In this document: positions 1-64,000 of the stretch, in pieces | How positions within the stretch are numbered: the first letter of the stretch is position 1 | Layout: every line of letters starts with the position of its first letter | From: a virus | Lineage: Duplodnaviria; Heunggongvirae; Uroviricota; Caudoviricetes | Direction: 5' to 3' (one strand) | Virus record (IMG/VR): IMGVR_UViG_3300029288_000055 | Coordinates: 160,001-224,000 of that record | Length of the DNA: 64,000 bases | Position numbers and translations under genes: made by a program | The notes under the pieces: model-generated | The model's input: only the letters and a program-made list of their open reading frames with translations | What the model was told of the DNA's origin: nothing | Databases searched by the model: none

Positions 1-2
1 AA

Positions 3-575
3 AAGATATTCTTGACGTGACGCAAAATTTTTAAGTACCTGTTCATCGTATTGATTAACATCTACTCTATATTTTGTGAATAATGCTACTTCATAAATCA
101 TATCAACATTTGTTGGTTCTGGCATCTTAAAACGTAAATAAATCACTTCACCATTATCCAATATCGGTACATCCATATATCTGAACTTACGTGGCTGTGG
201 CACACGGTATTTTGTACCAAGTCTTGTGCCAGCTTGTTTATCAATACGTCTAACTGTTATATAAGGTGTTGGCACGTTTTTATCATTGTCCATGAATTTC
301 CAAGTCTTACTAAATTCACCCCAACGATCATTGTCAAGATAAAATGTAGGAACTGATCTACCTTCAATGACTGCTTTCATACCAGCATCATTAACATAAT
401 CAAAAAGTGCCTGATCTAAATCTTCAAGTAATATTGTTCTTGGTAAATATTTAGTTTTAATATCAGTTAATCTCATAAGTTCTTCAATTCTATCCATACC
501 ATACTTAAGAAATTCAGTGCCTACTTTTGGTGGATTAATATTAATATCGAGTTTTACTTTTTTTGGAAGTGACAT
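3..575 (-). CDS. Partial ORF running off the window start (MSLPKKVKLDIN...); possibly tail completion / sheath stabiliser (T4 gp15-like)
   Basis: Manually read open frame from ATG at 575, preceded by the late motif at 589-596. Function is inferred from late context and weak resemblance only. Confidence 0.45.
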   Translation of the reverse strand, partial: MSLPKKVKLDININPPKVGTEFLKYGMDRIEELMRLTDIKTKYLPRTILLEDLDQALFDYVNDAGMKAVIEGRSVPTFYLDNDRWGEFSKTWKFMDNDKNVPTPYITVRRIDKQAGTRLGTKYRVPQPRKFRYMDVPILDNGEVIYLRFKMPEPTNVDMIYEVALFTKYRVDVNQYDEQVLKNFASRQEYL

Positions 576-597
576 ATAAACTTTTTATATAAATACT

Positions 598-629
598 CTT
601 GTCTTTTAATAATTAATTCATTACATTTG
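598..629 (+). promoter_or_regulatory. Bacteroidota sigma-A-type promoter (-33 TTG, -7 TACATTTG)
   Basis: CTTG at 598-601, 20-nt spacer, TAnnTTTG at 622-629, ahead of the + strand operon starting at 648. Confidence 0.65.
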
Positions 630-647
630 CCTACTTAAAATAGTTAT

Positions 648-1004
648 ATGTTAGTAGAACACAAAGAATTTCAAGAAAAAGATGGCAGTTTAGGATATAT
701 AGAATCAGTGTTTAAATCGGACAATGTGCTAAAATCCACATATTTTCCAAATAATCAGAGGCTTTACATTGCATTTAGTCGTGGTGACACATACTCATAC
801 GGTAGTATCACATTAGAAATGTATAAAGAATTTGAAGAAACCGAATCTCAAGGCAAATGGTTCTTCAAACGAATTAATAAAAATCCAAAACATCCTTACC
901 GTAAAGAATTTACTCTTTATCCCAGAGAAGTAAAAGAACTCAAAGAGATTGTGGAGAATTATCGAAAAATAATTAATGAAAATAAAGAAGAAGACAATGA
1001 ATAG
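648..1004 (+). CDS. KTSC-domain protein
   Basis: S..V....Y......L.I.F..G..Y.Y..I....Y..F....S.GK.F pattern typical of KTSC domains. Confidence 0.7.
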   Translation: MLVEHKEFQEKDGSLGYIESVFKSDNVLKSTYFPNNQRLYIAFSRGDTYSYGSITLEMYKEFEETESQGKWFFKRINKNPKHPYRKEFTLYPREVKELKEIVENYRKIINENKEEDNE

Positions 1005-1383
1005 TCCTGAAGAATATGAAAACATAATTGCATTGCTTGAAAAAGCATTGGAATTTTACGCTAATAAAGAAAATTATAAAAATCGTCCATTTGGTATTGA
1101 ATTAATTTCTTCAATTGAAATGGATGAAGGAAGTCAGGCACAATTTGCATTAGAACAATCAAAAATATTAATTGAAGCAAATCGAAAAATGCAAGAGGAT
1201 TACGATAAACTTATGGCTGCTGCAGATCAGCTTCAAGCAACTGATGATATGGCAGACCCCCAAAAATTAATGGAAATATTTAAAGTATTTGGTGATAATG
1301 TAGAAAGTGGTATTCAATATACTGAAGAAGAACAAAAACATTTGGATAAAATGAAAGAAAATTTAAAAAACAGTAAATTATGA
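997..1383 (+). CDS. Hypothetical protein
   Basis: ORF in a tightly packed operon; ATG at 997 overlaps the previous gene end. Confidence 0.7.
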   Translation: MNSPEEYENIIALLEKALEFYANKENYKNRPFGIELISSIEMDEGSQAQFALEQSKILIEANRKMQEDYDKLMAAADQLQATDDMADPQKLMEIFKVFGDNVESGIQYTEEEQKHLDKMKENLKNSKL

Positions 1384-1757
1384 AGATAACAACGTTTAAT
1401 GAATATCAAAAAGAAGCAAATTTTCTCAAAATATCCTTAGATAAATTTATGGAAAAACACCCAGATACGCCACCAGATGTAAAATTGTTATTGGCTGTTG
1501 CATATGATGGATTAGGTATGGGCGAAGCAGGTGAAACACAAGGCAAAATAAAAAAAATTATCAGAGATGCTGGTGGTGACATTACTGTAACAGATATTCA
1601 GGCAATAAAAAAAGAACTTGGTGATCAACTTTGGTATATTTCTTCAATGTGCGACACTCTTGGATTGAAAATGGAAGATGTTGCATCAGGAAATATTGAA
1701 AAATTACAAGGTAGACGTGACAGAGGTACATTACATGGAAGCGGTGACGATAGATAA
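1380..1757 (+). CDS. MazG-like nucleoside triphosphate pyrophosphohydrolase
   Basis: GEAGE...[10 protein letters not shown]...[17 protein letters not shown] signature of phage MazG-like proteins. Confidence 0.85.
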
Positions 1758-1758
1758 T

Positions 1759-2196
1759 ATGAAAATAAATATTATAAATAAATCAAAAAATCCATTGCCT
1801 TCTTATGCAACCGAAGGGTCAGCAGGTGTAGATTTACGTGCTAATATAGAAGAACCAATATTTTTAGCAGCGTTTGAAAGAAAAATGATATCCACAGGTA
1901 TTTTTATCGAATTACCAGTAGGATATGAGGCACAAGTTAGACCACGTTCTGGTCTGGCAGTAAAACATGGTATTACAATCATAAATACACCCGGGACAGT
2001 TGATAGCGATTATCGTGGTGAGATAATTATATGTTTAATCAATTTAAGTCAGGATGTTTTTATGGTGAGCAAAGGAGAAAGAATAGGTCAAATGATTATA
2101 TCGAAACATGAAGTTGCTGAATGGAATCAGATTGACAAATTTGAAACCAGCACTGTAAGAGGCACAGGTGGTTTTGGACATACTGGAAAAGAATAA
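1759..2196 (+). CDS. dut: Trimeric dUTPase
   Basis: Motifs [26 protein letters not shown] and [10 protein letters not shown]; start moved to ATG 1759. Confidence 0.95.
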
Positions 2197-2222
2197 AAAT
2201 TATTTTATATTAAATTAAGATT

Positions 2223-2414
2223 ATGAAGGGTACAACTGGAATCAAGAACAGAAGGGCAAGTGCTAAAAAAATACTCGAAGCACAACTCTTAAGGGGCACA
2301 AAACCTGAAAAAATTAATGGCAAAACAACTATTAAAATGATACCACTTACAACAAGTGATATCACCCGAATCAATCATGAGATTGAAACAATAAATAATC
2401 CAAAAAAGAAATAA
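2223..2414 (+). CDS. Small basic hypothetical protein
   Basis: ORF track, operon context. Confidence 0.6.
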   Translation: MKGTTGIKNRRASAKKILEAQLLRGTKPEKINGKTTIKMIPLTTSDITRINHEIETINNPKKK

Positions 2415-2425
2415 CTGAAATAATC

Positions 2426-2605
2426 ATGGAAAGAAAATTTAAAAAAATAAAATTACAAGTATTGGACGATGAAGATAAAATAATCGGAACAGTAAGTATA
2501 AGTTTGGAAACAATTAAGCATTTAAAAAAAACTTATAATATTGACGCATTAAATTTAATGACAAATGCATTAATTGATGAGATTGAAAAAATAGTAACAA
2601 AATGA
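2426..2605 (+). CDS. Hypothetical 59-aa protein (MERKFKKIKLQ...)
   Basis: Manually read ORF below the track cutoff; ATGA overlap with thyA. Confidence 0.6.
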   Translation: MERKFKKIKLQVLDDEDKIIGTVSISLETIKHLKKTYNIDALNLMTNALIDEIEKIVTK

Positions 2606-3684
2606 AACAGTATTTAAATTTACTCCAGAACATTATTAATAATGGTGTTGAAAAGGAAAGTGGCAGAGCCAACATGCCTAATACAATTGGTATATCTCAT
2701 GGTGTAATTAAAATGAATTTACAAGACGGTTATCCGCTTCTCACAACAAAGAAAATGTTCTGGAAAGGTATTATACATGAATTACTCTGGATTCTCAGGG
2801 GAGATACAAACATTAAATATCTTGTAGATAATGGAGTAAATATTTGGAATGGTGATGCTTATCGTTGGTATTTAGCAACCTGTAATGGAATGGGTGCAGC
2901 GAAACCAGACCCAATTGATGGGCTGATAAGAGTATTACCAATTCCATACGGAACAATAGAGTCTTTTGTTGATGCAATAAAAAATGATACAACCACAGCA
3001 ACTAATGAAAGATTATTTGAATTATATGGATATAAACTTGGTGACTTAGGTAAAGTTTATGGCTATCAATGGAGAAATCAAAATGGTGTTGATCAGGTTA
3101 AAGATTGTCTTGAAGGTCTGCAAAAGAATCCATACAGTCGTTATCACATAATTGATGCATGGAATAAAGCAGATTTTAAAGATATGGCACTTCCACCATG
3201 CCATCTTATGTACCAATTTATTGTAAGACCACTTTCGCTTGATGAAAGAAGTAAATTATGGGCAAAAAAATACGTCATAGATGGTATTATGACCAAACCA
3301 ATAGTTAGTTTAGATGAAGATGGTATTCCAAAATTCTATCTCGACCTCAATATGTATCAGCGTAGCTGTGATACATTACTTGGTGTACCTTTCAATATTG
3401 CCAGTATGTCATTGCTTTTAAAAATATTCGCACGTGCATGTAATATGCTTGAAGGTATTGCTACTTGGATTGGTGGTGACACACATTTATATGTTAATCA
3501 TATTGATATTGCAAAAGAACAAATATCAAGAGAACCATATGTATTGCCACAATTATTCATTAAAAAAGAATTAAAAACTTTAGATGATATTATAAGTTTA
3601 ACAATTGAAGATTTTGAATTAGTTGATTATAAATCGCATCCAAAAATTGAAGCTGAACTATTTACTGGTTATAAGAAATTATAA
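2602..3684 (+). CDS. thyA: Thymidylate synthase
   Basis: PLLTTKK, ELLW, MALPPCH (catalytic Cys), YQRSCD, GVPFNIAS and GDTHLYVNH motifs, with two insertions. Confidence 0.96.
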   Translation: MKQYLNLLQNIINNGVEKESGRANMPNTIGISHGVIKMNLQDGYPLLTTKKMFWKGIIHELLWILRGDTNIKYLVDNGVNIWNGDAYRWYLATCNGMGAAKPDPIDGLIRVLPIPYGTIESFVDAIKNDTTTATNERLFELYGYKLGDLGKVYGYQWRNQNGVDQVKDCLEGLQKNPYSRYHIIDAWNKADFKDMALPPCHLMYQFIVRPLSLDERSKLWAKKYVIDGIMTKPIVSLDEDGIPKFYLDLNMYQRSCDTLLGVPFNIASMSLLLKIFARACNMLEGIATWIGGDTHLYVNHIDIAKEQISREPYVLPQLFIKKELKTLDDIISLTIEDFELVDYKSHPKIEAELFTGYKKL

Positions 3685-3686
3685 TT

Positions 3687-3989
3687 ATGGGTGATATAAA
3701 ATTCAAGAATATTGGGAAATTTCAGTTTTCACTGGATATTCCAATTGATTCCGATTTAGCACTGGCAATTGAACTTGCCATTGAAAAACGGGACAAAACT
3801 CTTGATGAATTAGTTAAATTAATAAAAGAAGGTTTGCTTAAAGAAGATAAAGAAAAGGTAGTAGTCAGAATAGATACTATTTTGGAGCAGAATGAAAGCA
3901 TCAAATTAATGGAAGATGCTATGGTGGCAGTAAGAGCATATAAACTTGATCAAAAAAATAATGAAGAAGATAAAAAACAGTACAAATGA
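3687..3989 (+). CDS. Hypothetical protein
   Basis: ORF track, operon packing. Confidence 0.65.
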   Translation: MGDIKFKNIGKFQFSLDIPIDSDLALAIELAIEKRDKTLDELVKLIKEGLLKEDKEKVVVRIDTILEQNESIKLMEDAMVAVRAYKLDQKNNEEDKKQYK

Positions 3990-4258
3990 AAGAACAACCC
4001 GAAGACATTAAACTTGATTTGATGAATGCAATTGTATATATTACAGAAAAACGTGATGATGCTCTTGAACATTTTAATGAATTAATGAAAACGAATAACT
4101 ATACGCATGATTGTATGATGCATGATGCTCTTGAACCCGTTTTAAGAATTAATTTACAACTTAAAACACTTGAAGATTGTATGGTAATGCTTAAAGTTAT
4201 GAGTTCTGAAAATAAATCACTTAAAAGAATTAATGAAAACAGAAAGAAAAATGAATAG
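3986..4258 (+). CDS. Hypothetical protein
   Basis: ORF track, ATGA overlap. Confidence 0.65.
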   Translation: MKEQPEDIKLDLMNAIVYITEKRDDALEHFNELMKTNNYTHDCMMHDALEPVLRINLQLKTLEDCMVMLKVMSSENKSLKRINENRKKNE

Positions 4259-4327
4259 TGATTTTAAAACAGATGGGTATTGTCCTGTTTGTTTACATAT
4301 ATGTGAAAAAGAAACTAAAATAATTGG

Positions 4328-4573
4328 ATGATCGCACTATACATATTGCTTATACTATTAGCATTAATAATTCTTTTTCTTTCTATGGCGATATATTACT
4401 TTTTAAAAAAAGGTGCATTTATCTCTGACAAAGAAAAAGAATTTATTTTATTTGTTATTGATATATTCGAGCAATATGGTGATGATCTGGGAATCCAATC
4501 AAAAGAACAACACAAAAAACTGATTGATGAACTTGAAAAAATAAAAAAGAAACATTTTAATATAAAGAAATAA
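4328..4573 (+). CDS. Small membrane-anchored protein
   Basis: N-terminal 25-aa hydrophobic helix. Confidence 0.65.
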   Translation: MIALYILLILLALIILFLSMAIYYFLKKGAFISDKEKEFILFVIDIFEQYGDDLGIQSKEQHKKLIDELEKIKKKHFNIKK

Positions 4574-4866
4574 TGAGCAAACTAAATAAAATTATTGAAT
4601 TTTATCCTGAAATCAAATGGTTATCTGCAGATGGTTTTAATGATGCAATTATTGGAGTTTCTGGTGATAAAATTGTGTACAGCAGGACTAAATGTATAAA
4701 AATACTGATGGATAGGGATGGGATGGCATATGAAGTAGCGTCTGAATTTTTTGATTTTAATGTGGAAGGTACTTATATAGGAAAGAAAACACCAATATGG
4801 GTGGATGATGAGCTATTCAACGATAGCATTCTATCAGATAATAGAACATTTGATGATATGGAATAA
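4573..4866 (+). CDS. Conserved-looking phage hypothetical protein
   Basis: ADGFNDAIIG...YS..KCI.ILM...EFFDFN..G.Y.G..TP pattern common in large phages. Confidence 0.7.
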   Translation: MSKLNKIIEFYPEIKWLSADGFNDAIIGVSGDKIVYSRTKCIKILMDRDGMAYEVASEFFDFNVEGTYIGKKTPIWVDDELFNDSILSDNRTFDDME

Positions 4867-4867
4867 T

Positions 4868-4896
4868 AAAGGGGGTCGATTACGACCCCTTATTTT
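4868..4896. terminator. Intrinsic terminator between convergent units
   Basis: GGGGTCG-atta-CGACCCC hairpin with A-rich 5' and T-rich 3' flanks. Confidence 0.7.
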
Positions 4897-4938
4897 ATCA
4901 TAACAAACATAAATTATTTATGTTTTTATTTCTCAGAA

Positions 4939-5088
4939 TTAGTCCTGTTGATCTACAGGGTTCGGAGTTACTGGTATAACGTTTATTGCAAGTAATGCGA
5001 TTGCTGCTGCAATTGCAGGACCATCTGCAAGACCTGTTTCATTGATTGCGTTTCTAAGCCAGAGTCTGTAAGTTGTTTGATTTAACAT
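4939..5088 (-). CDS. 49-aa late protein (MLNQTTYRLWLRNAINETGLADGPAIAAAIALLAINV...)
   Basis: Manually read ORF with its own late motif at 5122-5129. Confidence 0.55.
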   Translation of the reverse strand: MLNQTTYRLWLRNAINETGLADGPAIAAAIALLAINVIPVTPNPVDQQD

Positions 5089-5170
5089 AGCCGTATTTTT
5101 TAAGTTAATATTATTTTTAATATAAATACTGAAAAATAATGAGAATACTTATAATTCAGCATAAATTTAT

Positions 5171-5722
5171 TTAAGTACCTTTTGTTTCACTTAAGAATGG
5201 CACAACGTCTTCCTTAACTGGTGTACCAGTTATACGTTTCCAATAAGGTTTAAATCCACCAATAGTTTTTTTGGTTTCATCTGTTACATTATTGGCACTA
5301 TCAATTTCATAATATCTGCTTTTTTCGCCACTCATATTATATTCAACAATATCACCACGATTAATTTCTAATTTTTTTTCTTCAAGTTCTTTAAGATATA
5401 CACCAAAACTAATATGACCAGTATCATCACGAGCAATACCCCCGGGGTTTGTACCATAATTTTCCTGTTTACCATCTTCAACATTTACCATTACTGATAT
5501 TCGAATTGGTGTTAAATATTTTTTATCTTTTGCTTTTGTTTGACCATAAAGTGCATGTGATTTAGTTTCAATAACATTAACTCTATGTATAATTACTTCT
5601 TGTGCATTATCAGTTTGCAAAAAATTTCTACCATACATAACATCAAGATCAAAGGATTCTTGGGTCATAAACATTCCATATCTTTGATTTTCAAGATCAA
5701 TTATTTGCTTTTTTTTCTTCAT
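5171..5722 (-). CDS. Neck / head-closure protein (T4 gp14-like)
   Basis: Follows the gp13-like gene; LYG..K..K....I and GDIV.Y......YYEI patterns. Confidence 0.55.
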   Translation of the reverse strand: MKKKKQIIDLENQRYGMFMTQESFDLDVMYGRNFLQTDNAQEVIIHRVNVIETKSHALYGQTKAKDKKYLTPIRISVMVNVEDGKQENYGTNPGGIARDDTGHISFGVYLKELEEKKLEINRGDIVEYNMSGEKSRYYEIDSANNVTDETKKTIGGFKPYWKRITGTPVKEDVVPFLSETKGT

Positions 5723-6123
5723 TAATCTAATTCTACTTTAAAATTATTAATATTTTTATGAGAAAAATATTTCTGTAGCATATTTTTAATATTATTTATA
5801 ACGTTTTCAGGAATATAATCGTCCCAAAAAGTTATTATGTCATTATCAAGCCAAATTCTACCCCAAAATTTTGTTTTCTTTTTTATTTTATAAAATATTT
5901 CTTCATCTTGAGGAAATTTTATATTAAAAGTATTGATTATTGCATCACCATGTGTACCATTTTTGGGTGATACTAATAAATTATCTTCATAAACAGAAAA
6001 TGCATATGTATTAATTGAAGAGTCTCTAAAAGAATAAAAGTCATTATCAACAGTAATTCCTTCAACATTTTCATTTAAAAATTCAATTTCTTCATTAATA
6101 ATATTTAATAATTTATTGTTCAT
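5722..6123 (-). CDS. Hypothetical protein with N-terminal IINEE/LNE propeptide-like motif
   Basis: MNNKLLNIINEEIEFLNE; start moved to ATG 6123. Confidence 0.65.
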   Translation of the reverse strand: MNNKLLNIINEEIEFLNENVEGITVDNDFYSFRDSSINTYAFSVYEDNLLVSPKNGTHGDAIINTFNIKFPQDEEIFYKIKKKTKFWGRIWLDNDIITFWDDYIPENVINNIKNMLQKYFSHKNINNFKVELD

Positions 6124-6124
6124 A

Positions 6125-7243
6125 TTAAATTGAAATAATTGGGAACATAGGTGGCTGATATCCACGTTCTTTATTTACGTTTTCAGCAATTTTAGCACGA
6201 ATTTCAGTCATGTTTTCTTGACTGAAATAAGTTAATTGATCTAATAATATTTTTAAAGTATCTTCCTTTAGTTTAGTACCTTCATCAAGTAAATGTCGAT
6301 AATCCATAGTTAATTGTTTTTCAGCCACACCGAGTTCACCACTATAAAATCCTCTCATTCCACCAATAACTATTTTTACCTGTGCAACAAGTAAGTCTCT
6401 TATTTGTTGACGTGCAACGTCATTAAGTCTATCCCATTGCAATACTTTTGTTGGAGCATCTGATGGCAATTTAACTATATCATTATTGTCTTCTAAACAT
6501 TTATCTCTACCAGTATTAGTAGTATCATAATACCAATACCATACTTTTCTTCCTGCATAATGAATTCCCCAAGTACTTGTGATTTCAAAACGACTTCCGG
6601 GTACGGGATACAAGTGTAAAACTTTTTCACCAGAAGCTAAACCCGTAATTCTATATGTTAATATTGATTGTAATACTCTTTGTTTCATCCTTCTGTCTTG
6701 TGCAGACAAAAGAGTTGAAAAAGTTGGCTGAACATACATAGCTGGACGACCAAGATAAGACCAACCAACCATCCCGGGTGACCAAGCATTGAGTGCAAAT
6801 GGGTCAACTAAAGCACCATCAATTTCAGGTGGTGTTTCCCACAATACTTCATTAACTTCTCTACCAGCAGGAATTATATAATGTTGTGTGTTTGCTTCAG
6901 TAATAATAAAATCACGTTTAAGCTCCCATCCTGCAGCAGCAGGTGCATTTGTGCCTAATCCCACTTGCCTTGAATAAGCATATGTAAATGATTCCATATA
7001 ACTATTCGATTTAGTAGTAAAAGCACTGAGAAAATCGCTACTTTCAAGATTTAAACCTTCCAATCCAATCCATTGTTGTTGAATTAACCAGCTATTTACT
7101 GCTGCAGAATAGTCTTCAATTGCAATTTCAAGAAATGAATCTAATTGTTCATCCTTTAATTCGAATGGTCTCTGCGGAAATCCCAATAAATGTTTTACTC
7201 GCAGATATAATTTATTTTTTTCAACTGTTGTAATTAACGCCAT
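6125..7243 (-). CDS. Neck protein / head-tail adaptor (T4 gp13-like)
   Basis: N-terminal L...V...LG.P....EL.DEQLD..LE.A pattern of gp13; late motif at 7271-7278. Confidence 0.75.
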   Translation of the reverse strand: MALITTVEKNKLYLRVKHLLGFPQRPFELKDEQLDSFLEIAIEDYSAAVNSWLIQQQWIGLEGLNLESSDFLSAFTTKSNSYMESFTYAYSRQVGLGTNAPAAAGWELKRDFIITEANTQHYIIPAGREVNEVLWETPPEIDGALVDPFALNAWSPGMVGWSYLGRPAMYVQPTFSTLLSAQDRRMKQRVLQSILTYRITGLASGEKVLHLYPVPGSRFEITSTWGIHYAGRKVWYWYYDTTNTGRDKCLEDNNDIVKLPSDAPTKVLQWDRLNDVARQQIRDLLVAQVKIVIGGMRGFYSGELGVAEKQLTMDYRHLLDEGTKLKEDTLKILLDQLTYFSQENMTEIRAKIAENVNKERGYQPPMFPIISI

Positions 7244-7293
7244 AATGATATATATTTGTATTCGTTTAACATAAATACTTTAATTGAACTATT

Positions 7294-7758
7294 ATGCATA
7301 CAATTGACTATGAAATTAATTTAAATGAACACGGCAGACCTTGTATTGGTTTACCACCAAGTTATAAAGACAAACCAGAAGATAAATTTTTTGCCATCGA
7401 AATAGCAAGATATGTGTTGCAGGGTGTATATGAGCGCAGAAGTGCAGAATTTGATAAACAAGCAGCAGAAACAATTGATATAACAATTCGTTTGCTTGGA
7501 CAGGTTGGTGATCAAATGGCAGAACTATTATGGAATACGATGAAAGCATATGGTGATACTGAAATCATGATGGGCAGAACATATTACGTGGCAGTTGACA
7601 CTATTGAAGAAAGAGACAGTTTGGCAACCACAGGCATTCTTGAAGGAGAAAGATTATATTTACGTGAAGAAGGTCTAAAAGTCCTTGTCAAAAATGAAAA
7701 TAAAATATTTGAATTAAAAGATGGTAATACTAACGAAAATTGGATTGAAGTATTATGA
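7294..7758 (+). CDS. Hypothetical protein
   Basis: ORF track. Confidence 0.7.
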   Translation: MHTIDYEINLNEHGRPCIGLPPSYKDKPEDKFFAIEIARYVLQGVYERRSAEFDKQAAETIDITIRLLGQVGDQMAELLWNTMKAYGDTEIMMGRTYYVAVDTIEERDSLATTGILEGERLYLREEGLKVLVKNENKIFELKDGNTNENWIEVL

Positions 7759-7961
7759 ATTGTATTGGTTGCGGTGAATGTTGTAAAAAACATTGGCTTT
7801 TACGATTAACAAATGATTATGAAAAATCATTATTTCAAGGGTTAATAGTTTTTGGTGATTTTATCTGGACTGATCAATGTCTTTATTTAAAAGATAAGAA
7901 ATGTACAATTCAAAACAATAAACCATATAAATGCAAAGAATATTTTTGTGAAAAATATTAA
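7755..7961 (+). CDS. CxxCxxCC (YkgJ-like) zinc/iron-chelating protein
   Basis: CIGCGECC...C.YL....C.I....P..C..Y.C. Confidence 0.75.
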   Translation: MNCIGCGECCKKHWLLRLTNDYEKSLFQGLIVFGDFIWTDQCLYLKDKKCTIQNNKPYKCKEYFCEKY

Positions 7962-7978
7962 AAATAGGAGAAAATAAA

Positions 7979-8233
7979 ATGATACACAACATTAAAGTTA
8001 CAATTGAAGTTGATCTTACAGGTCTTTCTCAAAAAGAATATATTGAAGTTCAAACAAAACTTATAAAAAATATTATTGATACTGATGCAGAAAAACTTTC
8101 TTTTGATGAATTGGATGAAATATTACATATAAAAAAGAGAGAATATGTTTCAAAAAGTATTCAATATCCAGAAATGAGACTGGATGATAATGAATTTACA
8201 ATTAAAACAACTCATTTTGAAATAGTGGGATAA
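7979..8233 (+). CDS. Hypothetical protein
   Basis: ORF track. Confidence 0.6.
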   Translation: MIHNIKVTIEVDLTGLSQKEYIEVQTKLIKNIIDTDAEKLSFDELDEILHIKKREYVSKSIQYPEMRLDDNEFTIKTTHFEIVG

Positions 8234-8235
8234 TT

Positions 8236-9720
8236 ATGAATCATAAACCAACTGCAGAACAGGAAAGAATTTTTTTATTTACAAAAAAACGTCCTGAGAA
8301 TATATTAATTAAGGCTTACGCAGGTACAGGCAAGACCACAACAATTGTTGAAGCAGTCAAATTGTTGCCTAAAGATAAAAGCATAATGTTTTTAGCATTT
8401 AATAAACATATTCAAGAAGAATTAAAAACAAAATTACCTGAATATGTCAGATGTTATACAACTTATGGTTTGGGTAATTCTGCAATTAAAAGAAAATATG
8501 GCGAAAGTATTCAATTTGATGAATTTAAAGCCGATAAAATCATTCAAAAAAAGGCAAAATCATGGGAATTGGAAGATGAATTTAAAGATGAAGAAGAAAT
8601 ATCTTTTTATCTTAATTTAATCAAAAAACTTTGTAATTTATGCAGATTAACATTAACCACTAAGCCAGAATATATTCCATATATTGCCGACAGGTATGAT
8701 ATTAACCTTAACAAACCCAAAGATATAAAGAGAGTACTTAAAGTATTAGATGAAATGAGTACTGACAGAAAAACTCTCGACTATACTGATATGATTTATC
8801 TCCCTGCAATTGATAATAGTATTTGGTTTTTTCCACAAGACTATGTATTTGTAGATGAAGTGCAGGATTTAAACCGTTGCCAGATAAGAATTGTCGAAAA
8901 AGTACTAAAAAAAGATAAATTAAGTGGTAAAACTACTGGTAGGTTAATTAGTGTAGGTGATTTCTTTCAGGGCATATATGGATTCAACGCTGCTGATGAA
9001 AAATCTTTCGAATGGTTTGAAAAATTCCCAAATACTAAAATTTTACCGCTTTCTGTATCTTTCAGATGTTCACAAAATGTCATAAAAGAGGCACAAAAGA
9101 TTGTACCTGATATCAAAGCACTACCTGATGCCCCAGATGGTCTTGTAAGAGATGGCAATGTGGTTAGTGAAGCACAAAGTGGTGATTTTATTCTTTGCAG
9201 AACAACCATGCCACTGGTAAAACTATTTTTTGAGTTCTTAACCCAAAAAAGAAAGGCAATAATCAAAGGAAGTGACATTGGATTACAATTAATTGAATTA
9301 ATTGGTCAAATTAATACTCTTGAAAAATTAGTTACATTTTGGAATGCTGAATTAACTAAATTTAAAAAAGATTTAAAAGCTGATGGTATATTAAATCCAT
9401 ATGAACATAGCGGATATAGCGCACTTGAAGATAAAGTAAGAACATTATTATTTTTGGCACAACTTGCAACTAATATTACTGATTTAAAAGCCAGTATTAA
9501 AACCATATTTACTGATGAAATTCAAGGTATTGTTCTCAGCACAGTGCATAAAATTAAAGGATTAGAAGCAAACAGAGTATTTATAATACGTTCTGACTTA
9601 TTACCAATGCGTAATGTTAAAGGTTGGCAATATATTCAGGAAAAAAATTTGGAATATGTTGCGGTGACTCGTGCAAAATTAGAATTAATTTATGATAGAA
9701 CTTGGACAGATGAAGAATAA
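8236..9720 (+). CDS. UvrD/Rep-family SF1 helicase
   Basis: AYAGTGKTT (Walker A), LAFNK, VDEVQDL, VGDFFQGIYGF, SFRC, STVHKIKGLE, YVAVTRAK. Confidence 0.93.
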   Translation: MNHKPTAEQERIFLFTKKRPENILIKAYAGTGKTTTIVEAVKLLPKDKSIMFLAFNKHIQEELKTKLPEYVRCYTTYGLGNSAIKRKYGESIQFDEFKADKIIQKKAKSWELEDEFKDEEEISFYLNLIKKLCNLCRLTLTTKPEYIPYIADRYDINLNKPKDIKRVLKVLDEMSTDRKTLDYTDMIYLPAIDNSIWFFPQDYVFVDEVQDLNRCQIRIVEKVLKKDKLSGKTTGRLISVGDFFQGIYGFNAADEKSFEWFEKFPNTKILPLSVSFRCSQNVIKEAQKIVPDIKALPDAPDGLVRDGNVVSEAQSGDFILCRTTMPLVKLFFEFLTQKRKAIIKGSDIGLQLIELIGQINTLEKLVTFWNAELTKFKKDLKADGILNPYEHSGYSALEDKVRTLLFLAQLATNITDLKASIKTIFTDEIQGIVLSTVHKIKGLEANRVFIIRSDLLPMRNVKGWQYIQEKNLEYVAVTRAKLELIYDRTWTDEE

Positions 9721-9943
9721 AAAAACGATTGAACAATTCGAAAAAGAGTTAGAAGACTTAAAAGCATCCCATAGAAGTCAGTGGGACACATACGGCAGCG
9801 AACTTTGTGCTGGCGATATGATCAGACAGGAAGAAAAAATTGAAAAAGAAATAGCAAAGTTAAAAGAAATTCAAGAAACTGAATTAAAATTTGCAGTCTT
9901 TGATGCACTGAATCCAAATAAAATGGAAGATTCTGATAAATAA
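9710..9943 (+). CDS. Hypothetical coiled-coil protein
   Basis: ORF track; start moved to ATG 9710. Confidence 0.6.
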   Translation: MKNKKTIEQFEKELEDLKASHRSQWDTYGSELCAGDMIRQEEKIEKEIAKLKEIQETELKFAVFDALNPNKMEDSDK

Positions 9944-9945
9944 TT

Positions 9946-10308
9946 ATGAAAGTAATAATTGCTGGTGGTAGAGATTTTGATGACTACGAAAAACTTCGTA
10001 CTTACTGTGATCATATTTTAGAAGATCAAACAGATATTGAAATCGTTAGCGGTACTGCTAAAAGTGCTGATCATTTGGGTGAAAGATATGCAATTGAAAA
10101 GGGTTATAAAACAACCAGATTTCCTGCTGACTGGAGTAAAGGAAAATCAGCAGGTTATATTAGAAATGAAGAAATGGCAAAATATGGTGATGCTTTAATT
10201 GCCTTTTGGAATGGCAAAAGTAAAGGCACTGGACACATGATTGATTTGGCAGAAAAATATAAATTAAAAATAAGAATATATAATTATGGAATGGATAATA
10301 AAAATTGA
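9946..10308 (+). CDS. SLOG-family protein (DUF2493/YspA-like)
   Basis: IIAGGRDF, IVSG.A..AD, G..AG..RN..M, AFW.G.S.GT.HMI. Confidence 0.85.
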   Translation: MKVIIAGGRDFDDYEKLRTYCDHILEDQTDIEIVSGTAKSADHLGERYAIEKGYKTTRFPADWSKGKSAGYIRNEEMAKYGDALIAFWNGKSKGTGHMIDLAEKYKLKIRIYNYGMDNKN

Positions 10309-10597
10309 ACGAAAAAAAGATCGAAGAATTTTAATTGTATTTGATGCAATGCACGAAACAATTAAATTCATTGGTCAATTTAAACCAAGTGCAAAAGACA
10401 TGGTAAATTTTGACATTAAAGCTGGCTTTGTTTGGATAGACATTTCTGAAGATTCACATATAATGAAAATTGACTTAGAAACACTTAAAGAATATATTGC
10501 AAAAGTATATGATAAGATGGAAGAAAGACTTAAAATTCAAGAAGACCTTTCAAAAGTTTTTGGCGTTTTTAAATCTATTGAAATAAAAGAAGATTAA
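10286..10597 (+). CDS. Hypothetical protein
   Basis: ORF track. Confidence 0.65.
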   Translation: MEWIIKIERKKDRRILIVFDAMHETIKFIGQFKPSAKDMVNFDIKAGFVWIDISEDSHIMKIDLETLKEYIAKVYDKMEERLKIQEDLSKVFGVFKSIEIKED

Positions 10598-10602
10598 TAA
10601 AT

Positions 10603-10633
10603 AAAAAAGGTGATCTATCGATCACCTTTTTTT
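10603..10633. terminator. Bidirectional intrinsic terminator
   Basis: AAAAAAGGTGATC-tatc-GATCACCTTTTTT between convergent genes. Confidence 0.85.
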
Positions 10634-10646
10634 ATTTATCTATTGA

Positions 10647-12323
10647 TTACTGTAAGTCACCAATTCCGAAAGTCTGAAGACCATCGCAGAAGATTCTTCC
10701 ATAGTATCTGTTTAATACCATTTTCTTTGCATAACGAGTCATGATACCACGAATAGGTGTGAAATCAAATGGGTTATACATTACAGGTGTTAACTGCATA
10801 GGTACGTAAGGAGCGTAAATGTAACCTGTTTCCAAGATACTTGTTCCTTTATGTCCAACTAATACTGTGTTAGCTGGTGCGTATGGGTCACGATATACCT
10901 GATATCTTCCACTAAGAGTACCGATTTTTTCAATACCCATGTTATACTTATCCTGTTCAGGAGCAGCATTACTTACGTGGAAATATTCAAGGTCATCGAA
11001 TACTGCACTTACTTCAGGTGATACAACAATCCAAGAAGCTCCACCACGAAGGGTTGACTTATGAATTTGTGCTGAAATCTGGTTGATCTTTGTAATCAAT
11101 GTTTGATTCCAGTCTTTCTGTACACCATAATATGTAACAGTTCCTTTACGAAGACCATTATAGTCCCATCTTGCAGTCCAAGCAGCACCACGTCTTAAAT
11201 CACGAAGGATTTCACGGTCAATTTCAGCAGCCATTTGTTCTGAAAGAAGAGCAGTTAACTCAGCTTCAGCGTCAATGTTGTGGAATGCACTAACGTCCTG
11301 TGCCAATTCAGGTGTCCACATAGCACGCATTTTACGTGTTTCTACAGATACTGTTACTTGGTCAAGTACGAAAGTTACTTCAGCCATTCTTGAATCTTCT
11401 TCAAGATCACTGTATACTCTGTAAGTTGCAGTGAAAGTGATACCAGAAGCTACGGTTGAAGCACTAAGTGCTTGATATCCGTTTGTTCCAGCGTATTGTA
11501 CGTCAGCAATAAGAACGATTTGACCAAGTTTGTTAACAATAGCCTGTCCGTATTTCTGAACTTTTACGTTAAAAGGAATTGCCTGACCAGCAGTGATACT
11601 ACCATCAGTTGCATAAGGAGCAGGAGCAACTAAGTTTACACTTGCAGTTACTCTTAAACCAGCAAGAAATGATTCAGTGTCCATCGGAACACCAGCAGGA
11701 CCAATCAATTTACCTTCATTTGTGATACTGAAACCACTCAATGTTAATGTAACATATTTATCAACACCAACTGTCCAAGAAGAAGCTACTGTTGCGCCTG
11801 TTACGACTGTTAATTCACCTTTTGAACGATCAAATAATGAAGTACCTTCTTCTGCGTATTCGGTTGCATAGAAAGCATCATACAATGAACGACTTTCAAA
11901 TTGTGTTTTTGCACTAAGTGCAAGAGTTGCAGCATTTCCATATGCACCATCTGGTGATGTATGTTGTAGACCTTGTGGTGCTACTCTAACGCTTGCTTTT
12001 GGATTGATGTAGTACAATTTACCAATCGGTAAGTTAAGTGCCTGTACAGACACGATGTCATTTGCTAACAATTTAGCAAACACTCTACGAATTACAGGGA
12101 ATGCAACGGTTTCAAATTGTCCGCTTGATGTAGAATCTGATGATTCGTTAATCATATGTGACAACTGGTTTTCGAATAACTGTGCGCAGTTTTCTTTCAC
12201 GTTACCTTCAAGACCTTCCAAAAGTCCGATCTTTTCCCAACGGTTTGTTGTTATTTCTCTTTGTTCACGGAGTTGTTTTAAACCAATATTACCAACTTCC
12301 GCACTTTCCATTAAAAATCCCAT
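10647..12323 (-). CDS. Major capsid protein (T4 gp23-like)
   Basis: PVIRRVF..L.A.DIVSVQ, V.V.TRK.RA.WTPELAQD..AFH.IDAEAEL..LLSE...AEIDREI, YAPYVP, RGIMTRYA. Confidence 0.96.
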   Translation of the reverse strand: MGFLMESAEVGNIGLKQLREQREITTNRWEKIGLLEGLEGNVKENCAQLFENQLSHMINESSDSTSSGQFETVAFPVIRRVFAKLLANDIVSVQALNLPIGKLYYINPKASVRVAPQGLQHTSPDGAYGNAATLALSAKTQFESRSLYDAFYATEYAEEGTSLFDRSKGELTVVTGATVASSWTVGVDKYVTLTLSGFSITNEGKLIGPAGVPMDTESFLAGLRVTASVNLVAPAPYATDGSITAGQAIPFNVKVQKYGQAIVNKLGQIVLIADVQYAGTNGYQALSASTVASGITFTATYRVYSDLEEDSRMAEVTFVLDQVTVSVETRKMRAMWTPELAQDVSAFHNIDAEAELTALLSEQMAAEIDREILRDLRRGAAWTARWDYNGLRKGTVTYYGVQKDWNQTLITKINQISAQIHKSTLRGGASWIVVSPEVSAVFDDLEYFHVSNAAPEQDKYNMGIEKIGTLSGRYQVYRDPYAPANTVLVGHKGTSILETGYIYAPYVPMQLTPVMYNPFDFTPIRGIMTRYAKKMVLNRYYGRIFCDGLQTFGIGDLQ

Positions 12324-12343
12324 TTTATAAATGTTTTAAATTT

Positions 12344-13975
12344 TTACTTTATTATTTTTTTGCCTCTGTTTTCTATGGTTTCAATAAGTTTTCTCATTCT
12401 CTGAATGTGTTTATCGTCTGCATAGGCTGTTTTTTCAACTACTTCATCGAGTTTTTGTTTTGAAGACGGCTGTATAGAAGCAGATACTTTATTTTCAATA
12501 CTTTCTGTAAGAGTTTTCTTACCTACCTTCATTTCTGAAATAAGGTTCTTATAAACTTTTACCGATGAAGCGATACTATCAACTTTTTTAAATTCATTGA
12601 TAATTTTAATTTTATCCTCTTGTGTCAACGCCAGTTCTTCATTTACCAATAGGTTATTTACATGAGCCAAATTGGTATTGAAAACTGCCATTTCTTTCAA
12701 CTGTCCACGATATTTGTCCAGTGCGGATTTGTAACTTTCAACTAAAACTGTAACAGTTTCTTTATATTTCTTAGTTTCGTTTAATTTTTTAGTCAATTTC
12801 TTGTTTTCTTCAATTAAACTACTAATCTTTTTCTGTGATTCTTCCATGCCTCCACGCATAGCGGGACGCATTTTGCTAACTGCACTTTGTTTGTATTCTA
12901 CACCCGGTAAAGCAGCAGTTACTTTCTTTTGATTTCCAAGTGTACGTGTTTGACTTTCTTCAACTGATGGTTCACTTGCACCCAATACTGCATTAATGTC
13001 TTCTTCTGAAATTTCCATTGTTTCTCCAAGTTCATCAATCATAGGTTGAGTAGGTCCGCCAGCATTTACCTTGTTAGCACCTTGACCACCATTATTTTTT
13101 TGTTCTTCCATGCCTTTTTCGTCAATTAATTTGTTATCATATGCACCTTGATGCATTTGATCTAATGGGAAATTTCCTTGATGCATTTCACTAACGCCAG
13201 CACCTTTAATTATACTATCGAGTTTGTTTCTCATTTCAACAAGTTCATTATATGGAATACCACTTTCTTTTGCACCTTGATCTTGACCAGCACTTGCATT
13301 AACGCCATCAAGTTCTTCAGCCATATTTCCCATATTTGCAATTTCTTCTTCGATTTGCTCCATTGTAAGGAGTTCATCCATTGGTTGTGCACCATCTAAA
13401 GATTTATCCACACCAATTTGATCAAATTCTGATAAATTATAATTTTCAGAAACATCTTTTTTTGCATTTGCAATTGGTTTTCCTGAAGTTGGACCTTTAA
13501 GTTTTTCGTTAAAAATTTTTCCCTTTTCAGCTTCGCCTTTACCTTGATTTGGTGTATCGCCTTCAACATCTCCCATGAAATCTTTATCACGTTCTTCGTC
13601 AATTTTAGTAGCTTTTTTAGCCTTTTCATCAAATGGGTCACCCTTACCAACAGTATCAGTAATTTTTACATCTTCTGCTACTTTTGCAACAGCTTTTGGC
13701 TTTTCTGCAAAAGGTTTTCCGCTACCAGCAGTTTCTTTAACAACCTTTGGGGTCTCTTTCAAATTTTTCATATCAGATTCTTTATTTGTTTCAGCACTAT
13801 CTATATTAGATTCTTTTGCTGATTTATTTTTATTTAATTCTTCTTTCAATATATTGTTGAATTCCTTTGGGAATTCATCAGCCAATCTTTTTTTAGCATT
13901 AGCATCCGCAGCCTGTTGAATATCTTTATAGTCAGCCAAGGCTTCTTTTACTATCGATTTTTTTTCGTCTTTCAT
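12344..13975 (-). CDS. Prohead core / scaffolding protein (gp22-like)
   Basis: Charged, low-complexity and coiled-coil protein between protease and MCP, with many (L/I/V)xE sites; late motif at 14012-14019. Confidence 0.75.
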   Translation of the reverse strand: MKDEKKSIVKEALADYKDIQQAADANAKKRLADEFPKEFNNILKEELNKNKSAKESNIDSAETNKESDMKNLKETPKVVKETAGSGKPFAEKPKAVAKVAEDVKITDTVGKGDPFDEKAKKATKIDEERDKDFMGDVEGDTPNQGKGEAEKGKIFNEKLKGPTSGKPIANAKKDVSENYNLSEFDQIGVDKSLDGAQPMDELLTMEQIEEEIANMGNMAEELDGVNASAGQDQGAKESGIPYNELVEMRNKLDSIIKGAGVSEMHQGNFPLDQMHQGAYDNKLIDEKGMEEQKNNGGQGANKVNAGGPTQPMIDELGETMEISEEDINAVLGASEPSVEESQTRTLGNQKKVTAALPGVEYKQSAVSKMRPAMRGGMEESQKKISSLIEENKKLTKKLNETKKYKETVTVLVESYKSALDKYRGQLKEMAVFNTNLAHVNNLLVNEELALTQEDKIKIINEFKKVDSIASSVKVYKNLISEMKVGKKTLTESIENKVSASIQPSSKQKLDEVVEKTAYADDKHIQRMRKLIETIENRGKKIIK

Positions 13976-14116
13976 ACTATTTTGTATCGTATCTAATACT
14001 ATAATTTTTATATAAATACATTATTTTTATGAAAAAGCATACTTTTTAATTAAAACATCTTTAATTTTCTTGCTTTTCAAAAAAATAATGTTTATATTCT
14101 GCACTTATAAATTCCA

Positions 14117-14818
14117 TTATAATAAGAACTTATTAACAGCAGTTAATATTTTATTATCTTCTTCCTTAAGATAAATGCCATTCTTTAATACATAATTTTC
14201 ACCAAATCCTTTACTACCTTTATGTTCTGGAAATAAAAATGCACCCGGAGTACTTGGTGTTGCAACTAAGTCAAAACCAATTAATTCAAAATCATTTTGA
14301 ACAAGATTTTCACCATTTATTTCTTTAAGTGTACCAACTCCACGAGAAGATATTCCTAATTTTATTTTGTTTTGTAAATACAATACAATCTTATCACCAA
14401 CTACGGAAACAACACCATAACGAATGTAACCCGGTGATACAATAATTTTTAATTGTCCATATAAAACATTTTCTTGTTCACCTTCACCCCACCACATTTT
14501 TGTTATCATATGTGAGATATTCTGGAGTGAAATAATACTACTATCAGGGTGGTCTGCTTCTGAAACAGCACTATTGGTACTAACCAAATCCTGATAGATA
14601 TTAACTTGTGGTACTAAAACATCTTTGGGGTAAATACGTCCATTTTTATTTTTTACTCCCCACTTCTGTAATATACAGTTAATTAAAACAGGTTCATTTG
14701 GTTTAAGTTCAAAGTTTTCATTGAGAATATCTTTGTTGATCTCTGAATTAATATAACCAGCATCTGTTTCTATTAGAATTCCAAATCCAGTTTCACCTTT
14801 TTGCAGTATTTTGCTCAT
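14117..14818 (-). CDS. Prohead core protease (T4 gp21-like)
   Basis: KNKNGRIYP, E.DHP, SHMI, GISSRGVG (catalytic Ser), FDLVATPSTPGA. Confidence 0.93.
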   Translation of the reverse strand: MSKILQKGETGFGILIETDAGYINSEINKDILNENFELKPNEPVLINCILQKWGVKNKNGRIYPKDVLVPQVNIYQDLVSTNSAVSEADHPDSSIISLQNISHMITKMWWGEGEQENVLYGQLKIIVSPGYIRYGVVSVVGDKIVLYLQNKIKLGISSRGVGTLKEINGENLVQNDFELIGFDLVATPSTPGAFLFPEHKGSKGFGENYVLKNGIYLKEEDNKILTAVNKFLL

Positions 14819-14843
14819 GTTAAATTTCTTTATATATAAATAG

Positions 14844-15005
14844 TTATGTAAAGTATTTTAGCTCAACAACTACTTTAGGTTTTTCTTCTTGTACAGCAAT
14901 TTCTCGGATAATTTCAATATCTTCAATGAATATGCGTGTTTCTAATTCTTTTAATATAGTGCCAAGCTGTAAGTTAACTTCTTTGAGCTTATCCAATTTT
15001 GTCAT
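14844..15005 (-). CDS. Hypothetical 53-aa protein (MTKLDKLKEV...)
   Basis: Manually read ORF filling the gap between 15016 and 14818. Confidence 0.5.
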   Translation of the reverse strand: MTKLDKLKEVNLQLGTILKELETRIFIEDIEIIREIAVQEEKPKVVVELKYFT

Positions 15006-15015
15006 AATAAATATG

Positions 15016-15444
15016 TTAATCCTTCGATGTTAATTTTTCAATTTTTCCCTGAATCTCAATAAGTTTTTGCATAATCTTTTCTGATTCTGATTTACTAAGT
15101 TTGTCGGTTAAATCTAATAAAGTAGAAACACCGTTCAATACATGTAAGGTTTCTTTTTCTGATTCCATCCATTGACGGGTTCTTTCTTCTTCACGTTTTA
15201 ACATTTCCACTCTTATTTTTTCCAATGTATCAGTATGATCTTTTCTAATCAAATCAATTTTAGCTACATGTTGTTGTAATTGCATTGCTTTCATTTCTGC
15301 AGTCTTTTTTTTCAGCAACCATGTCATTCTTAAAAATATTAAGATTGAAATAATACTCATACCAATAATAAGTAAAGCGATAATTAAATGTTGATGAGCA
15401 AGCGATGCTGGTTCAGATTGTAATAATATTTCAAGAAGTATCAT
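15016..15444 (-). CDS. Membrane-anchored coiled-coil late protein (lysis role possible)
   Basis: One TM helix followed by a coiled coil; CTATTTAT motif upstream; divergent from the tail lysin gene. Confidence 0.55.
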   Translation of the reverse strand: MILLEILLQSEPASLAHQHLIIALLIIGMSIISILIFLRMTWLLKKKTAEMKAMQLQQHVAKIDLIRKDHTDTLEKIRVEMLKREEERTRQWMESEKETLHVLNGVSTLLDLTDKLSKSESEKIMQKLIEIQGKIEKLTSKD

Positions 15445-15539
15445 ATTTTTCTTTTTATAATAAATAGTCAGAAGAACTCGTTTGGTACTTTAATTTATAT
15501 GTTTTTTATTAGCACGTATTTATAGATAAAATTAAAAGA

Positions 15540-18500
15540 ATGGCAACAGTAAACACTGGAAACATAATCCTACTCGACCCTAATACGGTGAATACCAATC
15601 CTAACATTACAAATGGAGTTCCACAATATCAAGACATGTTCATTTTTGCAGAACTAAGAGCAATACGTAAAGGAAGAACTGTGTTAGAAACAATGAGCGA
15701 AAGAGGTACTGGTGCTAACGTTATGATAACAGGATTAGAAGATATTAAAGAAGTAAATTTTCTTGGTATAAATCAAAATTCTAAAAGTCCTGATTATCGA
15801 AAATTTACCACAAGATATTATGATGGTAGCAATGACAACAATATTCAATATGAAGGTTTTGGTATGAGTAATATTAAGGTAACTATTAATTCATCATTCA
15901 TTCCGCAGGTAAGTATTCAGTTTATTGACGTAAGAGGTTTAGCGTTTTTTAATCGTGAAAATTCTCCATATAGAATACTGTTTGATTTTCCACCACCAAT
16001 TTTTTATCTTAAGATTAAAGGTTATTATGGTAAGGCATTAGAATATAAATTACACCTTGTTAAATACACTTCTAATTTTAAGTCAGAAAACGGTAATTAT
16101 GTAATTGATGCACAATTTGTTGCAGTTACATATGCTCCTTTGACTGATGTTTTATTCAGGTATATTGTTAATTTTCCATTAATACCTCTATCAAATGGTG
16201 CAATATCATTAAGTGCAAATCCAAACGTTCCGCCTAAAAACACATATGAATTAATTTTAAAGCTAAAAAATTTATATGATAATGTTCAAAAGGAGCTTAA
16301 ATCGCTTTCTGAAACACAAAAATATGACTCTACATTAAATCTATTAACAAATAATACTTCGGTTGTGTCAATGATTGCTGATTATAAACATAAATTAAGA
16401 GATAGTGCAGGTAATGCATATTTAGTATCAGTAGATACATCAGTGCCATATTCACAAACTGCTTCAAATGCAATGCCATTATATCCTTTTGTAATTAATA
16501 ACAATAGCCAACCAACATTGGTTGACGAAAAAAATATTGTTACAATAACAAGTTTTTCTGATTACGATAATATAATTAAATCACTTGGCATACCAGCCAC
16601 TCAAACAAATACAACAAAAAGATTATATATTGTATGTGTTTCTGGTAAAATATCTACAATACCATATACTGGTGTTGAAGATATTACAACAAAAGTTGGT
16701 TTAGCTATGGATACATATAAAGCAGAATTAATAAATGCATATAAAGATGCTGGTAATTCAAATACGAATATTAGTATACCTTCAGTATATTTTAGTAATC
16801 CATATGATGTAACAATATTTAGAGATAATAAACCTTCAACAATATATACTGGTCTTGATATTACTAACTTTTATACGAAATTATATAAAGACAGAGTAGC
16901 ATTAAATCAAACAAAAGCTACACTTAGCAATACAATTAACGGGATTATTAACAATATGATAATGAAAAATCTTGGCATGATGCCAACGATCTATAACATA
17001 TTCAATATAATTTTAAATGATGTTGACACATTTTTTCAAACATTAAGAGATACTTCAATTAGTTCAGAACAACATCACAATCAAGCTGATTACAATAAAA
17101 TCATATTAAGTAAATCACCAGATCAATTTGCTGACATAAATCCACAAACAAATACAACTAAATTATTTTCATTTCCATTAGTAATTGATACTCAAAATAT
17201 CTGTGGTGGACAAAGACAAGTAAAGGTTTCACCAGTAAAAATCAGCCAATTATTGCCACAACCATTTCCTGAACTTACATTGGTAGAAAGTTTTGTTGAA
17301 ACATTTAATAAGCAGAGAAATTTTAGTCAGCTTATGAATGCAAAAAATGAATTAAATGATGATGGTACATATAAATGGATACCTGTTTCACCGCTTGATT
17401 CAAAACTCGGAAGTCCTACTACTCAAACTGCTTATTCGGGTCCGTATTTTGGAGTAGATACCATTGATGGTGGCGGTAGCGTAATGCCAGTTAACGTAAG
17501 TAACGAAAAGAGATTAGCTCAAGTAATAAAAATAATGTTGGATAGATTCTATATTATATCACAAAGTTCATATCCTACAAGTTTTTATGATACTGACAAA
17601 AAGGTTAGTAAAGCATATGTTGAATTCTTTGCAAAATCAGAAGCAGCCAATTTAGCAAACTCTATTACTGAAACAAAATATTCAAACAATATAAAAGATA
17701 ATGCTAATAAATTTAGTAATATTGATAATTTTTACGCATATTTAAGTAACCCAAAGAATAATATTCTTGATCATTATATATTTACACAAGCTGAAAGAAC
17801 CTCATTTCCATTAGCTGGCGACATACCAGCAGATAATGATGCTTATGTAGATAAAACTAATTCAAATTATATGGGTAGTATTGTAAAAAATGAAAAAATT
17901 GATATACAAACATTTACAAAGGACAATACAAAACCCGTTAATGCATTTCAAAATGATGTAATGAGAGGTTTATTTGGAAACATATTTAAAGGTAGAACTG
18001 CTGAAGATTTTTACAATTTTACGAACGAAAATTTATTGTATATTATAGATAAGTTCAGTAAAGATCACGAAGAAGATAGTGATAAAGTTATTCTTGATAA
18101 TAATAATACTAATATTAAAACAAGATTTTTGGATTCAAATGCATACGGAATAGTTCCAGATTTTCCAACCACAAAAGTACAAATTGGTGAAAATCAAGTT
18201 AATAAAATAGATGTAATTCCAAAATTATTAGCAAGTGGCAACACTTATTTTTATAATAAAAATATTGGTGGTTTTAATAAAAGTACGGCACAAAACCTAA
18301 AAAGTTTTGATAAGATCATCAATCCTTGGATAGATCAATTATCAAAACATGATGATGCTATAAAAAAAACAATATTTAGCGGTAATAACCCACTTTATAA
18401 TCAAAAATTAAGTGCATTACTATTTTTATCAAATTATGGTTATACGTTAGGACCATTCAACCAATATCCACATAAATTAAATCAATTAATTTTCAATATT

Positions 18501-20936
18501 GCAGGAGTTATAGAAACACCAACATACCTGCCAGCATATATCGGTGCAATATTAACTGCAATAGATGGCATTGACCCAACATTTACCGTACAAAAAATAG
18601 AAGATTTTTTTACTACTGGTGAAGGACAGGTTCTGGATAGTTTTGGTCTATTTATATTTGCTGATATTCATGATATTGATAAATATTTATCTGCAAAAGA
18701 TAAACAAGTTTATAAAGAACAGTTTGATCTGTTTATGAGTAGTGGTCAATATAATACAATCTTAACTGGTGTTCAAAATATGTATAAAGACGTAACTGGT
18801 AAAACTGTTACTTTAAATAATAGTGTTAATGAAATAATAGCACAAAAGAAAAAATTATATGACTTTTATCTAAATCCAAAATCAACAGAAAGTGGTTCGG
18901 GATTTAGATATTATGAAATTCTTACACCATTAATTACCAGAACTAATATAATAAATTATAGTGACATAACGTTTAGCACTGGCACAACCAAAACAGGATA
19001 TATATCACTTCAAACTTTAAATGCAGATACTACACATCCAAAAATAAAAATGGTTAACGACTCATTTTTCCAAACATTCTTTTCTGAATTATCTTCTAAG
19101 ATAAGTACAAAACAATCTGATTTGAAAAAAGAAGAAATTGCAAACAACAAATTAAAAGGTGATGAAGACATTATAACACAAACATATTATTCGTTCAAAA
19201 ATATTAATGACAAGTGGCTTACAAACCCCGAAAATGCAAATGTTAGGGGTTATCCATCAAATGAGGTTGGTAAAAGTTTAATTGATTCATTTGCTTTTGT
19301 TGACAGGGCAATGAATCCAATTGGCGATACAATAATAAACGCTGAAATACTATTACAAATGCTTGATGACCCAAATATTTCAGTTTTCAGTGTGATATCA
19401 CAAATATTGTCACTTAATGGCTTTGAATTTTTTCCATTACAAAACTTCATGTCTTATACTCAAGATAGTTGGACTGAATCATTTATGATCAGCACTGATG
19501 TAAATACAACACCACGAGCAACATTTGTCTGTATGCTTATTGGCGGTACTTCAAGTTATCCTACAGGAGTAGCAAATGGTTTTGTTGATGATGGTATTAC
19601 TGATTTAAGTACTCAAGCAACTGTTGACTTTAAAACAAAACCACCAATTGACTCTGTGACAAAACAGTTAAATCCAAATATATCAATAAATTCTGAAGAT
19701 GGTAAACAGGTTTCAAGAAATAATAAATTTCCTTGGGGACAAGTTAGAGCATTTAGAGTAAAATTTGGCGAACAGAATCAGTCAATGTTTCTTGATATGA
19801 AAATTGATAGTAAAGAATATCCAGAAACAAATGAATCAATTCAAATTTTGGCAAGGTTAGCTGGTGATAATAAAATACAAGCACCTGTACCTAAAGGTCA
19901 GAATTTATTTAACTTATATGAAAATAGAGCATATAAAGCAACTATCATGGGTATGGGAAATGCTATGATTCAACCAACGCAATATTTTCAATTGGAAAAT
20001 GTACCGCTTTTTAGTGGAGCATATATTATATTAGGTGTTGAACATATAATTGAACCAAATAAAATGAACACAAATTTTTATGGTACAAAAATACTTAGAT
20101 ATCCAGTTCCAAGAGTATTAAATCCTGCAGCAATTATGGGATTTGATGGTGGCGATTCCGATGAAACAAGTCTTAGTGATAAGTCTGCTGGCGAACTTAC
20201 AAAAGGAGTTCAGGCAATAACAATGTCACAACCAAGAATAGATAAACTAAATTCTGTTTTTGGTATAGATGTTTCTAAGTGGCAAGAAAATTTCAATTGG
20301 ACTAATGCAGTTAAAAGCACCAATCCTGATTTTCCAAACCCTCAATTTGCACTAATAAAAGCAAGTCAAGGAGAATCTAAAGATAGATTTGTAATGATGA
20401 ATGCTAATGGTGCAAAAACCGCTGGATTAAAAATTGGATATTATCACTATGCAAAACAATATATTGGTGCAAATATTGAAGCAAATATTATTGCTGATGC
20501 AAAAACACAAGCAAATTTCTTTGTAAGCACTGTCCAAAGTTTACCACATGCACCAGATTTTCCGCTTATATTGGATATGGAAGATGAAACTGATGCTAAT
20601 GGTAATATAATTCGTGGTTGGTCGGTAGATAAAAAGGTTAACGATAAATGGATTAATACATTTGTTGCTGAATTAAAAAATAAAGGATATAATACAATTC
20701 TTTATGGTGGTAAACCATTTTATACTGAAAAAACAAGCAATAATTTTGGTTCACAACCATTATGGCATGCACAATATCCAGAAAAACCCGAACAAACCAA
20801 CCCGACAATTGCAACAGGATGGAAAGACTGGACTATATGGCAATTTAGTTCTAAAGGTAAGATTAATGGAAATAAAGGTGATGTTGATATAAGTGTAATG
20901 AGAAAAAATTTCTTTGATTCGCCTAATACAGCTTAA
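15540..20936 (+). CDS. Large baseplate hub / tail protein with C-terminal GH25 muramidase
   Basis: C-terminal GIDVSKWQ, IKASQG, GYYHYA, LDME, LWHAQY, WQFSSKG...DVD motifs of GH25. Hub-like segment GNAMIQPTQYFQL..VPLFSGAY.I..V.H. Late motif at 15516. Confidence 0.85.
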   Translation: MATVNTGNIILLDPNTVNTNPNITNGVPQYQDMFIFAELRAIRKGRTVLETMSERGTGANVMITGLEDIKEVNFLGINQNSKSPDYRKFTTRYYDGSNDNNIQYEGFGMSNIKVTINSSFIPQVSIQFIDVRGLAFFNRENSPYRILFDFPPPIFYLKIKGYYGKALEYKLHLVKYTSNFKSENGNYVIDAQFVAVTYAPLTDVLFRYIVNFPLIPLSNGAISLSANPNVPPKNTYELILKLKNLYDNVQKELKSLSETQKYDSTLNLLTNNTSVVSMIADYKHKLRDSAGNAYLVSVDTSVPYSQTASNAMPLYPFVINNNSQPTLVDEKNIVTITSFSDYDNIIKSLGIPATQTNTTKRLYIVCVSGKISTIPYTGVEDITTKVGLAMDTYKAELINAYKDAGNSNTNISIPSVYFSNPYDVTIFRDNKPSTIYTGLDITNFYTKLYKDRVALNQTKATLSNTINGIINNMIMKNLGMMPTIYNIFNIILNDVDTFFQTLRDTSISSEQHHNQADYNKIILSKSPDQFADINPQTNTTKLFSFPLVIDTQNICGGQRQVKVSPVKISQLLPQPFPELTLVESFVETFNKQRNFSQLMNAKNELNDDGTYKWIPVSPLDSKLGSPTTQTAYSGPYFGVDTIDGGGSVMPVNVSNEKRLAQVIKIMLDRFYIISQSSYPTSFYDTDKKVSKAYVEFFAKSEAANLANSITETKYSNNIKDNANKFSNIDNFYAYLSNPKNNILDHYIFTQAERTSFPLAGDIPADNDAYVDKTNSNYMGSIVKNEKIDIQTFTKDNTKPVNAFQNDVMRGLFGNIFKGRTAEDFYNFTNENLLYIIDKFSKDHEEDSDKVILDNNNTNIKTRFLDSNAYGIVPDFPTTKVQIGENQVNKIDVIPKLLASGNTYFYNKNIGGFNKSTAQNLKSFDKIINPWIDQLSKHDDAIKKTIFSGNNPLYNQKLSALLFLSNYGYTLGPFNQYPHKLNQLIFNIAGVIETPTYLPAYIGAILTAIDGIDPTFTVQKIEDFFTTGEGQVLDSFGLFIFADIHDIDKYLSAKDKQVYKEQFDLFMSSGQYNTILTGVQNMYKDVTGKTVTLNNSVNEIIAQKKKLYDFYLNPKSTESGSGFRYYEILTPLITRTNIINYSDITFSTGTTKTGYISLQTLNADTTHPKIKMVNDSFFQTFFSELSSKISTKQSDLKKEEIANNKLKGDEDIITQTYYSFKNINDKWLTNPENANVRGYPSNEVGKSLIDSFAFVDRAMNPIGDTIINAEILLQMLDDPNISVFSVISQILSLNGFEFFPLQNFMSYTQDSWTESFMISTDVNTTPRATFVCMLIGGTSSYPTGVANGFVDDGITDLSTQATVDFKTKPPIDSVTKQLNPNISINSEDGKQVSRNNKFPWGQVRAFRVKFGEQNQSMFLDMKIDSKEYPETNESIQILARLAGDNKIQAPVPKGQNLFNLYENRAYKATIMGMGNAMIQPTQYFQLENVPLFSGAYIILGVEHIIEPNKMNTNFYGTKILRYPVPRVLNPAAIMGFDGGDSDETSLSDKSAGELTKGVQAITMSQPRIDKLNSVFGIDVSKWQENFNWTNAVKSTNPDFPNPQFALIKASQGESKDRFVMMNANGAKTAGLKIGYYHYAKQYIGANIEANIIADAKTQANFFVSTVQSLPHAPDFPLILDMEDETDANGNIIRGWSVDKKVNDKWINTFVAELKNKGYNTILYGGKPFYTEKTSNNFGSQPLWHAQYPEKPEQTNPTIATGWKDWTIWQFSSKGKINGNKGDVDISVMRKNFFDSPNTA

Positions 20937-21722
20937 TTATAATAATTCTTTTTTTAGTTCATATAAACCAATAATATCATTATCTACTGTTTGCGGATTG
21001 AATTTCATTTCCTTTAATTTTTTAATGGCACTTGCAATTCTTTCTTTTGCAATAGCATCATTTTCATTTACATTTTCCAAGATATTTAAATTATCAATTT
21101 TATATGTTTCAAGAAGGTTAGCTTTTTCATTATCATCAGATTTTATTAATTTCTGAAGTAATGTTCTATCATCTTCAGTTAATGATTCATATTTAGTATT
21201 GAATTTATCAACGGCAATTTCAATAACATCCTCATTTACAAGATCAGAAACCTCAATACTTTCAGTAAGACTTTGCTTATTGTTTTTAACATGTTCTAAA
21301 ACAAGTGTAAATGATTCGTGAATATTATCTACATCTATTTTATCATAATTACTCAAAGATTCTTTAATTAAATTACCTATAGCAATATATAATTGAACCC
21401 TATTATCGTCAACCTGAACATCTTCTGTAAGAAATGGTTTTAATTTTTGGTGTTCTTTTTCAATTTCTTTAAGCGTCCAAACTTCAAATAATTTAATATT
21501 ATTATCAATATAACGTGTTGCAACCAAATCATTATCAATATGTTTATTTTCGATATTATTAAATACCTTGAATTCTAATTGTAAAATTGGTGAATTTTTT
21601 ACGACAGCAAAAAAATCGTTTGTTAATTCTTTTGATTCCTCAATTAAAGTGTTACTAAAGTAAGCGTCTTTTAATTTTTTAGAAACCACTAAATTAACAA
21701 TTCCTATATTAATGCTTTTCAT
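20937..21722 (-). CDS. Hypothetical head-module protein downstream of portal
   Basis: ORF track; late motif at 21743-21750. Confidence 0.7.
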   Translation of the reverse strand: MKSINIGIVNLVVSKKLKDAYFSNTLIEESKELTNDFFAVVKNSPILQLEFKVFNNIENKHIDNDLVATRYIDNNIKLFEVWTLKEIEKEHQKLKPFLTEDVQVDDNRVQLYIAIGNLIKESLSNYDKIDVDNIHESFTLVLEHVKNNKQSLTESIEVSDLVNEDVIEIAVDKFNTKYESLTEDDRTLLQKLIKSDDNEKANLLETYKIDNLNILENVNENDAIAKERIASAIKKLKEMKFNPQTVDNDIIGLYELKKELL

Positions 21723-21777
21723 ATGATCTAATTTGATTTATTATAAATACTGTAATTAACTATAAATGTATATTTTA

Positions 21778-23790
21778 TTATTCAATTAATTCAATGTTCT
21801 CAATTGATTCAAAATCAATCTCATCTGATTCATTAATTTTTTTAGGAACATTAATACTTTCATTATTCTTTAATAAAAGATCAATTTCGTTAATCATATT
21901 GAGAGCATTTTTATTTAAAGTTGCATTAATCACATCGTTTTCTTTAATTATCTCTTTATTTCTATTTTCTTTTTTTTGCACAGGTTCTGAAGTTGAACCG
22001 AATACTAATCTTTCAACTTGCAAATCATATTCTTCATCAGTCATTCTTGATTCAGCTAATGGTGGCATAGCACTGCCAGTAGCAGGAGCACCGCCACCAA
22101 CAGCAGGAGGCATTCCGCCTCCACCAACAGGAGCAGGTGGAGCACCAGTTCCACCTTCAGGTGGCAAACCAGTAGCAGGAGCACCGCCAGCAGGTGGCAT
22201 ACCACCGCCTTCAGTTCCACCGCTTGCTGGAACACCCAGCATTGCAGCTTCAGGTTCACCGAACCTTTTATCAATATCAGTAAATAAACCAGATTTCTTA
22301 ATTGTAACAGGAGAGTCCATAAGTTCTTGCATAACAACTTTTTCCATTTTCTGTTGTTTCAAATCATTTACAATTTCACGATCACTCATGTTGAATAACA
22401 AACGTTTTGCACCAGTATGTGACATTGCAGCAATACCAGCTTCCGCACGTGTTAATTCAGTATAAGTTTGTGCCTTTTCACGCATTAATTCAGCTTTCTG
22501 TAATTCTTGCTGTGTTGATGGATTTGTTAAGGTAAGTGTAAAATTACTAAGGTCTTCACCACTATAACCCAATAAATACAAATGTATCATTGCCATTTTA
22601 TTGAGTTCTTGAATCATTGCTTGTTGAATACGATTTATTTTTTTTGAAAAACGAATATCATATTGTGCCATGTTTTTACCAGCACCAGCAGCATCCTGAA
22701 AACTTAAGAAAGGTTTAGGAATACCCAAACCAACAAATAAGTTATCACGAAGGTATTCAATGTCCTGAATAGCATCCAAGTTTGTAGCACCCGGGAGAGT
22801 ATCAATACCTGTTTGGGTATTTGCATTTCTTACTGGAAGAAAATAGTCTTCATCATTACCAAGTATATTAAAACGATAGTCAATTTGTCCGTCATTTGGA
22901 GCAACTGATGCAGTTTTTTTGAACTTGGTAGCTACTTTATAGATATATTCTTCAATATCATCTTCATCAATATTACCAACGTCAATTTTGAATACTTTTT
23001 TTTCACCAGCACGAATAATACGATAAGTTAACATAGCATCTTCAGCCATAACAAGCTGTCTGAAAACCCTACGTACTTTATTAAGTACTGATGAGCCATA
23101 AGGCAAATATTTATCATCACCAAGAAGTCTGAAGTGAGCAATTTCAAATACATTGAATTCATCACCAGTCATTCTTTCTTTGAATTTAACAAGTGGTTTA
23201 CCACCTTGGATTCTTTCAAATCTTTCTATTTCATAGTTAACCAATTGTTTTACATGAGTAATACCTTTTTTTCTTTCGCCATATAATAATACAAAATTAT
23301 CACCATATTTAACAATATTTCTTACCCAAAAAGGTAAGTTAACATTAACATTAACAGTATCATAAAAAAATTCTTCCAATAACATTTTAATTCTTTCTTT
23401 ATTGGAGTATATGTTAAGCATCTTACCATTTAAACCAATAGTGGTAGACTCTTCCATGAATAAATCCAATGCACTGCTGATGATTGGATAATATTCCATA
23501 CCTTCATAATCAATATACGCTGGAAGTCTGGCTGCTTCATACTGAAGTGCCTTTTGAAAACCTCTATCTGTAGTACGAAAAAATTTATTTTGAAGTTCTC
23601 TTTTTTGTTGTAGTTCTAAACCTTTTCTATGTATTTCTTCAGGAGATGTGCCCTTAATAATAATTTTTGTTTCTTTTGCAGGTGTACTTGCAGACACCGT
23701 TGGTTGCGCTGTTTGTACATCAAAACCACCAAGATTCAAAAATGAACTAAGTTCCTGATATATAGTTTTACTTTTTTTTTCTTCACCCAT
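21778..23790 (-). CDS. Portal protein (T4 gp20-like) with Gly/Pro-rich C-terminal extension
   Basis: QL.MAEDAML.YRI.RA.E..VFKIDVGN, EDYFLPVR, IDTLPG, DI.Y....LF..L.IPK, DIRFS..I.RIQ. Confidence 0.93.
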   Translation of the reverse strand: MGEEKKSKTIYQELSSFLNLGGFDVQTAQPTVSASTPAKETKIIIKGTSPEEIHRKGLELQQKRELQNKFFRTTDRGFQKALQYEAARLPAYIDYEGMEYYPIISSALDLFMEESTTIGLNGKMLNIYSNKERIKMLLEEFFYDTVNVNVNLPFWVRNIVKYGDNFVLLYGERKKGITHVKQLVNYEIERFERIQGGKPLVKFKERMTGDEFNVFEIAHFRLLGDDKYLPYGSSVLNKVRRVFRQLVMAEDAMLTYRIIRAGEKKVFKIDVGNIDEDDIEEYIYKVATKFKKTASVAPNDGQIDYRFNILGNDEDYFLPVRNANTQTGIDTLPGATNLDAIQDIEYLRDNLFVGLGIPKPFLSFQDAAGAGKNMAQYDIRFSKKINRIQQAMIQELNKMAMIHLYLLGYSGEDLSNFTLTLTNPSTQQELQKAELMREKAQTYTELTRAEAGIAAMSHTGAKRLLFNMSDREIVNDLKQQKMEKVVMQELMDSPVTIKKSGLFTDIDKRFGEPEAAMLGVPASGGTEGGGMPPAGGAPATGLPPEGGTGAPPAPVGGGGMPPAVGGGAPATGSAMPPLAESRMTDEEYDLQVERLVFGSTSEPVQKKENRNKEIIKENDVINATLNKNALNMINEIDLLLKNNESINVPKKINESDEIDFESIENIELIE

Positions 23791-23861
23791 TTTTATAATT
23801 TTTTATACTTTTTTATAAATACTATGATTTCCGTGAAAAGTCATGTGAATATAAATACATA

Positions 23862-25940
23862 TTAATTTTTCTTTTTCTCTTTTATACCATTAAATAACCA
23901 AGCATTAACGCCATATGGATTTAATGGTGATGTACTATTAGGCGAAATCATAGGTTTATGGGTTTTAGTATTACCAGTGGCTATTCTTTTTCCAATTTCA
24001 TTCATTTCATTATTAGTGATAATAGCATTAAGCATTTTCTCTGTAATTCCTTTGCTTTGTTTATAACGTGCCATATCAAAATTCAATACATATAAGCCTA
24101 TAGACAATCCCATAATTGAATCATCATGAAATGAACGTTTATGATCTGCAACACGATTTCCAGCAACAGTTACAAATGTTTTTAATTCATTTAACAATCT
24201 GATAGAGTGAATAATAACATCTTCTAAATGAATTGCTCTTTGCATTTCAAGAACTACTGAGGCACGATTTCCACCGATAAAGAAACCGGGTATTAAGTCT
24301 ACGTTTACAATCGTACCATCAGCCATTGTCTTTTGACCTTTTTTAATATATCCCTGTAATCTATCCCTTGAAGGTTTATGAGTTACTTCAGCATAATGAA
24401 CATTATCATAACCATATTCAAGCATTTTTTCAACTGTTTGTACGCCATAACCACCAGTAATATCGACAACACAATAAGCATTATTATATCTTTTACCATA
24501 TTGATATGCAATTTCTGCAAGCATTTGTGGTGTTACTTTACCATAATATTCAGCAACCTGTTCAACTTTATGTCTTTTTAATTTATATTTTTTTGTTTTT
24601 CCGTTTTTAGTAATTATCTTTTCTTCAATAACTTCTTTTGTTTTTAACATATTCATAGTAGAGTTATCTTCTCCATGTCCCGGTGATGCATCAAGTGCCA
24701 TTATATATGTTTCTCCTACAATTGGGTCTTCCCAAATCCATACATTTTTATCAAGATATTCTTGACGAATTGGTGGCAATACTTCTTCATCCTGAATACG
24801 TTTTAAATATTCTTCTGAAATAAAGTTATCACCAGAACCAAGGAAAGAACAAAGTAATTCTTGTGCAATCTTACGCATATCACCTTCTGCTTCTTTAACT
24901 TGATCTTCAAACCACGGAGAACTTGCTTCCCAACCTTCATCCATCATTTGAATTCTTTTTCTGTTGTCCCAATTTTCATCAAGTAATTTTATTTCATTTT
25001 CTTTGCCTTTATTTTTTAACCAACACAAATCTTTATTATATCTTGGGTCATTATACCACCATAATTCTACTGCAACAAAGTTATTTTCTTTATTTCTTGC
25101 GCCATTAAATGTTTTATAGAATACAGCATCAAGACCTGAAGGAGTACTAACCATAATTGCAGCACCACCAGTTTGCAGTGTTGGTTTTGCAGATGTCCAA
25201 AATTTATCACCTTTTTCTGTCCATGCAGTTTCATCCCAGAAAATAAGAGTTGGCGTATATCCACGAAGACCTTTTGAAGAGAATGCACCTAATTTAGAAT
25301 TATTATCATAAATTTTTAATTTCTGAGTATCTTTTAAGTTTTTATCAAATGTTTCTCTACCAGTTTTTGGTCTAAGCCATTTTGGACAACCATCAATAAA
25401 ATCTACTACATCATTCATTAATTCATCACGAGCAACTTCAAGTTTATCAGCAACAATAGCAACTTGTCTATTTGCATTGAACATGACATACCAAGCGATA
25501 TACGCACAAGTGGTTGTTGATACACCTGCCTGACGATATTTGTTAGCAATAACAAATCTATTCTCTAAATATGTTTTAATTAATTCTTTTTGAAAATCAA
25601 ATAATTTAAAAGGTACAATTTCACCAGCAATACCTTGCGTCTGGTCAAAAATTGTTAAATATGTTTCAATAAAATATATTGGATTCATACCGCAACGAAT
25701 AACTTCATCTTCTTGTTCTTGTTTGGTTAATTCGCTGACCTTTTTTACACCATTATGCTTTGTAACAATGATAGCCTCAATTTTACCGCCTTTTTTTCTA
25801 AGTTCTTTAGCTAATTTTCTAATTGCTTCTTTTTCCTTTTCTCTTTGAGTATCAAGAGGAATTAACGGTACGTGATCGGGAAATATATCTTCATTGTTTT
25901 TTTCAGGAATATTATCAGGGTTTATATCTTTAGCACTCAT
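23862..25940 (-). CDS. Terminase large subunit (T4 gp17-like)
   Basis: F.LFDFQ, KYRQAGVST (Walker A), FWDETA (Walker B), VSTPSG, QELLCSFLGSG, nuclease motifs LDAS.G and HDDSIM. Confidence 0.94.
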   Translation of the reverse strand: MSAKDINPDNIPEKNNEDIFPDHVPLIPLDTQREKEKEAIRKLAKELRKKGGKIEAIIVTKHNGVKKVSELTKQEQEDEVIRCGMNPIYFIETYLTIFDQTQGIAGEIVPFKLFDFQKELIKTYLENRFVIANKYRQAGVSTTTCAYIAWYVMFNANRQVAIVADKLEVARDELMNDVVDFIDGCPKWLRPKTGRETFDKNLKDTQKLKIYDNNSKLGAFSSKGLRGYTPTLIFWDETAWTEKGDKFWTSAKPTLQTGGAAIMVSTPSGLDAVFYKTFNGARNKENNFVAVELWWYNDPRYNKDLCWLKNKGKENEIKLLDENWDNRKRIQMMDEGWEASSPWFEDQVKEAEGDMRKIAQELLCSFLGSGDNFISEEYLKRIQDEEVLPPIRQEYLDKNVWIWEDPIVGETYIMALDASPGHGEDNSTMNMLKTKEVIEEKIITKNGKTKKYKLKRHKVEQVAEYYGKVTPQMLAEIAYQYGKRYNNAYCVVDITGGYGVQTVEKMLEYGYDNVHYAEVTHKPSRDRLQGYIKKGQKTMADGTIVNVDLIPGFFIGGNRASVVLEMQRAIHLEDVIIHSIRLLNELKTFVTVAGNRVADHKRSFHDDSIMGLSIGLYVLNFDMARYKQSKGITEKMLNAIITNNEMNEIGKRIATGNTKTHKPMISPNSTSPLNPYGVNAWLFNGIKEKKKN

Positions 25941-26123
25941 TATAAATTTTTATAATAAATACTCTCACCACATAAAACCGCAAAGCTCGGCAATAATCTT
26001 GTACTGTCGAGCTTCGAATTTCCTTCTTCCTAATATGGTAAGATGAACTCTTTTAAACCGAAAACACATGCATACATTTTCTTTTCTGTTTTACCACATG
26101 GGCATTCAGATGATATAAATACT

Positions 26124-26609
26124 TTAAAATCTTATAGAAGACGTTTCTACAAATTCATTATTTTTTAATATGATTTTTCTTGCATTAAGCAAATCTTTAA
26201 CTTTTGCTAATGACATGCCATAATGAAATACTAATAATGGTACGTCATCTTCTTGTCCGTTAAACATGTTGTCATAGTCACTGGAAGGATTGCTATTTTC
26301 ATCTTTCTTTTCAATTTCATATGCAAGAGCATGTATAGTGTGATAGCCATGCATATATGGTCTGTCAACAGCTTCATGTAAACAAAAAAGATCAAATGAA
26401 CTTGTCTTTAAATTAAAAATAGCATTTATAAAAGATTCAGTTGGTGGCATTGCATTATCACATGCTGGTGTAATATCCCAACACCAACCATCCACATCAA
26501 TATTAGTTTCGTCAAGCGAAAAAATAAATTCAAATAACCCTTCATCCTTCGAATTGTAGCCAATCTTTAGCACATAAATCAATTTTAATTTATTATCTTC
26601 GTATTCCAT
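26124..26609 (-). CDS. Hypothetical late protein upstream of terminase
   Basis: ORF track; late motif at 26622-26629. Confidence 0.7.
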   Translation of the reverse strand: MEYEDNKLKLIYVLKIGYNSKDEGLFEFIFSLDETNIDVDGWCWDITPACDNAMPPTESFINAIFNLKTSSFDLFCLHEAVDRPYMHGYHTIHALAYEIEKKDENSNPSSDYDNMFNGQEDDVPLLVFHYGMSLAKVKDLLNARKIILKNNEFVETSSIRF

Positions 26610-26659
26610 AATGATTTTTTTATAAATACACCCCAGAAAAAAAAGCCATATTAAGTGGC

Positions 26660-27076
26660 TTATATTTTATCAAGATCGAGTCCCATAATTTTTTTTATTT
26701 CACTCAAAAGAATTGTTTGAGTTAGTTTATATGCCCTGAGAGAATTTTTTTCTTTTTTCTTAAAAATAAAATAGCCGATTTGAAATAAAATAGCAATACA
26801 AATGAAAAGATAAAAAAGTAATTGTGTCTTCATATATAATGCAGCAATAAATAAAAATGCATAACTTTCTCTCAAGCAAAGTCCTTTCCATGAAGATAAC
26901 ACAGTTATCACATCATCCAAATATGTTTTTAATAGTCTTCTGTATTCAAGCCAGTCACAATCAGAATTATCTTCTTTCGTGCCTTGCACATTAAGAAAAA
27001 TTTCTTTTTCTTTTTTCTTTGAACCGCCAATATATGTTCTGCGATATTTACTTTCAGTTATTTCAATTTCAATCAT
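26660..27076 (-). CDS. Membrane protein (about 2 TM helices)
   Basis: Hydrophobic segments; preceded by TGTAAC-N16-CGTATA. Confidence 0.6.
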   Translation of the reverse strand: MIEIEITESKYRRTYIGGSKKKEKEIFLNVQGTKEDNSDCDWLEYRRLLKTYLDDVITVLSSWKGLCLRESYAFLFIAALYMKTQLLFYLFICIAILFQIGYFIFKKKEKNSLRAYKLTQTILLSEIKKIMGLDLDKI

Positions 27077-27085
27077 AATAATGCT

Positions 27086-27113
27086 TATACGGAAATAAAT
27101 TATAAAGGTTACA
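27086..27113 (-). promoter_or_regulatory. ECF-sigma-like promoter TGTAAC-N16-CGTATA
   Basis: The same bipartite motif and spacing recur at 44049-44076 on the + strand. Confidence 0.55.
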
Positions 27114-27140
27114 AAAAAACCCGAATTTCTTCGGGTTCTT
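27113..27140 (-). terminator. Intrinsic terminator after the 883-aa gene
   Basis: Minus strand reads AACCCGAA-gaaa-TTCGGGTT followed by a T-tract. Confidence 0.75.
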
Positions 27141-27162
27141 ATTTATTTAATTTGTTGGTTTA

Positions 27163-29814
27163 TTATATGCCAGATAATCCTGTGCTGCCACCACCTTGTG
27201 GAGTTCTTATACCAGTATCCTGATATTGTTTCGAACCGTAGATTAATTTTCCTGCTTTATCAACTCTCAAAGTACCACCACCACCATCAACATATTGTTG
27301 AAGAAGAGCATATTTTTCTTGTGGTGTTGCTCTTTTTGCTGCAGTGCCAATAGCACTCATATGTGGATTAATTAAAATATTTTTGAATGCAGATTGAAAT
27401 AATGTATCAACACCCACTTGATCATTTGGGTCTAATTTTGCTAATTTTTCTGCAACACTAAATCCCAATATTTCATTTAATTTACTCTTTTTTTTTAAGG
27501 CAACAGCTTCAAATAACTTAAATTGGTTATCAATTACTGCATCAAGTTTCTTTAATGTTTCAGACTTCTTACTTTCATTTAAACTTGGTTTTCTTATTCC
27601 AGCATGTTCTTCAAGACGAGTACGAATGTATTTTCTCAATTTCTGTTCTGATTCATTCATTTGTACATTTTCGTCTTCAATACCTTTTTTGAAACGTTTT
27701 GCTAATGCTTTACGTGCTGGTGTACATGTTGGCTTAGTCATAGGAGTACAATAACCTTTATGTTCTGGGTCTACTGCCTTTTGAATCCACTTTTCATCTT
27801 CTTTAAGAGGTTTTGCTTCAGCCATATAAGCATTCACACCTTCAGCAATTAATTTAATCAATCTTTTCTTTGCTTCATTCATTGCAATACTAACAGTTTT
27901 ATCAGGCTGAATTGTAATATCAACGCCTGTTGTTGGAGCACCATCAGGTTTAACAACACCACCACCTAATGACTGTGAATCTTGTGCAAAAGTAAATTCT
28001 GGCTTTGTTTCTGGAGTTACATCATCAGTATCATTATCTGGTTCAACATCAGTTACAGGAGTTTCTTCACCAGCTTCAATATCTACATCAGGTGTTTCAA
28101 TTTCAGGTTCTTCTGTTTCGGGTTCATCATCTTCTTTTAACATGCCCGGTTGTACTTGAACCTGATCAACAGGAGTAACACCTTCAGCTTTATATTTGCT
28201 TAAGTTTGCTGCGCCTGAACCTCTAAGTTGATTAGACAATGTTTGAATTATACTATTTACATTAATTGGTTCTTGACCTGCTTTAGCAGCACCTGCATTT
28301 GCAGCAGCAATCTGTTTACCCAAATCTGCAGCAAGTGTTTCAAGTTTACCTAACGCTGAATTTCTTTGTTTTGTGCCTGTTTTAACATCTTGTGCTTGAC
28401 TACCTGCCTGATATGCTTGTTTAGCAGCTTGAACACCTTGTCCAACTTTTTCTGCACCAGCTTTATAAAGACTTGATGCACCACCAGCAATACCTTTAGC
28501 AGCACCAGCAATACCTTTGCCAATACCACCAAGAGCTGCTTTACCTAAACCAACTAAACCGCCACCCCATGCTTCTTTAAGTTGTGCTTTCAAATCTTCT
28601 TCAGGTGCTTCATTCATTGAATCTACTTGTGGCTGCATTTTTTCAGCATAATCATCACGACCATAATCAGTTTTCAATTTATCAAGAACTTCTGGAGATA
28701 ATTTAATAACTAAACTAATAGTTTTTTCATCACCATCATTCATACCTTCTTCGCTTGCGCCAACATAACCATTTACAACGTTTGCTTGTTCTTCACTTCC
28801 ACTTTCCATAAATGCTTCTGAAGTATCGTATCCACGTGATTTAGCATATTTACCAAAACCACCACATTCTGCACAATCTTCTTCTTCAATACCAGCTTCT
28901 GGTTCTGCTTTTGGTTCATCTTGAGGTACACTTTGAGCTAAATCTTCAACTTCATCATCACCAAGAACTTTAAGAATACCGTCAGCAATACCTTTTCTGT
29001 CTTCAATATCCATATTTTTTAATTTAGGTCTATATGCAGCAATAACTGATTTTAAATTACCAGTAACCTGACTATCTTCCATATCAGTTTTTCTAACTTT
29101 TTCACCTAATTTACCAATCAATTTATCAACATCATTTGTGGGTTCTTCTGTAGTACCAGTTTCATCACCAGCAGGTTTTTCAACATCATCAGTAGGTGGA
29201 ACTTCATCATCACCAGCAGGTGGAACTTCTGTATCCGTTTCAGGAGCAGGTGTTTCATCACCAGCAATTACACCAGTATCTTCTGCATCAGGAGAAGGTT
29301 CTACTGGTTCTGAAGAAACTACATCAGGAGAAGAAGGTTCTAAAGGAGCACCGGGTGTTTCAGGACTTGTTGCTGCACTTGTTGCTGCATCCAAATCACC
29401 TAATTTACTTTCTGCATTATCAAGTTCTGTTTTAGCTACATCTTCATTAAGCATTTTTTTCTTCTTACTGCCGTTTATATCTGGTTTATTTGTAATACCT
29501 TCATTAATTGTTTGAAATATCATATTTCTTTGTTTATCAGCTTCTGATAATTTAGAATACTGAAAATCGGTAATATTAGATAAGCCACCAATATATGCAA
29601 AATCTGCAACATTTGGGTCTTGTTTAATTCCAGCTTTCTTAATATAATAGTTGTGCTGTTCTTTAACAATTCCATAAGCAATACCATCGGCTGCTCTTTT
29701 ATAGTCAATCAAAGTACCCAAATTACGGGTATTATCCTTTAATATGGGTTTTTTAACTTCAGCCAATTCTTGAATTCTTTGAAGAAATGCTTCTTTTGTT
29801 ACATGTCTTTTCAT
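27163..29814 (-). CDS. Large acidic low-complexity prohead core / internal head protein
   Basis: D/E/P-rich and G/A-rich blocks separated by many LNE/LKE/MNE sites; late motif at 29860-29867. Confidence 0.6.
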   Translation of the reverse strand: MKRHVTKEAFLQRIQELAEVKKPILKDNTRNLGTLIDYKRAADGIAYGIVKEQHNYYIKKAGIKQDPNVADFAYIGGLSNITDFQYSKLSEADKQRNMIFQTINEGITNKPDINGSKKKKMLNEDVAKTELDNAESKLGDLDAATSAATSPETPGAPLEPSSPDVVSSEPVEPSPDAEDTGVIAGDETPAPETDTEVPPAGDDEVPPTDDVEKPAGDETGTTEEPTNDVDKLIGKLGEKVRKTDMEDSQVTGNLKSVIAAYRPKLKNMDIEDRKGIADGILKVLGDDEVEDLAQSVPQDEPKAEPEAGIEEEDCAECGGFGKYAKSRGYDTSEAFMESGSEEQANVVNGYVGASEEGMNDGDEKTISLVIKLSPEVLDKLKTDYGRDDYAEKMQPQVDSMNEAPEEDLKAQLKEAWGGGLVGLGKAALGGIGKGIAGAAKGIAGGASSLYKAGAEKVGQGVQAAKQAYQAGSQAQDVKTGTKQRNSALGKLETLAADLGKQIAAANAGAAKAGQEPINVNSIIQTLSNQLRGSGAANLSKYKAEGVTPVDQVQVQPGMLKEDDEPETEEPEIETPDVDIEAGEETPVTDVEPDNDTDDVTPETKPEFTFAQDSQSLGGGVVKPDGAPTTGVDITIQPDKTVSIAMNEAKKRLIKLIAEGVNAYMAEAKPLKEDEKWIQKAVDPEHKGYCTPMTKPTCTPARKALAKRFKKGIEDENVQMNESEQKLRKYIRTRLEEHAGIRKPSLNESKKSETLKKLDAVIDNQFKLFEAVALKKKSKLNEILGFSVAEKLAKLDPNDQVGVDTLFQSAFKNILINPHMSAIGTAAKRATPQEKYALLQQYVDGGGGTLRVDKAGKLIYGSKQYQDTGIRTPQGGGSTGLSGI

Positions 29815-29891
29815 GTGAATATTTTTAAAATGTGTATTATTTAACTTTATATTTTTTTTATAAATACTTAATTAAGAGCAAAAAAATGCAA

Positions 29892-30143
29892 TTAGAGTAT
29901 TATTTCATGCTTTTCGTTCATTATTTTATTATTAATAAGCATTTCAATTACTTTAGGGGTTAACAAGTTTTTCCTTTTGTAATTCTCAATAATAGCAAGA
30001 TTAGTTTTCTCACGTGAAACATTCTCATTTAAATATTTCACATTTTTGTGCAAATCTTCCAATATGTCATAAAAAATCTTCTCAGATTTTTTTCTTTCAA
30101 CATATTCAAGCAACTGCGCTTCGGTTAAGATATATCTGTTCAT
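29892..30143 (-). CDS. Hypothetical protein (N-terminal ILTE motif)
   Basis: ORF track. Confidence 0.65.
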   Translation of the reverse strand: MNRYILTEAQLLEYVERKKSEKIFYDILEDLHKNVKYLNENVSREKTNLAIIENYKRKNLLTPKVIEMLINNKIMNEKHEIIL

Positions 30144-30952
30144 GACAAAAATTCATTTAAACTTAGTTCCTTGGTTAAATATTTGTTTTTGAATTCGACC
30201 ATTTTTTCAAGATAACCAGTATTTCTCAATACTTTAAATACAAGATTTTCTGTTGAAAACTCACCACCAGTATCAAGTCCAGATTGTCTATATTTTTTTA
30301 TTTTATTTTTTAATTGTTCATGTTTCTTCAAAAAATCATTTTGATTCTTATTAGTTTCCAGATCATCAATCGCATTCATAATGTCTGCAGACTTTAACTG
30401 AACATCAGCACTATCAATATTTACAATTTTTTTGGTTGGTTTTCTAATCCAATCATTTTTAACTAAAGAATATGTACCTGATGAATGGTGTGGTTCATTC
30501 GCATCTTGAAAATACATTTCAACATCATGTCCTTTTACTTGTATTGGAAGATGATCTGCCCAAAGTTGCTTTTTCAACTTAAAAAAATCACCAACAAATT
30601 CTTTATTATCAGAAATTTGATTAAAATCCAATATAATATGAACATCCAAATCAGATTCATCGTTATAATTATAATTAGCCATACTACCAGTCAACATAAC
30701 ATCATTAAATTTCAAATTTTCAACATCACTGAATTCAATAAATCTCTTAGCGTTTTTAAGTAAAACTGCCCTAACATCTGGTTTTATTGTTTCATCATTT
30801 TCCCAAATAAGTGGACTTAATGTATCATTAAATTTTATTGATGATACATCGACAGTATCTGGTTCTACAACTTCTTTTAGTATATCTGAAATATTGTTTC
30901 TTGACCAATATCTGCTTGACCAAAACCTTGGTTTCTTTTCGTTTTCAATCAT
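30140..30952 (-). CDS. Pol-beta-superfamily nucleotidyltransferase
   Basis: LTGSMANYNY...SDLDVHI plus third acidic residue in DVEMY. Confidence 0.8.
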   Translation of the reverse strand: MIENEKKPRFWSSRYWSRNNISDILKEVVEPDTVDVSSIKFNDTLSPLIWENDETIKPDVRAVLLKNAKRFIEFSDVENLKFNDVMLTGSMANYNYNDESDLDVHIILDFNQISDNKEFVGDFFKLKKQLWADHLPIQVKGHDVEMYFQDANEPHHSSGTYSLVKNDWIRKPTKKIVNIDSADVQLKSADIMNAIDDLETNKNQNDFLKKHEQLKNKIKKYRQSGLDTGGEFSTENLVFKVLRNTGYLEKMVEFKNKYLTKELSLNEFLS

Positions 30953-30953
30953 A

Positions 30954-31229
30954 TTAATATTTATCTAACATTTCACTTATTTGTTTAACAGCAGCAGTAA
31001 ATTTTGGCTTTCTTTCTACCATTAACCTATATAATGTATCAATTACATCATATTCTTGATCATCAAACAACTGATCAATAGTTGCCTTTAATTTTTCAAC
31101 TTTTATTGCATACATATTAGGGTCTTTCTCATAATTGCTCATATCATAACCTTCTGTTAATTTAAACTTAGGGTCTAATTTTGATATCATTTCAAACAAT
31201 CGCTTTTTATTATCTTTAAAATTTACCAT
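30954..31229 (-). CDS. Small late protein of the RLFE-motif family
   Basis: MVNFKDNKKRLFEMISKLDPKFKLTE; late motif at 31295-31302. Confidence 0.65.
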   Translation of the reverse strand: MVNFKDNKKRLFEMISKLDPKFKLTEGYDMSNYEKDPNMYAIKVEKLKATIDQLFDDQEYDVIDTLYRLMVERKPKFTAAVKQISEMLDKY

Positions 31230-31352
31230 GCCTAATATCTTTTATTGTTTTGTTGTAGGTGTGCCAATTTTTTACCATCTCAACAACATTTTCTATAAAT
31301 ACAAAACTATTAATTAAAATGCGATAGTATTTATGATAAATTCTTGTACGAA

Positions 31353-33458
31353 ATGAATTTAGAATGTTTAAATGGTATAATTACCGACAATCTTGCTATA
31401 CACATAGACTTAACTCAATTGAAGTCATGGAACTTAAACAGTGGCTTTACATCAATTAGTTTAACTAAATGGGCAGGTGCTGTTTCTGAGAACATTAACC
31501 TTATGGACTTTGGATTAACTGAGTTCGATAATGGAAGAACCAATCTTATGTGGAGTGGGATAACTCTCACACCTGCGGATACATTGTTTCATATGTATAG
31601 AGTGGGATACAATCAAATTATAAATCCAAGTACTGGCAATACAAGTGGTTATACTGCAACAACTGTGCACACTGGATATGCAATAACTGGCGCATCTGCC
31701 ACAACTGGCAATTATTTTATACTTAATGGTGGATATTTACAAGGATTTTTCAAAGCAGAAGGATATGGCTTTGAATTATTACCCAAAAGATATGGCACTG
31801 GTATTACTATTGAAACTCTCGTATATCTTTATCCTGACTCTCAGGGCATATTTTATATGATGGGTGCACGTTCAGAAGATAAATATAATCCGTATTTCAG
31901 TGGTGAAACAATAACTGGTTTAACAACAATTAATACTGGTTTAACTCCATCAATAAGACAAACATTTACTGGTGTTACCACAAGTTATGATAATTATTTA
32001 AATAGTTTTGAAAAGGTTCGAACGCTTAATAGTGGTTTCAGAGACGAAAGTTTAATATATCGCACAGAATACGTACAGCCAGCAGCAAGTGCCAACACAG
32101 TAAATAATGTAATTGCTTTTGAATTAACTCAGGATAAACATATTGCTTATAAATATATTGATGTTAACGGAAACATTGTAATCAATACATCGGCAGCAAG
32201 AATTGCTGCAACAGGTTTCACAATGATTGATATGGTATTTACACCTAACAATATACTTATAACACCATTTGAATTAGAATGTACGCCACAAAGATTAGGT
32301 AAAATGATGTTCTATGTTAATGGTCGTCCAATTTGGATTATTCATGATTTTCCAGAATTCTATTTTCACGCATTTAACACTGATAAAGAAAAACAAATAG
32401 GTGAACCATATTCAATTAGTTGGGGTGGTGGTTCATTTGGCTTAAAACATTCATGGCATTATGATTTTCAAACATACCTTCTTTATGGTGGTCAGGATAC
32501 TAATTATATAAATAATAACTTTTTCATTGAAGCAGACCCAATTTCAACAGAATGTTATACTGCACCAACAGGAAGCACTTATTTAACTGGCTTAACATTA
32601 AGTGCTGATAGTACCACATTTAAAATTGTAGATAAATGTACTGCACTTGAAAGTCCACTTACAGTAATGCGTGTTGAATATACTGGAGCAACAGGTACTT
32701 CAGCAAATACATATTTTATTAAATTTAATCATCCTATCACAGTATTATCGAACAGAGAATATGAAATTAATCTATCAATGTTTAATAATGGTTTCTTTAA
32801 AACCATTGATAATAATGGTAATTTTATCACTAACAGAATTAGTATTTTGGTTTATGGCGATGTTGATATTAATATATTAAAAGAAACACAATATGTACTT
32901 CCAATGACAGTAGCAGAATTTGCAGCATTAACAAATCTTGGTTTACATCCAATTATTGATAAACAAGAATTTCAATATTCATTAAATGGTATTATATATT
33001 TTGGCGTGACAGGCATACCAGTTATAAGTCAATATTTAATGTTATTTGGTGGTAATATTGATAATATTGCAATGTTTCAATCACCGCAACAAATATTTAT
33101 TACTGGTGAAGACACATGGATACCATTAAAAACTACTTTCAGTACTAAAGATAATACAGGCAAACATCAAGTACATATCGGCATTTTACTTGAATCCAGC
33201 GAAACTTTTAATCAGAATAAACCGTTATTCTTTAACAATTTTACATATAGGGGTGCAGACATATTAATACAGGATACAAGAAAGAATGATCTATTAATAC
33301 AACAAAATTTTGATTCATCATTTATTGGTGGTATTCAGAAATTGAGAGTTTATAACAATGCATTAACTTCACCAGAAGTATTACATAATGCACTAATAGA
33401 AGCAAATTTAAATCCAAACTTACTTGTGAGCAAAGGTGGTAGAATTATTTATAGATAA
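31353..33458 (+). CDS. Virion structural protein, Thr/Gly-rich, with LamG/ConA-like elements
   Basis: Beta-rich composition; C-terminal FIGGIQKLRVYNNALT..EV.HN; late motif at 31327. Confidence 0.6.
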   Translation: MNLECLNGIITDNLAIHIDLTQLKSWNLNSGFTSISLTKWAGAVSENINLMDFGLTEFDNGRTNLMWSGITLTPADTLFHMYRVGYNQIINPSTGNTSGYTATTVHTGYAITGASATTGNYFILNGGYLQGFFKAEGYGFELLPKRYGTGITIETLVYLYPDSQGIFYMMGARSEDKYNPYFSGETITGLTTINTGLTPSIRQTFTGVTTSYDNYLNSFEKVRTLNSGFRDESLIYRTEYVQPAASANTVNNVIAFELTQDKHIAYKYIDVNGNIVINTSAARIAATGFTMIDMVFTPNNILITPFELECTPQRLGKMMFYVNGRPIWIIHDFPEFYFHAFNTDKEKQIGEPYSISWGGGSFGLKHSWHYDFQTYLLYGGQDTNYINNNFFIEADPISTECYTAPTGSTYLTGLTLSADSTTFKIVDKCTALESPLTVMRVEYTGATGTSANTYFIKFNHPITVLSNREYEINLSMFNNGFFKTIDNNGNFITNRISILVYGDVDINILKETQYVLPMTVAEFAALTNLGLHPIIDKQEFQYSLNGIIYFGVTGIPVISQYLMLFGGNIDNIAMFQSPQQIFITGEDTWIPLKTTFSTKDNTGKHQVHIGILLESSETFNQNKPLFFNNFTYRGADILIQDTRKNDLLIQQNFDSSFIGGIQKLRVYNNALTSPEVLHNALIEANLNPNLLVSKGGRIIYR

Positions 33459-33510
33459 TTATTATCCGTCTATATGCTATTTATATACTATTGAAAGATA
33501 ATAAATAACT

Positions 33511-33714
33511 ATGAATCGATTATCAGAAATTTATGAAGGTTGGAAAAATCTTACATTTCCAACTCCAGAAACAGAAAAGATTGCGAAAGAAAGAATTGAA
33601 ATTTGTGTTGAGTGCAAAAAACTTAATCCTAAGAATTGGTGTATGGTATGCGGTTGTTATATGCCAGCAAAAGTTAGAAATCCCAAATCACACTGTAAAT
33701 TAAAAAAATGGTAA
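33511..33714 (+). CDS. Small Cys-rich protein (DUF6171-like)
   Basis: R..IC..C......C..CGC...AK......C...KW. Confidence 0.7.
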   Translation: MNRLSEIYEGWKNLTFPTPETEKIAKERIEICVECKKLNPKNWCMVCGCYMPAKVRNPKSHCKLKKW

Positions 33715-34131
33715 TTATTGTCTATTTGTTGTAAGAATATATGTATCTTCTAATGCAACACCTTGAAATTCATCAGTATCTAAGCAAAATTTATTAAAAC
33801 CACTAATAAGTTGAATTATACCATTTAAATTAAGTTCAAGTTTACCACTCAAACATGCAATATCTTTAATATATTCTCTTTTAAGTAAAACGACTTCCGC
33901 ACCTTTAGGTAAGAAATAAAAAATTGTAATATCTTCAGGTCTTTTCTCGTCAATAATTTTTTTATATCTGATTTGTTCGTTTGTATGGCAATTATCCCAA
34001 TCAGTAAAAAAACGAATAATTATGCCATCATCAATTTCATGAATAGAGGGAAGATGCTTAAGTAATTCTTTTTTTCTTTTCAAAATTAATTCATTAACTT
34101 TATCTAATATAACTTTTCTTTCATTTGTCAT
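33715..34131 (-). CDS. Hypothetical protein, possible cupin-like fold
   Basis: ORF track; CLSGKLEL and ALEDTYI beta-strand pattern. Confidence 0.55.
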   Translation of the reverse strand: MTNERKVILDKVNELILKRKKELLKHLPSIHEIDDGIIIRFFTDWDNCHTNEQIRYKKIIDEKRPEDITIFYFLPKGAEVVLLKREYIKDIACLSGKLELNLNGIIQLISGFNKFCLDTDEFQGVALEDTYILTTNRQ

Positions 34132-34143
34132 ATCATTAATTAA

Positions 34144-34752
34144 TTAGCAATATGGTACATTTTGAATTTTATCTTTTATTTCGGGAGTACTAATATCCAT
34201 ACTTGTATAATTACCAATATATCCTTCAACATATTGTCTAATAAACAATACTTTTATTCTTGGTGGTGCTTTTTCAAAAGCAACAAATTTAACTTCATCA
34301 CCGTCTGATGTATTTAAGTCCACATTTATATCATTCCAATTAAAACCATCAAACCACGCATTACCTGATGGTGCAACATATCTACCCCAATCCCCGGGGT
34401 CATAATTGTCACTTTTACTGATTGAAATATTATTACTATAAAAACTTAAATCAAATACTACTGGTTCTTTTTTTTGATCATATTTATATTCAATTTTGAG
34501 AAAATATTCAAGTGTTAATTTTTTTGCATCTTCAGAATCTTTTTCCCAATCACCACCAATTTTTGAGTCAAAAACATCAATTTTTATTTTATTTTTTTGC
34601 TCTAAAAGTGAATCACAAATAAATTGCTTTTGAAAGTCTTCATTTTGCAATAAATCAATGATTTCCTGCTCTTTCAATTGTTCTTCATTGCCCAAAAAAT
34701 CAAACCCAGAAACTTCTTCATTAATTATTTTTATTAAATTTTTGTCAAACAT
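34144..34752 (-). CDS. Late protein with IINEE N-terminal motif
   Basis: MFDKNLIKIINEEV; late motif at 34768-34775. Confidence 0.7.
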   Translation of the reverse strand: MFDKNLIKIINEEVSGFDFLGNEEQLKEQEIIDLLQNEDFQKQFICDSLLEQKNKIKIDVFDSKIGGDWEKDSEDAKKLTLEYFLKIEYKYDQKKEPVVFDLSFYSNNISISKSDNYDPGDWGRYVAPSGNAWFDGFNWNDINVDLNTSDGDEVKFVAFEKAPPRIKVLFIRQYVEGYIGNYTSMDISTPEIKDKIQNVPYC

Positions 34753-34948
34753 GAGAATATTTTACAAATAAATACTTAATACTTTATATAAACGCTAAAT
34801 TATTCATTGCTTTCAAGTATTTATGATATGAAAAGTCATTGCTTAATTCACTAATTAAGTTAGGTCTGGTAAAACAGGAATGCCTTTAAATTTTTATTGC
34901 CAAATAGTGGTTATGCAAAATTTTAAGACTTCTGAAAAATTAATAGTA

Positions 34949-34981
34949 ATTGCACCGCATAAAAAACGGTGCAATTTTTTT
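34949..34981 (+). terminator. Intrinsic terminator
   Basis: AATTGCACCG-cataaaaaa-CGGTGCAATT followed by a T-tract. Confidence 0.75.
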
Positions 34982-35017
34982 AAGTGGTAATTAAGTATTT
35001 ATAGAAAATTCAATATC

Positions 35018-35680
35018 ATGAAGAATAATAGTACAAAAGAAAGATTGTTTGAAGTTATTGGTAGATTAGATAAAACATTTAAACCAATTGAAGATAAAAC
35101 AATTGCCACAACATATCAACTTGTCACACCCGAAAGTGCTGAAGCTGGTGATTTTTCAGATCAAGGCTGGGTAAATCAAGAAGGTGAATCAATGCTTCCT
35201 AATAAATATGAAATAGAAGAAGGTATAACAGTAGTTGATAAAGCAGTTAAATTTTTAAAAGATAATGGTGGTACTGAACCATCATCAAGTCAATTTCATG
35301 TTGGTGTATGGTATTCTACACCAGACCCAGATAGAGATTATAAATATATTCAAACTGGTGAAGAAAAATATTATTCATATCATTTAAAAGGATTTACTCT
35401 TGAAGAAGAAGCAGAAATTTATAAAAAAATTCAAGAAAAAGAAAAAATTATACCCGAACAACAAACAAATATGCAACAATCACAAGACGTAACATATACT
35501 GATAACACATATAAAGTAATTGCACCCATACTTAGAAGAGTTAGGACAGTTGATCAATTTCCTTTAGCATTTAAAGGTTGGTTTAGCTCATTGGGATATA
35601 ATCCACAATCATCACCACTTACAATAGCACAGGCAAGAATAATGGTTGAACAAGTTATGAGAGAATTAGGCTATAAATAA
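35018..35680 (+). CDS. Late protein of the RLFE-motif family
   Basis: MKNNSTKERLFEVIGRLDKTFKP; late motif at 34995. Confidence 0.7.
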   Translation: MKNNSTKERLFEVIGRLDKTFKPIEDKTIATTYQLVTPESAEAGDFSDQGWVNQEGESMLPNKYEIEEGITVVDKAVKFLKDNGGTEPSSSQFHVGVWYSTPDPDRDYKYIQTGEEKYYSYHLKGFTLEEEAEIYKKIQEKEKIIPEQQTNMQQSQDVTYTDNTYKVIAPILRRVRTVDQFPLAFKGWFSSLGYNPQSSPLTIAQARIMVEQVMRELGYK

Positions 35681-35716
35681 AAAATTTACTTTTTTTTGAA
35701 AATAATTGTGATTTTG

Positions 35717-35747
35717 TTTGTATTTATGATTTTAATGTATATCTTTG
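35717..35747 (+). promoter_or_regulatory. Promoter of tRNA cluster 1 (host TTTG-N19-TATCTTTG with embedded GTATTTAT late motif)
   Basis: TTTG 35717-20, GTATTTAT 35720-27, TATCTTTG 35740-47. Confidence 0.75.
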
Positions 35748-35781
35748 CGAAGAGTTTTTAATAAATGTTATTTGTAAGACG

Positions 35782-35856
35782 ATGAAAAATTTAATAAACA
35801 TAGTACCACAACCCCAACAGCATCCACAAAGTTTGGAATGGGGAAACTATGCTTAA
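35782..35856 (+). CDS. Attenuator leader peptide 1: MKNLINIVPQPQQHPQSLEWGNYA
   Basis: Eight consecutive Pro/Gln/His codons (35806-35829), followed by antiterminator, terminator and Pro/His/Gln tRNAs. Confidence 0.85.
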   Translation: MKNLINIVPQPQQHPQSLEWGNYA

Positions 35857-35887
35857 ATTTTTCACAGGAAAATTTTTTAGGTTAGAC

Positions 35888-35918
35888 AAACCCCATTCAT
35901 ATTGAGTGGGGTTTTTTT
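35888..35918 (+). terminator. Attenuator terminator 1
   Basis: AAACCCCATTCA-tat-TGAGTGGGG then TTTTTTT; the 5' arm can alternatively pair with GAATGGGG at 35836-35843. Confidence 0.88.
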
Positions 35919-35943
35919 ATGGTGTTCGTTGAAATATTTTTAT

Positions 35944-36038
35944 CAGGGTGTGAGCGAGTTGGTTGAAGCTGCTGGTCTTGGAAACCAGTCACGACACAAA
36001 GGTGTTGTCGTGCGTGGGTTCGAACCCCACCACCCTGA
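35944..36038 (+). tRNA. tRNA-Pro(UGG) with long variable arm
   Basis: Acceptor CAGGGTG/CACCCTG with A73; anticodon arm CTGGT-cttggaa-ACCAG; GGTTCGAAC T-loop; about 25-nt variable arm. Confidence 0.8.
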
Positions 36039-36094
36039 CGTTAGAGGATTAACTATATATGACTGTACTTGGGACTGGCAAATTAGTAATATTT

Positions 36095-36170
36095 CGAGTA
36101 GTTGGGGAGTTGGTCACCCCGCCACATTTGGGATGTGGAGAACTCGCAGGTTCGAATCCTGCCTACTCGA
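36095..36170 (+). tRNA. tRNA-Pro(UGG)
   Basis: CGAGTAG/CTACTCG acceptor; CCACA-tttggga-TGTGG. Confidence 0.9.
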
Positions 36171-36172
36171 CT

Positions 36173-36248
36173 GTGCTAAGTGTAGATGTTGGCATTCTTC
36201 ACCTGACTGTGAATCAGGGTTTCGTGGGTTCGATTCCCATTTAGCACC
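36173..36248 (+). tRNA. tRNA-His(GUG), atypical D-arm
   Basis: GTGCTAA/TTAGCAC acceptor with C73; CCTGA-ctgtgaa-TCAGG. Confidence 0.7.
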
Positions 36249-36282
36249 AAAAAGCGTGATAAAAGCGTTTATCACGGAATTA

Positions 36283-36358
36283 CGGGATATAGTTCAGTTG
36301 GTAGAATGGGTGCTTTGGGAGCATCAGGTCGTCAGTTCGAGTCTGGCTATCCCGACCA
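36283..36358 (+). tRNA. tRNA-Pro(UGG)
   Basis: CGGGATA/TATCCCG acceptor; GGTGC-tttggga-GCATC; encoded CCA. Confidence 0.92.
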
Positions 36359-36361
36359 CAT

Positions 36362-36438
36362 GGTGATTGTAGAGGAATTGGTAAACTCGCCTGACTGTGA
36401 ATCAGGTATTTGCGGGTTCGACCCCCGTCCTTCACCCA
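36362..36438 (+). tRNA. tRNA-His(GUG)
   Basis: G-1 present; CCTGA-ctgtgaa-TCAGG; two acceptor mismatches. Confidence 0.8.
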
Positions 36439-36518
36439 GCATCGTTTGGCGAACGATATGAATCGGTTTCTTAATGCCCTGATCGCAGGGTGGCGTATAG
36501 TTGAAGCATCGCCTACAT

Positions 36519-36592
36519 TGCCACATGGCGCAATTGGCTAACGCACCTGACTCTGAATCAGAAGATTGTAGGTTCGACTCCTACTGTGGCAA
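36519..36592 (+). tRNA. tRNA-Gln(CUG)
   Basis: TGCCACA/TGTGGCA acceptor; loop ctctgaa. Confidence 0.9.
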
Positions 36593-36599
36593 CAACAAA

Positions 36600-36704
36600 T
36601 TATACCCGATCAGGACTATGAATTCATATGAAATTTACATAAAATTCTGGGTATTAATGTCTTAGCAAAAACGCTAAAATTACGATAGTCCTGATCGGGT
36701 ATAA
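36600..36704. repeat. Perfect 20-bp inverted repeat flanking a 65-bp AT-rich spacer
   Basis: TTATACCCGATCAGGACTAT (36600-19) / ATAGTCCTGATCGGGTATAA (36685-704). Confidence 0.85.
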
Positions 36705-36716
36705 AATAGTATAAAC

Positions 36717-36800
36717 TGTCCTTTGGCAGAATGGTTATTGCATCGGTCTTTGAAGCCGACACCCCCAACGGGTTTGTAGGTTCGAATCCTACAGGGACAA
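36717..36800 (+). tRNA. tRNA-Gln(UUG) with long variable arm
   Basis: TGTCCTT/AGGGACA acceptor; TCGGT-ctttgaa-GCCGA; ACCC-ccaac-GGGT extra arm. Confidence 0.85.
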
Positions 36801-36848
36801 CTTTTTTAATGTTCTTTGATATTTCATAATTATTATTACCTTTGCAAA

Positions 36849-37625
36849 ATGTATTATGTAGTTCAGGAAAATGTATTCAGGGAAGAAAATTATGACAATT
36901 TAATATTGGCATTGGATAAACTTACCTTACCATATGAAATTGTCAAAGTTAAACCCTTTATTGAAACATTCAGAATACATACCAGAAGAAAAGATATCTT
37001 TCCTTTTGGTTCATTGAAAATGGCAAGAATATCAGCGAAACGTGGCTGGCGACCCGGTTCTCAAATGAATGCTAATCACGATTATTTGGTTTATCGTGAC
37101 TATTATAAAGAAAATCTTTTGAATTATGATTCACACATACAGAAATTTGGTGATGATTTTTTCAGTAAAGAAACGTTCTTTGCACGACCAACACAAGATA
37201 CGAAAGTATTTACAGGAAAGGTCTTTGACATGCAAGAATGGCGAGAATTTGTGGCATATTCTCTTACTAACGGTCATAGTACCTTATTGAATATTGACAC
37301 TGAAATTCAAATATGTTCAGTAAAAAAGATTCAACAAGAGATCAGGTTCTGGATTGTTAAAGGTGAAATTGTTACCGCAAGTCAATATAGACTTGGAAAC
37401 AGATTGGTGCTTAGTGAAAATGTTGATCAGGCAGCTTATGACTACTGTAAGAAAATGGTTGACATATTTCAATTGAACGATGCTTTTGTAATGGATTTAG
37501 CTTTAACTGAAAATGGATATAAAATCATTGAATGTGGTTGCATTAATTGCGCTGGATTTTATAAAGCAAATATGCAGAAACTTTTAATGAAACTTGAAGA
37601 TAGTTTTAATTGTCCTATGGTGTAA
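36849..37625 (+). CDS. ATP-grasp protein (R2K/DUF4343-like)
   Basis: FARP....K.F.G, E.RFWIV.G.IVT.S.Y, FVMDLA....G.KIIE.GC.N.AGFY. Start moved to ATG 36849, just after TACCTTTG at 36837-44. Confidence 0.75.
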   Translation: MYYVVQENVFREENYDNLILALDKLTLPYEIVKVKPFIETFRIHTRRKDIFPFGSLKMARISAKRGWRPGSQMNANHDYLVYRDYYKENLLNYDSHIQKFGDDFFSKETFFARPTQDTKVFTGKVFDMQEWREFVAYSLTNGHSTLLNIDTEIQICSVKKIQQEIRFWIVKGEIVTASQYRLGNRLVLSENVDQAAYDYCKKMVDIFQLNDAFVMDLALTENGYKIIECGCINCAGFYKANMQKLLMKLEDSFNCPMV

Positions 37626-37684
37626 TTGGTTAACACGTTGGATTTTGATTCCAAAGAGTCGGGGTTCGAGTCCCTGTAGGACAA
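37611..37684 (+). tRNA. tRNA-Gln(UUG)
   Basis: TGTCCTA/TAGGACA acceptor; TTGGA-ttttgat-TCCAA; overlaps the last 15 nt of the upstream CDS. Confidence 0.88.
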
Positions 37685-37693
37685 CAAATTTTT

Positions 37694-37852
37694 ATGGTTA
37701 TGAGCAAATTAAGAGTAGGTAATAAACAAAATGCAATTCTAAATGGTGAATGGGCAGGACACATGCGCAAGTGGGGAAAATTCTTCACCGCCAAAATACG
37801 TAGAAATGTAGATAAGAAAATAATAAGAAACGAAATTAAAAATGAGCTATAA
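37694..37852 (+). CDS. Small basic protein (52 aa, MVMSKLRVGNK...GEWAGHMRKWGK)
   Basis: Manually read ORF overlapping the next start. Confidence 0.55.
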   Translation: MVMSKLRVGNKQNAILNGEWAGHMRKWGKFFTAKIRRNVDKKIIRNEIKNEL

Positions 37853-38216
37853 TCTATTCCTTGACGATTTTCGTGAACCAGAAGATGCATTTAATCACAC
37901 AAATAATCAATTATATTTAATTGGTTGGGTTGTTGTTCGTAATTATAATGAATTTGTAAAAGCAATTGAAGAAAAGGGTATTCCTGAAATGATTTCATTT
38001 GATCATGATCTTGCGGATGAACACTATGAATCTTATAAACAATATGGCGAGTATAAAGAAAAGACTGGTTTTCATTGTGCTAAATGGTTTATCAATTATT
38101 GTATTGACAACAAAAAAGAACTTCCAGCAACAATTCTTATACATTCAATGAATCCTGCTGGAAGTGCTAATATTAAATCTTTGTTCGATACTTATAATAA
38201 ATATTTCAGAATTTAA
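37842..38216 (+). CDS. Cyclic-phosphate-processing receiver-like domain protein
   Basis: LFLDD.R.P, VVRNY.EF, ISFDHDL, TG..CAKW, IHSMNPAG. Confidence 0.75.
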   Translation: MSYNLFLDDFREPEDAFNHTNNQLYLIGWVVVRNYNEFVKAIEEKGIPEMISFDHDLADEHYESYKQYGEYKEKTGFHCAKWFINYCIDNKKELPATILIHSMNPAGSANIKSLFDTYNKYFRI

Positions 38217-39212
38217 TTATCTTCTTCCTGAACTACCATTACTACCCGAACTCCTGCCACCGCTTGAGCCAGAGCCACTTGAACTATTCGAGTTATTTGA
38301 ATAATTTGAACTTCTACTGTTGCTAAAATTACTTGAACCACCTGAATTATAACTTCTTGATGGAGTGTTATTATTGCTTCTTGAGGGCACAGAATAAGTA
38401 CGTGTTTGAGTACTTCTTTGTGTATTTGGTTGTGAATAAGTACGTGTTTGTGTAGTTGTTTCCACTCTTCTATTAGTTGTAACACCTATTCTACTATTAT
38501 TATATTGTGGACGAGTATTTAAACGTGGATTTTCATAAGAAGGTGTATATGTTCTCCTATTTTCTTGATAAATTGCTCTATTTTGTGGACTGGTAGTACG
38601 TTTTTCTTGTGGTACAACTCTTTGTATATTGTTATTATATGTGCTTGATAATGTTGATGGTCTTTCTCTACGACCATATCTACCACTCCAATTATGATTA
38701 TTACTATATCTCCAAGGACTCCAGTAATTATATCCAAAATAAAAATTATTGTAATACCAAGGACTGTACCAGTTTCTCATAAATCTAAATTCCCAATACC
38801 AATCATAGCTATCATACATCCAATAATTCCCAAAATAAAAATTGTTATAAAAATAATAAGGATTGTCATACATCCAATAATTAAATCCATTATGATAAAA
38901 TCTTCCTATATTATATGAATAAAAGAAAGGGTCATAATTATATTCATATATAATTTTAATTTCAGAATTGTACTTTATAAGAGTATCTACAACCTCATTA
39001 ACATCATTTATTTTTTGTTTTTTAATCTTTTTAGCATCTTTACTTGGTTGATAATAAAGGTCATCATATTCTGGTTTATCAGATACAACTGTTTGATTAT
39101 TATTTATTGAATCTTCTCTTGCTTGCCAATACTTCTCATAATTGGACTTTTTTTGTGCCGATAAAATACTTGTTAAAAGTATAAGGCAAATAATTATTAG
39201 TAATCTTTTCAT
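38217..39212 (-). CDS. Secreted protein with signal peptide, Tyr/Asn/Trp-rich middle and Ser/Arg/Gly-rich tail
   Basis: MKRLLIIICLILLTSILSAQ signal peptide, YDDLYY motif, low-complexity regions. Confidence 0.7.
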   Translation of the reverse strand: MKRLLIIICLILLTSILSAQKKSNYEKYWQAREDSINNNQTVVSDKPEYDDLYYQPSKDAKKIKKQKINDVNEVVDTLIKYNSEIKIIYEYNYDPFFYSYNIGRFYHNGFNYWMYDNPYYFYNNFYFGNYWMYDSYDWYWEFRFMRNWYSPWYYNNFYFGYNYWSPWRYSNNHNWSGRYGRRERPSTLSSTYNNNIQRVVPQEKRTTSPQNRAIYQENRRTYTPSYENPRLNTRPQYNNSRIGVTTNRRVETTTQTRTYSQPNTQRSTQTRTYSVPSRSNNNTPSRSYNSGGSSNFSNSRSSNYSNNSNSSSGSGSSGGRSSGSNGSSGRR

Positions 39213-39304
39213 AGTTTCATATATTATATTGCAATAGTATAAATAGCAATATCCGTACCAAAGTTTTTTTAACTTTGCTGTGTATTTATTATAAATTTCA
39301 CATT

Positions 39305-39688
39305 ATGAGCAAACGTGCCACAAAAGAAAGACTTTTCGAAGTTACTGGTAGACTTGATAAAACATTTAAAATAATAAATGAAGAAGTTGCACCTGAAAAT
39401 ATTGCGGTTTCATCACTTGGTGGTGTTGTTGAAAAAACTGATCTTAATGAAGCATCATCAAAATCACCAATTAATTTATATGTATATTTTGCATATAATT
39501 TTCCAAGCAATTTTATTGAAAAAACATGGGCAAATAACCCAAACATAATGGAACATTTGAAAAACAAGTTCAATGGATACTATACCAAATATGGTGCTGA
39601 AGGGGTAATGAACAGATTTTATGTTGAATTAGATATCGAGAATCAAAGAATTTTAGAAGATTGGATATTACATAATTATAGCGGATAA
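39305..39688 (+). CDS. Late protein of the RLFE-motif family
   Basis: MSKRATKERLFEVTGRLDKTFKIINEE; late motif at 39282; start moved to 39305. Confidence 0.7.
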   Translation: MSKRATKERLFEVTGRLDKTFKIINEEVAPENIAVSSLGGVVEKTDLNEASSKSPINLYVYFAYNFPSNFIEKTWANNPNIMEHLKNKFNGYYTKYGAEGVMNRFYVELDIENQRILEDWILHNYSG

Positions 39689-39708
39689 TAAAAATAAAAT
39701 AATTAACT

Positions 39709-40038
39709 ATGAAAACAACAGATAACAAACAAAGACTTTTCGAAGTCTTGGGTAAAATAGACCCAACATTTAAACCAAGTGCACAACTTCTTACCGAATG
39801 GAACTTTGATAAGAAAAAAGGTGAAAACAAAGAAGAAGATAAAGACGAAGATGAAAAAGACAGCAAGAAAAAATTCAACTTCGAAAAAAAAGAAGATAAA
39901 GAATCCAAAAAACATGAGGAAGTTGAAAGTCCTGAAGAAGAAAAAGAAGAACATGAAGATAAAAAAGAATTAAAAGAAGCCGATGCACCTGCAGCAAAAA
40001 AAATACCTGTTAATGCAATAGCTAAAGTTGGTAAATAA
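39709..40038 (+). CDS. Highly charged (K/E/D) protein of the RLFE-motif family
   Basis: MKTTDNKQRLFEVLGKIDPTFKPSAQLLTE. Confidence 0.7.
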   Translation: MKTTDNKQRLFEVLGKIDPTFKPSAQLLTEWNFDKKKGENKEEDKDEDEKDSKKKFNFEKKEDKESKKHEEVESPEEEKEEHEDKKELKEADAPAAKKIPVNAIAKVGK

Positions 40039-40088
40039 GATAGAATTATTCTAAATAACATTATTTTGTGAATTTTTTTACGAAAAGA

Positions 40089-40118
40089 TTTGTATTTATG
40101 AAAAATTGATTATCTTTG
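40089..40118 (+). promoter_or_regulatory. Promoter of tRNA cluster 2 (TTTG-N18-TATCTTTG with embedded GTATTTAT)
   Basis: Same architecture as 35717-35747. Confidence 0.75.
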
Positions 40119-40152
40119 CAAAGATATTTAAAACAAATTATGATTTAAAACG

Positions 40153-40245
40153 ATGAAAAATTTATTCGACATATTGGTAGCAGTCCTCATGGTGGATGTC
40201 CTATTATGGGCAGCCGAAGAGGATGATCTATGCGTAGTCGGGTAA
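40153..40245 (+). CDS. Attenuator leader peptide 2: MKNLFDILVAVLMVDVLLWAAEEDDLCVVG
   Basis: 22 of 30 residues are L/V/D/A/E/W, matching the downstream tRNAs; the 3' end is the antiterminator strand. Confidence 0.82.
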   Translation: MKNLFDILVAVLMVDVLLWAAEEDDLCVVG

Positions 40246-40282
40246 TACTTTGAATATTACAACCTCCTTTCTTATAAAAAAG

Positions 40283-40316
40283 AAACCCGACTACCCTAAA
40301 TTTAGTCGGGTTTTTT
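40283..40316 (+). terminator. Attenuator terminator 2
   Basis: AAACCCGACTA-ccctaaatt-TAGTCGGG then TTTTTT; the 5' arm pairs 10/10 with GTAGTCGGGT at 40234-43. Confidence 0.88.
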
Positions 40317-40356
40317 GTTTTTAGTGGTTGTAGGTTCTTTGACATGTTGGAATTTT

Positions 40357-40435
40357 GGTGCTGGGGTCTGCTTGGTGTGGACGCATGACTGTCACTCATG
40401 ATATCAGGAGGGTTCGATTCCCTTCAGCACCGCCA
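40357..40435 (+). tRNA. tRNA-Asp(GUC)
   Basis: GGTGCTG/CAGCACC acceptor, G73 and CCA; CATGA-ctgtcac-TCATG. Confidence 0.9.
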
Positions 40436-40544
40436 TTCTCAACCGAAAGCAAGTAGGTTACTGGTGAAGCGGAGATCGTGACTCCAACCTTGATGGTTCG
40501 TTCCTGAGAGGGCATGGTTGCAAAAAACAGTTTGGGGATATTTT

Positions 40545-40617
40545 CGAGGCTGTGGTGTAATGGCTAACATACCTGACTGTCACTCAGGTGTCTGGGGTTC
40601 GAGTCCCCCGGTCTCGG
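40545..40617 (+). tRNA. tRNA-Asp(GUC)
   Basis: CCTGA-ctgtcac-TCAGG; GGTTCGAGTCC T-arm; slightly irregular T/acceptor junction. Confidence 0.82.
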
Positions 40618-40794
40618 CACATTTTTACTGCCAAAGCAGTAAAAAATAAAAATTTGAGGTAAAAAGTATCGTTAATATCACTTTTTTATTTACTTTTACC
40701 GTTTTGGCAGTAAAAAACGACTATTTGTTAAGAAATAATAATTTGTTTCAAATAAAGTGCATTATTTTGCACTAAATAAATTAATAAAGTATTT

Positions 40795-41397
40795 ATGAAT
40801 ATGAATGAAAATATTATATATGGTTTAAAAGACCCAAGGACTGATGAATATAAGTATGTTGGTAAATCAATAAAAGGAATCGAAAGAGCAAACTCACACT
40901 TAACACATTCTCATAATCCATTGGTTAATGAGTGGATTAATGAACTTAAAATGGATAGTTATGTTCCACTTGTTGTTATTTTGGAAAATGTTTCTGATTG
41001 GACACAATTGATCGATAAAGAAAAATATTGGGTCGGGAAATTAACCGATGAAGAACACGATTTATTTAACATTTTAATTACAGATTCATATAACAATACG
41101 CTGGATTCCTATAATAAGAAATTGATACAACAAATAAAAGATAGGGAAAAAGTGTTAAATGAAAAGTTAAATAAATCATTAATGCAATTCGGTAGTGAAT
41201 CAGATGTTGGTGATTTAATAAAAAGAAGACGTAAAACTCTAAAAGTAACACAACAACAACTTGCAGATATTTCTGGGGTTGGGTTACGAACAATAAAACT
41301 AATTGAATTAAACAAATCAAATGCGACTATTAATACTTTAATGAAAATATTTGATACTTTAGGTTATGAACTTTTCATTAACTTAAAAACAAAATAA
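40795..41397 (+). CDS. GIY-YIG-like endonuclease fused to a C-terminal XRE HTH
   Basis: IYGLKDPR...YKYVGKS...RA..H...E..W; C-terminal RR..L.VTQQQLA..SGV...TI..IE. Confidence 0.7.
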   Translation: MNMNENIIYGLKDPRTDEYKYVGKSIKGIERANSHLTHSHNPLVNEWINELKMDSYVPLVVILENVSDWTQLIDKEKYWVGKLTDEEHDLFNILITDSYNNTLDSYNKKLIQQIKDREKVLNEKLNKSLMQFGSESDVGDLIKRRRKTLKVTQQQLADISGVGLRTIKLIELNKSNATINTLMKIFDTLGYELFINLKTK

Positions 41398-41400
41398 TAT

Positions 41401-41483
41401 GCTGCGTTATACAAGCGACTAAAGTAGACAGACCTTCAATCTGTCATCGAAAGATTTCGTGGGTTTGAATCCCACACGCAGTA
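41401..41483 (+). tRNA. tRNA-Glu(UUC), C33, long variable arm
   Basis: GCTGCGT/ACGCAGT acceptor; ACAGA-ccttcaa-TCTGT; T-loop TTTGAAT. Confidence 0.7.
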
Positions 41484-41580
41484 CGATGTTGAGGTGGTAT
41501 TACACGGGGAAAAGAAAGTCCCTGCTGATAATCTAAAAAATGTGGACAGCATGTGGGTATAAATCCCGCCAACTACACCT

Positions 41581-41652
41581 GCTCGATTCTTCTAATGGAA
41601 AGGAAAGCTGACTCTCAATCAGTTAACGGCAGTTCGATTCTGCCATCGAGTA
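41581..41652 (+). tRNA. tRNA-Glu(CUC)
   Basis: GCTCGAT/ATCGAGT acceptor; GCTGA-ctctcaa-TCAGT. Confidence 0.88.
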
Positions 41653-41657
41653 CAAAT

Positions 41658-41732
41658 GCTCGGTTCGTCTAAGGGTTAGGATGTAAGACCTTCAATCTTA
41701 AAATACGGGTTCGATTCCCGTACCGAGTACCA
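41658..41732 (+). tRNA. tRNA-Glu(UUC), C33
   Basis: GCTCGGT/ACCGAGT acceptor with ACCA; TAAGA-ccttcaa-TCTTA. Confidence 0.88.
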
Positions 41733-41847
41733 AAATGGGGCATAAAAACCCCAGATGTTAAGTAAATGGGGAAAATATGCCCCATACTACAAAAATGTAG
41801 TATATTATCAACAAAAATGCCAGTTATGATGATAATATACAACAAAT

Positions 41848-41936
41848 GCACTTTTAGCTCAGTCTGGTTCAGAGCGCAACCCTTACAAGGTTGAGGCGAA
41901 TAGTTCACGGGGGTTCGAATCCCTCAAAGTGCACCA
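41848..41936 (+). tRNA. tRNA-Val(UAC) with extended variable region
   Basis: GCACTTT/AAAGTGC acceptor with ACCA; CAACC-cttacaa-GGTTG. Confidence 0.88.
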
Positions 41937-41938
41937 AT

Positions 41939-42014
41939 GCTCTTTTAGCTCAGTTGGGTCAGTAGCGTCTGTTTTACAAGCAGAAGGTCGTAGGTTCGAA
42001 GCCTACAGGGAGCA
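41939..42014 (+). tRNA. tRNA-Val(UAC)
   Basis: GCTCTTT/AGGGAGC acceptor; TCTGT-tttacaa-GCAGA. Confidence 0.88.
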
Positions 42015-42126
42015 CAAAGGTCCGCACACAGGGGCGGACCTTAAATATAGGTAAAATAACCGATATAATGCATTTATCGGTTGTAGAGGCGATAAAGAGT
42101 ATTTATCGTGTGTAGAATGCATAAAC

Positions 42127-42208
42127 GTCCATATGTTGTAATTGGTAGCCAAGCTGGTCTAAGAAGCCAGTGCCGTAAGGCGTGTCGGTTCGACTCCGAC
42201 TATGGACA
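42127..42208 (+). tRNA. tRNA-Leu(AAG)
   Basis: GTCCATA/TATGGAC acceptor with A73; CTGGT-ctaagaa-GCCAG; long variable arm. Confidence 0.88.
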
Positions 42209-42217
42209 CAACAAAAC

Positions 42218-42292
42218 GCAGGTGTAGCCGAATGGTCAAGAGGCAGCAGTTTTAGAAACTGAAATTTGCGGGTTCGACTCCCGCCACCTGTA
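42218..42292 (+). tRNA. tRNA-Leu(UAG), short variable loop
   Basis: GCAGGTG/CACCTGT acceptor; CAGT-tttagaa-ACTG. Confidence 0.82.
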
Positions 42293-42357
42293 CAAACGTT
42301 CTCTTTGAGTAGTAATATTCATTAAATTTGGTAGCAATATCAAGTAGGGAACACCAA

Positions 42358-42433
42358 GCGGATGTGCTGGAACTGGTATACGGGTTGGCTTCAGACACCA
42401 ATATTAATGAGGGTTCGAGTCCCTTCATCCGCA
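42358..42433 (+). tRNA. tRNA-Leu(CAG), short variable loop
   Basis: GCGGATG/CATCCGC acceptor; TTGGC-ttcagac-ACCAA. Confidence 0.78.
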
Positions 42434-42511
42434 CCGACCTTATTCTGGATAACGAAGCAAATAGTTCCAGACACTCAGTCCTGAAGTCATGGTTCAGGAG
42501 TAAGGACAACT

Positions 42512-42584
42512 GCCCCGTTGACGTAATCGGCAACCGTATCAGTCTTAAAAGCTGAGTTTCACAGTTCGAATCTGTGACGGGGTA
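42512..42584 (+). tRNA. tRNA-Leu(UAA), short variable loop
   Basis: GCCCCGT/ACGGGGT acceptor; TCAGT-cttaaaa-GCTGA. Confidence 0.82.
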
Positions 42585-42588
42585 CAAA

Positions 42589-42789
42589 GGTGAATGCTGT
42601 TACTTATTTGCAGTAGTAACACCACCTGTGCCGAATAACTTGTAGAGAGGAAAGTAGTACTTTTCAATACTTTGTGGATTGCAAATATACATTGGTTGAG
42701 TTATTAAAAAGGCACACACGGGCGTAAGAGTAATTCTCTGTAAGTCGGGTTGATCACCGAAGTAGGTTAAAATCCTACTACGTTCACCA
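42589..42789 (+). ncRNA. Putative ~200-nt structured RNA with tRNA-like acceptor stem and T-arm
   Basis: GGTGAATG/CGTTCACC-A end pairing, AGTAGG-ttaaaat-CCTACT, several internal hairpins; sits between two tRNAs. Confidence 0.5.
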
Positions 42790-42790
42790 C

Positions 42791-42864
42791 GGGGTCGTGG
42801 CTCAATTGGCTAAAGCATCTGCCTTGCACGCAGAGGACTGTGGGTTCGAGTCCCACCGACTCCA
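42791..42864 (+). tRNA. tRNA-Ala(UGC)
   Basis: GGGGTCG/CGACTCC acceptor with G3:U70; TCTGC-cttgcac-GCAGA. Confidence 0.92.
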
Positions 42865-42901
42865 CAAACAAAGGTCCGCAAATATTTGCGGACCTTTACT
42901 T

Positions 42902-42975
42902 GGGGCATTCGCTTAGTTGGCTAAAGCATCTGTTTTGCAAGCAGAAGATCGTGGGTTCAACTCCCACATGCTCCA
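42902..42975 (+). tRNA. tRNA-Ala(UGC)
   Basis: GGGGCAT/ATGCTCC acceptor with G3:U70; TCTGT-tttgcaa-GCAGA. Confidence 0.9.
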
Positions 42976-43092
42976 CACAATCCATAATAATAAGGCAAGT
43001 AACAAATCTTGTGTTCGTGGGAACAACATGTCCGTGCGTGCGCAGGGATAAATTGGTTGATGCTCCAATCGTGCCCACGAAGGGTTGCACTT

Positions 43093-43179
43093 GTAGGTGT
43101 ATTCCGTAATGGCGAAATTGGTTATGTCATCCATGTAACAAGGGTTGGAATGTTAGAGGTTCGAGTCCTTTCATCTACA
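43093..43179 (+). pseudogene. Degenerate tRNA, anticodon not assignable
   Basis: GTAGGTG/CATCTAC acceptor and AGAGG-ttcgagt-CCTTT T-arm; irregular core. Confidence 0.5.
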
Positions 43180-43185
43180 CAAACA

Positions 43186-43264
43186 ACGGATTTAACATAG
43201 TGGCAAGTGTTGCACCTTAAGTCCTGCGTGGCTGGTAACGGTGGTTCGATTCCATCAATCTGTT
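43186..43264 (+). pseudogene. Degenerate tRNA (possibly Leu-derived)
   Basis: ACGGATT/AATCTGT acceptor, GGTGG-ttcgatt-CCATC T-arm; broken anticodon stem around CTTAAG. Confidence 0.45.
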
Positions 43265-43273
43265 GTTAAAAAT

Positions 43274-43356
43274 ACGCAAGTTGCCGAGTGGTTAAAGGCA
43301 CGGGTCTCCAAAACCCGCAGAGAAATCTTTCGTGGGTCCAAATCCTACCTTGCGTG
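43274..43356 (+). tRNA. tRNA-Trp(CCA) with long variable arm
   Basis: ACGCAAG/CTTGCGT acceptor with G73; CGGGT-ctccaaa-ACCCG; atypical T-loop. Confidence 0.72.
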
Positions 43357-43367
43357 CAAATTAAAAT

Positions 43368-43439
43368 GCGTCTGTCGTCTAATGGCTAAGACAACGGCTT
43401 CCAAACCCGTGAATAAGGTTTCGATTACTTTCAGACGTG
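43368..43439 (+). tRNA. tRNA-Trp(CCA)
   Basis: GCGTCTG/CAGACGT acceptor with G73; ACGGC-ttccaaa-CCCGT (one mismatch). Confidence 0.7.
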
Positions 43440-43490
43440 CTAAAATCAGATAATTATGAAAACGCAAAAAGCAATGTGCATCCTAAAAGG

Positions 43491-43907
43491 ATGCTTACCA
43501 GAGAAGAAAAAAGACGTAGAAGACATAGTGATGAATTCAACAGAATTTTCACATTTTTCTTAAAGTCTTATCGCTACAAAATACTTGATTTTTCAGGTAT
43601 TGAAGTGAAAACAAATATGGACATTAATGAAGACGATGGTAAAGTCTGTTTCAAAAATTTTGACAACGGTGAATACAAAAGCATGAATTCAATGCCAACC
43701 AGACATCCAAACATATTGAAGGGTGTAATTGTTGGAAAAAAATCATGGGGTTTACATGTAAAGATGTGGTCTGAAGGTATCTCCGAAGGTACATTTACCA
43801 AAAGAGAAATCTTACAACAATTTATAGATAATAAGATTGAAATACCAGAGCCATTTCTAATTGATCTTGATAACACAATATTAAAGAAATTTCGAATGAA
43901 GCAATAG
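43491..43907 (+). CDS. Hypothetical protein
   Basis: The track start overlaps a tRNA; ATG 43491 is preferred. Confidence 0.6.
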   Translation: MLTREEKRRRRHSDEFNRIFTFFLKSYRYKILDFSGIEVKTNMDINEDDGKVCFKNFDNGEYKSMNSMPTRHPNILKGVIVGKKSWGLHVKMWSEGISEGTFTKREILQQFIDNKIEIPEPFLIDLDNTILKKFRMKQ

Positions 43908-44048
43908 TAAAAATCGCAGGTATGTACTGCAGGTTGGCGTTCTATCCAAAAGAACTAAAAGCACAATTACCACTGAGGGCAGTTAATTCTGTACCCAAGA
44001 GCAATATCAGTTAGCAGTACACTATTGTTTCAAAAAATTAGAATATTT

Positions 44049-44076
44049 TGTAACTTTTTGGTTTTTTCTTCGTATA
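44049..44076 (+). promoter_or_regulatory. ECF-sigma-like promoter TGTAAC-N16-CGTATA
   Basis: Identical hexamers and spacing to the copy at 27086-27113 on the - strand. Confidence 0.55.
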
Positions 44077-44376
44077 AAGAGTATTAATTTAATAAGAAAG
44101 GAGCAAGTCTTCAAAACACGAATTAAATACAGAGGATGTTGGTGGTGGAAAATTGTACATTACAATTATTTTCATAAGAAACTTTTTAAAAATTTTTATG
44201 TACAAAAGAAAAAGAAACCATTTACCAATAGAGAAATTAAAAAATATGAACTATATAAAAAATTCGATGATTTAATTACATTGAGACGAGTGGATTGGTT
44301 AAGAAAGTTTATATTTCTCATTGAGCCATAAATTTTCAGTATTTATTTGTAACATTTTTAATTAAAAATTATAATA

Positions 44377-44769
44377 ATGAAAAAAATATTATCATTACTT
44401 TTATTACTGGTATCCTTGACAGCTTTTTCACAGAGACATCAACACGAAAAATACTATCAGGATAAGTTTGCTGAATTAATTTATGGAAGAACAGAAGTTG
44501 TTCTTGATGACAGGGCACGTGTTGATATTGTAACTGATACATTTGCAATTGAAGTTGATTTTGCACCTAAATGGGCAGAAAGTATCGGTCAATCTTTGTA
44601 TTATGCTGAAAAACTTCACAAAAAAGCAGGTGTTTTATTGATAATAAAAGGAAATGACGATCAAAGATATACTGAAAGATTAATTACTATCGCAAAAAAA
44701 TATAATATTACTATTTGGTTTATAGACTATACATCTGAAAAATGGAAGACGAAAAAATTTATATTTTAA
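44377..44769 (+). CDS. Signal-peptide-bearing protein with PD-(D/E)XK-like nuclease fold
   Basis: MKKILSLLLLLVSLTAFS signal; E...RVDIV....AIEVDF..KWAESIGQSLYY. Confidence 0.6.
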   Translation: MKKILSLLLLLVSLTAFSQRHQHEKYYQDKFAELIYGRTEVVLDDRARVDIVTDTFAIEVDFAPKWAESIGQSLYYAEKLHKKAGVLLIIKGNDDQRYTERLITIAKKYNITIWFIDYTSEKWKTKKFIF

Positions 44770-44810
44770 TTGTTGTTTTTCTCATTGTAATATATTAAAT
44801 TTGAGGCATT

Positions 44811-45524
44811 ATGTATATCATTGCAAAGAAAAAGGATTATTATGATGGTGTCGTTGGCACAATGGGTGTTGACAAAACATTGGTCTATGAGCGTGAAACT
44901 CAAGAATTTGAAGGTGATGACATACCCGTAATATTTGAAAGAAAAAGAGGTTATTGGGGTATGAATCGTACAAAAACTCCTTTTCATCAAATGAATTATC
45001 ATCAAATAAAAAAAGAATTTCGAAATGTTTGTGACGAGCACTCATATTTCATTATTGGATTTTGTGGCAAACTCTACATTGGTTGGAAACTTTACAGAGT
45101 AATAAATTCAAATGATGAAGTCAGCACAGAATTCACATATGATAATGAATATATGAAGAAAATCTTAGAAGATAAAAGCTGGGATGGTACTCTTAGTGAT
45201 AGCATTAACTACGTTCAGTCATTTAATGCACTTCAGATTTTTAGGGATTTAAAAAGTCCAGCTTTTGTGTATGACAGCGATTACGGTAGAACAAAACGTA
45301 ATAATAATCATCATTCGAAATTCATTATCAATCCATTGTTGAAAAACTATGAATTTTTCAAGATGTTTGACAGTTTTCAAGCATTTCAGGAAGTTTCGAT
45401 GTTTATAGGTGGAGTACTTGGTAAAGGTGAAAAAGAAATAACTGAAGTTGCTGATAAATATAAGATTACACAACATGGTTTTAATAAATGGTCATTCAGA
45501 AAAGAACCAAAAATAAAGAAATAA
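44811..45524 (+). CDS. Hypothetical protein
   Basis: ORF track; TAAATTTG host -7 element just upstream. Confidence 0.75.
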   Translation: MYIIAKKKDYYDGVVGTMGVDKTLVYERETQEFEGDDIPVIFERKRGYWGMNRTKTPFHQMNYHQIKKEFRNVCDEHSYFIIGFCGKLYIGWKLYRVINSNDEVSTEFTYDNEYMKKILEDKSWDGTLSDSINYVQSFNALQIFRDLKSPAFVYDSDYGRTKRNNNHHSKFIINPLLKNYEFFKMFDSFQAFQEVSMFIGGVLGKGEKEITEVADKYKITQHGFNKWSFRKEPKIKK

Positions 45525-45526
45525 TT

Positions 45527-45787
45527 ATGAGAAAAGAAAATAGAGATGCATTAATTGAGGCATTGCAAACACATTTGGATACCAGAGATAAAAGGTTTAT
45601 GTTTTTGAAAATAGAATTTAAAGATTTTGTTTCTCGAATAAACCTTGAAGGTTCTGCACATGATACTGCTTGGAATATTTATTCTGAATTTGAAAAGAAT
45701 CAAATGTTGGGTTCTTTAATGGCATGTATAAACCATGTTTTCGATACTGAATTATATTTGGATATTATTAAAAAACGAAACGTATGA
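45527..45787 (+). CDS. Hypothetical protein
   Basis: ORF track; start moved to 45527. Confidence 0.6.
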   Translation: MRKENRDALIEALQTHLDTRDKRFMFLKIEFKDFVSRINLEGSAHDTAWNIYSEFEKNQMLGSLMACINHVFDTELYLDIIKKRNV

Positions 45788-45975
45788 AAGTAAAAATTGG
45801 TGATAAAATCGTTGATGCTGAAAATGAACCAATTATGTTGATTTTCAGTGATGAAAAAGAAAGAAAAGCAGTAGCTAAAAACATAAAAGATATGGCAACT
45901 CAAGCATTAAAATACTGTACATTTCCAAATGAAATGCTCGCAGCAGATGTGGTAAAATTTATGAAAACAGAATGA
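45784..45975 (+). CDS. Hypothetical protein
   Basis: ATGA overlaps on both sides. Confidence 0.6.
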   Translation: MKVKIGDKIVDAENEPIMLIFSDEKERKAVAKNIKDMATQALKYCTFPNEMLAADVVKFMKTE

Positions 45976-46334
45976 AAAAATCAATTGCAGAAAAATATAA
46001 AGACAGAAAGGTTAATCCAAAGTACTATCAGACAATTAAAATAAGTGGTGGTATAGAAGGCGAACCAAAAACACTAACCAGAAAAGAGTTTCAAGAGGGT
46101 AAACAGGGTATAGTTTGGGCAGACAATGAAACAGGTAAACTCGTGTTTGAAGATGAAGAAAAACCAATTGGATTAATAGAAGGCATAAGGCAATATGAAG
46201 CCAACAAGCCACCAGTAAGACTTGAATCAGAACTTAATAAGGCATATAAAGGACAAAACAATATGACAATATATGGTGGCTTTGAGTTCATTGAAAAATT
46301 AAGAAAATTGTTACCAAAGAAATATTTTAAATAA
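45972..46334 (+). CDS. Hypothetical protein
   Basis: ORF track. Confidence 0.6.
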   Translation: MKKSIAEKYKDRKVNPKYYQTIKISGGIEGEPKTLTRKEFQEGKQGIVWADNETGKLVFEDEEKPIGLIEGIRQYEANKPPVRLESELNKAYKGQNNMTIYGGFEFIEKLRKLLPKKYFK

Positions 46335-46335
46335 C

Positions 46336-46719
46336 ATGACAAATTCAGGTGAAGATATGAAAAAGATGCTGGAAAGAATACAGCGTGAACAAACAGAAAG
46401 AATGAAAAAAATTAATGAAAGGGTTTGTGGTTCAGTAAAAAATCCTTACGTACCCACTACAACAGCTTCTTTTCTCAATCCACAAAGAAATTCAAATGAT
46501 ATGTTTGAGCAACTGGCAAAAGAAAATAAAAAATTAACAGAAGAAAAAATTAAATTGAACCTTAAAATATTACAATTGGAAAAAGAAAAATATGAACTTA
46601 TGGAAAATTACGCAAAACTTAAGTCATATATTGAAGCCAATAAAGGTCAATTTTGGACTGATTTAAATAAAAACATTAAAAGTATTTATCAAAGAATAAT
46701 TAACTGGTTTAATACCTGA
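46336..46719 (+). CDS. Hypothetical coiled-coil protein
   Basis: ORF track. Confidence 0.6.
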   Translation: MTNSGEDMKKMLERIQREQTERMKKINERVCGSVKNPYVPTTTASFLNPQRNSNDMFEQLAKENKKLTEEKIKLNLKILQLEKEKYELMENYAKLKSYIEANKGQFWTDLNKNIKSIYQRIINWFNT

Positions 46720-46723
46720 CAGT

Positions 46724-46918
46724 ATGAAAAGGTTTAATGTAGCAAAATTTGAAATCGAAGAACGATTGGCACATATAGATTATACTGGTGATATTTCTGA
46801 TATTGGCAACGAAATTGGTATTATTATTGGTAAATATATTGACAAAGAAAACACTGTTGAAGATTTTATTCGTGGTTTAAAACACGGAATATCATTAACT
46901 GATGGCACACACGCTTAA
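46724..46918 (+). CDS. Hypothetical protein
   Basis: ORF track. Confidence 0.6.
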   Translation: MKRFNVAKFEIEERLAHIDYTGDISDIGNEIGIIIGKYIDKENTVEDFIRGLKHGISLTDGTHA

Positions 46919-46982
46919 GGTCAAAATTTAAATAAACATTAAATAATTAATTTTTTAATGTTTGTGGTTCTTTAAAAATATC

Positions 46983-47346
46983 GGGGATGACTTGGCTTTG
47001 ACTGAATGGTCAGACTGGTAACGTAAGCAAGTAGTAGTTGAATCAGACTACTTTAAAAAGGTTCAAAACAATAGATGAAGACATAATGTCTATCCCAACT
47101 TCTCTCACGAGAGGTAAAAGCGTTTTTGTAAGAAGTGCAGAACTTCAAATCGCTGCGTAAGCAAGGGACACGAAAAAATTTGCACAAAAGTTCCTAACTT
47201 GAAGGGAAGGTAAACAAATTCAAGACAGTTTTGTAGTTATTCTGGAATAATACAACTAATATTTCGCTGGCTTAGAAAAACCAGATAAACTTGTAGAAAA
47301 CTTATTACTCGCATTCAAGACGGGGGTTCAACTCCCCCCATCTCCA
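46983..47346 (+). ncRNA. ssrA: tmRNA
   Basis: 5' GGGGATGACTTGGCTTTGAC and 3' GACGGGGGTTCAACTCCCCCCATCTCCA; acceptor GGGGATG/CATCTCC with G3:U70; internal tag frame ends ...ELQIAA* at 47160. Confidence 0.9.
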
Positions 47347-47361
47347 CTAATTTGAATTATT

Positions 47362-47784
47362 ATGGAAAATTATAATTGGGAAAAAACTGGTATGTTAGAA
47401 GGATTAACGGGTAATACTCGTGAAACCGTTATAAAACTTTTTAAAGAAATTGACTTCAAATCAATACCAGAAATTAAAGATTCTGTTGGTGTAGACACAC
47501 TCATTTGTCCAGTAATAAGACGAATAGTTTCAGTAATCACGCCTGATAATTTACTGGTTCAAAACAGTATCATTAAAGATCATTCAAGAGAAATTACAGA
47601 AGAAGACGTGCTTCCATTGATTGATGTAAAAGAAATAACAGAACTATTGATTGAATATGTTCGTGTTTTTATTCCATACGCAGAAAAATATTTACCAGAC
47701 CTTGACGCACAAGCGGAAATGTGCTTATTGTTTTGTGATAATTATGTAATGAAACTGATTGGTAGAACTGGAAAATGGAAATAA
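47362..47784 (+). CDS. Protein resembling the N-terminus of the major capsid protein
   Basis: WEKTGMLEGL.GN.RE....LF...T...PVIRRI versus MCP WEKIGLLEGL.GN.KE....LF...T...PVIRRV. Confidence 0.7.
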   Translation: MENYNWEKTGMLEGLTGNTRETVIKLFKEIDFKSIPEIKDSVGVDTLICPVIRRIVSVITPDNLLVQNSIIKDHSREITEEDVLPLIDVKEITELLIEYVRVFIPYAEKYLPDLDAQAEMCLLFCDNYVMKLIGRTGKWK

Positions 47785-47786
47785 TT

Positions 47787-48217
47787 ATGAAAGAGAATCA
47801 ATATCAAAAATCAGAAAGATTACTTAAAAAATGGTTTGATTCTGATGATGCTAAAATCTATTTTGAAAAAGAACGAAAAAACAAGAGTTTAAGCTCAAAC
47901 GTTTTGCTCGTTTTGAAAAGTGGCTGGAAAATAATGATTTTGAAGCACTAATGTATCGTTTAATTCTTGAACATGGTGAAAATTATCGTGAAAAATGTTA
48001 TCATAAAGGTTATGAACCATACCCAAACAATAAATTATCATTTCTTATTGATTATGTATCAGAAAGTCTTGAACCAATAAGTGTACCACAACTTGAAAAT
48101 ATGTTTGGAACAAGTATTTGGTTTTTTAAAGGATATTATTTTAGGCTTATGTACGGACAGGGAACTGTTTTTGATTTATATAATGGTGGCGATTTTAAAC
48201 ATTTATTAAGCGCATGA
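47787..48217 (+). CDS. Hypothetical protein split over two frames (47787-47951 and 47951-48217)
   Basis: The -1 frame is open from A_AAA_AAC at 47876-82 into the second ORF; alternatively two TAATG-coupled genes. Confidence 0.5.
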
Positions 48218-48522
48218 CAACTTACAATAAACTGGTTAGAGACAAGATACTTAAAATAATTAAAAAGTCTGGTTCAGGTTATAAGTATCATATAGCAAAA
48301 GACGACACAGAATTTCTTGAAAAACTTTATGAAAAACTTCAGGAAGAAATTACTGAATTTAAAGAAAAACCAAGTGTAGATGAATTTGTAGATATGTTAG
48401 AAGTATTGGAAGCTATAGCAAAATATTATAAATTTAAATTGAATGATATTAAAACTATAAAAACCAAGAAAAAAATAGATCGTGGTGGATTTAATAACAG
48501 AATAATACTTGAAGAATCATGA
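48214..48522 (+). CDS. All-alpha NTP pyrophosphohydrolase (MazG / PRA-PH-like)
   Basis: YNKLVRDKI, KL.EE..EF, E..D.LEV, K...RGGF. Confidence 0.8.
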   Translation: MTTYNKLVRDKILKIIKKSGSGYKYHIAKDDTEFLEKLYEKLQEEITEFKEKPSVDEFVDMLEVLEAIAKYYKFKLNDIKTIKTKKKIDRGGFNNRIILEES

Positions 48523-48680
48523 CAACAACAGAAAAAATTATTACCGTAGTACTTGAAGAAGTAAATGGCTACACTAAAGAAGAAGCAGAAAAATATGCAA
48601 AAGATTGTGAAGGAAGTATTACGTGGGAAAGAATTGATGCAATTGTAAATAAAGCAATTAAGGAAGCAAAAAAGAAATAA
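48519..48680 (+). CDS. Hypothetical 53-aa protein
   Basis: Manually read ORF with ATGA overlap. Confidence 0.55.
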   Translation: MTTTEKIITVVLEEVNGYTKEEAEKYAKDCEGSITWERIDAIVNKAIKEAKKK

Positions 48681-48684
48681 CAAT

Positions 48685-48770
48685 GGCGTAGTGATGGAAC
48701 TGGTAGACATGTAGGTCTTAAAAACCTATGGGCAGTAATGTCCGTGTGGGTTCGACTCCCATCTTCGCTA
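48685..48770 (+). tRNA. tRNA-Leu(UAA)
   Basis: TAGGT-cttaaaa-ACCTA; long variable arm; canonical D and T arms. Confidence 0.9.
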
Positions 48771-48792
48771 CTATTTATATAAAAATAAAATC

Positions 48793-49062
48793 ATGAAAAA
48801 ATCAAGCATACCTATTGATATTCTTTATGAAGAATGTCTTAAAGCAGTAAGAAAAGAAATTCGAAAGGATTGCTATCAGGAAGCAAAAGAAATTATTCGA
48901 TTGGCTTCGGATGAAGATCGTAAAGAATTTCTTAAATATTTCAAAGAAGACAAAGGCAATATTTGTTGTTTAGTTCTTGATAGAATAAAACGTGATCTAA
49001 TTACTGCAGGAAAACTTGAAGCAAATGATAATGATAATTTCGGTAAACCACTTATGTTATGA
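48793..49062 (+). CDS. Hypothetical protein
   Basis: ORF track. Confidence 0.6.
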   Translation: MKKSSIPIDILYEECLKAVRKEIRKDCYQEAKEIIRLASDEDRKEFLKYFKEDKGNICCLVLDRIKRDLITAGKLEANDNDNFGKPLML

Positions 49063-49253
49063 GTATATTGTTTAGAAATTGGCTGGAAGAAGGATATTAT
49101 GAAGAAGATTCTTGGGGTAATCTAACACGAATAGAAGACCCTGACAGAATTTTTCAGGCACAAAAAGAAGGAACACTATATCATAATGATGGTATGGCAA
49201 CCACTCAAGTATATTTGGGTGATAAACTTGATTTAAATGGCGAAAGTGATTAA
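49059..49253 (+). CDS. Hypothetical protein
   Basis: ATGA overlap. Confidence 0.6.
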   Translation: MSILFRNWLEEGYYEEDSWGNLTRIEDPDRIFQAQKEGTLYHNDGMATTQVYLGDKLDLNGESD

Positions 49254-49366
49254 GGGTAAAAAGCCAATACCGCAAGAAGATGATTGTCATTGTGGCAACC
49301 CTCTTAGAGTAAATGACCCTGCAAGAAAAAAAATTATCAGGGTCATAAAGAAAAAATGATTTACCC

Positions 49367-49448
49367 CCTCATGTGGTGGAACTGGTAGACACGCACGCCT
49401 CAAAAGCGTGTGCCGTAAGGCATGTCGGTTCGAGTCCGACCATGAGGA
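49367..49448 (+). tRNA. tRNA-Leu(CAA)
   Basis: CCTCATG/CATGAGG acceptor; CACGC-ctcaaaa-GCGTG; long variable arm. Confidence 0.92.
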
Positions 49449-49543
49449 CAATTGAATAATTATGAGTATTTATTTAAAACTGTAAACTATGAAAAGACCT
49501 TGGATGTATTTCTTGTAACTTGCTCTAATGCGAGTACAAGAAA

Positions 49544-49840
49544 ATGAAAGCAAAATCAATTGAACAAACATCCACAAATCGTGGAGAATTTAATCGTGCA
49601 TACAAGCACTATTTAGAAAAAAAAGGCAAGATTCACTGTTCATATTGTGCTTATCACCGTTGTGAAAACGGTTGCGGGACAAAAATGTACGGTAGTATTG
49701 GTAGTGAAAGAATGAGATATCCTAACTGGAAACTTGTTTCAAAGCAACCAAAACAGTGGATGGAAAAACCCATCAAAAAAAGAGTTAAATATTATGGTGG
49801 GTATCAAAGAACATATGTTGAGATTACATTCTCAACATAA
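49544..49840 (+). CDS. Small basic protein with CxxC..H.C motif
   Basis: HCSYCAYHRC and YPNWKLVSK..KQWM. Confidence 0.65.
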   Translation: MKAKSIEQTSTNRGEFNRAYKHYLEKKGKIHCSYCAYHRCENGCGTKMYGSIGSERMRYPNWKLVSKQPKQWMEKPIKKRVKYYGGYQRTYVEITFST

Positions 49841-49843
49841 TAT

Positions 49844-49915
49844 TGCGACTTGGTATAATGGTTAGAACGTCTCTCTCATAAGGAGCAGATACCGGTTCGA
49901 TTCTGGTAGTCGCAA
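49844..49915 (+). tRNA. tRNA with CAU anticodon (Met, or Ile if lysidine-modified)
   Basis: TGCGACT/AGTCGCA acceptor; loop ctcataa. Confidence 0.8.
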
Positions 49916-49916
49916 C

Positions 49917-49944
49917 AAAAAAACCTGTCGAATTCGACAGGTTT
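49917..49944. terminator. Intrinsic terminator between convergent units
   Basis: AAACCTGTCG-aatt-CGACAGGTTT with upstream A-tract. Confidence 0.75.
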
Positions 49945-49958
49945 AAATTTCCAACATG

Positions 49959-50204
49959 TTATTTCTTTTTGGTAAACCATTTCCAGCCACCAATTGCTGC
50001 TGATGCAAACAACCAAAGTCCTAACAGAACTTCTGCACCTACTACACCGTCTTTGCCATAGATAATTGAATATGCTATAAAGATTATAAGGTAATTTAAT
50101 ACAATCATCCAATTTTTAATAAACCATGCTTTAACTGCAGGTATGGCAACGGTTGTTATCCATGTCCAAATTTTTTTCCAAAGTGCTTTTAATTTTTCTA
50201 TCAT
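49959..50204 (-). CDS. Small membrane protein with 2 TM helices (holin-like topology)
   Basis: Amphipathic N-terminus, two hydrophobic helices, basic C-terminus; in a late unit. Confidence 0.55.
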   Translation of the reverse strand: MIEKLKALWKKIWTWITTVAIPAVKAWFIKNWMIVLNYLIIFIAYSIIYGKDGVVGAEVLLGLWLFASAAIGGWKWFTKKK

Positions 50205-50229
50205 TTTTATGTGTTTTTAATTAAAATTT

Positions 50230-50682
50230 TTAATATTGATTTTCTTCATCAAAAAAAGTTACTGTACATATTTTAGTTTTAAAATCAAAATCTAACGTGT
50301 CAACATAAAGCGTTTTACCCAAACGTAAATTAGCTTCTGTTACTTTAAATTTCCAAGGAAATTCAGCAATATTTTTATCGTTTTCTTGTTCAACTTCATC
50401 AGACTGTTTATTAAGTAACACAACCTTATATGTACCATCAACGCCATCAATTTCAACAAAGAAATTTTCAACGCCAAAATCATTTAACCAAAAACCAATA
50501 TGCCAATTAATGAAAAGATCGCTTTCATTAACATCAACATCAAAGTCGTTTGAAAATGATTCGAAATTATAAAATGAAGAATTTTTTATTTCCTGACGAA
50601 ATTTAAAGTTTTCGTGCTCCATTGAATATGCTTCTTTTAGCAACCTAACATATTCTTCACGAATAATATTATTTATTTTCAT
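50230..50682 (-). CDS. Late protein with IIREE...LLKE N-terminal motif
   Basis: Late motif at 50700-50707. Confidence 0.7.
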   Translation of the reverse strand: MKINNIIREEYVRLLKEAYSMEHENFKFRQEIKNSSFYNFESFSNDFDVDVNESDLFINWHIGFWLNDFGVENFFVEIDGVDGTYKVVLLNKQSDEVEQENDKNIAEFPWKFKVTEANLRLGKTLYVDTLDFDFKTKICTVTFFDEENQY

Positions 50683-50757
50683 TAAACGTCTAATTTTCTA
50701 TAAATACTCTATGATATCTTAAAATTCTTTTATATGTTTGCGTTCTAATGTTATAAT

Positions 50758-51276
50758 ATGTTGGGAACACCAAAGCAAAAGTATACTTCAGCAAAAACAT
50801 CTATAAAACAAGTACCAGCAGGATTTAAAATAGTTGAAAAATATTTCGGTTGGCAAGCAAACACAATTAATCTGGATATTGGTGGGGGAAAATATGACTT
50901 GATGACTGAAAAATTATTAGAAAAAAATGTAACTAATTTGATTTTTGACCCGTATAATAGAAGTTTGAAGCACAACATTAGGGTTATATATAAAATTGCT
51001 AAGAACGATGTTGATACTGCAACTATTTTTAATGTGTTAAATGTAATCATGGAACATGAAATCCAGTTAAATGTATTAAAGCTGGCGAAATCTGCACTTA
51101 AAATTGGCGGTCATGTGTTTATCAGGTCAACATATAAGAATCCTGTAAAGGTCTCTGGAGTGACAAAATCAGGCACATTTCAACATTATTTAACTCAAAA
51201 GGAATATTTGAAAATAGTTAAAGAAATTTTTCCAAATGCAAAATTAGAATACGGCATAATATATGCAACAAAATGA
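50758..51276 (+). CDS. Small class I SAM-dependent methyltransferase
   Basis: LDIGGGK (motif I), FDPYN, NVLNVI, LK.GG. Confidence 0.75.
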   Translation: MLGTPKQKYTSAKTSIKQVPAGFKIVEKYFGWQANTINLDIGGGKYDLMTEKLLEKNVTNLIFDPYNRSLKHNIRVIYKIAKNDVDTATIFNVLNVIMEHEIQLNVLKLAKSALKIGGHVFIRSTYKNPVKVSGVTKSGTFQHYLTQKEYLKIVKEIFPNAKLEYGIIYATK

Positions 51277-52295
51277 AAGAAAAAAACGGCTTATTAATTA
51301 ATGAAAATTACTGGCGTAATATGTCGCCAATGGAATTAGAAAATTTTGCTCAGAAAATTTTTATACATTACAGAGAAAATGGTTTTCCTTATTATCCAAC
51401 AGATATTGAAATAAGACAAAAAGATTTTGAGCAGTTAATGAATTATGATTTCAAAGCGTTATTTGAAAATAATATAATAAAGCAATCGATGCATGGTCTT
51501 GGACTTGCGTGGTCATATTTTCCACACTCATTCAATGTCAGGTCAAATGATAAAATGACTCCATATGAAGCATTTATGGATGATGAAATTTTCATAAAAG
51601 TCATCAAAAAACGTTTACAGATGGGTACATATATATCAGACTCTGGCATAAGAAAGATGTTGAAAATATTTACGGGCGTACAGGGAGTATCGAATTTCAG
51701 ACCAACAGCAGCAGCATGCATTTATAATACGTTTGCTAAAGACGGTGTAGTTTGGGATATGTCAGGTGGTTGGGGTGGAAGATTGCTGGGGGCAATTGCT
51801 GGTGGGGTTCAGAACTATATTACGACTGAACCTTCAGAGTTAACACATAAAGGCTTGACAGAAATGGCTTATTGTTTTTGTCCCAAAGGCATGGATTACA
51901 TGATCTTGAAAATGGGAAGTGAAGTATTTAGACCAGACAAGAACAGCTTAGATTTGTGTTTCACATCACCGCCATATTTTGATCTTGAAAAATATAGTGA
52001 AGAACCTTCACAGAGCTATATCAAATTTAATACGAAAGATACATGGGTTGAAGGATTTTTGAGACCAACATTTAAAAATTCTTATTATGGATTAAAACAA
52101 GGTGGATATATGTTGATTAATATTGCTGATGTAAAAGGCAAACACAATGTTAATTTGGAATGGGAAACTATTATAACTGCAGAAAGTATTGGTTTTACAC
52201 ATGAAAACACGCTTCAATTAGCACTTTCAAATGTAAATTTGCGTGATAAAGGAAAGAAGTTTAAGTATGAACCTATTTATGTATTTAAGAAATGA
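51273..52295 (+). CDS. DNA amino-methyltransferase (N4-C / N6-A type)
   Basis: WDMSGGWGGRLLG (motif I) then FTSPPYF (motif IV), LKQGG. Confidence 0.85.
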   Translation: MKEKNGLLINENYWRNMSPMELENFAQKIFIHYRENGFPYYPTDIEIRQKDFEQLMNYDFKALFENNIIKQSMHGLGLAWSYFPHSFNVRSNDKMTPYEAFMDDEIFIKVIKKRLQMGTYISDSGIRKMLKIFTGVQGVSNFRPTAAACIYNTFAKDGVVWDMSGGWGGRLLGAIAGGVQNYITTEPSELTHKGLTEMAYCFCPKGMDYMILKMGSEVFRPDKNSLDLCFTSPPYFDLEKYSEEPSQSYIKFNTKDTWVEGFLRPTFKNSYYGLKQGGYMLINIADVKGKHNVNLEWETIITAESIGFTHENTLQLALSNVNLRDKGKKFKYEPIYVFKK

Positions 52296-53377
52296 AAATG
52301 TTAGAAAAAATTGATTGGAAGGTTCTCTGCACATATGTAGAAAATAGCCTCATTATTGCAAACAAACATCCAGAATTGGATATTTGGATACTTAATTATT
52401 CTCCAAAAGTTCAGTCAAAAAAGTTCTGGGATGAATATACCTTATCTTGTCGTGGATTGGTAATTGATGCTGAAGGTAACATCTTAGCTCGTCCATTCGA
52501 AAAGTTCATGAATTACGAAGAATATGACCCATCAGAAATTGACTGGTCAAAGGACTTTGATGTATTCGAAAAAATGGATGGTTCATTGATTATTATATTT
52601 TATTATGAACCAAGAATGAAATGGATAGTAGCTTCCAGAGGGTCATTTATTTCTGAACAAGCACTTGAAGCACAAAAAATGATTACAGTTACAGATTATG
52701 GCAAACTGGATATTGAATACACATATCTATTTGAAGCAATTTATCCAGAAAACCGAATCGTTGTTAATTATGGTAATAGAAGAGAACTTGTGTTACTTAC
52801 CAAAATTAATACAAATACTGGTGCTGAAATAAATAACGATGAATTGGTTAACAAGTATTCAAAGCATTTTACAGTTGTGAAGAAATTTCAACTTAAATCA
52901 TTTGATGAATTAAAACAATTAATAAAAAATGGTGAAGATAATAGTGAAGGTTTTGTTATTAGATTCTCTGATGGCTTAAGATTAAAAATGAAATTTGCTG
53001 AATACTGCAGATTGCATGCAATATTAACAAATGTTTCTAATTTAACTGTTTGGGAACATTTGATAAATAATTATGATTTTGATGCATTATATGACAGAGT
53101 TCCAGATGAATTTTACAACTGGCTAAAAAGAACAATAAAAGCAATACAGTCAGAATTCAATGAGATCGAAAGAAAAGCATTGAAAGAATTCATTAGAATT
53201 TACTATGTAAATGGAATTACTGTTCGTAAGGATTTCGCAATGGAAGCGATAAAAACAGAATACCAGTCAATATTATTTAAATTGTACGACAAAAGATCAT
53301 ATGATGAAATCATTTGGAAATTAGTGCGACCAGTTTACAGTAAGCCGTTTCGAGACGGTTTTGAATATAGCATATAA
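52292..53377 (+). CDS. RNA ligase, T4 Rnl1-like
   Basis: CRGLV, ARPF.KF.N, EKMDGSL (adenylated Lys), SRGSF, FE.I.PENRIVV.Y, EGFV, K.K..EY. Confidence 0.9.
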   Translation: MKMLEKIDWKVLCTYVENSLIIANKHPELDIWILNYSPKVQSKKFWDEYTLSCRGLVIDAEGNILARPFEKFMNYEEYDPSEIDWSKDFDVFEKMDGSLIIIFYYEPRMKWIVASRGSFISEQALEAQKMITVTDYGKLDIEYTYLFEAIYPENRIVVNYGNRRELVLLTKINTNTGAEINNDELVNKYSKHFTVVKKFQLKSFDELKQLIKNGEDNSEGFVIRFSDGLRLKMKFAEYCRLHAILTNVSNLTVWEHLINNYDFDALYDRVPDEFYNWLKRTIKAIQSEFNEIERKALKEFIRIYYVNGITVRKDFAMEAIKTEYQSILFKLYDKRSYDEIIWKLVRPVYSKPFRDGFEYSI

Positions 53378-53403
53378 AAGCGAAGGTAACTTCGCTTTTT
53401 TTT
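53376..53403 (+). terminator. Intrinsic terminator
   Basis: AAAAGCGAAG-gtaa-CTTCGCTTTT followed by a T-tract. Confidence 0.8.
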
Positions 53404-53428
53404 ATGTATTTATATGAAATATTGATTA

Positions 53429-54757
53429 ATGAACATCATTGACATTATAAAAGAAGAAATTGAACAATTTGATTGGGGTAAAGAAAAAGTTGCAGATAGA
53501 CCAATAAAACCAAATGAATTTATTTATCATAGTTCTGATATAAATAACAGAGAAGGCATATTGCGCAATGGATTAGAACTTAGAACGGGTGATAATTATT
53601 TAGGATATGTTGGTCGAGAAAAAAAAGCAATACCTGCGATTTTTGCAACGGCAACATATAATGATGTAACTGGCGGTATGCCCAATACCCCTGAAGATAT
53701 TTGGGAAATTAATACTCGAAAAATAGATAATGAATGGTTTGCGGATAAACATTTTTCTGATTTTGGTTTACCAAATAATCCACATATGGTAACATTTAAA
53801 AACATTCCAGCAAATGCATTAAAATTAGTTCATAAAGGATATGATTATATGGCACAATTAAGGCAAAAACAAAATATGGATGAAGATATTACTTCTCAGT
53901 ATATACATTTGCAAAGATGCCAAACAGGTGAAGTAAATAATGTCTGGGATTTTAATGTTGTAAATGGTCAAAACGGTGAAGGCATATACGCATTTCTTGC
54001 TGGCGACAAACCAATGAAAGATTATTACTGTAAAAATGGTGAGAATATTCATTCATTTAAAATCGAAAAAAAATATATAAAAGACTTATCAAACCTTAAA
54101 TTAGATTATTGGGATGTTAAAAAATTTATTTATAATAATTCACAATATAAAGCATTTATTTTTAAGCATGTGGGACATGGAATACCATCTTCAAAAGAAG
54201 TATTAATAACCGACCCCAAAATAATTATATTGGATAATTCAGACATAATGAACGAAGAATATAATCACACTAATTATTTAAAGTGGAAAAGACAAAACGT
54301 AACCCTAAGAGGGGTGCGTAATAATGTCGGTACACCTAATAGCGAAGATGATGAAGGAAATTTCTTAACCGCCTTTGGTGATGTACTTGGTAAAGGATTA
54401 TATACTGCAGCTTTAAGCAATAAAGGAATGGCAAAACAATATGGTAAAGTATATTATGTACTAAATGCCATACCCAAACATCCGATGGTTTTTAATACTT
54501 TAAATGATTGGCAAATCTGGTTTGGCAATACACTTGTGGGTGATTTTACAAAACAACGGGGTGCAAATTATCCAGACAAACGAATTTTTAATGCCGAAAC
54601 AACCATTGAAAAAGAAATGATGAAGCGTAGTTATGACGGAATTATAATAAGAGGAAGAGAAATGGTTAATTTTACGCCACCAGATAACGTACTGTATTTC
54701 AGCACTGAACAAGAACTAATGAATTATTATGAAATCGTAATTGAAAATAATGTGTAA
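53429..54757 (+). CDS. Late multidomain protein with putative ADP-ribosyltransferase-fold domains
   Basis: IIKEE N-terminus; three blocks YHSS...ILRNGL...IFAT, QR...GEGIYAF...EVLI and LRG...GKGLYT...YDGIII.G.EMV. Confidence 0.55.
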   Translation: MNIIDIIKEEIEQFDWGKEKVADRPIKPNEFIYHSSDINNREGILRNGLELRTGDNYLGYVGREKKAIPAIFATATYNDVTGGMPNTPEDIWEINTRKIDNEWFADKHFSDFGLPNNPHMVTFKNIPANALKLVHKGYDYMAQLRQKQNMDEDITSQYIHLQRCQTGEVNNVWDFNVVNGQNGEGIYAFLAGDKPMKDYYCKNGENIHSFKIEKKYIKDLSNLKLDYWDVKKFIYNNSQYKAFIFKHVGHGIPSSKEVLITDPKIIILDNSDIMNEEYNHTNYLKWKRQNVTLRGVRNNVGTPNSEDDEGNFLTAFGDVLGKGLYTAALSNKGMAKQYGKVYYVLNAIPKHPMVFNTLNDWQIWFGNTLVGDFTKQRGANYPDKRIFNAETTIEKEMMKRSYDGIIIRGREMVNFTPPDNVLYFSTEQELMNYYEIVIENNV

Positions 54758-54773
54758 AATAAATGTAATTTTA

Positions 54774-54805
54774 TTTGGAAATGTCGTATTTATAAAATAC
54801 ATTTG
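54774..54805 (+). promoter_or_regulatory. Promoter of tRNA cluster 3 (TTTG-N20-TACATTTG with embedded GTATTTATA)
   Basis: TTTG 54774-77, GTATTTATA 54786-94, TACATTTG 54798-805. Confidence 0.75.
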
Positions 54806-54843
54806 TCATCTGAATTTTTAAGAAACAAATAAAGAATAAAGCA

Positions 54844-54936
54844 ATGAGAACATTTGGTACATATTATTACGGTAAAAAATCTTATAAGAAACAGCTTATA
54901 GGAATCGGGAATACTATGACCAAAGGTAAAATATAA
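54844..54936 (+). CDS. Attenuator leader peptide 3: MRTFGTYYYGKKSYKKQLIGIGNTMTKGKI
   Basis: 8 of 10 codons at 54862-54891 are Tyr/Lys; followed by antiterminator, terminator and Lys/Tyr tRNAs. Confidence 0.85.
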   Translation: MRTFGTYYYGKKSYKKQLIGIGNTMTKGKI

Positions 54937-54965
54937 CTTTCGTACTTTTTTTCATAATTAAGACT

Positions 54966-54992
54966 AACCCGATTCGCAAGATCGGGTTTTTT
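54966..54992 (+). terminator. Attenuator terminator 3
   Basis: AACCCGAT-tcgcaag-ATCGGG then TTTTTT; CCCGATTC pairs 8/8 with GAATCGGG at 54902-09. Confidence 0.85.
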
Positions 54993-55132
54993 GTTTTGCA
55001 TAAAAACGTATATTGTTGCATAAAAACTCTTAGAATATGAAAAACAGGTATAAAAAGGCATATTTCATGAAAAACGTTTATTACCCGTGAAAAACGTTTA
55101 AAAAACAGTATGTTTCATGAAAAACGGGTTTT

Positions 55133-55205
55133 GCGCTCGTAACTCAGTTGGTAGAGTAACGGACCTTTAATCCGTGAGTCGTGGGTTCGACCCCCACCGG
55201 GCGCA
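55133..55205 (+). tRNA. tRNA-Lys(UUU), C33
   Basis: GCGCTCG/CGGGCGC acceptor; ACGGA-cctttaa-TCCGT. Confidence 0.9.
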
Positions 55206-55262
55206 CTTAAGGTATAGTTTAGGTATTTTCTGTATCCATATTAACTGAAATATCCACAAGTT

Positions 55263-55333
55263 GTACCCGTAGCAAAGGGGATATGCCCTTGGCTTTTAAC
55301 CAAGTGACGTAGGTTCGATTCCTACCGGGTACA
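55263..55333 (+). tRNA. tRNA-Lys(UUU)
   Basis: GTACCCG/CGGGTAC acceptor; CTTGG-cttttaa-CCAAG. Confidence 0.85.
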
Positions 55334-55339
55334 CAAATT

Positions 55340-55420
55340 GGGTACGTTGAGCAATTGGTTGGCTCGCCTGACTGTAGATCAGGTTCTTCGGACGTAGGGG
55401 TTCGAGTCCCTTCGTACCCA
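55340..55420 (+). tRNA. tRNA-Tyr(GUA)
   Basis: GGGTACG/CGTACCC acceptor; CCTGA-ctgtaga-TCAGG; variable arm. Confidence 0.9.
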
Positions 55421-55426
55421 CAAATA

Positions 55427-55502
55427 GACTCCGTAGCTTAATTGGTGAAGCTGCACTCCCTTAAAGTGAGGATTATGGGTTCGAGTCCCATCGGGGTCAC
55501 CA
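55427..55502 (+). tRNA. tRNA-Lys(CUU), C33
   Basis: GACTCCG/CGGGGTC acceptor with ACCA; CACT-cccttaa-AGTG. Confidence 0.82.
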
Positions 55503-55513
55503 AATTTTTTATT

Positions 55514-55750
55514 ATGGAAACAATTAAAACAATTGTAAACGGAACACAAGCAACTTTAAGCCACGTATGTAATGGCAAAGCATGCTATAAAATTATGACT
55601 GCAGATCACATATATCAACTTGAAATCAATTTGATGGATTCTGAATGGAAGGATGTATACGTATATCCTGAATACAAGACGATTACCTTAATGCGTTGGA
55701 TACGCAAGGGCATCGAGAATGATGACGGTTCATTCATTATGATGAAATAA
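55514..55750 (+). CDS. Hypothetical 78-aa protein inside the Lys/Tyr tRNA operon
   Basis: ATG 55514 (the track start overlaps a tRNA). Confidence 0.65.
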   Translation: METIKTIVNGTQATLSHVCNGKACYKIMTADHIYQLEINLMDSEWKDVYVYPEYKTITLMRWIRKGIENDDGSFIMMK

Positions 55751-55756
55751 TATGCT

Positions 55757-55838
55757 GGGTAGGATGGTAAGTGGGCGAAATCAATGGTCTGTAAAACCCC
55801 CGCCTTTGGCTATGCAGGTTCGAATCCTGCCCTACCCA
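55757..55838 (+). tRNA. tRNA-Tyr(GUA)
   Basis: GGGTAGG/CCTACCC acceptor; loop ctgtaaa; weak anticodon stem; variable arm. Confidence 0.75.
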
Positions 55839-55986
55839 CACTAATCTTACAAAATTTATTTTTTGTAAGATTTTTTATTTCAGTCACTTATAATTTTTAT
55901 TTAGTCTAAATAAAAATAACTCTTGCATTTTTAATTAAAAGTATTTATATTTACAAAAATAATTTTATGCTTAAGTATTATGAAAA

Positions 55987-56856
55987 ATGGCTAAAAACAA
56001 AAAGAAAGTAACTACAACCGTAGTTACAACCGTTGTTACGGAAACAATAATTCCTACCAACGAGAAAACACACATTATTTGTATTCTTGATCGCAGTGGT
56101 TCAATGGCAGGTATTATGACCCCTTCTATTAGTGGATTCAACGAATTCCTTGGAAAACAAAAAGCACTTCCAGATAAAGCAACTATTACAGTTGTATTAT
56201 TTGATGATCAATATGAAATACTTTATAATAATGTTGATATTAAACAAGCTGAGTTGCTTACTGAGAAAGTTTGGTTTGCAAGAGGTATGACAGCATTGTA
56301 TGATGCAATTGGTAAAACAATTAACACTGAGAGAGCAAATCTTAATCGTCTTGGTGCTGAAAAACCTTCAAAAGTATTGGTTTGCATAGTAACTGATGGG
56401 TTAGAAAATGCAAGTGAAGAATATAAAAAAGAAGAAGGTAGAAAAAGAATTATTTCTCTTATTAGAGAATGTGAAAAAGAGGACTGGAATTTCTTGTATC
56501 TTGCAGCAAATCAAGATGCATTCGCAGTTGGTACAGGATTCGGCATAAGCGGTGGTAATACTATCACATATAGTGCTACACTACAAGGTGTTTCACATAT
56601 GTCACAAACATTGAATTGTGTTTCAACTTCATATAGGGGTATGAGTGCAAATAGTGGTGATTTTCAAAAAAAATCAAAATCTTTGATTGATGATAACGAA
56701 CCTGAAGAAGATAAAAAAGATGAACCACAAAACCTAACAGGTAATATTATTACAAATGGTGTTAGTGGAAATTTCACTCTTGGCGGTGGTAATAGCGGTG
56801 GTAATACTATTACTTCTTCCAACACAGCAGTTATTGATTCAAAAGACGTAAAATAA
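55987..56856 (+). CDS. von Willebrand factor A domain protein
   Basis: MIDAS DRSGSM, G.TALYDAIG, IVTDGLENAS. Confidence 0.88.
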   Translation: MAKNKKKVTTTVVTTVVTETIIPTNEKTHIICILDRSGSMAGIMTPSISGFNEFLGKQKALPDKATITVVLFDDQYEILYNNVDIKQAELLTEKVWFARGMTALYDAIGKTINTERANLNRLGAEKPSKVLVCIVTDGLENASEEYKKEEGRKRIISLIRECEKEDWNFLYLAANQDAFAVGTGFGISGGNTITYSATLQGVSHMSQTLNCVSTSYRGMSANSGDFQKKSKSLIDDNEPEEDKKDEPQNLTGNIITNGVSGNFTLGGGNSGGNTITSSNTAVIDSKDVK

Positions 56857-56888
56857 TTTTCTGTTTTTATATTAAATCCGCTTTTTTG

Positions 56889-56914
56889 AGGGGTACTTTT
56901 TAGTACCCTTTTTT
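56889..56914 (+). terminator. Intrinsic terminator
   Basis: GGGTACT-tttt-AGTACCC followed by a T-tract. Confidence 0.75.
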
Positions 56915-57045
56915 ATTTAAAAGTGTATGCCTGAATTGATTAAAATTTATTTGAATATTATTGACGATATTTGAATAAAACCTTGTATTTATGAATGCTT
57001 ATCAATATATTTGTAACCCATAATTTATAAAAAATTATTATTCTT

Positions 57046-59598
57046 ATGACAGATAAAAATCTTAAAAGTTTTCCCAAACAAGAAGTCGAAAAATCAACAT
57101 TACAATATTTTAAAGGCGATGAATTAGCAGCACATGTTTGGATGAAAAAATATTGCTTAAAAGACGAAAAAAATTATTACGAACTCAACCCAGACGATAT
57201 GCATCATCGTATTGCAAAAGAAATTGCAAGAATAGAAGCAAAATATCCCAATCCAATCCCCGAAGAAGAAGTTTACAATACAATAAAAAATTTTGAACGA
57301 ATCATACCACAAGGTTCACCAATGTCAGGTATTGGCAATAATCTTCAGGTAGTTTCTCTTAGTAATTGTTTTGTTGTTGGTAATGACGGCAATGGTGATA
57401 GTTATGGCGGGATTATTAAAATCGATCAAGAAATAGCACAATTAGAAAAAAGACGTGGTGGCGTAGGTACTGATATGTCATTCGTTAGACCTTTTGGTAG
57501 TCCTGTAAAGAATAGTGCAATTACCAGTACTGGCGTTGTGCCTTTCATGGAAAGATATTCAAATACTACAAAAGAAGTGGCACAAGATGGTCGCAGGGGT
57601 GCATTAATGCTTAGTATTTCAATTAAACATCCAGATTCAGAAAGATTTATTGATGCGAAATTTGAACAGGGTAAAGTTACTGGTGCAAACGTATCAGTAA
57701 AAATTGATGATGATTTTATGAATTCTGCAATACAGGGAACTACATATTTTCAACAATATCCAATTATTGGTACACCAAAAATGAGCAAAGATATTGATGC
57801 ACAAAAACTTTGGAAAAAAATTATATTTAATGCTTGGCGTTCAGCCGAACCCGGTGTGCTGTTCTGGGATGCTATCATGCGTGAGAGTGTGCCCGATTGT
57901 TATGCAGACTTAGGATTTAAAACCTTATCAACAAATCCTTGTGGTGAAATACCTTTATGCCCCGATGATAGTTGTCGATTACTTTCACTTAATTTATTTG
58001 GTTATGTGAAATATCCATTTACAATAAATGCATATTTTGATTGGGAATTGTTCAAGAAAGATGTACAGATTGCTATGCGTTATATGGATGATATTGTCGA
58101 TCTTGAAATAGAAAAAATTGATGCAATACTTGTTAAAATATATTCAGACCCAGAAGATGAATTTCTCAAACTATATGAAATAAAACTTTGGGAAAGAATT
58201 AAAGATAAAACAATTAGAGGTCGTAGAACTGGATTGGGAGTAACTGCAGAAGGTGACATGCTTGCAGCAATTGGACTTCGTTATGGTACAGATGAAGCCA
58301 CCAATTTTAGTGAAAAAGTTCATAACACACTTAAATTAAATGCTTATCGTTCAAGTGTTATAATGGCACAAGAACGTGGAGCATTTCCGATATATGACGC
58401 TGAAAGAGAAATAAATAATCCTTTCATTACAAGAATATTGAAAGAGGATGAAGTATTATATGCCGAAATGGTTACTTATGGTCGTAGAAATATTGCTTTA
58501 TTGACCATAGCACCAACAGGTACTGCCAGTTTAATGACACAAACTACTTCAGGTATTGAACCTTGTTTTTCACCTGTATATAAAAGACGTAGAAAAATTA
58601 ATCCACAAGAAAAAGATGTAAGAATTGATTTTGTGGATGACGAAGGTATTGCTTGGCAAGAGTATCCAGTATTTCATCATAAATTTGAAATGTGGCTTGA
58701 AATAAATGGATATGACGCAAATGTTGTCAAAAGTATGAGTGATGAACAACGCAATGAAATCGTTAAGAAATCTCCATATTATAAAGCAACTTCTGAAGAC
58801 GTTGATTGGGTAAAAAAAGTTGAAATGCAAGGTCGTATACAGAAACAAGTAGATCATAGTATATCAGTAACCGTTAATCTGCCAAAAGATATTACAGAAG
58901 AAATGGTTGCAAAAGTATATGAAACTGGCTGGAAAAGTGGTTGTAAAGGCATTACTGTTTATCGTGATGGCTCACGTAGTGGAGTTCTGGTTGCGGATGA
59001 CTCAAAAAAAGATGCAGAATTTCATGAAAATCATGCACCGAAACGTCCAAAAAGACTTAAAGGTGAAATTCATAGATTTCAAAATAATTTAGAAAAATGG
59101 ATTGCTGTTGTAGGCATGAAAGACGGCAGACCATATGAAATCTTTACTGGTAAACTTGAAAATGGATTAAGTAAATTACCACCACATGTAAAAGAATGTG
59201 AAGTAGTTAAAAATCTTATTGACGGTCTTGATGCAGAAGGTAAACCCACCAAAATCAAGAGGTATGATATTGAATATATTGATATTGATGGAGTAAAACA
59301 AATTCATACTGGATTGAATCATGCATTTAATCCTGAATTTTGGAATTATGCTAAATTGATCTCAGGTATTATGAGACATGGAATGCCAATTGTTAAACTT
59401 TATGAATTAATTGATTCATTAAACTTTAAAGAAGATTATATCAACACTTGGAAGAATGGTGTTGCACGTGTGATCAAAAGATATGTTAAAGACGGAGAAA
59501 AGGGCAAAGGCAAGTGTCCTGAATGCGGTAGTGATCATCTTGAATTCAAAGAAGGTTGTTTAACATGCATGGCTTGTGGAAATAGTAAATGTGGATAA
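57046..59598 (+). CDS. nrdJ: Class II (adenosylcobalamin-dependent) ribonucleotide reductase
   Basis: SLSNCFV, RRGGVG, GRRGALM, TNPCGEIPL, IAPTGT, KGITVYRDGSR, C-terminal Zn-ribbon CPECG...C..CG.SKC. Confidence 0.93.
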   Translation: MTDKNLKSFPKQEVEKSTLQYFKGDELAAHVWMKKYCLKDEKNYYELNPDDMHHRIAKEIARIEAKYPNPIPEEEVYNTIKNFERIIPQGSPMSGIGNNLQVVSLSNCFVVGNDGNGDSYGGIIKIDQEIAQLEKRRGGVGTDMSFVRPFGSPVKNSAITSTGVVPFMERYSNTTKEVAQDGRRGALMLSISIKHPDSERFIDAKFEQGKVTGANVSVKIDDDFMNSAIQGTTYFQQYPIIGTPKMSKDIDAQKLWKKIIFNAWRSAEPGVLFWDAIMRESVPDCYADLGFKTLSTNPCGEIPLCPDDSCRLLSLNLFGYVKYPFTINAYFDWELFKKDVQIAMRYMDDIVDLEIEKIDAILVKIYSDPEDEFLKLYEIKLWERIKDKTIRGRRTGLGVTAEGDMLAAIGLRYGTDEATNFSEKVHNTLKLNAYRSSVIMAQERGAFPIYDAEREINNPFITRILKEDEVLYAEMVTYGRRNIALLTIAPTGTASLMTQTTSGIEPCFSPVYKRRRKINPQEKDVRIDFVDDEGIAWQEYPVFHHKFEMWLEINGYDANVVKSMSDEQRNEIVKKSPYYKATSEDVDWVKKVEMQGRIQKQVDHSISVTVNLPKDITEEMVAKVYETGWKSGCKGITVYRDGSRSGVLVADDSKKDAEFHENHAPKRPKRLKGEIHRFQNNLEKWIAVVGMKDGRPYEIFTGKLENGLSKLPPHVKECEVVKNLIDGLDAEGKPTKIKRYDIEYIDIDGVKQIHTGLNHAFNPEFWNYAKLISGIMRHGMPIVKLYELIDSLNFKEDYINTWKNGVARVIKRYVKDGEKGKGKCPECGSDHLEFKEGCLTCMACGNSKCG

Positions 59599-59600
59599 TT

Positions 59601-59783
59601 ATGCCAAAGACAAAACTTAGTGACATATTAAAACATGGGAAAAATTTTAAAGTAAAAATATTAAACCCTGATGACCCCGAAGTAATTGAAATGTTTCGCA
59701 AAGTAAAAGAAGAACAAGAAAAATGCTTGGCGAGAAAGAAAATTGATTGGGAAAAAATGCGTAATACTGTGATTAATATTTAA
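59601..59783 (+). CDS. Hypothetical protein
   Basis: ORF track; start moved to MPKTK. Confidence 0.55.
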   Translation: MPKTKLSDILKHGKNFKVKILNPDDPEVIEMFRKVKEEQEKCLARKKIDWEKMRNTVINI

Positions 59784-59857
59784 TTTGTGAGTATTTATAC
59801 GAAAGTTCTTTGAAATTATAAAATATTGTAATATATTTGCTTCTTAATATCATTTCT

Positions 59858-60073
59858 ATGATCATACTGGAAAGTAAACTTGTTAGAAAAGATTCACCTG
59901 CACATAGTGAATATCAAAACTATGGGTATGTTGACGGATACTTTCTAACCATTCATGATTTGGCTGCTCTGGTCAGAGATTTTCAAGTCGATTGTTTTGA
60001 TGGATTTGTCAGCAATGATCATTCTTACATTGAAGAATGGTTAAAGAAGCATAACCAAATTGTAAAAAAATAA
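59858..60073 (+). CDS. Hypothetical protein
   Basis: ORF track; start moved to MIILES. Confidence 0.55.
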   Translation: MIILESKLVRKDSPAHSEYQNYGYVDGYFLTIHDLAALVRDFQVDCFDGFVSNDHSYIEEWLKKHNQIVKK

Positions 60074-60094
60074 CTGTAATATAAATTAAATTGT

Positions 60095-62335
60095 ATGAAA
60101 AAAAATGTAAAATTCGATGAAAACTATTATCTCATTTCTCAAGAAGCTAATAGTACCGTAACTGTAGAAGTTGCAAAAAAAACAAACCACATTTTCGTGG
60201 TAGACGTATCTGGCTCAATGTCATGGGAACTCCCAAAAATTAGAACACAATTGAAAAATAAACTCTCCAATATTATGAAGGAAGGTGATACTATTACTAT
60301 TGTGTGGTTCTCAGGCAGCAGGGATGCTGGAATCCTCAAAGAAGAAGTTGAAGTAAAATCACTTAAAACTTTATCCGACCTACATGATGCAATTGACAAA
60401 TGGCTTCGTCCAGTTGGCTTAACTGCATTCTTAAAACCACTTGAACTCGTTAAAGAAGTTATTGGTAGAATCAGAAAGAACAGACCTGACAGTGTGTTCT
60501 CAATGATATTTCTTACTGATGGTTGCAACAATGATTGTTCTTGGAATGATGTAATTAAAACGCTCAAAGGACTTGAAACTGAGATTGCTTCTTCAACATT
60601 TGTTGAATACGGTTATTATGCCGATTCACGTGCATTAACCCAAATGGCAAGTGTTCTTGGTGGAGAAAAAATCAGTTGTGATGGTTTCGATGATTTCGAA
60701 CCAATGTTTGATGCTAAAATTTCTTCAAGCGTTTATGGTGGTAAAAAAGTCGTTGTTAATATTACCGACAAATACCTTTATGATTTCGCATTCAGTGTTG
60801 GTAAAGACGGTAGTGTATTGCTTTACAACATTCAGGATGGTAAGATCATGGTTGGTAGTGATGTTAAAGAAGTTTATTTCTTCAGTCCCAATGGAGTTGG
60901 TGGTGGAACAATCATTGATGGTGCACTTTACGCAGCAATATATGTTCTTTCAGATAAACTCATGAATGACGATGCGGAAAAAGTCTTTTATGCACTTGGC
61001 GATAATCATTATTATAGGATGTTAGCTAATGCATTTGGAAAGCAGAAACTCAATGCATTTAAAGCAGCTATCAAAGAATGTGTTGCTGATGTATCAAAAA
61101 GATTTCCTGACGGTGGAAGAGCAGCAATTCAAAAAGTTCCCGATGATGCATATTGCTTAATGAATCTTATTGAAGACTTGGGTAATCTGGAAGGTTGTTT
61201 ATTCTATAAAGGACATTCAGATTTCAATTATAATCTTATTGGCAGAAAACGTGTTGCAAGGGGTGAAAATTTATCAGAAGCTGATAAAAAAAGATTATCT
61301 GAAGCTAAGAATGTTGAAGAAATTAGTAAGATCACCGAAGAACTTAAACAAAAGAATGTTGAAATTAGTTTTGTAGATTCTGACCCAAACAGGGGTTATC
61401 CGCTTACTGACTTAGTATGGAATGAAAAACGTGCAAACCTTTCTATTCGTATTTACATTGAAGGTGAAGCAATTACACCTAAAAACAAATTCAGTATTGA
61501 AAAAGTTGCTTCTTTCAGGTACAAAACATACACTCTTATCAAAGACGGTATCGTAAATATTAAAAAACTTCCAGTAAGTTTTTCGCCAGAATTAGATCAA
61601 TTATTGGTGAAATATAATGTTAGTCACACCATAGATGTGGTTAACAAAGTGGTTGTTATTGATCTTACCAGTTTGCCACTTATTAACAGGGGTATGGTAA
61701 AAAGTATTTCAGCTAAAGGTCTTGCAATTCAAGAGTGGGAACTTCAGAAACTTCAGGCAGACAAAAAGGTTTACGATTATTTCAGAAAATCATTGTTTCC
61801 AAAAGAAAGTAAGTCTTTTGTTGAACTGCTTGGTCAGGAAGCTGCAGATTGGCTTAAAACAATCGGAATTACTGACTACAATGGTTTTACACCATTGACA
61901 GATGCTGAAGAATCAACTGACTTTTACTTGTCAGTCAATCTTGAAACTAAAATTAAAGGTTTCTCTTCATTACCAAAGGTTGAAGATGTTATCGCTAAAC
62001 TTAAAAGCGGTACTTCATTAAAACCAAGTGAAGCTATTATGTCTGATGCAGTTAAAAAATATCAAGCACAACTTGAATCTGAAATGTATCAATCATTAAA
62101 TGAAGAACAGCAGAAGGGTGTGTTGAAAACATATCTTATCACCAAGTCTGACATTCTGAACAAAAAGAGAAGAAAAGCATTACAGGAGATCGCACAGATC
62201 AAATTCTCGCTTATTCTTTCTAAGAAATGGTTTACTGAATTTAAAACATTTGATGAAAATAAACTAAGTCTTAAACTTGACGGTCAGGATTTAGAATTTA
62301 CTTTCGATTTAAGTGAAAAAGAAGAAAAAATCTAA
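60095..62335 (+). CDS. Large vWA-domain protein
   Basis: VVDVSGSMS MIDAS, GLTAF, FLTDG; long uncharacterised C-terminal region. Confidence 0.85.
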   Translation: MKKNVKFDENYYLISQEANSTVTVEVAKKTNHIFVVDVSGSMSWELPKIRTQLKNKLSNIMKEGDTITIVWFSGSRDAGILKEEVEVKSLKTLSDLHDAIDKWLRPVGLTAFLKPLELVKEVIGRIRKNRPDSVFSMIFLTDGCNNDCSWNDVIKTLKGLETEIASSTFVEYGYYADSRALTQMASVLGGEKISCDGFDDFEPMFDAKISSSVYGGKKVVVNITDKYLYDFAFSVGKDGSVLLYNIQDGKIMVGSDVKEVYFFSPNGVGGGTIIDGALYAAIYVLSDKLMNDDAEKVFYALGDNHYYRMLANAFGKQKLNAFKAAIKECVADVSKRFPDGGRAAIQKVPDDAYCLMNLIEDLGNLEGCLFYKGHSDFNYNLIGRKRVARGENLSEADKKRLSEAKNVEEISKITEELKQKNVEISFVDSDPNRGYPLTDLVWNEKRANLSIRIYIEGEAITPKNKFSIEKVASFRYKTYTLIKDGIVNIKKLPVSFSPELDQLLVKYNVSHTIDVVNKVVVIDLTSLPLINRGMVKSISAKGLAIQEWELQKLQADKKVYDYFRKSLFPKESKSFVELLGQEAADWLKTIGITDYNGFTPLTDAEESTDFYLSVNLETKIKGFSSLPKVEDVIAKLKSGTSLKPSEAIMSDAVKKYQAQLESEMYQSLNEEQQKGVLKTYLITKSDILNKKRRKALQEIAQIKFSLILSKKWFTEFKTFDENKLSLKLDGQDLEFTFDLSEKEEKI

Positions 62336-62356
62336 CTATTTTTGCAACTTAATATT

Positions 62357-62385
62357 AAAACCCATCAATTCAGATGGGTTTTTTT
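62357..62385 (+). terminator. Intrinsic terminator
   Basis: AAAACCCATC-aattca-GATGGGTTTT followed by a T-tract. Confidence 0.8.
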
Positions 62386-62420
62386 GTTATGAAAACTATT
62401 TATAAAAAATATATACTCAT

Positions 62421-64000
62421 ATGAGTTTATTATCCGAAAGTAAACGCTTTAATGATTTCACGCCAGAAGAGAAACGTCAAATATTTAATGTTTTCACACA
62501 ATCATATGTAAAGGCAACTGGTGTTTCATGGGATGAAAGAAAATTTTATAGCAGGGCGGGAGAATGGATATTTTTTGGCGACCCATTAGGATTTGTTACA
62601 GTCAGACCACAAAAAAGTGGGTTTTATAAGCTAACTGGTGTTGCTGGTAACCCAAAATCCATATTAAGGAGCTTACAAGAACTCAATAGTACCAATTACC
62701 CAATATGGGGCATGCTTACAAAAGAACTTGCAAACATTTTAGTTAAAAGATATGGCTTCAGAATGCCAAATAGACTTGAAGGATTTGTAATTGGTAAATT
62801 AATAACAAAGAATGTATTTGGAAATGTTGAATATACTCGTAATCCTGACGGTAGTTTAACATTTAAATATGGTGATGTCGGTGAAGCCACAAAAGTTTTC
62901 GTTGGCAATAGAGAATACTATAAAAAGATCAGACGTGATGCACTTAAAAGGGTATTTTCTCCAAAACAAGCAGTAAGCGAAGATGTTCTTACCGAAAAAA
63001 GAGCAATTGAACATTATTTTGAAGATAGTTTTAAGGCAGTATCAGAATATATAAGAAGATATGGTTATGAACACACATATGTTTCATTCAGACAAACAGC
63101 AAACACCACATTTATTAATCGTAGTAATAAATATAATACTCCGACAGGTTTTTATATGTATCCTTTGAAAAATTATCAAGAAAAAATTGCACAAAGTATT
63201 GACATGCAGAGTTTTATGAAAGCATTTCCATATACTCCTGAAAGTAAATTTGCTTTTCTTTTTACAATAACAAATACTGAAAATTTCTTATCTTCATTAA
63301 ATATTAATGTTGAAAAAATTCATAGATATGTAAAAAAAATTAAAGAATTATATGGCGAAAAAAAACCTGCAATCAAAACATTGTGTGATTTATATTTTAC
63401 TACCGAAGGTTTTACACCAAGAGGAGGAAGCGATTATCAATATAAAAATGAATTTCAAAAATTTTGGTTATTTTTATATGAAATTGCATTTGAATTAAGA
63501 GCAAACAACACAACATACAATTCTGACAGAAGTTCAAGTCATTATAAAGAATATCCTTCAACAATTACTATAATTGCAGACGATATTGGTCTTGAAGGAT
63601 TTATTGATGATGCATGCACATCAACCATACATTCTGGTGAACCATGTCAAGGGGTTTTACTTAGTAATTTAAGAAAAAGTATTGGTAATTTGAAAATAGT
63701 ACCAATATATCAAAAATATGATGCTCCATTAAATATTGATAATCCAAATGCGCCAACAGTTGACCCATCAGAATATAAAAACAAATATGAAAAATATTTG
63801 AAAGGTAAATTAAATGCTAAAGAAGTTTATATTGCCGATAATAATTATCAATTAGCAATAAAAAATCGTTTACCATTTATTGTTATTGCAAATAGTTATA
63901 CACCATATTATGTTGACAGGGATGGAAATAAAACTGTAAGAGGTCTTGATACAACAAAAATACTTTCTAATGACCCACATGAGGATACATATGATGATAC
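62421..64000 (+). CDS. Partial late multidomain protein (MSLLSESKRF...), apparently running off the window end
   Basis: Frame read manually from ATG 62421 for about 250 codons without a stop, and absent from the track of complete ORFs. CTATTTAT motif at 62396; LSE and VSEDVLTE sites. Confidence 0.7.
   Translation, partial: MSLLSESKRFNDFTPEEKRQIFNVFTQSYVKATGVSWDERKFYSRAGEWIFFGDPLGFVTVRPQKSGFYKLTGVAGNPKSILRSLQELNSTNYPIWGMLTKELANILVKRYGFRMPNRLEGFVIGKLITKNVFGNVEYTRNPDGSLTFKYGDVGEATKVFVGNREYYKKIRRDALKRVFSPKQAVSEDVLTEKRAIEHYFEDSFKAVSEYIRRYGYEHTYVSFRQTANTTFINRSNKYNTPTGFYMYPLKNYQEKIAQSIDMQSFMKAFPYTPESKFAFLFTITNTENFLSSLNINVEKIHRYVKKIKELYGEKKPAIKTLCDLYFTTEGFTPRGGSDYQYKNEFQKFWLFLYEIAFELRANNTTYNSDRSSSHYKEYPSTITIIADDIGLEGFIDDACTSTIHSGEPCQGVLLSNLRKSIGNLKIVPIYQKYDAPLNIDNPNAPTVDPSEYKNKYEKYLKGKLNAKEVYIADNNYQLAIKNRLPFIVIANSYTPYYVDRDGNKTVRGLDTTKILSNDPHEDTYDD

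Follow-up and report, generated by a model that had tools for sequence, protein, structure and literature searches.

Probable leader-peptide attenuators precede the tRNA blocks of a T4-like phage, and their codons follow the downstream tRNAs

Each tRNA block of a T4-like phage is very probably controlled by ribosome-mediated transcription attenuation, which would form a tRNA-supply feedback loop; translation of the leaders and read-through in vivo are inferred. The window analyzed was a 64,000-nt stretch of the 363-kb contig of this phage. The initial annotation had claimed a threefold layout of promoter, leader of 24-30 codons, antiterminator, terminator and tRNA genes, and all three units were found to be present (Table 1). 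When the whole contig was scanned with a detector combining a promoter, a small ORF and an antiterminator, only four attenuator-like loci were obtained, each of them 21-147 nt ahead of a tRNA block, and 46 terminator-like hairpins were recorded in the same run. The four leaders and their blocks share out all 20 amino acids. Downstream of the leaders lie genes for tRNAs, tmRNA and small proteins, and not for biosynthetic enzymes or aminoacyl-tRNA synthetases.

Anatomy of the units

Table 1. Positions of the attenuator units, their tRNA blocks and adjoining genes (window coordinates, except unit 4)
Feature	Position	Strand	Remark
Unit 1 promoter, -7 box TAnnTTTG, Bacteroidota-type	35740..35747	+	box kept in 13 loci
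Leader 1, 24 codons (24 aa)	35782..35856	+	Pro/Gln/His control run 35806-35829
Unit 1 antiterminator 5' strand (region 2), 8 nt	35836..35843	+	fully complementary to terminator arm 35891-98
Unit 1 intrinsic terminator, G+C hairpin (regions 3:4) and U-tract	35891..35918	+	
tRNA block 1	35944..37685	+	Pro x3, His x2, Gln x3
R2K ATP-grasp gene	36816-37625		within tRNA block 1
cREC cyclic-phosphate-processing receiver gene	37842..38216	+	end of block 1; same place in relatives
Unit 2 promoter, -7 box	40111..40118	+	
Leader 2, 30 codons (30 aa)	40153..40245	+	Asp/Glu/Val/Leu/Ala/Trp/Met control region
Unit 2 antiterminator 5' strand (region 2)	40234..40243	+	10/10 complementary to 40285-40294
Unit 2 intrinsic terminator, G+C hairpin and U-tract	40286..40316	+	
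boxA-like word	40334..40345	+	3' of terminator 2; found in 9/11 unit-2 loci
tRNA block 2, core	40357..43440	+	Asp x2, Glu x3, Val x2, Leu x4, Ala x2, Trp x2
Probable distal block 2	46983..49916	+	tmRNA, Leu(TAA), Leu(CAA), Met(CAT); co-transcription inferred
T4 Rnl1-like RNA ligase	52292..53377	+	PF09511, E 8e-21; adjoins Lys/Tyr unit, conserved there
Unit 3 promoter, -7 box	54798..54805	+	
Leader 3, 30 codons (30 aa)	54844..54936	+	Tyr/Lys control run, codons 7-16
Unit 3 antiterminator 5' strand (region 2), 8 nt	54902..54909	+	fully complementary to 54968-75
Unit 3 intrinsic terminator, G+C hairpin and U-tract	54968..54992	+	
tRNA block 3	55133..55839	+	Lys x3, Tyr x2
Unit 4	C1:226051-226185		outside the window by 2 kb; precedes Thr/Cys/Asn/Ile/Ser/Phe/Gly/Arg block

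The TAnnTTTG boxes, which follow the Bacteroidota -7 consensus taken from PMC6847099, lie 42-46 nt 5' of leaders 1-3, and a conserved 7-mer adjoins every leader promoter. A Bacteroidota host is inferred and was not directly identified. The start context of the leaders is A-rich and lacks a Shine-Dalgarno sequence, as in the phage's own genes. The word found 3' of terminator 2 presumably resembles the boxA of rRNA operons. No terminator was found on the + strand between 40310 and 53380, so block 2 probably continues beyond its core through the distal genes; in two related phages (G001 and G011) Met tRNAs fall within block 2. No Rfam family was above threshold on any leader. Recoding of TAG was ruled out, as TAG ends just 13 of 231 long ORFs. 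Membership of the bS21-encoding phage group was also dropped because bS21 was not found in the studied phage or in four related genomes.

Codon match between leaders and tRNA cargo

The claimed correspondence in composition between leaders and cargo was borne out in leaders 1, 2 and 3, in which 8/17, 21/26 and 8/18 of the control codons are cognate to the downstream tRNAs (binomial p 3e-5, 2e-6 and 1e-3; nucleotide-shuffle p 0.0016, 0.0002 and 0.005, respectively). The isoacceptor pairs that had been pointed out (CAA+CAG, GAA+GAG and AAA+AAG) are all present. A search for a further leader ahead of Arg/Ser/Thr/Gly/Cys/Asn/Ile/Phe tRNAs, as the initial annotation had suggested, found unit 4, with 26 of its 32 control codons cognate to its block. 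In the four leaders together, each of the 20 amino acids is sampled, and so are 33 of the 35 anticodons that the phage encodes, compared to 27.5 expected from genome usage; the number of distinct cognate codons used was 43 compared to 34.6 +/- 2.4 expected. The pairing of leaders with their own cargo ranked best of 24 assignments in all five genomes.

Some 30 contigs of related phages retain the leaders, and the switch shows compensatory changes among them. In 31 units, the fraction of control codons matching the unit's own tRNAs was 0.695 compared to 0.379 +/- 0.028 after permutation, a level reached in none of 20,000 shuffles, and 212 of 223 cargo amino acids were present in their own leader. 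With 19 non-redundant units, the values were 0.714 and 0.396, respectively. Alternative reading frames of the leader DNA gave 0.38 and 0.33, the ORF frame being the highest in 31/31. In nine held-out units, from LR745206.1 and cultured Cellulophaga phage phi4:1 (three units), the fraction was 0.61 compared to 0.24 +/- 0.06 for permuted pairings. The predicted covariation of leader composition with tRNA content thus holds across phages, the held-out units included. The relatives are not independent, and where several ORFs could be the leader, the choice was made on start position and distance to the promoter; these points are answered partly by the frame control and the held-out set.

Leaders also track tRNAs that are regrouped in other phages, where Trp or Arg has moved or blocks are split or merged. 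In G001 the Trp tRNA and the Trp codon have both left unit 2 for unit 4, Arg was added both to the Pro/Gln/His block and to its leader in L205, and unit 4 is divided into two units, each of them matched, in G011. In L203, Thr and Gly are the very two amino acids missing from the control region, and their tRNAs are located upstream of it. One all-amino-acid leader serves the whole tRNA array in L199, L202 and L088. The three leaders of phi4:1 are located at 87065-87133, 88025-88108 and 89771-89869 of KC821632.1; only one of them is annotated in GenBank, as a hypothetical protein.

The design is common among phages but not universal. No leader was detected at the tRNA arrays of G022, G024, L061, L251, L252, LR756511 and LR756508, or at those of Flavobacterium phage immuto, crAss001, PAU, pT24 and T5-like STG2, some of these regions being covered only partly. 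A single, narrowly defined pattern search of GTDB genomes returned five matches, without any leader-bearing chromosomal tRNA array among them, which does not show absence. Partition of the tRNAs by first codon letter fits the studied phage (p 0.02) and phi4:1 (p 0.002) and was dropped as a general rule because it fails in G023 and LR745206.

The switch and its proposed operation

When the leaders were folded, antiterminator and terminator were mutually exclusive and covaried, as the initial annotation had anticipated. Cognate 2:3 duplexes outdid cross-locus duplexes (p 0.03, 5e-5, 0.04 and <5e-5), and region 2 is preserved as RNA while its reading frame shifts in all four groups. Region 2 is reached by the ribosome just past the last control codon. 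When the control codons were occupied by a ribosome, the antiterminator was predicted to preform (median 0.80-1.00), and with the ribosome at the stop codon, predicted termination was 0.96-1.00 for units 1-3. At full-transcript equilibrium, terminator group medians were 0.90-1.00 with the ribosome at the stop codon and 0.58-0.93 with the ribosome on the control codons; since the terminator often prevails in the latter state, the switch must be partly kinetic. Folding supports a switch set by the ribosome, with an exception for leader 4 of this phage: when pairing around the ribosome was permitted, the antiterminator prevailed although the ribosome stood at the stop codon, and the off state of this leader would need steric or kinetic help. 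In unit 1, the control codons are a second pairing partner of region 2 (1:2 hairpin). In nascent snapshots, this pause hairpin was clear for leaders 1 and 3, weak for leader 2, where it was predicted only on the full transcript, and absent for leader 4.

According to the proposed mechanism, host RNA polymerase would initiate at the Bacteroidota-type promoter and a ribosome would load onto the leader. When cognate charged tRNAs are ample, the ribosome would cover region 2, the terminator would fold and transcription would stop before the first tRNA. Slow decoding at any control codon would make the ribosome lag, so that region 2 could pair with the 5' arm of the terminator and allow read-through. 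Because the output is the molecule sensed, the loop would be a closed negative feedback. In the absence of RNA or ribosome data, a block is most likely made only when ribosomes decode its leader codons slowly. The attenuation reading of the initial annotation is supported by the finding of unit 4, by covariation with cargo and by the mutually exclusive folds, with translation and regulated read-through remaining inferences. For a Bacteroidota host, published work describes leader-peptide attenuation as likely (PMC9723704).

It is very unlikely that the same switch is a general translation gauge, with read-through occurring whenever ribosomes slow down or become uncoupled (through antibiotics, ribosome scarcity or infection stage) and with a codon match that is only incidental or a legacy of history. 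Read-through would result from a ribosome stalled at any point before region 2, several leaders adopt the antiterminator fold when untranslated, the three phages with one all-amino-acid leader run their whole array from it, and the Anabaena trn operon answers general translational stress (PMC10272220). Such a gauge needs no matching, yet leader composition follows cargo through swaps, splits and mergers, and synonymous codons and anticodons are sampled beyond genome usage.

It is scarcely credible that the leaders act as peptides, by nascent-chain arrest of the TnaC/ErmCL type or as small proteins in trans, with the hairpins as plain terminators. Short amino-acid-level motifs are conserved within each group, but residues vary freely among the cargo amino acids, the tails switch frame while region 2 persists and covaries with the terminator arm, and unrelated phages carry unrelated peptides with the same logic. 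Chance can be practically dismissed. Small ORFs and terminators are frequent in A+T-rich phage DNA, and for short leaders, with blocks 2 and 4 spanning 7-8 amino acids each, partial matches picked afterwards come easily; however, unit 4 was predicted and then found, there are four sites only in 363 kb, and the permutation and frame tests and conservation with compensatory changes stand against it, the held-out units having already refuted it.

As for the purpose of codon-specific attenuation, we lean towards the inference that it replaces tRNAs which host anticodon nucleases or RNA decay remove in infection. Otherwise, it may serve phage codon demand or help to cope with a starved host, and the trigger is not settled. 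Since a missing amino acid is not made good by more tRNA, a role in tRNA loss or demand makes better sense than one in starvation. The RNA ligase gene is conserved next to unit 3 and the cREC gene next to unit 1, and it is known that nucleases target Lys and Tyr tRNAs and that phage tRNAs rescue them (PMC11464382, PMC11555353). With slight preference, we propose a self-sensing tRNA homeostat in phages of several host phyla, in which code-tiling multivalent attenuators transcribe only the failing block. This would be an inducible, target-specific counter-defence that senses anticodon nucleases via the ribosome, and the tRNA partition would record which host tRNAs fail together.

Significance and relation to known systems

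The reason for large phage tRNA sets has been open for more than 50 years (PMC10264068). A codon-specific switch per block would mark these tRNAs as on-demand replacements and not as constant codon-bias fillers, and it makes the question testable, since the pressure that a block answers is whatever causes it to open during infection. Attenuator units would explain the sorting of phage tRNAs into blocks and extend attenuation from amino-acid supply to tRNA supply. For Bacteroidota, the leaders are ready-made sensors with which tRNA loss can be followed in vivo, and Cellulophaga phage phi4:1 with its host Cellulophaga baltica is a cultured pair that has the design. The full-text literature yielded no paper in which leader-peptide attenuation controls tRNA genes, most subscription papers being outside the scope of the search.

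In T5-like tRNA regions, as here, phage Lys and Tyr tRNAs are able to replace host tRNAs cut by PARIS or retron PtuAB; these regions differ in their strong-promoter expression, and no leader or attenuator is mentioned in the source paper (PMC11464382, PMC11555353). No attenuator was found by the detector in STG2. The Anabaena trn operon under TrcR is likewise a silent accessory tRNA array induced by translational stress, but TrcR is a DNA-binding RHH repressor acting at initiation, without codon specificity and on one array (PMC10272220). In T-box riboswitches tRNA charging also sets the choice between terminator and antiterminator. T-boxes recognize uncharged tRNA by direct binding and work without translation, whereas the phage signal is carried by an in-frame ORF, and no T-box match was obtained on the leaders with Rfam at gathering or E-value thresholds. 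The pheST operon of E. coli, which encodes an aminoacyl-tRNA synthetase, is controlled by leader-peptide attenuation through the pheM leader and shares feedback on charged-tRNA supply with the phage units, but its attenuator governs the charging enzyme of one amino acid and not tRNA genes.

The closest layout is that of trpL, hisL, leuL, pheL and the multivalent thrL, ilvL and ivbL, with a promoter, a short leader carrying regulatory codons, an antiterminator that excludes the intrinsic terminator and read-through upon slow decoding (PMC1183508). Synonymous-codon choice matters in both. Unlike these biosynthetic attenuators, the phage units control tRNAs, so that the molecule sensed is the product; region 2 is part of the ORF and is found as much as 24 nt ahead of the stop codon; one leader polls up to 8 amino acids here and all 20 elsewhere; and the units are viral, run in parallel and tile the whole code.

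Proposed attenuator units and their setting

The three attenuator units described in the initial annotation, each leading from a promoter through a leader ORF, an antiterminator and a terminator to a tRNA block, were all present where it had placed them. When control codons were counted from codon 2 and ended where the antiterminator strand starts, cognate codons were in excess in leaders 1, 2 and 3 compared to genome composition (p 3e-5, 2e-6 and 1e-3, respectively) and to nucleotide shuffles (p 0.0016, 0.0002 and 0.005, respectively). The Thr, Cys, Asn, Ile, Ser, Phe, Gly and Arg tRNAs form a fourth block 2 kb past the window, and the leader predicted ahead of these remaining tRNAs exists, accompanied by a -7 box and an antiterminator of 12 nt. 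The block 2 transcript probably continues to 49916 via tmRNA, two Leu tRNAs and a Met tRNA, and with Met counted there the 20 amino acids are split among the four units as 3 + 7 + 2 + 8. Promoter, small ORF and antiterminator occurred together at only four of the 46 terminator-like hairpins on C1, the contig carrying the window, and these were the four units. A readable codon was found in the own leader for 33 of 35 anticodons, compared to 27.5 when synonymous codons were redrawn from genome usage (p 0.002); by the same redraw, distinct cognate codons numbered 43 compared to 34.6, an excess that may in part serve RNA pairing.

The window (C1:160001-224000) belongs to a 38-contig assembly and contains a T4 gp23-type capsid gene. 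C1 (362,763 bp, 30.5% G+C, 55 tRNA genes plus tmRNA) derives from a jumbo phage and shares a bin with the small genome of a prokaryote. A Bacteroidota host is inferred, on sequence grounds, because the promoters fit TAnnTTTG, the consensus of that phylum (PMC6847099), the starts are A-rich without a Shine-Dalgarno sequence, and among cultured phages the closest capsid, at 42%, belongs to a Flavobacterium phage.

Positions of the leaders and neighboring features (window positions unless prefixed)
Feature	Position	Strand	Remark
Leader 1	35782-35856	+	Pro/Gln/His, 8/17 control codons
Leader 2	40153-40245	+	Asp/Glu/Val/Leu/Ala/Trp/Met, 21/26 control codons
Leader 3	54844-54936	+	Tyr/Lys, 8/18 control codons
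Leader 4	C1:226051-226185		44 codons, 26/32 control codons cognate
GTATTTA 7-mer	35720-35726, 40092-40098, 54786-54792		beside leader promoters
Three small proteins	35018-35680, 39305-39688, 39709-40038		upstream of units 1 and 2, common N-terminal motif
R2K ATP-grasp gene	36816-37625		inside or at end of block 1
cREC gene	37842-38216		inside or at end of block 1
HTH gene	40795-41397
Helix around terminator 2	40255-40335		predicted; pre-terminator strand pairs with strand past U-tract
Anti-Shine-Dalgarno-like pyrimidine word	40263-40272		flanks terminator 2
boxA-like word	40334-40345		flanks terminator 2, other side
tRNA-like gene	43185-43265		anticodon loop of 8 bases; lies between tRNAs for Ala and Trp; shared with loci L002, L004
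CTA (amber) anticodon tRNA	L001:15313-15385 (C1:237313)		under no leader
Decayed unit 3 of genome G002	L035:9330-9720		early stop, mismatched terminator

The R2K ATP-grasp and cREC genes would be co-induced with block 1, and the block 2 transcript would also include the tmRNA and the HTH gene. The tRNA-like gene is possibly a frameshift suppressor or a decayed Leu tRNA. The CTA-anticodon tRNA was also found in related genomes G001, G003, G004, G005, G007 and G011; TAG is nonetheless used as a stop. Expression of some tRNAs appears to bypass the proposed gate, since isolated Met, Asn, Thr or Tyr tRNAs in related genomes (L109, L112, L113, L256) come straight after a -7 box with no leader between.

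Leader composition and tRNA content in other phages

The expectation that leader composition covaries with tRNA content was borne out in phages with regrouped tRNAs. In G001, where the Trp tRNA comes first in block 4, a Trp codon was gained by leader 4 and lost by leader 2, and Met occurs twice at internal positions in the leader of its block 2, which holds three Met(CAT) tRNAs. A peptide-blind scan (terminator tail plus boxA-like word) yielded phages with other partitions. Arg joins Pro/Gln/His in both block and leader at L205, and leaders follow the Ser/Thr/Cys/Arg/Leu and Cys/Val/Leu partitions at L212 and L216, respectively. The 18-amino-acid leader of L203 lacks just Thr and Gly, whose tRNAs are upstream of it, and all-amino-acid leaders precede single tRNA arrays in some phages. 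Block 4 of G011 is divided into two units, each with a matched leader; G023 has two new units, and L089 and L254 have the same design with sigma70-type promoters.

Across 31 units, an average share of 0.695 of the control codons belonged to the unit's own cargo, compared to 0.379 +/- 0.028 permuted (0.714 and 0.396, respectively, in 19 non-redundant units); the +1 frame, +2 frame and reverse strand gave 0.38, 0.33 and 0.39, respectively. The leaders of the 31 units contained 212 of 223 cargo amino acids, each amino acid being individually associated (p 0.03 to 5e-7). Nine units retrieved once the statistic had been settled, of which six came from GenBank LR745206.1 and three from the cultured Cellulophaga phage phi4:1, gave 0.61 compared to 0.24 +/- 0.06. 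Because the units are not phylogenetically independent, the p values overstate the number of events; the swaps are the stronger argument.

Related loci were also retrieved via neighboring proteins, and 53 leaders of four types were curated. Control runs remained in frame across relatives as length varied. Around region 2, the antiterminator 5' strand, nucleotides were kept and the reading frame differed between phages, as would be expected for a putative RNA element carried within a peptide that is itself dispensable. In each of the four groups, pairing of region 2 was better with the terminator arm of the same locus than with arms from other loci, and the correct leader-to-block assignment ranked best of 24 in five near-complete genomes. 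The start codon and control run of leader 3 have been lost in G002, with a single Tyr tRNA left nearby; no Lys tRNAs were found at this decayed unit, which is a natural joint loss of sensor and cargo. These findings demonstrate the anatomy of the units and selection upon it.

Folding of the leaders and nearby elements

Nascent RNA was folded 3' of a modelled ribosome at each A-site position. The proposal that antiterminator and terminator are mutually exclusive was supported. A ribosome at the stop gave predicted termination in units 1-3; for leader 4 of this genome, the model kept the antiterminator in that case too, except when base pairs spanning the ribosome were disallowed. The antiterminator was predicted to be preformed for all A-site positions of the control region, up to the point where the edge of the ribosome meets region 2, at codons 17, 26, 18 and 32 of leaders 1-4, respectively, just past the last control codon; its loss thereafter was built into the model. 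For full transcripts of units 1-3, the predicted terminator was 0.96-1.00 both without translation and with a ribosome on the stop codon, and the most favorable stall positions brought it down to 0.08-0.19. When control codons were averaged, the terminator was still often favored at modelled equilibrium, and therefore folding order must matter. In known attenuation, cognate codons decide a race between polymerase and ribosome (PMC1183508), and such a race would gate each tRNA block. Leader translation and regulated read-through are inferred.

Every one of the 53 curated leader promoters has GTATTTA at one of a few set distances (-20, -12 or +12) relative to its -7 box, and no genome-wide enrichment of the 7-mer was found. 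On the opposite strand it is similar to a late promoter of T4, and it may serve as the site of a regulator or as an antisense late promoter shutting the tRNA operons. The helix around terminator 2, predicted in most unit 2 loci with differing sequences, could form only after read-through and, by analogy with rRNA operons, may be a processing stem. The two words flanking terminator 2 are similar to the 3' end of 16S rRNA and to the spacer boxA in rRNA operons of Bacteroidota, suggesting, by analogy, Nus-type antitermination for the long block 2.

Possible purpose of the proposed switch and known systems

The switch would sense slow decoding, whatever its cause. Amino-acid starvation is less favored as its purpose than loss or overload of tRNA, because extra tRNA helps only if tRNA itself is short. 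Tyr and Lys tRNAs, which PARIS AriB and retron PtuAB attack in E. coli (PMC11464382, PMC11555353), are kept under a separate unit, of which an Rnl1-type RNA ligase gene is a conserved neighbor, as is the cREC gene of unit 1. This arrangement supports tRNA loss circumstantially, and we lean slightly toward loss driven by nucleases or decay as the main purpose.

No Rfam T-box match was obtained for the leaders, and a T-box riboswitch was ruled out. A full-text literature search of incomplete coverage returned no description of attenuation of tRNA genes. The Anabaena trn operon is repressor-controlled and T5 tRNAs have a strong promoter, unlike the phage units. The units would work as the trp, his and thr attenuators do and meet their core structural definition; in contrast, the genes controlled are not those of a biosynthesis or synthetase operon. 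We conclude that the phage units are real and most likely apply a known mechanism to a new type of target.

Follow-up and report, generated by a model that had tools for sequence, protein, structure and literature searches.

A predicted leader-peptide attenuator of tRNA genes in a jumbo phage and its sister units

The closest described systems are the leader-peptide attenuators of amino acid operons. In the E. coli pheL-pheA system, a short leader ORF containing consecutive control codons is combined with alternative 1:2, 2:3 and 3:4 helices and an intrinsic terminator, and read-through takes place when the control codons are decoded slowly (PMC3082878). The trpL and hisL leaders are likewise leader-peptide attenuators, while thrL and ilvL are multivalent. 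In E. coli, the pheM-pheST attenuator responds to charged tRNA and regulates an aminoacyl-tRNA synthetase operon, a component of the translation machinery. Leader-peptide attenuators are not known to control genes other than those for amino acid biosynthesis, transport or aminoacyl-tRNA synthetases. T-box riboswitches also respond to tRNA charging by a terminator/antiterminator switch; they bind the tRNA directly and work without translation. Putative leader-peptide attenuators have been described in Bacteroidota chromosomes, upstream of amino acid biosynthesis operons or protein genes and not of tRNA genes (PMC9723704, PMC7366714). Regulated supply of tRNAs is represented by the Anabaena trn operon and its repressor TrcR, where a tRNA array is normally silent and is induced by translational stress (PMC8421152, PMC10272220). 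The reason why phages carry tRNAs has been an open question for more than 50 years (PMC10264068); bacterial immunity widely targets tRNAs, an attack that phage-encoded tRNAs are able to counter (PMC12409363, PMC10264068).

The locus reported here has the same order of elements as pheL-pheA and would share multivalent sensing with the thr and ilv leaders. It very likely represents a ribosome-mediated transcription attenuator that acts as negative feedback on tRNA supply, a conclusion for which no transcript or bench evidence exists. Its anatomy, its conservation, the covariation of its helices and the match between its codons and its tRNA cargo are shown below. The analyzed window, a 64,000-nucleotide stretch, corresponds to positions 160001-224000 of a 362,763-bp contig (C1; GC 30.5%). 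The contig encodes a T4-like major capsid protein and what we take, from the ORF list, to be portal and terminase genes, and was therefore assigned to a jumbo phage. It was binned with an unrelated small cellular genome and makes up 29% of that assembly (G000). A cultured close relative was not found, the best capsid matches being at 33-42%. Altogether, the contig carries 55 tRNA genes and a tmRNA.

Four units with the same order of parts were found on the contig. Unit 1 precedes Pro, His and Gln tRNAs, and its three sisters add 16 amino acids, giving a total of 19. The leader and terminator of unit 2 (40153-40316, + strand) precede Asp/Glu/Val/Leu/Ala/Trp tRNAs (40357-43440), those of unit 3 (54844-54992, + strand) precede Lys/Tyr tRNAs (55133-55839), and the fourth unit lies beyond the window, at contig position 226051, before a Thr/Cys/Asn/Ile/Ser/Phe/Gly/Arg block. 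Each of the four leaders is enriched in the amino acids carried by the tRNAs of its block. For comparison, relatives were identified by capsid homologues (75-94% identity) together with a neighbouring gene, resulting in 26 further phage contigs with tRNA arrays. Units were called by a pipeline blind to tRNA identity, which used only the promoter box, the first ATG and a hairpin followed by a T-run. The pipeline retained 72 units and 17 more were added or corrected by coordinate, so that the final set includes 89 units in 27 related genomes (24, 26, 20 and 19 in classes 1-4, respectively).

Several other features accompany the arrays. Block 2 contains an inserted 200-codon gene (40795-41397) with a C-terminal helix-turn-helix and an N-terminus that we take to resemble a GIY-YIG endonuclease, and is followed by the phage tmRNA (46983-47347), whose long tag peptide is kept in relatives. 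The array ends with a tRNA with a CUA anticodon (contig 237313-237385), similar to amber suppressors and present in many relatives; the phage ORFs inspected use the standard code despite it. Small proteins at 35018, 39305, 39709 and 31229 (the last on the minus strand) have in common an N-terminal K-x-R-L-F-E-type motif, and two of them are encoded directly upstream of tRNA leaders. A 2009-residue protein encoded on the minus strand at about contig positions 57967-63993 (L166:4967-10993) has a head domain of the poly(A) polymerase/CCA-adding type and a weak Acb1-like match.

Unit 1 is preceded by a 220-codon gene that ends at 35680 on the same strand. A -7 box of the Bacteroidota sigma-A type (TAnnTTTG) is located at 35740-35747 (+ strand) and predicts a transcription start at about 35752, the consensus and its position at -12 to -5 being taken from PMC9723704 and PMC7366714. 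A similar box is found upstream of 79 of the 89 leaders. An additional motif with the core TATTTA (35720-35727, + strand) occurs upstream of 86 of the 89, and the same core lies no more than 70 nt upstream of 7 of 10 genes of the morphogenesis region. This motif is possibly a phage late promoter or a -33 element of host promoters, and it might let the units also fire late in infection; its function is inferred. A scan for sigma-70 promoters was uninformative (46 found versus 57 expected).

The first ORF after the promoter box is the 24-codon leader (35782-35856, + strand), whose 24 homologues show a conserved start, in-frame indels and synonymous variation. It contains eight consecutive control codons for Pro-Gln-Pro-Gln-Gln-His-Pro-Gln (35806-35829, + strand). 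A six-frame translation of the 363-kb contig contains three runs of eight Pro/His/Gln codons, thus the run alone is not unique; in the 24 homologous units its median length equals 8 in frame and 1 in the other frames. Inside the leader ORF, segment 2 (35836-35843, + strand), the 5' arm of the antiterminator, is the exact reverse complement of segment 3 (35891-35898). Their 2:3 helix closes an inner stem to form the antiterminator domain (35836-35898, + strand; -20.3 kcal/mol, z -4.93). Segment 3 also belongs to the 3:4 hairpin of an intrinsic terminator (35888-35918, + strand; -16.1 kcal/mol), with a 12-pair stem at 35888-35914 followed by the T-run, and this stem is the sole strong + strand terminator called in the 33-45 kb interval. 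By computation, the two structures are mutually exclusive. A 1:2 hairpin (35783-35865, + strand; -19.0 kcal/mol) is predicted as a candidate protector or pause element; on ribosome-free RNA it would bury segment 2 together with the start codon. All elements named in a preliminary description, made from sequence alone, proved to lie at the positions it gave, including the eight control codons, the pairing of segment 2 with the 5' arm of the terminator, and the terminator itself. The 5-bp 1:2 pairing that it named is a portion of the longer predicted hairpin, for which covariation support is weak (78% of alignment cells paired, with two-sided changes no better than in shuffles).

The other helices are supported by covariation. 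Among 20 aligned class-1 units, 97.5% of the cells of the 2:3 helix are paired and three pairs have two-sided changes; the seven two-sided cells were matched in none of 500 shuffles, and slid controls were paired in 15-61% of cells. The shuffle control ignores relatedness. One U-A to C-G change of the antiterminator is observed in three separate branches (G004, G010 and G028). The terminator is paired in 98% of cells, with two-sided changes in six of its eight pairs. A significant leader-terminator duplex was detected in 77 of all 89 units, and one class-1 unit (G019) is an exception without the standard 2:3 helix. The conservation of segment 2 extends over two different reading frames, therefore it is selected as RNA.

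The switch was modelled as equilibrium folding with assumed ribosome footprints. On nascent RNA, the probability of the 2:3 helix was ~1.0 with codons 2-16 in the A site and dropped to 0 once the A site reached codon 18, remaining so up to the stop; across class 1, the predicted median was 1.0 at the control codons and 0.0 at the stop. The modelled change from read-through to termination falls just after the last control codon. With this codon in the A site, segment 2 begins 12 nt after the first P-site base, the distance at which the ribosome channel is entered (PMC8861025). The spacing between the control run and the G-core of segment 2 equals 10 nt in 13 of 24 units and 9-13 nt in 20 of them. 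Since a modelled stall at any of codons 2-16 gives read-through, the specificity for Pro, Gln and His is quantitative (8/15 codons) and not absolute. For a class-1 leader that carries no ribosome, the model favors termination. When folding is allowed to reach full equilibrium, the terminator prevails for the majority of ribosome positions, so that the switch depends on kinetics and coupling; real switching would require coupling and probably a polymerase pause, which are inferred and untested in this host. In sister classes 3 and 4, segment 2 is often situated well before the stop codon and would thus not be covered by a ribosome that has reached the stop.

The cargo of unit 1, as called by ARAGORN and Rfam, comprises three tRNA-Pro(UGG), two tRNA-His(GUG), one tRNA-Gln(CUG) and two tRNA-Gln(UUG), with nothing else before the next leader. 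All are on the + strand. The tRNA-Pro genes are located at 35944-36039 (a long variable arm and A37 in place of the usual G37), 36095-36171 and 36283-36358; the last has an encoded CCA end, which the other seven tRNA genes of the block lack. The tRNA-His genes are at 36173-36248 (below the Rfam gathering score) and 36363-36437, tRNA-Gln(CUG) at 36519-36593, and tRNA-Gln(UUG) at 36717-36801 (an enlarged variable arm) and 37611-37685. The unusual tRNAs at 35944-36039 and 36717-36801 could be variants that evade nucleases or modification. A near-perfect long inverted repeat (36600-36704, -39.4 kcal/mol) separates two of the tRNA-Gln genes, and smaller spacer hairpins occur at 36255-36276, 40620-40720 and 42060-42110.

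The block also includes a gene of the R2K clade of ATP-grasp proteins (36849-37625, + strand; Pfam PF14243, E 9.8e-21), the end of which is overlapped by the last tRNA-Gln. An internal -7 box precedes it (36837-36844, + strand); with the spacing from PMC9723704, the predicted transcription start coincides with the ATG at 36849, hence a leaderless mRNA is predicted. The eighth tRNA is likely, by inference, to be transcribed from this box as well. No -7 box was found between the terminator and 36800, which leaves the promoter of the leader as the only evident one of this kind for the first seven tRNAs. The preliminary description was right in its tRNA content, and the internal promoter between 35918 and 35944 that it considered would refute it found no support in the same search for -7 boxes; one refinement is that the last tRNA-Gln probably also has a promoter of its own. 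A gene for a cyclic-phosphate-processing receiver domain (37842-38216) follows the ATP-grasp gene and a T4-type RNA ligase is encoded nearby (52292-53377); conceivably, the three genes form a tRNA repair kit.

Leader composition and cargo agree throughout the survey. The best-scoring codon class of the leader is the class of its cargo in all 89 units, and the true leader-cargo pairing is the unique best permutation in 19 of 19 genomes. Pro, His and Gln account for 37% of class-1 leaders, 1-3% of other leaders and 8% genome-wide. The position of the control run, its conservation in 24 units and the complete leader-cargo match are far beyond chance. The agreement extends to individual codons: CUN codons track Leu(NAG) tRNAs in 39 of 40 units, and the Trp codon tracks the Trp tRNA in 38 of 40. 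In one clade (G010, G012, G014 and G042) the CUN-reading Leu tRNAs have moved to block 4 together with the CUN codons; G012 shows a joint relocation of the Trp codon and its tRNA; and in G014 block 4 is split in two, either half having its own matching leader. These relocations amount to about three evolutionary events and not many. Rare Pro codons are over-used in class-1 leaders (CCC or CCG, 33/65 versus 13% genome-wide). CAG codons did not strictly track the Gln(CUG) tRNA, being concordant in 16 of 24 units. The order and length of the control run vary freely among homologues, one leader (G027) has no in-frame ATG, and in a few class-1 blocks no His or no Pro tRNA was called. In G014 a Lys/Tyr leader seemed to be followed by 'Leu', a mismatch that was rejected because ARAGORN had misassigned tRNAs for Tyr and Lys. 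The entire Pro/His/Gln unit, including its leader, is inverted relative to other blocks in G010, G012 and G014 (L101, L104 and L107).

A covariance model of unit 1 detected three new copies outside the training set, each followed by Pro/Gln(/His) tRNAs, and no notable match in three near-complete genomes of relatives that have only 1-6 tRNAs; the low-tRNA status of relatives was checked in five genomes only. No T-box was found by Rfam, which reported only tRNA and tmRNA in the 30-64 kb interval, and none of its His, Trp, Thr, Leu or Phe leader families or riboswitches matched at the gathering score.

Transcription start, leader translation, switching and the physiological trigger are inferred, and the proposed mechanism is as follows. 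Host RNA polymerase would start near 35752, with a ribosome following on the 24-codon leader. With an ample supply of charged tRNA-Pro, -Gln and -His, the ribosome would continue past the control codons into segment 2, allowing the terminator to fold and ending transcription near 35918. When any of the three tRNAs is short, whether consumed, uncharged or cut by a host defence, the ribosome would wait in the control run, segment 2 would pair with segment 3, no terminator would form and the Pro/His/Gln tRNAs would be made. The new tRNAs would then speed up translation of the leader and shut off their own synthesis. As the genes switched on are tRNAs reading the control codons, the loop would be a negative feedback on decoding capacity, and four such units would divide 19 amino acids among them.

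Of the requirements for an attenuator, the unit fulfils the following: a conserved short ORF between promoter and genes, control codons matching the cargo, an intrinsic terminator before the first tRNA (supported by sequence and covariation, termination itself being inferred) and, computationally, an antiterminator that excludes the terminator, is free on a stall and is blocked when the ribosome proceeds. A cargo of biosynthesis, transport or synthetase genes is lacking; such cargo is typical and not mechanistically defining. Because its cargo consists of tRNA genes, the unit is a variant of the leader-peptide attenuator and not an ordinary member. Attenuation, as the preliminary description read this locus, is thus supported by covariation of the 2:3 and 3:4 helices, conserved spacing, the leader-cargo match and the folding model, and further by the co-migration of codons with tRNAs and the absence of the unit from tRNA-poor relatives, but it remains inferred and not measured.

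The phage contig has two sigma-70-like genes. It lacks a gene for the RNA polymerase beta subunit, therefore the use of host polymerase is likely. The host was not identified; we infer that it is probably a member of the Bacteroidota, since the leaders have the TAnnTTTG box and Shine-Dalgarno-like words are rare. Ribosomal protein S21, which marks some jumbo phages of Bacteroidota, is absent from this phage. The putative attenuators of Bacteroidota chromosomes share the probable host phylum and the promoter type with the phage units, which suggests that the host machinery supports attenuation.

Among alternative explanations, the one that survives best keeps the same attenuator but has it selected as a sensor of amino acid starvation, as a nutrient or timing cue. 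Classical leader-peptide attenuators all respond to amino acid limitation (PMC3082878), and a ribosome cannot distinguish an uncharged from a missing tRNA, so mechanically the two readings overlap. We consider this version unlikely: extra tRNA would, by inference, be no cure for a lack of amino acids, the choice between CUN and UUR for Leu codons agrees with the anticodons of the tRNAs that the operon itself carries, and the over-used rare Pro codons point, with the Leu codon class, to isoacceptor sampling. Codon-class tracking and rare Pro codon use therefore favor tRNA supply as the sensed quantity.

A general sensor of translation stress, in which any slowing of ribosomes by host shut-off, antibiotics or ribosome shortage would open the operon and the codon match would be minor, is very unlikely. 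In its favor, a modelled stall at any of codons 2-16 leads to antitermination, and the repressor-controlled tRNA operon of Anabaena is induced by general translational stress (PMC10272220). However, one leader of any composition would suffice for such a sensor, whereas four distinct compositions persist and correspond to their cargo even at the level of the Leu codon class; the tendency of the ribosome-free class-1 leader to terminate also argues against it.

Two further explanations are all but excluded. The hairpin could be a plain terminator of the upstream gene, or be overridden by a phage antitermination protein, with the short ORF being incidental or encoding a functional peptide. No other terminator was called for the 220-codon gene, and the two sigma-like phage genes leave room for timing to be controlled otherwise; however, this view leaves unexplained the covariation between segment 2 and the terminator arm, the conservation of segment 2 across reading frames, the promoter box between gene and leader and the cargo match in 89 of 89 units, nor is there a -7 box to drive the tRNAs between the terminator and 36800. 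Nascent-peptide arrest of the TnaC/Erm type, in which a Pro-rich peptide would stall the ribosome on a ligand or for lack of EF-P, fits the Pro-rich control run, Pro being known to slow peptide-bond formation, but Pro-Pro is absent from this leader, run order and length vary freely, and sister leaders without Pro have the same design.

Under the favored reading, feedback attenuation on tRNA supply, the mechanism is already known, and what is new is its use on tRNA genes, in a phage, with a four-part division of the code. In contrast to amino acid operon attenuators, the phage output is tRNA genes and not enzymes, four paralogous units split the genetic code, and segment 2 lies inside the ORF; the product of the unit is the sensed molecule, so the feedback is direct. 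The pheM-pheST attenuator differs in being chromosomal and in controlling a charging enzyme for a single amino acid. The Anabaena trn operon, functionally the nearest analogue, relies on a protein repressor of the ribbon-helix-helix type acting at initiation and on one array for all isotypes, and the words 'attenuation' and 'leader' do not occur in PMC8421152. Attenuation of tRNA genes was not found in the literature searched, which misses most subscription papers. As far as found, this would be its first case, with the sensor input being the gene product. The countering of tRNA-cutting defences by phage tRNAs (PMC10264068), as with PARIS AriB and T5 (PMC12409363), is a likely selective reason for on-demand supply; the abstracts of both papers deal with tRNA sequence and rescue and mention no regulated expression or attenuator. 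A defence link of the present units remains a possibility based on inference only.

If the switch is indeed driven by demand, phage tRNAs would be a reserve deployed when decoding fails, and the leaders would provide ready-made reporters of which tRNA pool falls during infection or when a tRNA-cutting defence is activated. A bolder reading, which we would neither favor nor dismiss, is that jumbo phages run a code-wide, isoacceptor-resolved tRNA homeostat in which a given tRNA block is produced only if ribosomes stall at the codons that its tRNAs read. If this is true, the attenuators would be sensors of host immunity that destroys tRNAs, and their leaders a readable record of the tRNA pools attacked or exhausted during infection.

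What the first reader, a model, noticed from the sequence alone, without database searches (positions are those of the whole stretch)
40153..43439. Attenuator 2: six-amino-acid multivalent leader ahead of Asp/Glu/Val/Leu/Ala/Trp tRNAs
Leader MKNLFDILVAVLMVDVLLWAAEEDDLCVVG has 6 Leu, 6 Val, 4 Asp, 3 Ala, 2 Glu and 1 Trp (22/30 residues). It uses diverse synonymous codons (Leu TTA/TTG/CTC/CTA, Val GTA/GTC/GTG) despite the AT-rich genome. Its last codons GTAGTCGGGT (40234-43) pair 10/10 with ACCCGACTAC (40285-94) of the terminator. The downstream cluster holds 2 Asp, 3 Glu, 2 Val, 4 Leu, 2 Ala and 2 Trp tRNAs. Known multivalent leaders (thr, ilvGMEDA) sense two or three amino acids, so six would be exceptional.
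Basis: partly seen in the sequence, partly recalled or inferred. Interest (0 to 1): 0.9.

Follow-up and report, generated by a model that had tools for sequence, protein, structure and literature searches.

The report
Codon-sensing switch gating phage tRNA genes
A giant uncultured phage puts a 30-codon "test" gene, written mostly in Asp, Glu, Val, Leu, Ala and Trp codons and wired to a switchable transcription stop, in front of the tRNA genes for those six amino acids, so it probably makes these tRNAs only when ribosomes read those codons slowly; I found no paper describing this control for tRNA genes.

Summary
A 30-codon ORF (40153-40245) has 22 of 29 post-start residues in Asp/Glu/Val/Leu/Ala/Trp, against 9.4 expected. 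It sits between a Bacteroidota-type promoter and a strong intrinsic terminator, 40 nt before 15 tRNA genes of exactly those six isotypes. Its last codons (40234-43) pair 10/10 with the terminator's 5' arm.

Of 60 terminator-like sites on the 363-kb phage contig, only the four that precede tRNA clusters have such an upstream anti-arm. In silico, a ribosome at codons 1-23 leaves the antiterminator free. A ribosome at codons 26 to stop masks it.

The design recurs in relatives, including the published 735-kb and 642-kb huge-phage genomes. Leader composition tracks the tRNA cargo: across 25 dereplicated units, summed z is 76, against a maximum of 41 in 100,000 cargo permutations. The signal exists only in the ORF frame.

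Best reading (about 0.8): a multivalent leader-peptide transcription attenuator that gates a phage tRNA operon. That is a known mechanism applied to a target I could not find published.

Six amino acids is not the record: a sibling unit in this phage senses eight. No RNA data could be obtained, and internal phage-type promoters may add a second input.

This scan has noted the same design before, on this genome and on many others.

The parts
40089..40118 (+). Bacteroidota-type promoter: -33 TTTG (40089-92), 18-nt spacer, -7 TATCTTTG (40111-18). It overlaps a phage GTATTTAT motif (40092-99).
   Evidence: Pattern match. The -7 box is invariant in 5 orthologs. The consensus is recalled from the literature and no TSS was mapped.
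40153..40245 (+). Leader ORF of 30 codons with a TAA stop. The control codons are about 8-25 (40174-40227).
   Evidence: Indels in orthologs are in frame (+3 in L003, -3 in L004). The cargo match exists only in this frame. The start codon is unpaired in the MFE fold.
40162..40170 (+). Region 1 (codons 4-6): pairs with region 2 in the untranslated RNA (anti-antiterminator).
   Evidence: MFE fold. Helix 1 is paired in 88% of cells across 5 orthologs.
40234..40245 (+). Region 2: last three codons plus the stop. This is the 5' arm of the antiterminator.
   Evidence: It pairs 10/10 with 40285-94. A compensatory change occurs in L003.
40280..40294 (+). Region 3: terminator 5' arm, shared with the antiterminator.
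40303..40322 (+). Region 4: terminator 3' arm (40303-16) and U tract (40311-22).
   Evidence: -18.2 kcal/mol. Helix 5 is paired in 95.7% of cells.
40334..40345 (+). GTTCTTTGACAT, a conserved element between the terminator and the first tRNA. It resembles boxA; its role is inferred.
   Evidence: It is identical in all 5 orthologs while the flanks diverge, and similar elements follow other units. It is not enriched window-wide.
40357..40618 (+). Two tRNA-Asp(GTC) genes: 40357-40435 and 40545-40618.
40789..41397 (+). Inserted ORF (40795-41397; HTH_3 C-terminus, GIY-YIG-like N-terminal motif by eye) with its own GTATTTAT at 40789. The ORF is absent from L002.
41401..41732 (+). Three tRNA-Glu genes: TTC at 41401-84 (ARAGORN only), CTC at 41581-653, TTC at 41658-732.
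41848..42015 (+). Two tRNA-Val(TAC) genes.
42099..42106 (+). Internal GTATTTAT, 28 nt before tRNA-Leu(aag). It is a candidate second, phage-type promoter.
   Evidence: It is conserved in L001, L002 and L018 and absent in L003 and L004.
42127..42585 (+). Four tRNA-Leu genes (AAG, TAG, CAG, TAA).
42791..42976 (+). Two tRNA-Ala(TGC) genes.
43185..43440 (+). A tRNA-like gene with an 8-nt anticodon loop (43185-265) and two tRNA-Trp(CCA) genes (43274-357, 43368-440).

Best explanation
This is a ribosome-mediated (leader-peptide) transcription attenuator that gates a phage tRNA operon. Host RNA polymerase starts at the Bacteroidota-type promoter and transcribes a 30-codon leader. If the ribosome reads the Leu/Val/Ala/Asp/Glu/Trp codons quickly, it reaches the last codons and the stop. 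There it covers region 2 (40234-45), so the terminator (40280-40322) forms and transcription stops before the tRNA genes. Many of the control codons are rare in this phage. If any of them is read slowly because its charged tRNA is scarce, the ribosome stalls upstream. Region 2 then pairs with the terminator's 5' arm, and polymerase runs into the Asp-Glu-Val-Leu-Ala-Trp tRNA genes. The new tRNAs speed up leader translation and close the gate, giving negative feedback. Without translation, region 1 pairs with region 2 and the terminator forms. Shown here: the sequence anatomy, the alternative pairings, their conservation, and the family-wide match between leader and cargo. Inferred: translation of the leader, the direction and size of the response, the start site, and the length of the transcript.
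For: Composition: 22 of 29 residues against 9.4 expected, P 1.8e-6, and unique among 1941 short ORFs. Codons are rarer than all 20,000 resamplings. All six amino acids have codons inside the zone where a stalled ribosome leaves region 2 free (codons 1-23). Codons 26 to stop mask it. The terminator (-18.2 kcal/mol) and the antiterminator (-17.0) are near-isoenergetic alternatives, and the untranslated RNA folds as 1:2 plus 3:4. Only the 4 terminators that precede tRNA clusters, out of 60 on the contig, have an upstream anti-arm of 8 nt or more (11, 10, 8, 8; all others 6 or less). Three sibling units in the same phage cover Pro/His/Gln, Lys/Tyr and Thr/Cys/Asn/Ile/Ser/Phe/Gly/Arg. Orthologs (L002, L003, L018, L004) keep the ORF with in-frame indels, and 93.5% of the pairs in the window-derived fold (1:2, inner hairpins, terminator) form across the five orthologs. 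L003 has a three-way compensatory change in regions 2, 3 and 4. Units with different cargo have matching leaders. In L010 the cargo is split into Cys/Val/Leu and Phe/Glu/Asp/Ala, each behind its own matching leader. The published genomes LR756501 and LR756502 show the same design. Across 25 dereplicated units, summed z is 76.1, against permuted mean 7.3, sd 7.1 and maximum 41.2 (0 of 100,000). The signal is frame-specific: 77.7 against -4.8, -7.0 and -9.0. Anti-arm duplexes beat shuffles in 24 of 25 units, with mean z -2.8. None of the 42 tRNAs on the bin's other contigs has an upstream terminator.
Against: Equilibrium folding of the full transcript with ribosome masks mostly still gives the terminator, so the switch must be kinetic, as in classical attenuators. 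GTATTTAT elements at 40789 and 42099 may drive part of the cluster independently. L018 keeps the Val codons although its cluster has no tRNA-Val, and tRNA-Leu(CAG) has no CTG codon in the leader. In L004 the 2:3 pairing is weaker, a 5-bp core. Covariation statistics on five similar orthologs have little power: 257 of 500 shuffles do as well.
Confidence: 0.8

Rival explanations
1. The switch is real, but the physiological signal is general amino-acid starvation or overall translation capacity (a check of ribosome-polymerase coupling). On this reading it does not sense supply of the specific tRNAs, and the feedback from phage tRNAs is incidental.
For: A leader peptide senses charged tRNA, so it cannot tell lack of tRNA from lack of amino acid. 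This follows from established knowledge of the trp and his attenuators. The four units together cover nearly all amino acids.
Against: Leader composition is partitioned unit by unit to match the cargo. A general sensor would not need that. Rare codons read by phage-encoded isoacceptors (CTA, CTC, GAG) are used.
Confidence: 0.1
2. The ORF encodes a stable hydrophobic microprotein with its own promoter and terminator. The tRNAs are transcribed from other promoters.
For: The peptide has a hydrophobic N-terminal half and an acidic tail. GTATTTAT motifs occur inside the cluster.
Against: Sibling and related leaders are hydrophilic yet share the same architecture and cargo match. The 40 nt between the terminator and the first tRNA hold no match to the promoter pattern. 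The anti-arm is specific to the terminators that precede tRNA clusters.
Confidence: 0.04
3. The element is an untranslated RNA that binds tRNAs directly, in the manner of a T-box, or acts as a small RNA. The triplet pattern would be read by anticodons rather than by ribosomes.
For: Triplet-phase matching to cargo anticodons would also suit direct codon-anticodon contacts.
Against: There is no T-box or other Rfam family at the gathering score or at E up to 10 on the leader, apart from terminator-driven noise. The ATG start, in-frame stop and in-frame indels fit translation. The anti-arm sits where a terminating ribosome would cover it.
Confidence: 0.04
4. A chance ORF lies next to an ordinary terminator.
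For: Short ORFs are common in AT-rich DNA: 1941 on this contig.
Against: each reject chance.
Confidence: 0.01

Closest known systems
Multivalent leader-peptide attenuators of enterobacterial amino-acid operons (thr leader: Thr/Ile; ilvGMEDA leader: Ile/Leu/Val); recalled from the literature
   Same: A short translated leader rich in regulatory codons. Alternative 1:2, 2:3 and 3:4 pairings with an intrinsic terminator. Stalling at any of several amino acids' codons should give read-through.
   Different: The genes behind it are tRNA genes, not biosynthetic enzymes. It covers six amino acids (eight in a sibling unit). It sits in a phage, behind a Bacteroidota-type promoter. It matches no Rfam leader family.
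pheM leader of the E. coli pheST operon (attenuation of an aminoacyl-tRNA synthetase); recalled from the literature
   Same: A leader-peptide attenuator that regulates a component of the translation machinery according to the charged-tRNA level.
   Different: It senses one amino acid and regulates a protein enzyme. Here the product is the sensed molecule itself, which closes a direct feedback loop.
T-box riboswitches
   Same: They sense tRNA status and switch between a terminator and an antiterminator ahead of translation-related genes.
   Different: A T-box binds one uncharged tRNA directly and is not translated. No T-box model matches here, and the element is an ORF whose cargo match is frame-specific.
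tRNA arrays of large phages, discussed as compensation for codon usage or for host tRNA cleavage (e.g. PMC12409363 on PARIS/AriB; huge phages in PMC7162821)
   Same: Large tRNA sets in big phages. This contig also encodes a T4 Rnl1-type RNA ligase and a tmRNA.
   Different: The huge-phage paper (PMC7162821) uses none of the words attenuat-, leader or terminator. For PMC12409363 I saw only the abstract, which describes no regulation of phage tRNA genes. Seven full-text literature searches found no account of a leader-peptide attenuator for tRNA genes.

Membership tests
Leader-peptide (ribosome-mediated) transcription attenuator | A short ORF with start and stop codons between the promoter and the regulated genes | tested here: met
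   ORF 40153-40245. The start codon is unpaired in the MFE fold. Indels in orthologs are in frame.
Leader-peptide (ribosome-mediated) transcription attenuator | The leader is enriched in codons cognate to the regulated pathway | tested here: met
   22 of 29 residues, P 1.8e-6. Family-wide permutation gives 0 of 100,000. The signal is frame-specific.
Leader-peptide (ribosome-mediated) transcription attenuator | An intrinsic terminator lies between the leader and the regulated genes | tested here: met
   14-bp stem plus U tract, -18.2 kcal/mol. It is conserved in orthologs.
Leader-peptide (ribosome-mediated) transcription attenuator | A mutually exclusive antiterminator uses the terminator's 5' arm | tested here: met
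   10-bp 2:3 helix, -17.0 kcal/mol. It is unique to the tRNA-preceding terminators. A compensatory change occurs in L003.
Leader-peptide (ribosome-mediated) transcription attenuator | The geometry is right: a ribosome at the stop codon masks the anti-arm, and a ribosome at the control codons does not | tested here: met
   Masking model: codons 1-23 leave 10 bp of 2:3 pairing, and codons 26 to stop leave 0 bp. This is in silico only.
Leader-peptide (ribosome-mediated) transcription attenuator | The leader is translated, and read-through rises when the cognate charged tRNA is scarce | not testable with these tools
Amino-acid biosynthetic operon leaders (Rfam Thr, Trp, His and Leu leader families) | Sequence and structure match to the family model, with biosynthetic genes downstream | tested here: not met
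   No match at the gathering score. The only hit is Thr_leader at 13 bits, on the wrong strand, E 6.1. The downstream genes are tRNAs.
T-box riboswitch | A specifier loop and a T-box motif that match the covariance model | tested here: not met
   No T-box hit.

The most novel reading that the evidence does not exclude
The four attenuators of this phage, of which this is the second, form a genome-wide tRNA homeostat. Each is an OR gate over the isotypes behind it, and together they cover 19 of the 20 amino acids (tRNA-Met has no leader of its own). On this reading the system is an inducible answer to tRNA depletion, whether from host anticodon nucleases or from the phage's own shut-off of the host. 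It would work together with the boxA-like element, the Rnl1-type RNA ligase and the tmRNA encoded nearby. It would be widespread in Bacteroidota-infecting huge phages (Mahaphage clade).
Probability: 0.45. Interest if true: 0.92.

Novelty: new variant of a known kind. Interest (0 to 1): 0.85.

Why it matters
tRNA genes are usually described as controlled by growth rate or the stringent response, not by attenuation. Here a virus appears to measure decoding speed codon by codon and to make the matching tRNAs on demand. That would explain how huge phages manage tRNA sets of 50 or more genes. It would tie phage tRNA arrays to the current work on tRNA-targeting defence systems. It would also give a natural, compact and programmable sensor of tRNA supply. 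The leader sequences further predict which tRNAs share a transcription unit, which helps annotate huge-phage genomes.

Tried and rejected
- Megablast of 39000-44000 against deposited phages found no match.
- Equilibrium folding of the full-length leader with ribosome masks gave the terminator at most positions, because the two structures are nearly isoenergetic. I replaced this with folding of the transcript up to region 3.
- The sigma-70 consensus scan gave fewer promoter-like sites than shuffles did, and it missed the terminator because its loop limit is 8 nt.
- The Bacteroidota promoter pattern is not enriched window-wide (7 found, 6.3 expected). Only its co-location with the leaders and its conservation carry weight.
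- GTTCTTTGACAT is not enriched window-wide at 2 mismatches.
- Covariation statistics on five orthologs are underpowered.
- A test of whether the leader samples more cargo anticodons than synonymous resampling would was not significant (8 of 10, P 0.25).
- The conserved 156-aa ORF after the cluster has no Pfam or PHROG family and no usable Atlas hit. Its AlphaFold model had mean pLDDT 51, so no fold search was run.
- Seven literature searches and a term search of the huge-phage paper found no prior description. One paper that looked relevant, PMC3082878, was not.


Full report
**Setting.** The window is C1:160001-224000 of a 362,763-bp contig with 30.5% G+C. The contig sits in a bin whose other contigs have 33-52% G+C. 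C1 carries 55 tRNA genes and a tmRNA, a ribonucleotide reductase, a T4 Rnl1-type RNA ligase, a cREC_REC domain protein and an R2K ATP-grasp protein. A 156-aa ORF that follows the cluster under study has relatives on IMG/VR contigs of up to 676 kb. It also has relatives in the published 735-kb and 642-kb huge-phage genomes LR756501 and LR756502. The paper describing genomes of that size places all those above 634 kb in the Mahaphage clade, with predicted Bacteroidetes hosts (PMC7162821). So this is a huge, uncultured phage, and its host is probably in Bacteroidota. The host assignment is an inference.

**The observation.**
- The terminator is a 14-bp stem (40280-93 with 40303-16) with a 9-nt loop and a U tract to 40322, at -18.2 kcal/mol.
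- The first tRNA starts 40 nt later. ARAGORN finds 2 Asp, 3 Glu, 2 Val, 4 Leu, 2 Ala and 2 Trp tRNAs up to 43440. Rfam confirms all but one tRNA-Glu.
- Minor corrections: the second internal GTATTTAT is at 42099, not 42089. The cluster also holds a tRNA-like gene with an 8-nt anticodon loop and an inserted protein gene.

**More than chance.**
- The six cargo amino acids make up 32% of the phage's long ORFs, but 22 of the 29 post-start leader residues (P 1.8e-6).
- Of 1941 short ORFs on C1, two reach that fraction, and only this one has a run of 13 cargo residues.
- The leader uses codons that are rare in this phage: GTC three times (relative usage 0.05), CTA twice (0.04), CTC (0.03), GCC (0.05) and GAG (0.09). 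None of 20,000 synonymous resamplings was as rare.
- Of 60 terminator-like sites on C1, four have an upstream complement of 8 nt or more to their own 5' arm (11, 10, 8 and 8 nt). All the others have 6 nt or less. Those four are exactly the ones that precede tRNA clusters.
- None of the 42 tRNAs on the bin's other contigs has a terminator within 200 nt upstream.

**Siblings in the same phage.** Three more units have the same order of parts.
- 35782-35856 precedes Pro/His/Gln tRNAs.
- 54844-54936 precedes Lys/Tyr tRNAs.
- C1:226051-226185, just beyond the window, precedes Thr/Cys/Asn/Ile/Ser/Phe/Gly/Arg tRNAs.
- Each leader is enriched only in its own cargo set.
- Leaders 1 and 2 share their first 15 nt around the start codon, which suggests duplication followed by reprogramming.

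**The switch.**
- The free RNA folds with codons 4-6 (40162-70) paired to region 2 (40237-45), inner hairpins across the control codons, and the terminator. The total is -52 kcal/mol.
- The antiterminator (region 2 with region 3) scores -17.0 kcal/mol, almost the same as the terminator. The choice must therefore be kinetic, as in classical attenuators.
- I folded the transcript as it exists before region 4 emerges and masked a ribosome footprint. The full 10-bp antiterminator forms for A-site codons 1-23. It is partial at codons 24-25 and impossible from codon 26 to the stop.
- All six amino acids have codons in the permissive zone.
- So slow decoding favours read-through, while fast decoding or no translation favours termination.

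**Conservation.**
- Orthologous leaders lie upstream of the same cargo in L001 (identical), L002, L003, L018 and L004. In L004 the neighbouring protein is 61% identical.
- Indels inside the ORF are +3 and -3 nt.
- The -7 box, the control codons (including synonymous sites) and regions 1 to 4 are conserved.
- 93.5% of the pairs in the window-derived fold (1:2, inner hairpins, terminator) form across the five sequences, against 38-48% when the partners are slid.
- L003 carries a coordinated change in region 2 (T to C), region 3 (A to G) and region 4 (T to C). This keeps both the 2:3 and the 3:4 pairing. With only five similar sequences the shuffle statistics are weak.

**The strongest evidence: leader composition follows cargo.**
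- I scanned the C1 segment together with all loci fetched up to that point: 15 from IMG/VR and 80 from a metagenome scan seeded with the 156-aa family. For each terminator within 200 nt upstream of a tRNA, I took the ATG-ORF that ends near it, chosen without regard to its composition.
- Units with different cargo have different, matching leaders. In L010 the cargo of the present unit is split: a leader at 5587-5661 precedes Cys/Val/Leu tRNAs, and a second at 8550-8639 precedes Phe/Glu/Asp/Ala.
- L023 has one unit for Ser/His/Thr/Ile. L093 has one for Gln alone. L064 has one for about fifteen isotypes.
- LR756501 and LR756502 show the same design. LR756502 includes a nested pair in which the outer leader also contains the inner unit's amino acids.
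- Over 25 dereplicated units, the summed enrichment z is 76.1. With cargo sets permuted among leaders, the mean is 7.3, the sd 7.1 and the maximum 41.2 in 100,000 trials.
- For 22 units, the same nucleotides read in the +1, +2 or antisense frame give -4.8, -7.0 and -9.0, against 77.7 in frame. The triplets are therefore read in the ORF's phase.
- The best duplex between the upstream 120 nt and the terminator 5' arm beats shuffled sequence in 24 of 25 units (mean z -2.8). It ends inside the last 1-35 nt of the ORF in most units.

**Extent of the unit and second inputs.**
- My own terminator scan of C1:190000-240000 reports nothing between the attenuator's terminator and a weak site at window 47705.
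- The consensus scan of 39900-44400 lists one weak + strand site inside the cluster, at 43240-43256. It has 5 pairs and lies within the T arm of the tRNA-like gene.
- GTATTTAT occurs 119 times on C1, usually 20-60 nt before start codons. It is 34 found against 7 expected in the window. It looks like a phage-specific promoter element.
- Inside the cluster it occurs at 40789, before the inserted HTH gene, which is absent from L002. It also occurs at 42099, 28 nt before tRNA-Leu(aag). That copy is conserved in the close relatives but absent in L003 and L004, whose leaders still carry Leu, Ala and Trp codons.
- The downstream half of the cluster may therefore have a second, stage-specific input.
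- A 12-nt element, GTTCTTTGACAT (40334-45), is identical in all five orthologs while its flanks diverge. Similar elements follow other units. It resembles rrn boxA as I recall it. A role in keeping polymerase processive through the untranslated array is an inference.

**Comparison with what is known.**
- It works like the multivalent leaders of the thr and ilv operons. In logic it is nearest to the pheST leader, which regulates a translation component.
- It fails membership of the curated Rfam leader families and of T-box.
- Its regulated genes are tRNAs, which I could not find described. Seven full-text searches found nothing. The huge-phage paper uses none of the words attenuat-, leader or terminator.
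- I therefore rate it a new variant of a known kind.
- This scan has already noted the same design on this genome and on many others. I did not use those notes as evidence.

**Limits.**
- Nothing here shows that the leader is translated or that read-through is regulated.
- The start site is inferred from a promoter consensus recalled from the literature.
- There are small mismatches. L018 lacks tRNA-Val but keeps the Val codons. The leader has no CTG codon for tRNA-Leu(CAG). The antiterminator in L004 is weaker.

Noticed in passing
window 43437-43907; loci L001-L095: A 156-aa ORF that starts at the last bases of tRNA-Trp belongs to a family with an invariant motif around residues 100-116. The scan confirmed 127 metagenome relatives and kept 80. 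In the 13 IMG/VR loci with enough upstream sequence, tRNA genes lie within 10 kb upstream of the match. It has no Pfam or PHROG family, and the AlphaFold model was poor (pLDDT 51). It may be co-transcribed with the array.
   Followed up: partly
window 40334-40345; also 35924-35935 and C1:226238-226248: A boxA-like element, GTTCTTTGACAT, lies between each attenuator's terminator and its first tRNA. It is identical in all five orthologs of this unit.
   Followed up: partly
window 43185-43265 (also L001:4665-4745): A conserved tRNA-like gene with an 8-nt anticodon loop (ARAGORN anticodon 'taag'; Rfam 33.7 bits). It could be a frameshift-type or a decayed tRNA.
   Followed up: no
window 35944-36039, 41401-41484, 41848-41936, 43274-43357: Several class-I isotypes (Pro, Glu, Val, Trp) have one gene copy of 84-96 nt. 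ARAGORN structures for the Glu, Val and Trp copies show an extended variable region; the 96-nt Pro copy was not drawn. A copy of normal length sits beside each.
   Followed up: partly
C1:237313-237385 (outside the window): A tRNA with anticodon CTA (a TAG suppressor, called 'Pyl' by ARAGORN). It hints at stop-codon recoding, as reported for Lak-type megaphages. All four leaders end in TAA.
   Followed up: no
window 46983-47349: A phage-encoded tmRNA (Rfam 101 bits), conserved in relatives L001, L002, L004, L005 and L009.
   Followed up: no
window 52292-53377, 37842-38216, 36816-37625: A T4 Rnl1-type RNA ligase, a cREC_REC (cyclic-phosphate processing receiver) protein and an R2K ATP-grasp protein lie among the tRNA clusters. 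Together they suggest an RNA-repair theme.
   Followed up: partly
window 35018-35680, 39305-39688, 39709-40038: The ORFs just upstream of leaders 1 and 2 share a conserved N-terminal motif of about 20 residues. They are paralogs of unknown function.
   Followed up: no
window 54990-55132: Between the terminator of attenuator 3 and the first tRNA-Lys lies a 140-nt spacer with several copies of a motif like ATGAAAAACG.
   Followed up: no
whole contig C1: GTATTTAT occurs 119 times on C1, mostly 20-60 nt upstream of start codons. It is probably a phage-specific promoter element.
   Followed up: partly
L097:12425-13265 (LR756502): Two attenuators lie in series. The outer leader contains the amino acids of both tRNA blocks, and the inner leader mainly those of the block behind it (Ile, Gly, Ala).
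   Followed up: partly

Follow-up and report, generated by a model that had tools for sequence, protein, structure and literature searches.

Classical attenuators respond to tRNA charging. In E. coli, the pheMST attenuator, which governs phenylalanyl-tRNA synthetase, applies attenuation to a component of aminoacyl-tRNA supply. T-box riboswitches likewise read tRNA charging with a terminator/antiterminator switch. The trpL/pheL-type attenuators (trpL, hisL, pheL and the multivalent thrL and ilvL; for pheL, PMC3082878) combine control codons clustered in a short leader ORF with 1:2, 2:3 and 3:4 helices that overlap and with an intrinsic terminator; the sensor is a stalling ribosome. A silent tRNA array that is induced under translational stress is known from the Anabaena trn operon (the L-array; PMC8421152, PMC10272220). 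For phages, it is a long-standing question whether tRNA genes serve codon compensation or counter-defence; the work on T5 tRNAs against PARIS and retron-Eco7, and the anticodon-loop hypothesis, have tRNAs with altered anticodon arms replacing destroyed host tRNAs (PMC11464382, PMC12409363, PMC11555353, PMC10264068). In a literature search that took in a minority of subscription papers, we found no published description of leader-peptide attenuation of tRNA genes and no published case of attenuation in phages.

The window analysed here, a stretch of 64,000 nt (C1:160001-224000; positions are those of the window unless prefixed), lies on a 363-kb, 30% GC contig, C1, within a 1.27-Mb bin (G000, a small MAG). 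Contig C1 is an uncultured T4-like jumbo phage. It carries a gene for the major capsid protein Gp23 at 10647-12323, for which the best deposited-phage match at a coverage of at least 80% has only 33% identity, as well as 55 tRNA genes and one tmRNA (46983-47349). Judged by GC and gene content, C1 is probably mis-binned in G000, and the other contigs of the bin were set aside as the host. We propose that a leader and five tRNA genes for Lys and Tyr in this window form a trp-type ribosome-coupled transcription attenuator that acts as a feedback loop on tRNA supply, a reading of sequence and folding models to which we give a probability of about 0.86. The features of the leader and its surroundings are as follows.

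52292-53377, + strand, RNA ligase of the T4 Rnl1 family, a conserved neighbour 1.5 kb upstream of the Lys/Tyr unit
54774-54805, + strand, putative Bacteroidota-type sigma70 promoter (TTTG, 20 nt, TAnnTTTG), assigned by its motif to a presumed consensus
54844-54936, + strand, leader ORF of 30 codons (30 aa), with 28-31 codons and open in 31 of 31 distinct homologues
54853-54924, + strand, outer helix (54853-63 with 54915-24) formed when the leader is not translated, which encloses the 1:2 hairpin, predicted by folding and by conservation of pairing
54862-54891, + strand, control codons 7-16 (4 Tyr, 4 Lys), with all four Tyr/Lys codons represented
54880-54903, + strand, 1:2 hairpin of 9 bp (54880-88 with 54895-903), supported by compensatory changes
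54902-54975, + strand, antiterminator helix 2:3 of 8 bp (54902-09 with 54968-75), from complementarity and conservation
54966-54992, + strand, intrinsic terminator 3:4 with U-tract (stem 54966-54988), kept in all homologues with a variable loop

The first-pass annotation had read the control codons at 54862-91 as TAT TAT TAC ggt AAA AAA tct TAT AAG AAA, and this reading is exact. Tyr and Lys account for 8 of the 10 codons (binomial best-window p 3e-6), and the run is non-random because no peptide among 3000 random ones of phage composition equals it. The annotation was also right that 54902-09 pairs with 54968-75 of the terminator: the two segments are exact reverse complements and make the longest G+C-rich stem of the leader. 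The 1:2 hairpin, a candidate anti-antiterminator or pause element, shares 2 nt with the antiterminator arm. The fold of the leader region beats 200 of 200 shuffles (z -3.15). At the level of sequence, all the hallmarks of an attenuator are thus present: a match between codons and cargo, an intrinsic terminator, an exclusive 2:3 helix and a competing 1:2 hairpin. In simulation, moreover, a stalled ribosome frees segment 2 and a passing one covers it.

Homologues collected by pattern are conserved by construction, so that a gene-anchored set, 25 loci fetched via the RNA ligase (62-99% identity), is the fair test of conservation. The leader is retained in all 21 of these loci that extend to the Lys/Tyr cluster, in two of them as a variant form, and the Tyr/Lys run, on whose conservation in related phages the first-pass annotation had staked its proposal, is kept in 21 of 21. 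In 30 of the 31 homologues, 25-37 nt separate the stop codon from the terminator. Among the 31 distinct homologues, 21 close the 1:2 hairpin with G-C and 10 with A-U, none with a mismatch; the two positions involved, the third of Lys codon 15 and the first of codon 18, covary, and a tree of the neighbouring RNA ligase gives at least three independent changes. In the outer helix 96% of cells are paired, with a change from G-C to A-U at one pair in five sequences. The antiterminator helix 2:3 is invariant in the homologues, hence without support from covariation, and is partly fixed by the search pattern. We also asked whether AAG in the leader follows Lys(CUU) in the cargo: of the 10 leaders in which codon 15 is no longer AAG, 7 have AAG elsewhere, a count that reflects few independent events and has exceptions.

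In simulations of the nascent RNA with a ribosome mask, the probability of helix 2:3 was 0.9-1.0 for ribosomes up to codon 15-16 and fell to 0 by codon 17-19; with no ribosome on the leader it was 0.03. The simulated switch point, codons 16-18, thus includes the last control codon, codon 16. The sensing window lacks a sharp 5´ boundary, since stalls at codons 5-6 on nascent RNA also yield the antiterminator. When the full-length RNA was folded at equilibrium, the terminator had a probability of 0.78, which decreased, to 0.2-0.5, only with a ribosome stalled at codons 9-15, and leaders 1 and 2 of the sibling units described below remained terminated. The model therefore requires co-transcriptional folding.

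On the proposed mechanism, host RNA polymerase would start near 54810. In the simulations, helices 1:2 mask the antiterminator arm of a leader free of ribosomes, and a ribosome passing codons 7-16 covers the arm at 54902-09; in both cases the terminator forms. A ribosome stalled at the Tyr or Lys codons opens 1:2 and lets 54902-09 pair with 54968-75, whereupon the simulated polymerase enters the five Lys/Tyr tRNA genes, as it presumably would in vivo. Fresh tRNAs would then relieve the stall and close the loop. The scheme presumes that the leader is translated in the phage-infected host and that transcription and translation are coupled there. The signal would be any shortage of working aminoacyl-tRNA for the leader codons, with loss or exhaustion of tRNA as the likeliest trigger, since the switch yields tRNA rather than amino acid.

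The promoter suggests what the host may be. The motif TTTG-N18-22-TAnnTTTG, which we take to be the Bacteroidota housekeeping promoter, precedes all four leaders of this kind on the contig, 34-41 nt ahead of the start codon in 4 of 4, and on this ground a Bacteroidota host is probable. A scan of the region for TTGACA/TATAAT sigma70 promoters gave matches at chance level. In leaders 1-3, the Lys/Tyr leader included, the promoter spacer also contains GTATTTAT, which across the whole of contig C1 precedes 44 of 231 ORFs by at most 60 nt and is a candidate phage promoter element.

The cargo named in the first-pass annotation, two Lys(UUU), one Lys(CUU) and two Tyr(GUA) tRNAs, was found with all coordinates as given.

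55133-55206, + strand, tRNA-Lys(UUU) with C33 replacing U33
55263-55334, + strand, tRNA-Lys(UUU) with a canonical loop
55340-55421, + strand, tRNA-Tyr(GUA) with G37
55427-55502, + strand, tRNA-Lys(CUU) with C33 and an encoded CCA
55514-55750, + strand, 78-aa ORF within the block, with no Pfam family and found in close relatives only
55757-55839, + strand, tRNA-Tyr(GUA) with a weak anticodon stem and the lowest tRNA score of the block, 40 bits
55843-55877, + strand, 12-bp A/U hairpin followed by a T-run (z -6.3), the probable end of the block

The spacer before the first tRNA (54999-55132) contains short imperfect ATGAAAAAC-like repeats, and similar ones occur in the relative L039. Among relatives, the tRNAs vary in order and number while the cargo stays Lys/Tyr, save for one additional Leu or Val call apiece at three loci. 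In three relatives (L039:7850-8140, L040:2620-2910 and L041:11370-11660) the first cargo past the Lys/Tyr terminator is a conserved element of ~290 nt, which ends in a tRNA-like domain with an enlarged anticodon loop (38-42 bits to the Rfam tRNA model; no other Rfam family matched in these three) and has a long extended acceptor stem in L039 and L040. It is possibly a decoy or Y-RNA-like RNA.

The Lys/Tyr unit is one of four. The other three are as follows.

35782-37685, + strand, sibling unit 1 with leader 35782-35856 and Pro/His/Gln tRNAs
40153-43440, + strand, sibling unit 2 with leader 40153-40245 and Asp/Glu/Val/Leu/Ala/Trp tRNAs
C1:226051-231758 (L356), just past the window, unit 4 with its leader at C1:226051 and Thr/Cys/Asn/Ile/Ser/Phe/Gly/Arg tRNAs

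Jointly, the four leaders cover 19 amino acids. Each is enriched for its own cargo alone (0 of 3000 random peptides in every case) and each has an antiterminator of 8-12 bp. Together they contain 42 distinct codons, compared with 35 expected from phage usage (P 0.002), and 31 of the 33 cargo anticodon types have a readable codon in their own leader. This codon diversity and anticodon match fit the sensing of tRNA species, and the use of rare codons could be due in part to the needs of RNA structure. Block 1 also contains a gene for an R2K ATP-grasp protein (36816-37625) and is directly followed by one for a cyclic-phosphate-processing receiver domain (37842-38216). Within block 2 are an HTH gene (40795-41397) and a tRNA-like gene whose anticodon loop has 8 nt (taag; 43185-43265), which is also present in L023. 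Outside the four blocks, C1 encodes Leu(UAA), Leu(CAA) and Met(CAU) tRNAs (48685, 49367 and 49844), before which no terminator plus leader was detected in relatives, and a tRNA with a CUA anticodon, resembling an amber suppressor (C1:237313-237385); the contig nonetheless codes well under table 11.

A generic terminator-plus-tRNA pattern was then used to survey IMG/VR, where it gave at least 73 low-GC sites. Among the matches listed, a short ORF ends 15-45 nt before the terminator at 70 of 73 low-GC sites and at 4 of 24 high-GC sites; random positions satisfy the same criterion in 12% of cases. On bacterial genome contigs, the same pattern gave a short ORF at 17 of 108 sites, and of the few codon-matched cases there, at least one is on a contig with Gp23. 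A codon-matched leader with a tRNA block is also found on the bacterial MAG contigs of L319:4552 (JAVTWD010000016.1), L267 and L305, in which no Gp23 match was seen. Across 55 leaders less than 45% alike among the IMG/VR matches listed, leader composition follows cargo (mean z 2.24 compared with 0.00 +/- 0.17 when permuted; 0 of 10,000 permutations). Other partitions among the matches listed are His/Phe, Leu/Gln, Ile/Arg, Ser/Arg/Trp, Glu/Tyr and Lys alone. In L007:7144-11964 (IMGVR_UViG_3300032219_002379), a single 42-codon leader with all 20 amino acids (P 0.006) and a single terminator precede an array of 24 tRNA genes, and L121 and L160 look similar. Judged from these sequences, the design is widespread and the amino-acid groupings vary freely among phages. 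The strict pattern had no matches in the cultured Bacteroidota-type phages pT24, phi4:1, PAU, crAss001 and MA9V-1, where divergent terminators may escape it, and no leader was seen in immuto or in the parts of LR756508 and LR756511 that were examined.

What selects for such switches is a separate matter from how they work. We lean slightly towards host tRNA-destroying defences as the main driver. AriB cleavage stalls ribosomes at AAA, as seen by toeprinting in E. coli extracts (PMC12409363), and for this reason tRNA destruction could trip the switch. That large, probably Bacteroidota, phages keep the tRNA pool under closed-loop surveillance, with stalls activating the matching block of cleavage-tolerant replacements, is a more tentative view to which we give a little less than even odds; if true, it would be a counter-defence set off by what the defence does, irrespective of the nuclease.

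The strongest competitor keeps the same switch and replaces the driver with supply and demand: translation of AT-rich phage mRNA on a large scale, or a scarcity of amino acids in hosts that grow slowly, would drain particular charged tRNAs with no defence involved. The phage's own codon usage speaks for this, with AAA its most used codon (69.5 per 1000) and TAT among the top eight, as do the coverage of the whole code in freely varying partitions and the charging response of classical attenuators. However, more tRNA would be no remedy for a lack of amino acid, and the leaders sample rare codons of little demand. The several distinct tRNA bodies per anticodon and the altered loops point instead to tRNA damage, as do the genes for an RNA ligase and a CCA-type nucleotidyltransferase, the latter seen as CCA/poly(A) polymerase domains in a polyprotein of 2247 aa (C1:57963-64706; L357) that also has a weak 2H/Acb1-like match. 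A further match, to AAA_33, is a solitary kinase domain of 130 aa at C1:355884 beside an HD-like gene and is not claimed as a T4 Pnk. On balance, we regard supply and demand as a serious but minority possibility.

We consider it unlikely that the unit is a dedicated counter-defence built around Lys and Tyr as targets of PrrC-, AriB- and PtuAB-like nucleases. The first-pass annotation had proposed such an inducible device, and its background agrees with the literature, in which PrrC and PARIS AriB hit tRNA-Lys, PtuAB of retron Ec78 hits tRNA-Tyr, and T5 tRNAs counter the latter two. PtuAB of retron-Eco7/Ec78 degrades tRNA-Tyr with rescue by T5 tRNA-Tyr, and PrrC170 is countered by a phage tRNA-Lys (PMC11555353). 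The annotation was incomplete on PARIS: besides tRNA-Lys(UUU), AriB targets Thr(UGU) and Asn(GUU), and T5 tRNA-Lys, though needed against it, does not suffice (PMC12409363). The tRNAs for Thr and Asn sit in block 4. In favour of a dedicated device, the Lys/Tyr block is the smallest and is kept purely Lys/Tyr across the clade, and the ligase upstream is of the type of T4 Rnl1, which mends PrrC-cut tRNA-Lys (PMC10264068). However, the ligase gene has its own terminator at 53376-99 and lies outside the attenuated unit. The full AriB site, as defined in E. coli rather than in this phage's host, is found in none of the 3 Lys tRNAs of the block and in 2 of 44 distinct Lys(UUU) genes of relatives, which could also speak for such a device; its absence says little, since a tRNA-Lys(UUU) of Chitinophaga (Bacteroidota) also lacks it. 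C33, found in 2 of the 3 Lys tRNAs, was ruled out as a Lys-specific mark: in the window it occurs in the tRNAs at 41401, 41658, 55133 and 55427, Glu tRNAs included, and relatives add some tRNAs for Val, Ser, Asn, Ala and Tyr, where frequently just one member of a paralogous pair has it.

Three further points bear against singling out Lys and Tyr. The unit has three siblings of like design. Among the matches listed, 3 blocks contain both Lys and Tyr compared with 2.1 expected, rank 37 of 171 pairs (45 blocks, of which 19 are possibly cut by locus ends), so that the pair shows no enrichment across clades. PrrC, AriB and PtuAB were characterised in enterobacteria, whereas the promoter here indicates a Bacteroidota host. 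In addition, AAA is just the codon that the phage uses most, and T5 rescue is reported to need a strong promoter, the passages of PMC11555353 that were consulted describing no attenuator. The part of the proposal that stands is that an attenuator appears to gate the cognate tRNAs; the emphasis on Lys and Tyr as tRNase targets does not, with four switches spanning 19 amino acids, no enrichment of the pair and C33 also in Glu tRNAs. The best reading is a general control that makes tRNA when decoding stalls, rather than a Lys/Tyr-specific anti-defence device.

Finally, a constitutive terminator of a small RNA or peptide gene, with tRNA expression driven by separate promoters or secured by an antiterminator protein of the phage, is very improbable: the pattern also picked up lambdoid Met/Arg tRNA sites that have no leaders, so other controls of phage tRNA genes exist, but the match between 55 dissimilar leaders and their cargo, the fixed stop-to-terminator spacing and the conserved, mutually exclusive helices would all be left unexplained.

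Codon compensation and counter-defence predict different patterns of induction, and each leader would be a built-in reporter of the codons that stall during infection. The simplest member with which to test them is the Lys/Tyr unit, which involves two amino acids and has a helix that covaries. What is added here is covariation evidence for the predicted switch together with a negative test of Lys/Tyr specificity.

Set against trpL/pheL-type attenuators, the phage unit differs in that its targets are tRNA genes and not biosynthetic enzymes, in being phage-encoded and in belonging to a set of switches that partitions the whole code. It has no sequence homology to the leaders in Rfam: the Trp, His, Thr, Leu and Phe leader models and the T-box had no match in the window at gathering score, and one relative, L041, had a sub-threshold Thr_leader score (E 0.085). 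The output of pheMST is the synthetase for a single amino acid in the cell, whereas here it is blocks of tRNAs. T-box riboswitches bind tRNA directly, with no leader translation. In the Anabaena trn operon a protein repressor, TrcR, acts at initiation, with no codon-specific blocks (PMC8421152, PMC10272220), and the words "attenuation" and "leader" are absent from the text of one of these studies (PMC8421152). The published counter-defence tRNAs, in the portions of those reports available to us, are expressed from a strong promoter with no sensor described and come from phages of enterobacterial or mycobacterial hosts. If our main reading is correct, it widens the reach of attenuation in two ways, by making tRNA genes a new class of target and by bringing in phages.
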